Position numbers and translations under genes: made by a program. 32,395 nt of DNA from Octopus sinensis (lineage: Eukaryota): contig NW_021829591.1 in the NCBI RefSeq assembly GCF_006345805.1, positions 1 through 32,395 on the forward strand, in the 5' to 3' direction. The notes beneath the pieces were generated by a model, which was not told where the DNA came from, ran no database searches, and worked only from the letters and a program-made list of their open reading frames with translations. Position 1 is the first letter of the stretch, and each line of letters begins with the position of its first letter. This document shows positions 1 through 32,395 of this stretch, one piece after another.

Positions 1-668
1 AGAGGAATATCTTGAGGTGGAGACAAACTATTTGAATGATCACAAAACGTGTATTACAACATACTTTGGAAATTTATGCAATTTTTGATTTTTAACATTT
101 TTTAACTGTTTTTCGTTATTTTATATACCATGGTGATTTTTTTGTTTAACCAAATTTAAGTGCTTTTTGCCGATTTACTAACAAACTTTTTAAAAAAAAT
201 TAATTTTTTAAGCCTGTTTTCCTGTTTGATAATACGCATGTTTTCCTAAAATGAAAAGGCTGACTTCTTGTTGAATAAAACAGCTAAAAAAACTCTCAAA
301 TATCGCTTTTCTACAAAACTAGAATGAATGTTATTTTTTTCCCGCTACTATTATGCAATTATATTTGATCAAAGAAAATAAAATAAGAAAAAAACTATTT
401 TTAAGATTTGAAAGAATTAATATAAATCCCAGTCGGTTCTACCGATTACATACAGTATATAGAAAAAAAGTTTCCCGTAAAGAAATACCAAATTTTAGAT
501 ATTGGGTTTTTAATGACGTATCTTGAAATGGATATTTTAAAATGGTCTTAAAATCTTCCAAAAATTTTTTTATCATTTATTTGTAACGTTGACATATATA
601 ACTAGGAAGATATTTCAATTTAAATCCAAAAATATTTAAATAGGTAATCTTAATAATAAAAATGTATG

Positions 669-712
669 GTGTGTGTCTGTCTGTCTGTCTGTGTGTCTGT
701 CTGTCTGTCTGT
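669..712 (+). repeat. (GTCT/GTGT)n microsatellite near Helitron A 5' end
   Basis: gtgtgtctgtctgtctgtctgtgtgtctgtctg... directly visible; also at the 5' end of copies B and C. Confidence 0.95.
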
Positions 713-849
713 GCACACCCACATTCAAATTGTTACAAACCAGATCAATTGTCAAAACCTTCCCTTTGTAGTTATTCGATAATGAGGCACAATAAAAGGT
801 TGATATCCTCTAAGAAACATCCTGTCAAAAATTTTAATAAGAAAGAATA

Positions 850-2766
850 TCTCGATGATGAGGTCCCCAAAACCTTCAAGTCAATTTTCTGCGTTTTGTT
901 AAAATGAACAACAAGAAAGTCCTCGACTCACATGATGTGGTCCCCCAAAACCTTCAAGCCAAAAAATTAAAAAAAATTATTTTCTGCGTTTTTGTTAAAA
1001 TGAACAACAAGAAAGTCCTCGACTCACATGATGTGGTCCCCCAAAACCTTCAAGCCAAAAAATTAAAAAAAAATTATTTTCTGCGTTTTTGTTAAAATGA
1101 ACAACAAGAAAGTCCTCGACTCACATGATGTGGTCCCCCAAAACCTTCAAGCTAAAAAATTAAAAAAAATTATTTTCTGCGTTTTTGTTAAAATGACCAA
1201 CAAGAAAGTCCTCGACTCACATGATGTGGTCCCCCAAAACCTTCAAGCCAAAAAATTAAAAAAAAATTATTTTCTGCGTTTTTGTTAAATGAACAACAAG
1301 AAAGTCCTCGACTCACATGATGTGGCCCCAAACCTTCAAGCTAAAAAATTAAAAAAATATTTTCTGCGTTTTTGTTAAAATGACCAACAAGAAAGTCCTC
1401 GACTCACATGATGTGGTCCCCCAAAACCTTCAAGCCAAAAAATTAAAAAAAAATATTTTCTGCGTTTTTGTTAAAATGAACAACAAGAAAGTCCTCGACT
1501 CACATGATGTGGTCCCCCAAAACCTTCAAGCTAAAAAATTAAAAAAAATTATTTTCTGCGTTTTTGTTAAAATGACCAACAAGAAAGTCCTCGACTCACA
1601 TGATGTGGTCCCCCAAAACCTTCAAGCCAAAAAATTAAAAAAATTATTTTCTGCGTTTTTGTTAAATGAACAACAAGAAAGTCCTCGACTCACATGATGT
1701 GGTCCCCCAAAACCTTCAAGCTAAAAAATTAAAAAAATTATTTTCTGCGTTTTTGTTAAAATGACCAACAAGAAAGTCCTCGACTCACATGATGTGGTCC
1801 CCCAAAACCTTCAAGCCAAAAAATTAAAAAAAAATTATTTCTGCTTTTTGTTAAAATGAACAACAAGAAAGTCCTCGACTCACATGATGTGGTCCCCCAA
1901 AACCTTCAAGCTAAAAAATTAAAAAAATTATTTTCTGCGTTTTTGTTAAAATGAACAGCAAGAAAGTCCTCGACTCACATGATGTGGTCCCCCAAAACCT
2001 TCAAGGTAAAAAATTAAAAAAATTATTTTCTGCGTTTTTGTTAAAATGAACAACAAGAAAGTCCTCGACTCACATGATGTGGTCCCCCAAAACCTTCAAG
2101 GTAAAAAATTAAAAAAATTATTTTCTGCGTTTTTGTTAAAATGAACAACAAGAAAGTCCTCGACTCACATGATGTGGTCCTCCAAAACTTTCAAGCCAAA
2201 AAATTAAAAAAATTATTTTCTGCGTTTTTGTTAAAATAAACAACAAGAAAGTCCTCGACTCACATGATGTGGTCCCCCAAAACCTTCAAGCCAAAAAATT
2301 AAAAAAATTATTTTCTGCGTTTTTGTTAAAATGAACAACAAGAAAGTCCTCGACTCACATGATGTGGTCTCTCAAACCTTCAAGCCAAAAAATTAAAAAA
2401 AATTATTTTCTGCGTTTTTGTTAAAATGAACAACAAGAAAGTCCTCGACTCACATGATGTGGTCCCTCAAAACCTTCAAGCCAAAAAATTAAAAAAAAAT
2501 TATTTTCTGCGTTTTTGTTAAAATGAACACAAGAAAGTCCTCGACTCACATGATGTGGTCCCCCAAAACCTTCAAGCCAAAAAATTAAAAAAATTATTTT
2601 CTGCGTTTTTGTTAAATGAACAACAAGAAAGTCCTCGACTCACATGATGTGGTCCCCAAAACCTTCAAGCCAAAAAATTAAAAAAAAATATTTTCTGCGT
2701 TTTGTTAAAATGAACGACAAGAAAGTCCTCGACTCACATGATGAGGTCCTCCACAACCTCAAGCCT
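850..2766 (+). repeat. Tandem array, 95-97 bp monomer, about 20 units (Helitron A internal array)
   Basis: Unit atgaacaacaagaaagtcctcgactcacatgatgtggtcccccaaaaccttcaagccaaaaaattaaaaaaaattattttctgcgtttttgttaaa starts at 904, 1000, 1097, 1193 ... 2616, 2710 (last truncated). A degenerate leading unit precedes it. No unique spacers. Confidence 0.97.
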
Positions 2767-3484
2767 CGTGAGGCCATTAATTAGCTTAGCTATCTTTTTT
2801 CGATGACATAAATTCTTTTTTGTTAAATTTTCGTTAAAAAAATAAAATAAAAGCTCTAATTGTTATCGACCATGAATATACTGTGCAATTATCAGATTTT
2901 AAAAACCACTAAAAAGGAAAAAGCAAAAATTATTAGAGATTTACATAATTGATTCTTTTTAACTGCCGAAACTGACAAATTCGATTATGCTACTGTTTAG
3001 ATTTCTTAAAAGATAGAGGCAAATAAAATTTAAATTAGTCATGTAAATTTCAATTTGCCTATATTTAAATCTCCTTGATTTAACAGGCTTTAATTTTTTC
3101 CTTATAATACTACAAAGATGAAGCTGATTATCATTTTCTTTACCGAAACAGACAAGTTCGATTATGCTAAAGTTTCAATTCCTTTAAACATAGAGGCAAT
3201 TAAGTATAATGGCTTTGATTGGATAATACACTTTACATAAATTTCACTAAATAAATTTACGTAGAAAATTTAATAAAATTACTGATTCGCGTTTACAAAA
3301 TCATAAGAATGTCCTATAAAGAGAGATCTGAGAATGTTAACAAACAAGAGAATATGAACCATATAACAAAAAAAGAGAAACGAGGAAGATGTGCTTAAAT
3401 GGTGAGGGAACTTAGACAACAGCTGGACAAGGTCAGGACTGCTGTTAGACTCAACTACGGGTAATAGAATTATGCATTCTAGGT

Positions 3485-4284
3485 TAATTGTTTGGGATGA
3501 ATGTACGATGGCTCATAAAGGCGCATTCAAGCAGTTGACCGAACATATAGAGATATCAAGAATTGTAGCGACCATTTGTTTGGGGGAGCATTAGTTGTAT
3601 TGGCAGGTGATTTTAGACAGACGCTGCCAATTATTCAAAGAGGGACGCCTGCGGATGAATTGAATGCCTGCCTCAAATCGTCATATTTGTGGACACACGT
3701 GAAAAAGGTAAGCTTAGATGTAAATGTACATGCACATTTACAAGGCGTTAATAGCATATTCCCACAAATCCTTCTAGATATTGGAAATGGGGCAATCACT
3801 TCAGAAATGCACGACCAGAAAATTAGGCTACCGGAAGAATTATGTATTTTCGTAGAAACAGCAGAAGAATTATTGAATGCCGTCTATTCCGAACTATCTG
3901 AACACTACGTGAATTTCGACTGGCTGCGTGAACGAGCTATATTAGCTCCACTTAATGATGAGGTACTTAATATAAATTTAGATTTATTAATGAAAATCCC
4001 TGGCAGAGAAAGAATATATAAATCGGTCGACGTTATTATGGACCATGAAAGGGCCTGCGATAGATTTAAGAGACTACAATTTCCGCTGAAGATAAGTTTT
4101 GCTATGACAATAAACAAGGCCCAGGGACAGTCTTTAAAGGTAGTAGGCTTATTTTTAGAGAACGAGTGCTTTTCACATGGCCAGCTGTATGTGGGGTGCT
4201 CAAGGGTAGGTAGAAGAGAAATTATTTATATTTGCCAAGGATGGACGGACTGCAAACATCGTTTATCCACAGGCCTTAGAATAA
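3485..4284 (+). pseudogene. Helitron PIF1-family helicase remnant (Rep domain absent, internal deletion, frameshifts)
   Basis: LFWDECTMAHK, FGGALVVLAGDFRQTLP, ERAILAP, FKRLQFP, FAMTINKAQGQSL, FSHGQLYVGCSRV. The segment normally between YKSVD and FKRLQFP is missing. Confidence 0.9.
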
Positions 4285-4734
4285 GGTTATATCAAAGCAG
4301 GTCGCATTTATATATCTACATAAATTATAGTTATTTAAGGAAACTGCGAGCGTAGCGAGCAGGGCCTCCGCAGGAGCTAGCTCGCAGTGAGCGAAGCGAA
4401 CTGCTGAGCTAGTTAAAAATAAGATATTGGAAAATATTAAAAAATCACAAAAATATCAGAACAACATTCATTTCATTTTGTAACTTTTTAAAAGTATATT
4501 TGTTTTTTCAAGAGTTTCCATAATTAAATAGTTCTTAAAAATCTTTTACTTGTTTATTTTGGAATCTGAATTTCATTAACTTGTCTTTCTAAAAAGTATT
4601 TACATTGCAAACAGGTTGTTTTATTAAAAATAATATTTTTACATTTTAAAATCTTTTATTTTTGATAATTTATAATTCAATTTTTCAACCGGAGGATATC
4701 ATTGTTGTGCTGTGTTTGAAATTTATCAAAAAGA

Positions 4735-6883
4735 ATGAGTCCTGATGATTTGGTCGAATCAATTGAAAAACTCTACGAGGCGGAACTACTAGATGATGCT
4801 TATAGACTGGTAAATTGTTGAATTTTTAACTTTAGAGTGGTTTATGGCTTTCAATGTTTAATAACGACAAATCAGATATTTTAAGGGCCCGCGTCCATAA
4901 AATCCTTGCAGATTGCCTTTGTGCCAATAATGAGTTTAAATCAGCGATTGTTTACTTTTTAAATGACTTTTTTAGGAGAATTATAATAGAGTGTTGTACA
5001 TTCGAAAATTACTTAAATTAACAAATAAGCAAGCACTACAAGTTATTTTAATCGATTTATAATAATAAGATCAAAATAGACGATACTGAGATTTGTTTCA
5101 AGCTTTACAAATGCCACGTTGGGATGAAAAACTATGAGGATGCTCGGAAAATAGTATTCAAATATAATTACCTATTTAAAATGAACTTAAAATTTACTGC
5201 TAATAGTTAGAGACAGTTCCTTCTAAGTACCGCAATGTGAAAATAACCAATGCATTGGCCAGACTATATGAAAACCATGGACAAGATAGAACAGCCCAGA
5301 CGTATTACAAAGAGGTTATAAGGTTTAAAAATTATAAAAATAAATTCACAGGGAGTTTCCACTTGCATTAGACGCAATAGTCAAATTGTCGTCTTTGGGT
5401 GGGAAAACAGGCGATATGGCGGGAATTTTTCTTGAGAATTTTCCAACTCAGTCACGAATTGATTGGTAGTTCCTTTTTAATTATTTCAGGGTATCACTTT
5501 ATCTAAAAGCAGAAAATTTGAAGTATACGGGGTACTATATAAGTGCTGCTGAAATATTGAGAACTTTATCAATGGATGTATTAGATTTTTAAATTATTAT
5601 TTATTCAAAAGAGTCATAATACATATTTTATAAAAATAATTAGTTAACATGTTTATCCTATAGTCCTCATTGAAATTTAATATGGACATTATATTGTTAT
5701 TGGCCGAATGTGAATACTTTTCTGGGAATTACGATAATGCGATGAATGCATACTCATTGGCTCTTTCCAAGAATTATCATCAAGTAAGGAGAATGGAGAT
5801 TTACTCCTCTCTTTTATACTTTTCTTTAAACAAACAAGAACTTTCAAAGTTTGCCATTTGTATTTACGTATTTAGATTTATATCTAGACTTAACGAATCA
5901 TCCCCAAATAGTAAGGAATTGGCCATTGCCCATGGATTTTATGCTCTTTTCATAAAGAAACTGTCCCGGGCTTTTATATTTGCTAACAAAGTCTGAATGT
6001 ACTTTTAAATACGTAGGAAAGGCTCTGGAAGAAGATCAGTGGAATAGTGAAGCACGATTGTTGAAAGGAATTTCGTTCTACAATTCTAGAAGACGCAAGT
6101 TAGCTACAGCCGAGTTTTCGCGGCTATATCAGATTTTTCCGTGCCGTTATGAGATTGTGAAGGGTTAGATTGTTAATAATAACATTTATTTAGGGGTCCT
6201 GGACTGTCATAATGCAAACGGGGATAATAAAAGTGCTTTAATGCTGGCTCAAAACGTCAAAAAGAACATAATCTCCAATCCAAAGTTTGCTATTGTACGA
6301 AAAATTATGTTTCATAATATTTGTAGCTCTACGCTAATACAATCACAAACAACAACAGAGATCTCCCTTCAATTGAAAAGGTAATTAGTTTTTTATTCTC
6401 ACTATTTGTTCTGTCTATAAAATCGGAATAAATGTTATATAAATCGTTATCCAGGCATGCTCATTCCTCGAGGGCGTTCTGAAGAATCATTCGGATTGTT
6501 TTGAAGTGCTTTACTGTTTGGTGGATTTGTTTGTGAAGTGTGGCCATTTCAGGCGTGCAAGTGAAGTTTTAAAGGACACGCTGAGAGTTTATAGCAATAC
6601 AAAATTGCATTGTAAATATGGATGTGTACTGCTAAAAATGAAAAATTCTAGAGATGCGATGGAACATTTTAACAAGGCATTGCTGTACCATTTAAATGAT
6701 AAATGATGGCTCAGTTTAGACCCGTCTAACGTGGAGGCTAGGAAAGCTGTCCTCTCTGTTGATGTTGGTTGTTTTTCTGACGTTTCTACTCAGTTTGATA
6801 TGGATATGGAACTACAAGATTTGGTTTTTGTATTTTTTAATTCGTAGGCGCATGATAGTGACATTGAAAACGAGTTTCCTTAA
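4735..6883 (+). CDS. ANAPC7: Anaphase-promoting complex subunit 7 (TPR protein), about 542 aa, 14 introns of 24-86 nt
   Basis: The manual spliced model closes in frame (2149 nt minus 520 nt introns = 1629 nt). LETVPSKYRNVKITNALARLYENHGQDRTAQTYYKEVIREFPLALDAIVKL matches the APC7 signature (human LDGIPSRQRTPKINMMLANLYKKAGQERPSVTSYKEVLRQCPLALDAILGL, from memory). All introns GT-AG. Confidence 0.9.
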
Positions 6884-6959
6884 CTTTGATTTTTTTGTTT
6901 TTTGTTATAGAAATTTTGTCTTAGATTAATTAATATAATAAATTTGTTTTCTAATTTTT

Positions 6960-7855
6960 ATGAGTAGTGATGGCTGCGATCATAGCACAGTTTTTGGTAC
7001 TTTGTGCGCCCTCTGTGGATGTGATGTTTGCAGGTTAACTTCAATAAGCAAAAACGAATTTTAGTGATCAAGATGATCACAGATTGCCAATATTACCACA
7101 AAATATTACTTTGAAAGTAACACCTGAGGTACAAATTTTTTATAACTTTAAATTTTCTTAGGTTTCGCACGAGTTTAGGAAATCTGACAGAGACCGTTTG
7201 ATTAAATCTAAAAAACTTATTTTGATTCTTGATTTGGATCATACATTAGTGCATTCAAGTACGAACCGATTTACACACCAATCGGTGCCTATTCTGGATG
7301 TTTGACTCAGTAATAACAATTCTAGGATATTCACGAGCTTAAAAACAAATATGGGGCAACAATATTTGTTAAAATAAGACCAAAAGTCGATGAGTTTTTA
7401 AAATCAGTTTCTTTGTTATATGAGCTGTACGTTTGTTCTTTGGGGGACCGCTCGTACGTTAAAAAAATATGTAATATTATCGATCCTTCCGGGGAATTAT
7501 TCCATGGACGAATTTTATCTAGAGATGAATTTTTGATGGAAACCAAAAAATCAATTTTCGAGTAATTTACATAATTCTCAATGATAGCAAGTTATTTTCC
7601 TGCGGGGTGGAGATGATATGTGTTGTTGATGATAGGGAGGATGTTTGGGAGTTTTCTTCCAATGTTATTAGAGTCAAGCCGTTTGTTTTTTTCAAGGAAG
7701 AAAATAGTCCTCCTTTTGATGAATCGGCTTGCGAAGAATCTTATTTAATCTCTCTTTCAAATTTTTTGAAAACTATTCATTTAAGATTTTTCGAAGATCC
7801 TGTTACCGGAGATATGCGTGCGATCATCCCGAGTGAATTTAATAGAGGCAAATAA
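6960..7855 (+). CDS. CTDP1: FCP1/CTDP1-like RNA polymerase II CTD phosphatase, 259 aa, 4 introns, no BRCT domain
   Basis: Exons 6960-7033, 7065-7128, 7162-7299, 7326-7561, 7588-7855 total 780 nt. N-terminal CDHSTVFGTLCALCGCD, catalytic LILDLDHTLVHS, KIRP, RILSRD and LFSCGVEMICVVDDREDVW are FCP1-type motifs. Confidence 0.85.
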
Positions 7856-8067
7856 TTATGTATATCACAATATTTTCTATTGATTAGATTTTTTAATACA
7901 TGCTGTTTCTTTATTTTGTTTTTAAATAATTATTTTATACTTTTTCGTAAATACTTTTAAAACACAAGACCTTATCTTACTGTTTACGACTAAAAATTGT
8001 TTGTTTTGTAATGTTTTTTCATGTATTAATAATTAAAAGTATTGCAAATTGCACAGGTATTAATAAT

Positions 8068-9608
8068 TGTTACAGTAAATAGAGATACCAGGAAATAGCG
8101 ATCCGAAGTAAAATAATTATAAAATTTTATATTGTCCAAATAGAGAAATCTATAAAGACAAATACTGTGCAGGACGATTTTTTCGTTAATTTGATAATTT
8201 TATAAATTAATAAATAGCTTACTACAAAATCTGCTTTAAAATCGTACAGGAATAATGAAAATATTTGCTTAAGAATAGATTCGTTTATTGTTTGAATTGT
8301 TAATTTTTTTAAATGTTTAAATGACGCTTTTTGTTAACAATTTAGTCAATTTCGCGTTTAAATCTTTATGGAGTGTATTTTAGTTTCGATTTCATTTTAT
8401 TTAAACAAAAATGAAAATATGGAAAAGTAATTCAAATTCTTTTTTTTTTGAAATAGCAAATAGTTGTCTATTTTCGATTGCAATCATAAAAGAACAAAAA
8501 TTTAAGATATAAAGAAGTTTATTCCGAAACAAAATTTTTATAGTTTTCCAACGATAGCTAGTCTATTAATATCGATCTCGTAAGGGGCCTCATGATTGAT
8601 CAACATATTCGTCGAACTAATTTGGACCCTGTCGTGCTGTAAATCCAACGACAGTATATTCAGTACAATCCAAATGTTCGTGGAATGGTCGACGGCGTGT
8701 TGTTGTATTCGTATCTGTGTCGGTGTGGATGACCACTTTCGTCCCCCAGAGAAAGTCAAGGATATCATTCCTCCAATTAGATCGTCTCCTCATGGATTCA
8801 GCAGCACTATTAGTATTCCTCCTCGCAATATCTCGTAAATCTTCGGCTGCTGCAGAAGCTACTACAAGTCGATCCATCTCGTTGTCGTTTGTTTCCACAT
8901 CAAGTCCATGTAGTTCTTGTTGAATTTGCTCGGTTCTTGGCTCTTCATTGTAGTCAAGTTGATTGATGGAATCAATATATTCAATGAGTGCCTGAGTATG
9001 ACCTCGAGCCATTTGTTCTCTAATCCGTGGGCCATACATCAAATGAACAGAGAGAAAAGCGCGTTGTAGAGTGTATCCTTGTATTATATGCGTATGTTAT
9101 ATTTCGAGGATATCAATCCAACGAAATCCATTCCCGTTGGTTAATAACGTCGAACTGAGCATCCATTTGAGTGTCTGATTAAGTCGTTCCACTTGACCCT
9201 GTATCCAGGGACATCGGGCCCTCCCCTGACATGGCGAATTCCAAATTCTTCGCACAACTGCGTCATCCGCGAGTTGCAGAATTCAAGTCCATTGTCGGTA
9301 TGTATTATGAATACTTCCCCCAAAGAAAGAACAACACTTCGTATCCTCGGTATCACATCAGCCGAGTTCTTTGATTTCAGTGCTGAAGTCCAACAGTATT
9401 TCGTAAACGAGTCCATTATCACCAGCAACCATTTTTCGCCACTATTTTGATCGCTGTAATATCTTAGGTCCACAAGATCGATAATCAGCCTTTCTCGTGA
9501 AAACTTGGCAATTATTGGAGTAATTTGTCTCCTGGTTGCGAGCGTACGACGAGCTATGCAAGTTGTACTACGGATCGCTATTTCCTGGAATCCCTATTTA
9601 CTGCGACA
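8068..9608 (-). mobile_element. Ginger-like (gypsy-integrase-type) DNA transposon, internally deleted
   Basis: About 43-bp TIRs (TGTTACAGTAAATAGAGATACCAGGAAATAGCGATCCGAAGTA vs TGTCGCAGTAAATAGGGATTCCAGGAAATAGCGATCCGTAGTA), TGT...ACA ends, 5-bp TSD ATAAT (8063-8067 / 9609-9613), rve-type integrase inside. Confidence 0.85.
8538..9570 (-). pseudogene. rve-type DDE integrase/transposase remnant (KRBA2/SCAND3-like), frameshifted
   Basis: ERLIIDLVDLRYY...IMDSFTKY...IHTDNGLEF...(frameshift)PWIQGQVERLNQTLK...YAYNTRIHSTT...MYG. The N-terminus is lost: coding sequence starts at the TIR within the zinc-binding region. Confidence 0.85.
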
Positions 9609-9746
9609 ATAATTTTATGTGTTTGAGCAAATACCTTTATAATTAGAAAATTTGAGTCAATAAAATCTTAATTTCATTAAATATTTTTTTTAATAGAGGA
9701 TTTTAATTGTCAAAATTAGTTAATAACTTTATAAATTAAATATTCT

Positions 9747-10224
9747 TTACTCAAGTATTTTCAGCATGCCTTTCCTTCCGAATTTCTGAATCATAGTTAA
9801 CGGAGTTTCAGAATATCGATTTTTAGTGTTCAGATCTGCTCCAATGGTTTTTAGATATAAAAGAGAGCTATCATTTCCATATTCAATCGCGTAGTGCACA
9901 GGTGTTTGCAGTTCGTTATTCCGAATATTAATGTCAGCATTATGCTGTAAAAGTATTCGAATAATGTCCAAATTCCCTTCGATATTAATTGTTTTTATAC
10001 CTAGTATTGCTGCCCAATGGAGTGGAGCTAAGCCACCACATTCAGTATCTTTAAAATTTGGATTATAGCTTTCGTTTTTCAAAAGATATTCTACTCTTGT
10101 CTTATTTTGAGAAAAAACTGCATGGTGCAGTTCAAATTGATAATTATTATCTATTTTTAAAAAAGAATTTTCTAAATTAAAATGATTCAATCCATGAACC
10201 TTTTCCTAGGTTATTTTTTTTCAT
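9747..10224 (-). CDS. Small ankyrin-repeat protein (about 140 aa), 2 introns (10172-10199, 9977-10000)
   Basis: ATG at 10224 splices in frame via a 28-nt GT-AG intron. Removing the 24-nt intron restores a canonical repeat PLHWAAILGNLDIIRILLQHNADIN; further repeat TPVHYAIEYG. Confidence 0.8.
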
Positions 10225-10921
10225 GTGTAACAATAATTAATTTGCTCTATTTTATGCGGTTTTTTTTATTTATTAACAATATCAATAATCAATAAATTTA
10301 AATAATTGGCAGAAATTGACGACATTAACAAAACAAACAATTGGTTAGAAGTGCCGATTCGCTTATTAATTTTAGAATAAGCGCATAAATCGGTTTCAAA
10401 CTCACAATCAACTGTATTAAATCAGTTGAATCAAGTGACTAAAGTACCATATTATAAAACGGGAGTATTTTATGATAATTAATTTTTGTTGAAAAAACTT
10501 ATGTAAGAGACTACTATTCTATAAATTTTATTTTAGACATGTTCGGTCAAAACTGTCAAAAAAATTATTCAATGATAAATTATCGACTTTGATGAGCTTA
10601 TGAAAATTTCATGTTCGGACAGTTGAGCGTCGACAGCTGAGTTAGTACAACTTGCCCAGATTAGCTCAACCAAATCTTAATATGCCAAAACTGGGTTTCT
10701 AGCGATTCTGTATCTGCTATTTGTTTATTTATATACAATTTTTTTTATTTGTTCGCTTAACTCTTAAAAAACATAATAATTATTCTACAAAAGAATTTCA
10801 TTTAATCACACTAAGTAAATTCATGGCTTACCCGTCTTTGGTCTTTAAATAAATAAAATAAAATAAGAAATAATTTTAACACGGCGTGATGTAGTAGGTT
10901 GATGTTACTACACGATCTTGT

Positions 10922-11310
10922 TTAATTTGACAATTGGTATTTTAGATACTCGACTCGGAATGTCTCGAAAGGGATAGATTCAATGTGCATTCTTTCAAAG
11001 GCTCCAATCAGATTATAATGTCCGTCTTGAAAGTTATCTGAACAGCATTCTGTTGCCATTGGCACGACGTCTCCATAAAACTAAATTTGATATTCTACAT
11101 ATTTTAACATTAAAAACAATTACAAGTCTATATACGTAATTTAGTAATTACGCAAACAGCTTGAAAACAATAATTTTGTTTATTAACAAAACTCTTTGTC
11201 AAATTGAGAATATCACGAAATAAATAATCTGAACTTTTTAAAACAAAGACATAATCAAAACTTTTAACTTCCCTGACTGTTCTATTTTGGAATAATATTT
11301 TTAAAAATTC
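10922..11310 (-). pseudogene. Possible C1GALT1/GT31-like coding remnant
   Basis: Minus-strand stretches FYGDVVPMATECCSDNFQDGHY...EYLKYQLSN* and FDYVFVLKSSDYLFRDILNL resemble the C1GALT1 C-terminal CCSD...HY...EYLVYHL motif. No complete model could be built. Confidence 0.3.
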
Positions 11311-11489
11311 TCAGTTATATAAAAAAGTAATTTTTTCATTCTTTTATAAACAAAAGTGGTAATATTTATATTTTAAAATACTTCAATCAGAAGTTCTCAA
11401 TCTTGGTTCCTAGGAATTTTAAAAAACTAAAAATATATTAAGGTTAAAACTAATTGTGTAATTAAGTATAAACCAGAAATATTAAAATT

Positions 11490-12970
11490 AACTTGATTTC
11501 ATTCCGTCATCCTGCCAGACACAAAACAATATGGACCGGAATCAGAAAGGATTCAAGTGGAAATTACATACAAATATTTAACCAAATAGACTATATTCTC
11601 TGCAAAGCTGCCCATAGACATCTACTTCTGAATTCGCGGTCATATGGGGGACTGGAGGCAAATAGTGACCACAAGCTAGTAATAACACGCATCGGACTAT
11701 ACAAGTCATACAAACAACTGAAAAAACCTAAGTATGACAAACGAGAAAGCTATAATCTTGAACTATTACACGATGAAAATTTCAGACAGAAGTATGCAAA
11801 CAAACTACAAGTAGAACTCGACGATATTGACACAACAAAACTTGCAAATACGATATGGGATGCAGTGACCAGTTCAATGAAGAGGACAGCATTAAATGTT
11901 GTTGGAATCAATCAAAAGCAACACAAATTTCACAACAACGAGATTTTCTCTCTTTCAGAAAACCAGAAACCCTTGAGGTTAAGAATACAGAACTCCAGAA
12001 ATTTGGAAGACATAAGGGATCTTCGAAAATCACGGAACCTGACATTACTAAATATCAAGAAAATACAAAAAACGCTAGTATACAAAGAAACAGAAGAACA
12101 ACTCCAAAACATGGCAAAGCAAAAAGACGGGCAAGAATGTTTATGGCTATGAGACTGTTAATGAAAAAGTAGAAAAAAAACTCGATTACTGCCTGGGACA
12201 CCACGGGTGTTACCATCATCGACAACAAAAGTAAAAGAGATGCTATATCTAGATTCTACTACAAAATGCTTAACTGGGAGGATGAGTCAGGGTTCAAACC
12301 CTACCCACATACTGCAGGGGGACTAAGCTGCCCAATAAACACCTGCGAAATATTGGATGCAATCAAGAAACTAAAAATCGGCAGGTCTGGGGGACCAGAT
12401 AATATCCCACCTGAACTAGTAAAATACGCACAAGTGAAGCTTGCTGAAATCATTGCATACATTCTGAACAAAGCATTTGAGCAGAACAACCAGCTGGACC
12501 TCGGCAAAGGATGGTTAATTCCACTAAAGAAACCCGGAAAACAAAAAGGACCTTTACCCAACTTAAGACCTATAACGACAAGGTGGAAAATTATCTATCT
12601 CCGGGGCAAAGTGGATTCAGAACTGGAAGGTTATGTGGACGCACAAATGGACCGGTGATTTATGTCAAAATATAAACGGTATACTGAGATTCTCGGAATT
12701 GATATGTCCAGAGCATTCGATACTGAGACTGGACAACCTCGCTCCGTCAAACATCGCCATGGAAAACTATTTTGCCCAATCCAAAGGAGCTTTCCGTAGA
12801 AGACCTAGAGTCACTCTACCTACCGCGTTAAACGAAGACTTGAATGGAGTAAACAAAAGACTGAAAAGTGGGGACGATCTCGATTCATTACGGACTATAC
12901 CAAAGAACAGGGGGGCATGGAAACGGATGTGTGAGGATACTGGCTGTGGCACAAGGAAAACTTAATTAAA
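11490..12970 (+). mobile_element. RTE-like non-LTR retrotransposon remnant (5' truncated, RT core deleted)
   Basis: APE C-terminus (TIW...NQIDYIL...SDHKLV), RT start (EILDAIKKLKIGRSGGPDNIPPEL...LIPLKKPGK...NLRPI), C-terminal RRRPRVTL. No YADD motif; stops and frameshifts. Confidence 0.8.
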
Positions 12971-13029
12971 TTTATGATTTTCCGATTGTGCTATATAATA
13001 ATTAACGTGGTGAATCATTCTACTAATGG

Positions 13030-13215
13030 TTGATAAGAATTGACGTTTTGGTCGGATTCTTACGTTGAATTTGGATTCACTAAATTCATTGCCTTAAATA
13101 ATGAAATAAAGACAAAATGCATGATTTGCCATAGAATTTTGGGAACCAATTAACTGAAACCGTCTCAACTTAGGTGCCAAAAAAAGTGCGTACATCCAGA
13201 AAATTGTTGCTAAAA
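13030..13215 (+). mobile_element. hAT (Buster/Charlie) transposase N-terminal BED-finger fragment
   Basis: Translates as YVEFGFTKF...KCMICHRILGTN*LKPSQL...HP, resembling the ZBED5/Buster BED domain. Confidence 0.6.
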
Positions 13216-13472
13216 AGGTAGCGCTGACTTTAACATTATTTTACCCCCTCTGGTTATAAAAACTATTTCATGGTTTAACAAGATTTTTCATAAACCAAGA
13301 CAAACAAACTTGAACAAATTGTATAAAGACGATAATATAAAAAACTAGCTCAGCAGTTCGCTTCGCTCACTGCGAGCTAGCTCCTGCGGAGGCCTGCTCG
13401 CTACGCTCGCAGTTTCCTTAAATAACTATAAATTTATGTAGATATATAAATGCGACCTGCTTTGATATAACC

Positions 13473-14275
13473 TTATTCTAAGGCCTGTGGATAACGATGT
13501 GTTTGCAGTCCGTCCATCCTTGGCAAATATAAATAAATTTCTCTCTTCTACCTACCCTTGAGCACCCCACATACAGCTGGCCATTTGAAAAGCACTCGTT
13601 CTCTAAAAATAAGCCTACTACCTTTAAGACTGTCCCTGGGCCTTGTTTATTGTCATAGCAAAACTTATCTTCAGCGGAAATTGTAGTCTCTTAAATCTAT
13701 CGCAGGCCCTTTCATGGTCCATAATAACGTCGACCGATTTATATATTCTTTCTCTGGCAGGGATTTTCATTAATAAATCTAAATTTATATTAAGTACCTC
13801 ATCATTAAGTGGAGCTAATATAGCTCGTTCACGCAGCCAGTCGAAATTCACGTAGTGTTCAGATAGTTCGGAATAGACGGCATTCAATAATTCTTCTGCT
13901 GTTTCTACGAAAATACATAATTCTTCCGGTAGCCTAATTTTCTGGTCGTGCATTTCTGAAGTGATTGCCCCATTTCCAATATCTAGAAGGATTTGTGGGA
14001 ATATGCTATTAACGCCTTGTAAATGTGCATTTACATTTACATCTAAGCTAACCTTTTTCACGTGTGTCCACAAATATGACGATTTGAGGCAGGCATTCAA
14101 TTCACCCGCTGGTGTCCCTCTTTGAATAATTGGCAGCGTCTGTCTAAAATCACCTGCCAATACAACTAATGCTCCCCCAAACAAATGGTCGCTACAATTC
14201 TTGATATCTCTATATGTTCGGTCAACTGCTTGAATGCGCCTTTATGAGCCATCGTACATTCATCCCAAACATTAA
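13473..14275 (-). pseudogene. Helitron PIF1-family helicase remnant (copy B)
   Basis: ORF 13624-14184 nearly identical to copy A and carries the same internal deletion. Confidence 0.9.
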
Positions 14276-14993
14276 CCTAGAATGCATAATTCTATTACCC
14301 GTAGTTGAGTCTAACAGCAGTCCTGACCTTGTTCAGCTGTTGTCTAAGTTCCCTCACCATTTAAGCACATCTTCCCTCGTTTTTCTTTTTTTGTTATATG
14401 GTTCATATTCTCTTGTTTTTAACATTCTCAGATCTCTCTTTATAGGACATGCTTATGATTTTGTAAACGCGAATCAGTAATTTATATTAAATTTTCTACG
14501 TAAATTTATTTAGTGAAATTTATGTAAAGTGTATTATCCAATCAAAGCCATTATACTTAATTGCCTCTATGTTTAAAGGAATTGAAACTTTAGCATAATC
14601 GAACTTGTCTGTTTCGGTAAGAAAATGATAATCAGCTTCATCTTTGTAGTATTATAAGGAAAAAAATTAAAGCCTGTTAAATCAAGGAGATTTAAATATA
14701 GGCAAATTGAAATTTACATGACTAATTTAAATTTTTTTTGCCTCTATCTTTTAAGAAATCTAAACAGTAGCATAATCGAATTTGTCAGTTTCGGCAGTTA
14801 AAAAGAATCAATTATGTAAATCTCTAATAATTTTTGCTTTTTCCTTTTTAGTGGTTTTCAAAATCTGATAATTGCACAGTATATTCATGGTCGATAACAA
14901 TTAGAGCTTTTATTTTATTTTTTTAACGAAAATTTAACAAAAAAATTTATGTCATCGAAAAAAGATAGCTAAGCTAATTAATGGCCTCACGAG

Positions 14994-16545
14994 GCTTGAA
15001 GGTTGTGGAGGACCTCATCATGTGAGTCGAGGACTTTCTTGTCGTTCATTTTAACAAAAACGCAGAAAATAATTTTTTTTAATTTTTTGGCTTGAAGGTT
15101 TTGGGGGACCACATCATGTGAGTCGAGGACTTTCTTGTTGTTCATTTTAACAAAAACGCAGAAAATAATTTTTTTTAATTTTTTGGCTTGAAGGTTTTGA
15201 GGGACCACATCATGTGAGTCGAGGACTTTCTTGTTGTTCATTTTAACAAAAACGCAGAAAATAATTTTTTTTAATTTTTTGGCTTGAAGGTTTTGAGGGA
15301 CCACATCATGTGAGTCGAGGACTTTCTTGTTGTTCATTTTAACAAAAACGCAGAAAATAATTTTTTTTAATTTTTTGGCTTGAAGGTTTTGGGGGACCAC
15401 ATCATGTGAGTCGAGGACTTTCTTGTTGTTTATTTTAACAAAAACGCAGAAAATAATTTTTTTAATTTTTTGGCTTGAAAGTTTTGGGGGACCACATCAT
15501 GTGAGTCGAGGACTTTCTTGTTGTTCATTTTAACAAAAACGCAGAAAATAATTTTTTTAATTTTTTACCTTGAAGGTTTTGGGGGACCACATCATGTGAG
15601 TCGATGACTTTCTTGTTGTTCATTTTAACAAAAACGCAGAAAATAATTTTTTTAATTTTTTACCTTGAAGGTTTTGGGGGACCACACATCATGTGAGTCG
15701 AGGACTTTCTTGTTGTTCATTTTAACAAAAACGCAGAAAATAATTTTTTTAATTTTTTAGCTTGAAGGTTTTGGGGGACCACATCATGTAGTCGCGAGGA
15801 CTTTCTTGTTGTTCATTTTAACAAAAACGCAGAGAAAATAATTTTTTTTAATTTTTTGGCTTGAAGGTTTTGGGGACCCCACATCATGTGAGTCGAGGAC
15901 TTTCTTGTTGTTCATTTTAACAAAAACGCAGAAAATAATTTTTTTAATTTTTTAGCTTGAAGGTTTTGGGGGACCACATCATGTGAGTCGAGGACTTTCT
16001 TGTTGTTCATTTTAACAAAAACGCAGAAAATAATTTTTTTTTTATTTTTTGGCTTGAAGGTTTTGGGGGACCACATCATGTGAGTCGAGGACTTTCTTGT
16101 TGTTCATTTTAACAAAAACGCAGAAAATAATTTTTTTTAATTTTTTGGCTTGAAGGTTTTGGGGGACCACATCATGTGAGTCGAGGACTTTCTTGTTGTT
16201 CATTTTAACAAAAACGCAGAAAATAATTTTTTTTAATTTTTTGGCTTGAAGGTTTTGGGGGACCACATCATGTGAGTCGAGGACTTTCTTGTTGTTCATT
16301 TTAACAAAAACGCAGAAAGGAAATTTTTTTAATTTTTTGGCTTGAAGGTTTTGGGGGACCACATCATGTGAGTCGAGGACTTTCTTGTTGTTCATTTTAA
16401 CAAAAACGCAGAAAATAATTTTTTTTAATTTTTTGGCTTGAAGGTTTTGGGGGACCACATCATGTGAGTCGAGGACTTTCTTGTTGTTCATTTTAACAAA
16501 AACGCAGAAAATTGACTTGAAGGTTTTGGGGGACCTCATCATCGA
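14994..16545 (-). repeat. Tandem array, 95-97 bp monomer, about 16 units (Helitron B internal array)
   Basis: Reverse complement of the array A monomer; 16 unit starts counted between 15045 and 16485. Confidence 0.97.
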
Positions 16546-16685
16546 GGATATTCTTTCTTATTAAAATTTTTTGACAGGAAGGTTCTTAGAGGATATCAAC
16601 CTTTTATTGTGCCTCATTATCGAAAACTACAAAAGGGAAGGTTTTGACAATTTGATCTGGTTTGTAACAATTTGAATGTGGGTGT

Positions 16686-16730
16686 GCACAGACAGACAGA
16701 CAGACAGACACACAGACAACAGACACACAC
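16686..16730 (-). repeat. (GTCT)n microsatellite near Helitron B 5' end
   Basis: cagacagacagacagacacacagacaacagacacacac visible on the plus strand. Confidence 0.95.
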
Positions 16731-16758
16731 CATACCATTTTATTATTAGATTAAAGTA

Positions 16759-18134
16759 TTATTCATCTAAAAATTTGTCCCATTGAGCTAGTCTCTTTTG
16801 CTCATCCTCTTTGGATTCCGCTACAAAAAACTTTTCCCGCCCATCCCAATGAATAACGCGAACAATACGACTTCTGAAAACATTTTTGTTCATAATTTTC
16901 ACACACAGGTCGGCTTCATTAACATCTTCAAACGTTATTGTCATAATTCCGCGAGGATTACGCTAAAATAAATCAAAAAATATACGTCAAAAACAGAAAC
17001 TTTTCGAACCACTCCGAACCTTGAAAAAAGAGAATTAGCATCATTTTTAAGAGAAATTAACAATTGTAAATTATTCTAATGGATTATTTAAGAAAATAAA
17101 CATCAAATTCTGAAAGATCAAAGCAGTTTTCAACAACTACAGTTTTTTCATGTTTTGGACGTACAAAGCGATCTTTTTCTGGCCTCCAATCAAAAAGCCA
17201 GAACATTTTAATAAATTTAAATATACTTTTCTTCCCGCCCTTTAAGACGTTTTTTCTCTTTTTTGGTGAGTTTTCGAGGTCGCTTTGAGGGGTCAAAATT
17301 TTCTTTCTTTTCGAATTTTGCTCTCTCTACTTTAATCAAATTCCCGTTGAAATTATAATCATTCAAAATATTCAAGGCAAGTGTCACTGACTCAATCTAA
17401 ATATATAAATTAAGATAATCATCACACCCTTATGTATGTACAGAGTCCATCTCCCTTGTTAATTCCTTCCTTGGTAGTATATAAGCGTATTTTTAGTTTA
17501 TTTGACAGTAAATCTTTGGCAATAAGTCCATATTTCTTCATTAATTCTTCAAATTCATCCAAAGTGATATCTTTTGGCAGGTTGCTAACATAAACACTTT
17601 TGTTGTTTTCATCATTTACTTCAAACCAGTCTAGAGATATAAATCTATAAAAAAAAGTCAACCCTGATTTGCACTTCGTTTGATCCCAGTATTCACAGGA
17701 TTTATCGGACACCCACCAATTTCATCTTTTCCCAACACATCAAGCAAATGTTGGTCAATGTCTCCTAATTTTTCTACTTCCTTCTTTTTATGATTCGACC
17801 GTTTCTTCGCACTAAAATAAGAATTATTTAATTCGTTAGCTCTACAAACATCTCTTTGGGGTTGTCTATTTCTTGTTGATTTATAGCAGTATCGGGCTGT
17901 TCAATTTCATTCGATACTTGTGTTTGTGGATATCCGTAGTTCATTTGGTACATAGCCATAAAATCGTCATCTATCTGATGATCATAACATATAATTTACT
18001 TTTGGGAACCATCCGCGTTTCTCTTCATTCCACTCATAATTCACAGAATCGTTAAATTGAAAATCGGATGGAATTTCTGATCGTGGTTTTGTTTCTTCGT
18101 CTGTTTCGTGCTCGCTGTTACTATTATTGTTCAT
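16759..18134 (-). CDS. HTATSF1: HIV Tat-specific factor 1 / CUS2 homologue (U2 snRNP factor, RRM + UHM), 7 introns of 23-38 nt
   Basis: YEWNEEKRGWFPK|IDDDFMAMYQMNYG, RRM (VYVSNLPKDIT...KGDGLCTYI), LFDWRPE, UHM (VVENCF...FGVVRKV...WDGREKFFVAESKEDEQKRLAQWDKFL). One intron (17199-17226) requires a non-canonical acceptor. Confidence 0.9.
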
Positions 18135-18489
18135 TTTTCAAATTTCTAAATTCAACCAGAATTAACAAATAAATTAATAATTTGAAAATATTTTATTAAA
18201 TTATATAAAATTATAGGTTTATTATTAAAAATATTTATTAATTTTATTAATCTACTGATTTTTAGATTTTTTAAAACTGTTAGAGTATTTTGTCAATGAG
18301 ATAGTTATTAAATTAAAAGATTTTTTTATTGTTTCCGGCTTTTCAAACATTGGATCTTTGCTTAACGATAAGAATTTAAGATAACTAACGTTTTATTTCA
18401 GACAATGTTTAGTTTATATTTTCTCAATTTACCTAAAAATATGAATTGTACGCAACTGCATCTGCAAAGTAATATGATCAAAAGGACGT

Positions 18490-19175
18490 GACTGATCTCA
18501 TCAATTTTTTTTCAAAAATAGCACACAAGGAGCACAGGAAATCGGATATATTATCTTTAAACAGCAGACTTAAAAAACAGTTGGCACCTCTCCTTTTCTC
18601 GGTAAAAGAGGCATGGGATACTTTGCATTCCACAAAAAAAATACTCTCTTGGTCCAGACAAAATCCCTATTAAAAAATCTTGGTGACGAAGGAGCTACTT
18701 TTTTAACAGCTATCTCGATCAACCAAAATGTGAGACCGTTATTATGTAAACAGGCACTAATGAGGCCGATACTAAAATCTGGAAGACCTAGAGACGACCT
18801 TGCATTTTTCAGACCGGTTTCCCTGATATACCACATGTCAAAAATCCTAGAGAGGATGCTTCTCGGAACAATAAAAGAAATTTTACCGAAAACCCCTTGT
18901 CAACATGGGTTCAAAAATAAGATGTCCATGTCTACACATTTACAAACATGGACGGAGTTCATTTGTATTGGATTTGCAAACAAGCGAGATACTTAGAGAC
19001 TGTGCTCTGTTTCGTCGAGTTAGATTATATCGAGGAAAGCTCAAACTTTGATCAACAAGATCCTATGTGGACGAATGGGAAAGATGTGCCTCGGAGACTT
19101 AAAGTCTAAGTCTAGACTCCTACGCAACGGAGTATCTCAGGGATACCCCCATCCCCGGCTCTTTGATCAAATTTT
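18490..19175 (+). mobile_element. Degenerate non-LTR retrotransposon reverse-transcriptase fragment
   Basis: PILKSGRP...FRPVSLIYHMSKILER...CQHGFK and NGVSQG (GVPQG-like) motifs; stops and frameshifts. Confidence 0.75.
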
Positions 19176-19179
19176 TTTA

Positions 19180-19330
19180 GGTGATGGAAAAGCCGGTCTA
19201 CCTCACGAGGATCGTAAATGCGCATGGAGATTTTGACCCCGAGTTTGCGGAGGAAGTTTTCCGTTTTCGGACCACGAGCACCCGACATCTCCGCCGCAAT
19301 TGCCAGCCTGAAAAACTCATCCAAAAGACC
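19180..19330 (-). mobile_element. CRE-clade retrotransposon 3' (RLE) fragment
   Basis: AEMSGARGPKTENFLRKLGVKISMRIYDPRE matches the CRE motif ETxGxxGxxAxxFLxxLGxxIxxxxGDPRE. Confidence 0.6.
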
Positions 19331-21099
19331 GGAGTATTCTGTCAGTTTTGTATCTTAATAAAATGAAATTAAAAAAGTTAATCTTAGCTCAAGGTTAATG
19401 TATCAGATGCCCAGAGTATCGCCGGCCCATGTGACAATAATAAAAAACGTTCCGAACCGGCTCCTCTGAAGAATCTGATTAAGCGAATGCCAGATTACCA
19501 GCCAATGTTGTGGTTTCAAAAACAACTCCCATCCTTAGCTTCACTCTGCTTTATTCAGTTATTCAGTTGCTGATTCCCTATTGGCAATTGATAATGTTCT
19601 TAAAGATTCGCTTCCGCTTATAATAAACATCAGATTGATGGATGACAGCTTTTGATTTTAATGCTATTTATGTTATTTCTCTTAATCAGAATATTTCATA
19701 CTCTCTTACTTCACTTTCTCATAATTTACGACTTACCCAAAATTTACAAATATGTGTAAGATCAACTCAATCAACACCGCATTTGAATCTGTATATTATT
19801 ATATCTCTTTACAAAGACCCGTAGTCATTTTAGCTCCGTACAGGCAAAACACACACTTTATTTTTTAAGTAAAAAACAGTTAATGTTTAACTAATCGTAG
19901 AACCAAAGAATGTTCTTGAGTTATTTTTCTTGTGTAACGCTCCAGTTCCGCACTGATAACGGCGTTACTTGTCAAGCCTTTTAACGTCGTATAGATGCAC
20001 GGAGGCTTCCACTAGATGAACAGGAGCGAGAGTCAAACCCGTGACCTAAGTCACTTTTGGCCCGTACTTATCTTCATAACTCTACCTTATCCCAAATTGA
20101 CTAATATGTGGACGATTAACCAAATTAAGACACACAGTTGAATCTTTAAGAAATGTTTTTTTTCACTCGAGAAACCACTTGAAATTTTCAATACTTTAAT
20201 TAACCTTTTACTTTGAAAATAAAACGTGCGACCTGCCTTTGCGGAGCTATAGAATACTATGCTCTGGGGAAAAGGCTATATTAATTATTATTGATTTAAT
20301 TACAAATAAAACAACATTTTTATCAGCAATTATTCTCTAAAGTAAGAAAAATTTGCAATCCTTTCGATTTTTTGGTAATAGTGATTATTATGAATCCGAT
20401 TTAAAATGCAATCACGATTATGGTAAGTTCTGAAATATAATTATGCATTTTTACTTATAATAGATAAGACCAACGAAAAATCCACATGTTAATATATATA
20501 GTCTATTAGCTCGATCCAAAGAGGAGCCACGAAAACATGGCAACAAATCAACATCACGACCTTTCTTTACCATAAATATCAATTCAATAACAATTCTATA
20601 TATCAATAAATACTAAATTAAAAAATTTTCTTTTTTGAAAGAGTTATATGTTCTTTGAACTTACAAACTTTTGTTATCTTGAAGACTTTACTTTTGGCGG
20701 ACTTTTAGAGGTCGTTTACTTCTATTGGGCTCGCCCTGAAAGGTTCGAAATCTGAACTAATCTGCCTGTCCGGGAATTCATCTGAATTCGAATCTTTTTT
20801 TTCTACTTCATGTTAAGCACTTAAGCATCACCGCTTTTCACGATTTTGTTATCCTCAGTTTGGCAATCAGTGCACTAGAAAGGCTCCTGTGACAAGAAAC
20901 ATAAAGTAGAAATCTTTATTTCATGTATTCGCAAACTCAAATCTTATCTGGGGCTTTTCCTACTGAAAACTTTTTTTTATCCCGAAACTTACTTTCCTTA
21001 TGCACTCATCGCTCTACTTTCTCGAGCAAAAGCAAATATCTCATCTTGATATTCTTCTTCCCTTTTCTGAACAGTGAAAGTTGTCGGAATATACTGCAG

Positions 21100-21897
21100 G
21101 TGCGACAAATGGGTTTCTCATGGACTTAAAATCCCGGAAATCCTCTCAGTTCAAAGGAATTGAGATAATACTTTTTTCTCACACATACTTGAAACTATTC
21201 GCTTATTCGCCGACCAATCGCAGTTGGCATATATTAAATGCGCTTGTCAACCACATTTGGTTGATTGGCTCAATGCGTTACCGATCTCGTCAGCCGGTAT
21301 ATTCCTGAACAACGAATCGATCGGTATCGTCATCTGTATACGCCTTGGCATTGAGATTTGCCAGCCACATTGCTGCAGGTTTGGCAAACTCATCGACAGG
21401 AGAAGATTACACCTTCTTTCTTGTAGCCTCAGTGCTGGCAGGTTCCCCAGGCACGCTTCACTTAAAGCACGCGCTTAGCGCCGCTGGATTCCCTTCAGTA
21501 TTAGAACCATTTGGGCGAGAGCGTGGTGACGGAAAACGTCCTGACGGGTCAATATTATTACCGTTCAAGATGGGATTTGCCCTCGTATGGGATGTAACTT
21601 GTGTTGACTCGTTTTTTTATCATCACTCATAGACTCGCTTCTCGCCCTGGAACGGCCTCCACTTTTGCAGAAATTAAGAAAATCGCAAAGTATGCATCCT
21701 TGGTCGACACTTGTTGCTTCGTCCCAGTAGGGGTAATTGTGGGGGTAATTGTCCCAAAAGCTCTCAGGAGTCACGACAGTCACGAAACGAGCTGGCTTTT
21801 TCAAAGGATATCGCTCGAGATGGAAATTGCCTGTTCATTCGCTCAGCGACTAATCTAAGTTAAACTTTCCTTTTTTCACATTTCTTTGCAAAAAAAG
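21100..21897 (+). mobile_element. CRE-clade non-LTR retrotransposon 3' portion (CCHC knuckle + restriction-like endonuclease)
   Basis: WLNALPISSAG...[12 protein letters not shown]...HLLSC...FPRHA, LEP...DGKRPDG...[24 protein letters not shown]; ends in a short A tail. Confidence 0.85.
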
Positions 21898-22712
21898 TTA
21901 AATCTAAGATAATTTAATTTTCGAGTTGTGATAAACACGATTATTCAACAATTATTTATACAATATTTAATATTAGCTGTTATGACACTTTAATTAAAGC
22001 ACATAATAACTTTATCTGAAAGGGTAATAAAGACTGAGGAACTCGCCGTAAATCCCCTTCTAAAGGAGTAATTTTCAATAATAAGGAGAGAAAATCTCAA
22101 TTAAATACAGTAAAGTCCATCGAATCCGCCGACTCTCGAATCCGCCATACCATCGAATCCGTCAATTATAATTAATAAATTCTCTTATCCGCCATTTTTC
22201 CTAGAAAAATTCTCGAATCCGCCATATTTTTTATAATGAATCCGCCATGTGTCCTAATTTAAATAATTTTTTTAATTAAATTTACTGATATAAATCAATT
22301 TATTAACACGTTACATCTGTCTTTGTTGTTGTATTAATGAAACGTAACTGTACAAGACTAAAAAACAATCAAAAAATTGAGATTTTGAAGTTTATTCAAA
22401 CAAATAATGAACTATCTTCACTAAAAATTCTGAGATTTTTTCAAAAAAATACAACTTGCCTGTTTCTCGCCGATCTATTGATGATCTGAAAAGTAAAAGA
22501 GGATCTAACATTATGTTTCATAACCTAAGATCTGACATTTCCCGCAAACAATATTTAAAGTTTGCTGAAATCGATGATAATACTATTGCTTGGGTCAATT
22601 CAATGGATCTTAAGGAGCCATTTTAAATGATAGGATTATTACTGAGAAAGCAAAAGCCTTTGCATTGAATCTCGGGATTACTGAATTCAAAGGAAGCAAA
22701 GGGTGGTTAGAA

Positions 22713-22997
22713 GATGAAGATTGGAAAGTACAAGGAGCTCTCTGAACGGTATCTGTTCACTCCCATCGCCGTCGAGACTTCCGGCGTCATCGGCGAAAAG
22801 TCTCTTTCCTTTCTAAAAAAGCTTGGCCGCATGATCTCCATAAACGGGGAGACCCACGCGAGTCCAAGTGGCTTTTCGAAAGGATTTCCTTGGCCATAGT
22901 ACGTGGAAACTGTGTTTCCATTTACGATGCCGGGAATTTAGTTAGTTAATAACTATTGTTAATTACATTTAACTTTTTGACAAAAAAAAAAAAAAAA
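22713..22997 (+). mobile_element. 5'-truncated CRE-clade retrotransposon with poly(A) tail
   Basis: KYKELSERYLFTPIAVETSGVIGEKSLSFLKKLG...GDPRESKWLFERISLAIVRGN, then a 16-A tail (22982-22997). Confidence 0.88.
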
Positions 22998-23359
22998 TGC
23001 ATGGAGAATCTGCAACGCCAAATTTTGACCCTAATTTAGTATCAGATTCATTGAATTAATCAAAAATAAAATCAGTCTTTACGGAGCTCAAAATGTTTAT
23101 AATGCCGATGAAACTGGCTTATTTTACAAAATGATACCGTCTAAGAGTGTTTGTAAAACCATTAAATCTGGCTATAAAGTCCTGAAAGACAGAGTTTTGT
23201 TATGTTATGTACAAATGTTGACGGTACAGATAAGCGAACACCCTTACTAATTGGGTTGTTTAAAAATCCAAGATGTTTCAAGAATTTCGATATCAAAAAA
23301 TCTTAATAATAAAATGGTATGGTGTGTGTCTGTCTGTGTGTGCACACCAACTTCAAATT

Positions 23360-24735
23360 GGCAATACGATGTCCTCGACTTACATGATGAGGTCCTTAAA
23401 ACCTTCCCCCCAAAAAAATTAAAAAAAAATTTTCTGCATTTTGGTAAAATGAACAACTACAATGTCCTCGACTTACATGATGAAGTCCTTAAAACCTTCC
23501 CCCCAAACAAATTAAAAAAAAATTTTCTGCATTTGGTTAAAATGAACAACTACAATGTCCTCGACTTACATGATGAAGTCCTTAAAACCTTCCCCCCAAA
23601 AAAAATTAAAAAAAAATTTTCTGCATTTTGGTTAAAATGAACAACTACAATGTCCTCGACTTACATGATGAAGTCCTTAAAACCTTCCCCCCAAAAAAAT
23701 TAAAAAAAAATTTTCTGCATTTTGGTTAAAATGAACAACTACAATGTCCTCGACTTACATGATGAAGTCCTTAAAACCTTCCCCCCCAAAAAAAATTAAA
23801 AAAAAATTTTCTGGATTTTGGTTAAAATGAACAACTACAATGTCCTCACCTTACATGATGAAGTCCTTAAAACCTTCCCCCCAAAAAAATTAAAAAAAAA
23901 TTTTCTGCATTTTGGTTAAAATGAACAACTACAATGTCCTCGACTTACATGATGAAGTCCTTAAAACCTTCCCCCCAAAAAAATTAAAAAAAAATTTTCT
24001 GCATTTTGGTTAAAATGAACACACTACAATTCCTCAACTTACATGATGAAGTCCTTAAAACCTTCCCCCCAAAAAAATTAAAAAAAAATTTTCTGCATTT
24101 TGGTTAAAATGAACAACTACAATGTCCTCCAACTTACATGATGAGTCCTTAAAACCTTCCCCCCAAAAAAAATTAAAAAAAAATTTTCTGCATTTTGGTT
24201 AAAATGAACAACTAAATGTCCTCGACTTACATGATGAAGTCCTTAAAACCTTCCCCCCCAAAAAATTAAAAAAAAATTTTCTGCATTTTGGTTAAAATGA
24301 ACAACTACAATGTCCTCGACTTACATGATGAAGTCCTTAAAACCTTCCCCCCAAAAAAAATTAAAAAAAAATTTTCTGCATTTTGGTTAAAATGAACAAC
24401 TACAATGTCCTCAACTTACATGATGAAGTCCTTAAAACCTTCCCCCCCAAAAAAATTAAAAAAAAATTTTCTGCATTTTGGTTAAAATGAACAACTACAA
24501 TGTCCTCGACTTACATGATGAAGTCCTTAAAATCTTCCCCCCCAAAAAAATTAAAAAAAAATTTTCTGCATTTTGGTTAAAATGAACAACTACAATGTCC
24601 TCGACTTACATGATGAAGTCCTTAAAACCTTCCCCCAAAAAATCAAAAAATTATTTTCTGCATTTTGATTAAAATGAACAACGTGAATGTCCTCGACTTC
24701 ATGATGAGGTCCATTAAAACCTTCAAGGCAAAAAT
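23360..24735 (+). repeat. Tandem array, 93-96 bp monomer (consensus 94), about 14-15 units
   Basis: Unit atgaacaactacaatgtcctcgacttacatgatgaagtccttaaaaccttccccccaaaaaaattaaaaaaaaattttctgcattttggttaaa; starts at 23449, 23542, 23637 ... 24582, 24674; alignable with the array A monomer. Confidence 0.97.
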
Positions 24736-24829
24736 CTCACGTATTAAGAATATCCTTGATGAAAACGACAGCGAGAATATTAACAATGATGAACTCCCAA
24801 TTATTCGCGATAAAGAAATCAATTCATCC

Positions 24830-24981
24830 CGCATGATCTCCCATAAACGGGGAGACCCACGCGAGTCCAAGTGGCTTTTCGAAAGGATTTCTTGGCCATA
24901 GTACGTGGAAACTGTGTTTCCATTTACGATGCCGGGAATTTAGTTAGTTAATAACTATTTGTTCTTACTTAAAAATGATAT
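24830..24981 (+). mobile_element. Short CRE 3' fragment inside Helitron C
   Basis: Near-identical to 22826-22958; flanked by a candidate 8-bp TSD ATTCATCC (24822-24829 / 24982-24989). Confidence 0.8.
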
Positions 24982-25093
24982 ATTCATCCTATGTTTTTCT
25001 CTTTAAAATTAAATGCATATATCATTATCGACCATGAATCAAAATTAAAGCTATTATCATATTTGACTTTGACAGAATGTGCAATCACAGATT

Positions 25094-25298
25094 GCACGAC
25101 TTTGAATAGAGTGTGCAATTAACAGATTTTGAAAAACCACTTTGATAGTTGAAACCACATTAGCACAATCATTAACACAATTTACCACCAATTGACGCAC
25201 GACCTTGAATAGAGTGTGCAATTAACAGATTTTGAAAAACACTTTGATAGTTGAAACCACATTAGCACAACCATTAACACAATTTACCACCAATTGAC
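25094..25298 (+). repeat. Tandem duplication of about 102 bp inside Helitron C
   Basis: gcacgac...caattgac occurs twice (25094-25196, 25197-25298). It contains gtgcaatt.acagatttt.aaaaaccac, also seen once in copy A near 2882-2910. Confidence 0.9.
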
Positions 25299-25676
25299 AG
25301 CGCAATCAGAAGAATTTGCGTAAAAATATTAACTATTTACTTGAGTTTTTCGTAAAGATAGAATTTATTTTCGGTATGCCTCTTTTCTAAACTTTTTTAT
25401 TATTCAAAAATATTTTTTAAATAGATAACCGAAGGAGGAAAAACGAAGCTGAAGAAAAAACGGTCAGCTTAATAAGGTAATTAATTAAATCTTTTTTGTG
25501 TGTCGCTTTTTTGTGTGTCGCTTTCTTGCCTGCCGCATTTCCGCCTGCCGCATCTCCCCCTGCCCCATTTCCGCCAGTAAAAAACAAAAAATAAAAAAAG
25601 AAAAAAAAGAAATTACAAAGGAAAAATGAAAAAATTAAATATAAAAAAAATAAACCACAAAAAATGAAAAAAAAGT

Positions 25677-25864
25677 TTGCAATGACAATAAACAAGGCCC
25701 AGGGACAGTCATTAAAGGTAGTTGGGTTATTTTTAGAGAGTGAGTGCTTTTCACATGGACAGCTGTATGTGGGATGCTCGAGGGTAGGCAGAAGAGAAAA
25801 TTTATTCATATATGCCAAGGAAGGACGGACGACAAACATCGTTTATCAACAGGCGATAGAATAG
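25677..25864 (+). pseudogene. PIF1 helicase C-terminal fragment (Helitron C)
   Basis: FAMTINKAQGQSLKVVGLFLESECFSHGQLYVGCSRVGRRENLFIYAKEGRTTNIVYQQAIE*. Confidence 0.9.
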
Positions 25865-27059
25865 GGTTACATTAAACCAGGTAGTTTTATACATCTACAT
25901 AAACTTATAGTTGTTTGATGAAACAGGCCCTCCGCAGGAGCTAGGTCGCGCTGAGCGAAGCGAGCTGCCGAGCTAGTATGTTATATATTCAAATTCAAAG
26001 AGAGCATGGATGGATAGCAGAATTTTTAATCAATTTCTATTAAAATGGGAAATGGAATTGCGAAAACAAGATAGAAAAATTTTGCTTGTTGTAGATCAAT
26101 CTCCTGCACATAAGGTGAATTTCATGAAATTTACATTAGGTATTGATTGAATTAAAACAAATTGAGATGTTATTTCTACCACCTAATACAACATCATCTT
26201 TTTCAGCCCATGGATAAGGGCATAATTAAATCGTATAAATGTAAATTCAATTCTCTAAAATTTTCTAATATAATTCAAAAAATTGAAGCTGGGACAAACC
26301 CCTATGTTGCACACAAACAACTAAGCATAAAAGTTCAATATTCTTTACATATTATGCTTGGAACAAAATAGAAAGTTCCTTAATTTTAAATTGTTTCATT
26401 CATGCAAATGGACTCAAAACAATGAAAATATTAATTATGAAAATCCTTAATTGAAAATTATGATAATATTCTGGAAAAAATGGATATTATTGATCCGTTA
26501 GAAGAAAGCTTTATATTGAGATTGAATATAATGAAAGTGAAGAACTTGAATTAAATAATTCAGAAAAAATAGAACAAGAAATTAGCGAAGAACCGTGTGA
26601 ACAAAGTCAGAAAGTTGTTACCATTAACGAGGCTTTTATCGCTTTAAACAAATTAAAGAGTTCTATAATCAAGAAGAATTCTTTAATATAGAAAATCTTG
26701 AGTATATTGAAAACATTGGATTTGCAATGATCCAAACTCTAAGAAGAAACAAGTCGAAACTTACTGATTTTTTGTTTTTAATTATTATTTTGGCTTAATA
26801 ATTTAAATTATTAATGGATTAAAAAATCGATAAGTCTCTCGAATCCGCCAAATTCTCGAATCCGCCAGATTTTGCCGATCCCCAAAATTGGCGGATTCGA
26901 GAGACTTTACTGTAGTTCGTTAAATTATAATTATCATTAATAAATGTTTTTTAATAAAGTTACACTTTTTAATATCTAAAATTAATAGAAGTATCGAATT
27001 ATTATTTTGTATTTTATATTTATTTTGTCGAAATCTCAAAATTGTTCATGTCTCTAATG

Positions 27060-28051
27060 CAGGGGTGCGCAAGTGCGGCCTTGAGTCGATGAATGTGCGG
27101 CCGTGGGCACAATTAGGTCATCGAGCAACTAATCTTAAATATAATGCTCATAGTGTTAATTAATCAAGAAAAACCCTAAATAATAATTAAAAATATCCAT
27201 AAAAGGATACATGCCGCCTACTGAAGATTCACATAGAAAAAAATGAATTATTTCATTTTCAAACAAAAATCTCATTGATGACAAAATAATTAATTATGAC
27301 GATCTTACACCAAATACATTCAATACTATATTCGATTATATTTTGAAACAATTTGAAGAGCGATTTAACTAATTTAAAAAAATTGAACTCAAACTTCAAT
27401 TAACTGCAGGACCACATAGTTTTTTGATTGAGAATGCGCTATTGGAATTTCAAATTGAATTATTGAAATTAAAAAATGATTTAATTTTGATAAATAAATT
27501 TAATGAAAGCGAAGATTTGTTGAATGTATGGAAATCAGCGACAGATTATCCAAATTTACGTGAAATGGCAAGAAATATTCTCGTTTTATTCGGAAGCACA
27601 TATTTATGTGAGTCTACATTTTCCAAAATGAAATATTTAAAAAGTCAATATAGATCTCGGATAACGGATGCAAACTTAAAGTCATGTTTGCGCATAATGA
27701 TATCTACCCTACCAGTGGATTTCAATAAGCTCGCAAAAAATACCAAAGATCCTGGCCGTCATTAGAATAACTTGTATAATACATTTTTTTAATTAATTTT
27801 CCTTCTTTCTTATCTTTTGTCCATGAAATAATTATTTATTTTAATAATATGATGTCCCTGATGAACGAGAGCATTTCCTGTCCAAAACTCATTCGTCTCG
27901 ATGACATGGGCAACTTATGCGGTCACTTTTAATAATTAAAAAAAATTACTATATTAATATCGAAAAAATAATGCAGAAAATGTGCGGCCGTGGAAGAGAA
28001 GGAAAAAAACATGCTATGCGGCCGCAAACCCAAAAAGCTTGCGCACCCCTG
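27060..28051 (+). mobile_element. Non-autonomous hAT (Charlie/Spin, GTF2IRD2-like) transposon
   Basis: 14-bp TIR CAGGGGTGCGCAAG, perfect 8-bp TSD CTCTAATG (27052-27059 / 28052-28059), C-terminal dimerisation domain (LFGSTYLCESTFSKMKYLKSQYRSRITD) at 27424-27765. Confidence 0.92.
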
Positions 28052-28165
28052 CTCTAATGTAACTATGAGAGATTTTTAGGTTAATAAATTTTAATAAACA
28101 CGTCAATTGTTTTCCACAGTTAGCTTTTTATTATGATTAACAAAATTGAAATAAAGGAAAAATTT

Positions 28166-28684
28166 TCACTTAGTCCGCATCATTGAGACAAACTCTACTT
28201 TATTAAAGAGAACAGCTACCATCAATATCAACGTATCTATTTCCATCGGAATCAATTTCTTCTATCATTTGGTGTACTTTTTGGTCTGAAAATATTTCCC
28301 CCATCTTCGAAATGGTTTGCTTTACTTCTACCATTGAAATTCTTCCATCTCCATTTCTGTCTAAAAAACGAAATAATTCACGAATGTCTTGTTCAAAGTC
28401 TTGGTCCGTAAATTTTTCTGTCACAATCTGCAAAAAATCCGGCATTGTTATTAATTCAAGACCTAGAGGTGAATTAGAGAATATTCTAACCATTTTGTTT
28501 ATATTGGATAATAATTTCTGCGATTTCCGAATCAGAAAAACAAACTTTTGTCGAACTTAACATGTTTCCCAGTTCTTCCAAAGAAACAGTACCATTGCAC
28601 TCCTTGTCGTACGTTGAAAAAATCTCTTTTAGTTCTATACGTTGATAGATTGGGCCGATTACCAGGGCAGTGTTCTTTTGACAT
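28166..28684 (-). CDS. Calmodulin-like EF-hand protein (about 145 aa), 3 introns (28635-28662, 28463-28490, 28195-28219)
   Basis: Spliced product MSKEHCPELKEIFSTYDKECNGTVSLEELG...DIRELFRFLDRNGDGRISMVE...EIDSDGNRYVDIDEFVSMMRTK*; all introns GT-AG and in frame. Confidence 0.88.
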
Positions 28685-28859
28685 TTCTTTAATACAAGCG
28701 AATATGCTTTTATTAAGATATTATATTTCGTAAATTAAGAATTGTTTTAGTGTGTAATTGTAATAAAATTAATAAAAAAGTGCAAGTTTAAATAGAACAA
28801 AAGATAATTGTTTTGAAGCGGTGCATGTTTTGAAAACATTCCAGCACTATGCATGCACA

Positions 28860-28995
28860 AGAGAGGGTGAAGACCATACCGCGAAATGAGCTGGCTTTTT
28901 AACGGATATCGCTTGCGATATTACGTGGAAATTGCCTTTTCATCAGCTCCTCTTTAAAAAAAACTTTCCTCTTTTTCATATTTCTTTACAAAAAA
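28860..28995 (+). mobile_element. CRE-clade 3' end fragment
   Basis: EMSWLF.RISLAILRGNCLF motif; 3' UTR aaactttcct..ttttca.atttcttt.caaaaaa shared with the element ending at 21897. Confidence 0.75.
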
Positions 28996-29030
28996 TGGGA
29001 TCAATAAAATGGTTATTATTTGGTTATGAC

Positions 29031-30879
29031 TAGGGCAACCAAAAGTCATATAAGTCATATTATTTTTTATTGGTCATATTGATGTTATTTCTATAATTAA
29101 TAAACTATTATTATATTTTTTAATAGTTTTATTAATTTTTTAGGTCTTATAGGTCATATTTTATGCCGTTAGGTCATATTATTTTTTTAGGTCATATTTT
29201 TTTGTTAGGTCATATTTATATTTATTAAATCATATATTTTTATTAATCTTTGTTTAAATTTTGACAATAACACGTTTTCACACGTTTTGGTAGTTGGTCG
29301 CTTAAATATTATAGATTTTTACATGCCGAAACAAAAGCAATCTAACAATCAAAAGTTAAATAAAATAATTAAACGATACCCGTCTGAATTTCAGATTGAT
29401 TCAGCTGGACGTTTATTTTGTTTGAAATGCTCAGTTTTCGTTAATTTTACGAAAACGTTTAATGTGGTGCAGCACAGGGAAACTACCCGGCATAAAAAGG
29501 AACAGACAAAATTTCAAACGCAACTCAACACTCTTCTGAAACTTGAAGCAAAGAAAAATTTCGGAATTTGCTTAGTCGAAATGATGACGAAGGCGAATAT
29601 ACCTCTTTACAAAATAAGAAATGAACACTTTATTAATTTTTTAATAATCTCGGATTTACTGTTCCCAGCGAAAGTTGGTGCAGAAATATAGTTCCAGATT
29701 TGCAATATCAATTGATTGAAATGCTTAAAACGATTATTTCTGGAAAAGATATATTCATACTTGTTGATGAAACGGAAATCAATAAACAAAAATTTGTTAA
29801 CGTTCTTTGTGGGACTATTGAAAGTCCTGAAAAAATTTATTTATTAAATTGTTTGGAAATTGAAATTTGTGATGCATCTGCAATTTGTAGAATTGTGGAT
29901 GACACAATTCGAATTTATGATATAAAAGGGAAAATTTTTATTATTTATTTCTAATGCTGCCCGTTATATGACTTTAGCAGGGAGTACATTGAAGGTTATG
30001 TATATTAAAATGATTCATATAACTTGTTTTGCTCATCTTCTGCACAATTGTGCATTAAAGATTAGAGCACATTATAAATATATTGACGACTTAATCTCGT
30101 CTATCAAAATGTCGATTGTAAAAAATCCCTCCCGGAGCAGTCTTTTTACAGTTATTGGACTTCCACCTGATGTTGTTCTAACAAGATGTAGCAGCTGGTT
30201 GGACGCAGCAAAATATTATAGTCGACATCTTTCAAGAGTTCGCGAAATTGTTTTATCCTATCCAAATTGTGGAAAGATTGTAATGAATGCGAAAAATGCT
30301 GTTAGCTCTGAAAATTTGGAGAAAAATCTGGCAGAGTTAGTGGCTTCATACAACCCTATTATTGATGAAATCAGAAAATGCCAAGAAAAATTTTATACAA
30401 TTAAAGATGCAATTGAATTCATTGATTCCGTTAATTTTGGTGAGGATAATTGTGACATCAACAAGTATTTTTTAAAGCGGATAAGTATGTTACCATGGAC
30501 GAATATTAAAAATGCTAGAATTTCTAGTATTTCTCCAGAAACATTTATTTACTTATGGAAATGTCCTTCAACATCAATATCTGCAGAAAGAAGCTTTTCT
30601 ATGCTGAATAAATTGCTCGAAAAGGATAGAAACTTCAAGCCAGAAAATATTAAATATTATATGATGCAATATTATAATAAATTCATTGATTGAAATGTTT
30701 AATTTTTTCATATTTTCAAATTCAGAATATCTAAAAATCAAAATTCGATAGGTCATATTTTGATTTTTTTAGGTCATATTTTAATATTTTTAAGTTATAT
30801 TTTAGAATTTTAAAGTCATAAAGTCATATTTTTTACGGTCATATTTAACTTTTTTAAGGTCATATTTCTGGTTGCCCTA
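29031..30879 (+). mobile_element. Full-length hAT-like transposon (CGGBP1-related transposase)
   Basis: 11-bp TIR TAGGGCAACCA, perfect 8-bp TSD GTTATGAC (29023-29030 / 30880-30887), multiple subterminal (A)GGTCATAT repeats at both ends. Confidence 0.92.
29323..30693 (+). pseudogene. hAT transposase with CGGBP1-like zinc finger, two frameshifts
   Basis: LFCLKCS...QHRETTRH finger, NIPLYK, ILVDET, ISNAARYM (second catalytic D appears as N), TCFAHLLH, SISAERSFS. Confidence 0.85.
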
Positions 30880-30949
30880 GTTATGACTTGTTTTGACTAC
30901 CAGGAAATTTGTATTTTCTAACTTCACCAAAACTGTTGCCGATTGATGA

Positions 30950-31545
30950 GACACGGAAATATAAACACAAAATCGTTGTGCGTATTCCAACCTAGGTAGC
31001 TCTGCTTACGATATAGGACTCTTAGGTAATTAAAGATAAGTTGGCGATGTTTAAACATTTTTGACTCGTGACAACTTGGGCCATTTCTCGACGGGCTCAT
31101 AAAAATAATAAAATGTTGGTTTACCATTAAAGAATCACTCAATAGATGCTGACACTTACAATTTGATAATAGATTTCCAGCTTGAAACTTAATATAAAAA
31201 ACTAACACCATTAAATAAATTCTTTAATAAAGCGTACGAAAATGAATTATTATTGATGAAAAAGCTTTTAGACACGAATTTTTTGTTGAAGTCAATAATT
31301 CCTAATTTGTAATGTCGATAATTTCTAACTCAATAGTGTCGTTAAAAATTTTTCAAATCAGCTGGGAATGATTAATATTGCAAGTGGTATGCTCAGAGCC
31401 ACTTCAGTGATTGATTCTGCACTTGCTGCAATGAAATCTAAATATCGAACGCGTTTAGTAATGCAGAACGAGCTAAGAGTAGAACTCTCTTCAAAGATAC
31501 CGAGATTTAAAAAATTTTGTGTCAAGATAGGAAAAAATTATTAAA
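30950..31545 (+). mobile_element. Highly degenerate Buster/Charlie hAT transposase C-terminal remnant
   Basis: SALAAMKSKYRTRLVMQNELRVELSSKIPRFKKFC matches the Buster C-terminus; upstream sequence is only weakly alignable. Confidence 0.6.
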
Positions 31546-31559
31546 TCAAATTTTTAATT

Positions 31560-31975
31560 TAGAAAATAACTAGACAATGCAGTTATTTTGAACTGCCGGC
31601 GCATAAGATGGCCTGGCAGTTCCCTCGGACGATCGCCAACGAGACTCTTTGGAAAAGATGACGAGTCTCGTTGGGATCCTTGTTTCGTCTGGCAATCTTC
31701 GACCCCAGCCGACGAAGGAAAGAAAGCGATTCTGGGCCGATGACCCCGGATGTCTCCACGGCTACTGGCGCAAAAATGTGGTTTCTGGCCAGGTACGAGT
31801 ATTTTCTTGTTTTTGTGACCTCCGCATGTCTTGCCGCTGAGCCGGCTCAGCAACTGAAGAGATCAGGTTATGCGGGGAGAATGTGTCGGAGCATGTCGCG
31901 TCCCAGATGAGGCATTTCCCGTGATCGAAGGGAAATGTTGTCATGCCATCTGGGCGCTTTCCATCTCCGGAAAAA
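31560..31975 (-). mobile_element. CRE-clade retrotransposon 3' (RLE) fragment
   Basis: [30 protein letters not shown]...LGSKIARRNKDPNETRHLFQRVSLAIVRGNCQAIL*. Confidence 0.85.
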
Positions 31976-32395
31976 ATTTATCTCATTAACTTTTATGTGT
32001 TAAAAATTGTTTTTGCTAAAAATCATATTTGTATTATATCATAAAAGATCAGACTTTATTTGATAGTTATTGAGTTTAGTTATTTTATAGTTCATGTATA
32101 CACTGCTGGTAGAAAAAAACCGGTTTTGCAGTTACTAACTTTTTTTGGCGGATAGCTATTAATTTTCTAAATGAAATAAAGAGTTTGAAGTTGATTATAT
32201 ATATAATCTTTTTTACTTTTAAAAAATTTCAATAATCGGCCGAAATTTTAAAAATTTAAATTTTTGCATGTGAATAAAAAACCGGTTTTAACAAAAAGAG
32301 TTAACAAAATCAACAGTTAATATGTTGTGTGGTATCCTCGATTAATAAATAGCTCGTATGACCTTTTAGGCATGCTATCAATTAACTTCTGAATA

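Follow-up and report, generated by a model that had tools for sequence, protein, structure and literature searches.

Among the closest described systems are the HINEs (Drosophila DINE-1/DINE-TR1, Crassostrea Cg_HINE and the bivalve pearl), whose plan comprises a left flank with a GTCY-type microsatellite at its end, then a spacer that varies from 10 to 500 bp, tandem repeats in the centre that make up to ~50% of the element and, in the right flank, a palindrome (PMC7492417, PMC4067079). Like the three elements described here (A, B and C), HINEs are non-autonomous rolling-circle elements that insert without target duplication, keep the succession of GTCY-type microsatellite, spacer, satellite-like repeats in fixed orientation and palindrome-bearing right flank (with an atypical palindrome in A, B and C), and contain diverged monomers in related subfamilies (PMC7492417, PMC4067079). 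However, HINEs carry subterminal inverted repeats of 11-15 bp, show TT insertion, bear T strings at their ends and rely on Helentrons with an endonuclease after the helicase, whereas A, B and C have TC...CTAG ends, an A|T target and a helicase ORF ending just before the terminus.

Internal arrays are also present in canonical-type Helitrons, namely Xenopus Heli2Xen, with a 166-bp minisatellite (PMC12001565), and the Meloidogyne HLE1 elements, with tandem repeats (PMC13404089); the principle, as an earlier note on this DNA had stated, is already known. Both resemble A, B and C in their canonical-type termini, 3' hairpin (atypical in A, B and C), CTAG and short arrays of 40-170-bp units, and HLE1 elements also have TC-containing microsatellite-like repeats near their 5' part (PMC13404089), but their sequences are unrelated to those of A, B and C as far as checkable. 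Moreover, the centromeric HLE1 elements of Meloidogyne consist of Helitron-derived segments flanked by centromeric arrays, whereas in A, B and C one array is enclosed by both termini. The reconstructed bat Helitron Helraiser/HeliBat (PDB 7LCC) shares with them the 5' TC, the 3' CTAG, which in Helraiser follows a palindrome, and the A|T target; Helraiser is autonomous, with an intact RepHel, whereas A, B and C hold only a truncated piece of helicase, with an internal deletion and frameshifts, plus the array.

The three elements (Table 1) were found in the window, that is, the whole 32,395-nucleotide stretch of DNA that was analysed. They very probably constitute one family of non-autonomous canonical Helitrons, with the array as transposed cargo and concerted evolution between subfamilies. 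The family is a clean new example of a known route of satellite spreading and not a new mechanism, and it is possibly uncatalogued. Its interest lies in being an unusually clean, internally controlled demonstration of a satellite-like array being copied, monomer by monomer, along with a transposing Helitron; such copying is the first step proposed in models where transposons seed satellites. Moreover, the microsatellite-plus-array layout reaches beyond Helentron-derived elements. The sample comprises three copies from one 32-kb window, and mobility is deduced from their structure and not observed.

Table 1. Positions of the features of elements A, B and C in the window.
Feature	Position	Strand	Details
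Element A, whole non-autonomous Helitron	648-4412	+	3765 bp; TC...CTAG; flanks A / T
Element B, whole non-autonomous Helitron, A's subfamily	13345-16750	-	3406 bp
Element C, second subfamily	23301-25976	+	2676 bp; within pogo/Tigger-like DDE_1 ORF
A 5' terminal sequence	648-669	+	TCTTAATAATAAAAATGTATGG
A (GTCT)n/(GT)n microsatellite	670-713	+	Tandem Repeats Finder, (TGTC)n
B (GTCT)n microsatellite	16688-16729	-	Tandem Repeats Finder, (ACAG)n
C GT/GTCT microsatellite	23321-23342	+	shorter run
A degenerate first monomer, 5' edge of array	836-884	+	internal deletion; ancestral TGAGG state
A tandem array	884-2765	+	95 bp x 19.8, 95% matches, Tandem Repeats Finder
B tandem array, collinear with A array	14993-16512	-	96 bp x 15.8, Tandem Repeats Finder
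C tandem array	23365-24724	+	94 bp x 14.4, Tandem Repeats Finder
A non-coding post-array segment	2766-3483	+	
C nested 5'-truncated LINE 3' fragment	24830-24981	+	8-bp duplication ATTCATCC at 24822-24829 / 24982-24989
C internal repeat, 102 bp x 2	25094-25298	+	core homologous to 44-bp A piece (2867-2910)
A helicase pseudogene	3484-4284	+	motif II (LIVWDE) to natural stop; frameshifts; ~83 aa genomic deletion over 2B domain
B helicase pseudogene	13473-14275	-	2B-domain deletion as in A
C helicase ORF, last 63 codons	25674-25864	+	in frame through natural stop
A GC-rich 3' terminal region	4343-4412	+	9-bp stem 4343-4351 / 4380-4388
B 3' terminal region	13345-13413	-	9-bp stem 13405-13413 / 13369-13377; GCGAAGC 13360-13366; CTAG
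C 3' terminal 50 nt	25927-25976	+	44/50 identical to A; GCGAAGC 25955-25961; CTAG at end

Termini, helicase remnant and class of the elements

All three elements begin with TCT(T)AATAATAAAA, where similarity between copies starts, and end with GAGCTAG, after whose final G it ceases; A and C are 92.7% identical over their first 41 nt. The host bases around the insertions are A on the 5' side and T on the 3' side in 3/3 copies. Element C offers an empty site, in that its exact removal leaves a pogo/Tigger DDE_1 reading frame that is again uninterrupted, which by itself would also allow a boundary shift of 1 nt; once joined, the flanks give one unbroken DDE_1 match (profile positions 9-90 of 177, E = 2e-14), whereas unjoined they match only positions 9-34 and 45-90.

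Only 9 kb separates A from B in the window, and the two are >99% identical at aligned bases, as could result from a segmental duplication of a satellite-bearing locus without transposition. Almost no credence can be given to this origin, considering that similarity between A and B ends exactly at TC and CTAG, the DNA flanking the copies is unrelated, B is inverted relative to A and C, B lies 8 nt past the stop codon of one gene and A upstream of a different one, and C has its precise empty site.

The 3' palindrome of canonical Helitrons spans 16-20 nt and stops ~11 nt short of the terminus. That of A and B is not textbook, consisting of a 9-bp stem that closes a 28-nt loop and ends 24 nt from the terminus, and C has lost the 5' arm of this long stem by deletion. 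A mini-palindrome of 7 nt, GCGAAGC, is located 11 nt before CTAG in every element (in A, at 4391-4397, with the terminal CTAG at 4409-4412). The fold z-scores of the 3' ends are weak (-2.3, -1.6 and -1.0).

The earlier note had described TC/CTAG ends, a GTCT microsatellite and a PIF1 remnant in three elements, and all of these were found in A, B and C. The helicase remnant, of which C keeps only the last 63 codons, begins at motif II, is frameshifted and lacks the Rep domain. In A, it matches Pfam PF05970 (PIF1) with E = 1.1e-15, and its top PDB match is Helraiser (7LCC, residues 1138-1333, E = 6e-25), with cellular PIF1 proteins reaching only ~1e-8 in the same database. The helicase ORF reaches its natural stop, which coincides in the alignment with the C-terminal end of the intact relative P0004, 112 nt from the 3' end in C and 128 nt from it in A, too close for an endonuclease domain to fit. 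The nearest helicases of the protein collection are only ~50% identical, and no autonomous partner was found in it. An apparent sharing of the 2B-segment deletion with an Octopus bimaculoides protein (P0040) was rejected as a gene-model artefact, because the genomic locus (L037) still has the 2B segment; no array related to those of A, B and C is present at that locus.

Two features bear most directly on the class. Between the first 60 and the last 100 nt, no subterminal inverted repeats were detected, the longest complement being 5-6 bp when exact and 7-8 bp with one mismatch, and 62-99% of shuffles equal or exceed the complementarity of the ends. TT targets and terminal T strings are absent in 3/3 copies. 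The elements are, therefore, assigned to the canonical Helitrons and not to DINE-1/HINE. It is very improbable that they are instead HINEs like DINE-1, Cg_HINE or pearl, even though their layout fits the published HINE plan (PMC7492417, PMC4067079) and GTCY microsatellites are tied only to DINE-like elements in the literature searched; besides the two features above, the TC/CTAG termini and the position of the helicase stop speak against that reading. The canonical TC...CTAG family proposed in the earlier note is thus supported, and the A|T target, the lack of subterminal inverted repeats and the lack of a downstream endonuclease set it apart from DINE-1/HINE. A canonical lineage might have evolved the module of (GTCY)n and central repeats, which the literature searched ties only to Helentron-derived elements, independently, or gained it by recombination with a Helentron-derived HINE. 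This seems unlikely; if true, rolling-circle transposition itself would favour the module, which would not be the quirk of one lineage and might, for example, help trans-mobilisation or a single-stranded/circular intermediate.

As canonical Helitrons, A, B and C would be deletion derivatives of an autonomous element, from which they would have kept the 5' end, the 3' part of the helicase gene as a pseudogene, and the GC-rich 3' end with CTAG. By analogy with known Helitrons, the RepHel transposase of an autonomous relative, acting in trans, would nick at the 5' TC and peel off a single strand as far as the 3' palindrome/CTAG signal; this strand would then be pasted between an A and a T of the host, with no target duplication. 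The whole array, like all DNA between the ends, would in this way be copied to the new site.

Evidence for copying of the array with the element

A GTCT microsatellite lies ~22 nt inside the 5' end of all three elements, followed in A and B by a spacer of ~120 bp and a degenerate first monomer and in C by only ~25 bp before the array. The arrays, which lie in the same place and direction in each element, occupy 50% of A, 44.6% of B and 50.8% of C; the 14-20 tandem units of 94-96 bp and the share of about half the length given in the earlier note agree with the 14.4-19.8 units and 45-51% obtained here. A 25-nt core of the monomer has 47 matches in the window, where 0 are expected, and 47/47 fall within A, B and C; the 32-kb window contains no other copy or fragment of this family.

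The arrays of A and B, two young copies, differ at 11/1504 sites (0.73%) in an alignment with four gaps of 91-93 bp, each one whole monomer, whose placement was free to minimise mismatches, and their unique 3' parts differ at 12/1639 sites (also 0.73%), whereas monomers inside one array differ from each other by ~4.7% on average. The true order of monomers outscores 200/200 shuffled orders (z = 4.7), and rare variants follow a common order in A and B, namely a CAAGGT pair, AACTTTC with AAAATAAAC, CCCTC, and an AACGAC terminal unit. The array boundaries are identical in both elements. In the unique DNA, 22 small indel events accompany 18 substitutions, so assembly errors may underlie some of the frameshifts and possibly the array lengths.

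Comparison of the two copies shows the array to be cargo that was transposed with the element, without later insertion, in line with the proposal of the earlier note that it was carried. The element from which A and B descend already had the array, which was copied with each of them monomer by monomer; afterwards, only whole monomers were gained or lost, a pattern that unequal exchange or replication slippage predicts. Tandem arrays can also expand in place, and A has four units more than B, but formation or insertion of the array separately in each copy after the Helitron landed is extremely unlikely in view of the identical boundaries, the collinearity monomer by monomer, a distance equal to that of the unique DNA, the common variant order, which none of the 200 permutations scores as high as, and the homologous array in C, in the same place and orientation.

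Helitron replication can also yield tandem copies that have one 3' end but many 5' ends, and aberrant rolling-circle replication of this kind, tandemising a truncated Helitron, was put forward for centromeric Helitrons of plants by Xiong et al. 2016 (as cited in PMC12628747). It is scarcely plausible as the source of the present arrays, as neither the 5' nor the 3' terminal sequence of the element resembles the 95-bp unit, the sole match to the monomer in the 5' region is the degenerate first monomer, and each element has one 5' end.

Monomer subfamilies and the nature of the array

Monomer identity is 95.3% within A, within B and between A and B, and 93.3% within C, whereas the A/B monomer is only 77% identical to that of C, with 15 near-fixed diagnostic columns; the common monomer of A and B and the homologous but distinct, homogenised monomer of C that the earlier note had distinguished are, thus, recovered. 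The last units of the C array show A/B-like TTAT and CTTCAAGG, and TGAGG is common to the first and last units of both monomer types. Such A/B-like states at the array edges of C are as expected for concerted evolution, in which each subfamily lineage (A/B and C) homogenised its array for its own variant over a longer time of separation, and edge monomers, exchanging poorly, retained shared ancestral states. Moreover, a GACC variant exclusive to A occupies alternate monomers (3, 5, 7 and 9), a pattern that indicates a local amplification of two units.

The array is best read as hitch-hiking cargo without detectable coding or RNA-structural function. A ribozyme/retrozyme idea, suggested by the monomer sequence CATGATGA...GAAAGTC, was rejected, as Rfam at gathering thresholds gave no match in the entire window and the monomers fold no better than shuffles. 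A coding repeat, suggested by open frames of 137 and 166 aa in the B array, was likewise rejected: these frames arise because the 96-bp period is a multiple of 3, the frame is lost with the periods of 95 bp in A and 94 bp in C, and unit length varies in A-runs. The monomer core and the 3' terminus gave only 36 single chance 17-mers in metagenome contigs and no match in GTDB genomes and viral contigs, and no monomer 17-mers were found in full-text papers.

Other internal sequence and surroundings

The post-array segment of A contains two direct repeats of 73 bp (2954-3026 and 3131-3203), which are 79% identical. Pfam gave 0 matches for ten further flanking ORFs. Elements A and B have landed beside genes, and the window also holds an HTATSF1-like exon and a hAT-like ORF, whose closest homologues in the protein collection are at most 56% identical.

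Ends and class of the elements

A, B and C are a real, well-defined family of non-autonomous canonical Helitrons that carry a satellite-like array and fall into two subfamilies, A and B in one and C in the other; the family is probably young. In all three copies, the 5' end reads TCT(T)AATAATAAAA(A)TGGTATGG and is followed by a GT/GTCT run, the 3' end reads ...GAGCGAAGCGA(A/G)CTGC(T/C)GAGCTAG, and the host base is A on the 5' side of the element and T on the 3' side. When the ends are aligned together with their flanks, the likeness between copies breaks off at the element ends. The array makes up 50% of A, 45% of B and 51% of C. A 25-nt core of the monomer, the tandem unit of about 95 bp, has 47 matches in the window (at most 3 mismatches; 0 expected), and no other fragments of the family are present elsewhere in the window, whose GC content is about 32%. 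The earlier note's account of three elements with TC/CTAG ends and internal arrays of about half their length is thus borne out by the coordinates, the ends and the array shares; as to whether monomers might lie mostly outside Helitron termini, all 47 core matches in the window fall inside the elements.

Positions of the elements, their arrays and related features in the window
Feature	Positions	Strand or orientation	Size or unit	Source
Element A	648-4412	+	3765 bp	Sequence reading and search for shared ends
Element B	13345-16750	-	3406 bp	Sequence reading and search for shared ends
Element C	23301-25976	+	2676 bp	Sequence reading and search for shared ends
Array of A	884-2765		95-bp unit, 19.8 copies	Tandem Repeats Finder
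Array of B	14993-16512	reverse	96-bp unit, 15.8 copies	Tandem Repeats Finder
Array of C	23365-24724		94-bp unit, 14.4 copies	Tandem Repeats Finder
Tetranucleotide run (TGTC)n	670-713			Tandem Repeats Finder
Tetranucleotide run (ACAG)n	16688-16729			Tandem Repeats Finder
Helicase fragment of A, 5' of the element's 3' end	3484-4284			Translation

Helentron-associated interspersed elements (HINEs), such as DINE-1 and Cg_HINE, are built of a terminus, a GTCY microsatellite, a variable spacer, central tandem repeats and a right flank with a palindrome (PMC7492417, PMC4067079), and the layout of A, B and C follows this plan. HINE hallmarks also include subterminal inverted repeats of 11-15 bp, TT targets and terminal strings of T (PMC7492417, PMC4067079). 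However, the target of A, B and C is A|T rather than TT, and no subterminal inverted repeats were detected between their first 60 and last 100 nt, where the longest complement is 5-6 bp and does not exceed that of shuffled sequences. On these two grounds, the reading of A, B and C as HINEs was rejected, and the proposal of a canonical TC...CTAG family holds, the ends likewise speaking for it. Canonical Helitrons have a 5' TC, a 3' CTRR, a palindrome of 16-20 nt about 11 nt from the end, and insertion into A|T without duplication (quoted in PMC4067079); three of these four features are found in A, B and C, and the fourth, the palindrome, is atypical. The 3' stem of A and B is 9 bp long (ACTGCGAGC...GCTCGCAGT), with a 28-nt loop, and stops 24 nt from the terminus; C has lost the 5' arm of this stem. 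All three elements have a GCGAAGC mini-palindrome 11 nt 5' of CTAG, and the folding z-scores of the 3' ends are weak (-2.3, -1.6 and -1.0).

According to a 2025 review, Helitron and Helentron elements commonly combine conserved ends with central satellite-like arrays, and such arrays are able to expand into satellites (PMC12628747). Heli2Xen of Xenopus, of canonical type, contains a 166-bp minisatellite (PMC12001565), and the non-autonomous HLE1 elements of Meloidogyne, which occur in association with centromeric arrays, bear microsatellite-like repeats with TC in the 5' part (PMC13404089). In the literature searched, only DINE-like elements are connected with GTCY microsatellites. Scans of metagenome contigs, prokaryote genomes and viral contigs for the monomer and the terminus turned up nothing beyond chance, and full-text papers gave no match; three ORFs of the window likewise had no exact counterpart among the records searched. 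The mechanism and architecture of the family are of a known kind, and in combining canonical ends, a GTCT microsatellite and a central array it varies a known theme at most. As a family, it may be uncatalogued.

The array as part of the element, and its two monomer types

The array has the same boundaries in A and B, with a degenerate first unit at the 5' edge and, at the 3' edge, a last unit that passes into CTCGTGAGGCC, and the array of C agrees with both in position and orientation. Mean monomer identity is 95.3% within A, within B and between A and B, 93.3% within C, and 77% between A/B and C. The succession of rare variants is the same in both arrays of the A/B type: a GCT unit, two CAAGGT units, one unit with AACTTTC and AAAATAAAC, CCCTC units, and an AACGAC terminal unit. 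Global alignment of the two arrays requires four gaps of 91-93 bp, one monomer each, and leaves 11 mismatches in 1504 aligned bases (0.73%), and the unique DNA after the array has 12 in 1639 bases (again 0.73%); the distance between monomers of one array, about 4.7%, is far above this value. In 200 shuffles of the monomer order of B, the observed alignment score was never reached (0/200; z = 4.7). Collinearity, shared variant order and equal divergence therefore show that the ancestor common to A and B already had the array and that it was copied with the element; together with the shared boundaries, they confirm the view that the array is cargo of the element. Since the split of A and B, the arrays have been altered through gain or loss of whole units. 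A GACC variant confined to A, in the alternate units 3, 5, 7 and 9, points to a local two-unit amplification.

In common with A, C has the first 41 nt (92.7% identical), the microsatellite and the array. The two also share an internal piece of 44 bp, which in C is doubled within a 102-bp x 2 repeat, and the final ~312 nt (82% identity by gapped BLAST; 12% substitutions). Between the consensus monomers of A/B and C, 19 of 96 positions differ, and in 15 columns the difference is nearly fixed by type. Units at the array edges are intermediate: in both types, the first and the last have TGAGG at the site where interior units have TGTGG in A/B and TGAAG in C, and the last units of C bear an A/B-like TTAT and CTTCAAGG. 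Such states are what would be expected if within-array exchange homogenises the interior and the edges are left behind. The suggestion of two subfamilies with separately homogenised monomers is upheld by the 77% identity, the near-fixed columns and these edge units.

No Rfam match occurs anywhere in the window, and the monomer folds no better than shuffled sequences. Two open frames run through the array of B on the minus strand (14987-15400 and 16042-16542; 137 and 166 aa), with the repeated peptide KMNNKKVLDSHDVVPQNLQAKKLKKIIFCVFV, because its 96-bp period is a multiple of three; a coding array was rejected, since the arrays of A (95 bp) and C (94 bp) lose the frame. No function of the array beyond hitch-hiking is indicated.

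The helicase remnant

The longest open stretch of the helicase fragment of A, at 3576-4355, is a 259-aa ORF whose last 24 codons lie beyond the helicase stop, out of frame. The fragment matches Pfam PIF1 (PF05970; E = 1.1e-15), and its top match among solved structures is the Helraiser Helitron transposase (7LCC, residues 1138-1333; E = 6e-25), whereas cellular PIF1 helicases reach about 1e-8. Its closest relatives in the protein collection searched, from arthropods, spiders, mites and an octopus, are ~50% identical. In a comparison with P0004, an intact relative, for which the in-frame C-terminal residues of C were added to the sequence of A, A aligns in two blocks, one between motif II and residue 211 and the other between residue 295 and the C-terminus; A and B thus have in common a genomic deletion of ~83 aa, which covers the 2B domain, as well as frameshifts. 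C retains only the last 63 codons, in frame up to a stop that corresponds to the C-terminus of P0004. The helicase stop lies 112 nt from the CTAG end in C and 128 nt in A, so the parent had no endonuclease domain after the helicase. A, B and C thus derive from an autonomous Helitron by internal deletion and are non-autonomous.

The unique DNA of A and B differs by 22 small indel events and 18 substitutions in 1872 aligned bases, and many of the indels are in homopolymer runs. This excess suggests homopolymer errors of long-read assembly; individual frameshifts and exact unit lengths are therefore to be read with care, and some of the frameshifts seen in the helicase remnants may be artefacts.

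An Octopus bimaculoides protein, P0040 (LOC128251090; CM046628.1, locus L037, 9177-10260), lacks the 2B segment as annotated. It was rejected as a natural 2B-less helicase, since the gene model splices out a segment that the genomic DNA of the locus still encodes; what the annotation presents as a gene is in fact a decayed Helitron helicase.

Insertion sites and neighbouring sequences

The three elements are surrounded by mutually unrelated sequences, and B is inverted. C sits within a pogo/Tigger-type transposase gene and splits its frame: the 310 nt 5' of C joined to the 444 nt 3' of it give an unbroken frame, ...FKNPRCFKNFDIKK|YVIYSNSKRAWMDSRIF..., which matches Pfam DDE_1 as one stretch over profile positions 9-90 of 177 (E = 2e-14), the separate flanks matching positions 9-34 and 45-90. 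The joined flanks represent an in-window empty site and show that C was inserted precisely and without target duplication; by the frame alone, a one-base shift of both boundaries would be compatible as well.

The decayed pogo/Tigger-like DNA transposon spans ~22300-26400 (DDE_1 E = 2e-14 with C removed) and has two insertions nested in it: Helitron C, and a LINE fragment that ends in poly(A). Within C, a 5'-truncated LINE 3' fragment of 152 bp (24830-24981) has an 8-bp direct duplication, ATTCATCC, on both sides (24822-24989) and has the look of a retroelement nested in C or in its master copy; a second copy, 95.7% identical, at 22827-22966 runs on to a 16-nt poly(A) at ~22975-22990. The 11-nt motif TCGAATCCGCC occurs seven times (0.25 expected), once inverted, with clusters at 22120-22223 and 26839-26900 flanking the pogo-like ORF, and these copies may be subterminal repeats of the pogo-like or another transposon.

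B starts 8 nt 3' of the stop codon (16759-16761) of an HTATSF1-like ORF in the region 16751-16962 (-), with an RRM domain and with matches named HIV Tat-specific factor 1; B is on the same strand and therefore would be in, or replace, the 3' UTR of that gene. About 315 bp downstream of the end of A, an ATG at 4727 opens a TPR-like exon run (region 4413-7900, +), with weak TPR/TT21 Pfam matches at 6443-6703 and, after these exons, a NIF/FCP1-type phosphatase domain at ~7190-7560 (PF03031, E = 3e-22).

Further repeats and genes lie between the Helitrons at 9141-9473 (-), 9747-10190 (-), 11493-12965 (+) and 18570-21900 (+). Among these are a fragment of a retroviral-type integrase (rve, E = 2e-13), an ankyrin-repeat ORF (Ank, E = 5e-17) and two ORF clusters that are LINE-like by eye and have no Pfam match. 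Within 27424-30867, one ORF (27424-27765) carries a hAT dimerisation domain (E = 5e-10), and a minus-strand ORF (28203-28493) has an EF-hand. Farther on come three successive ORFs without a Pfam match (29287-30693), on both sides of which are 18-21-bp tandem repeats, TTAGGTCATATT..., at 29168-29245 and 30749-30867.
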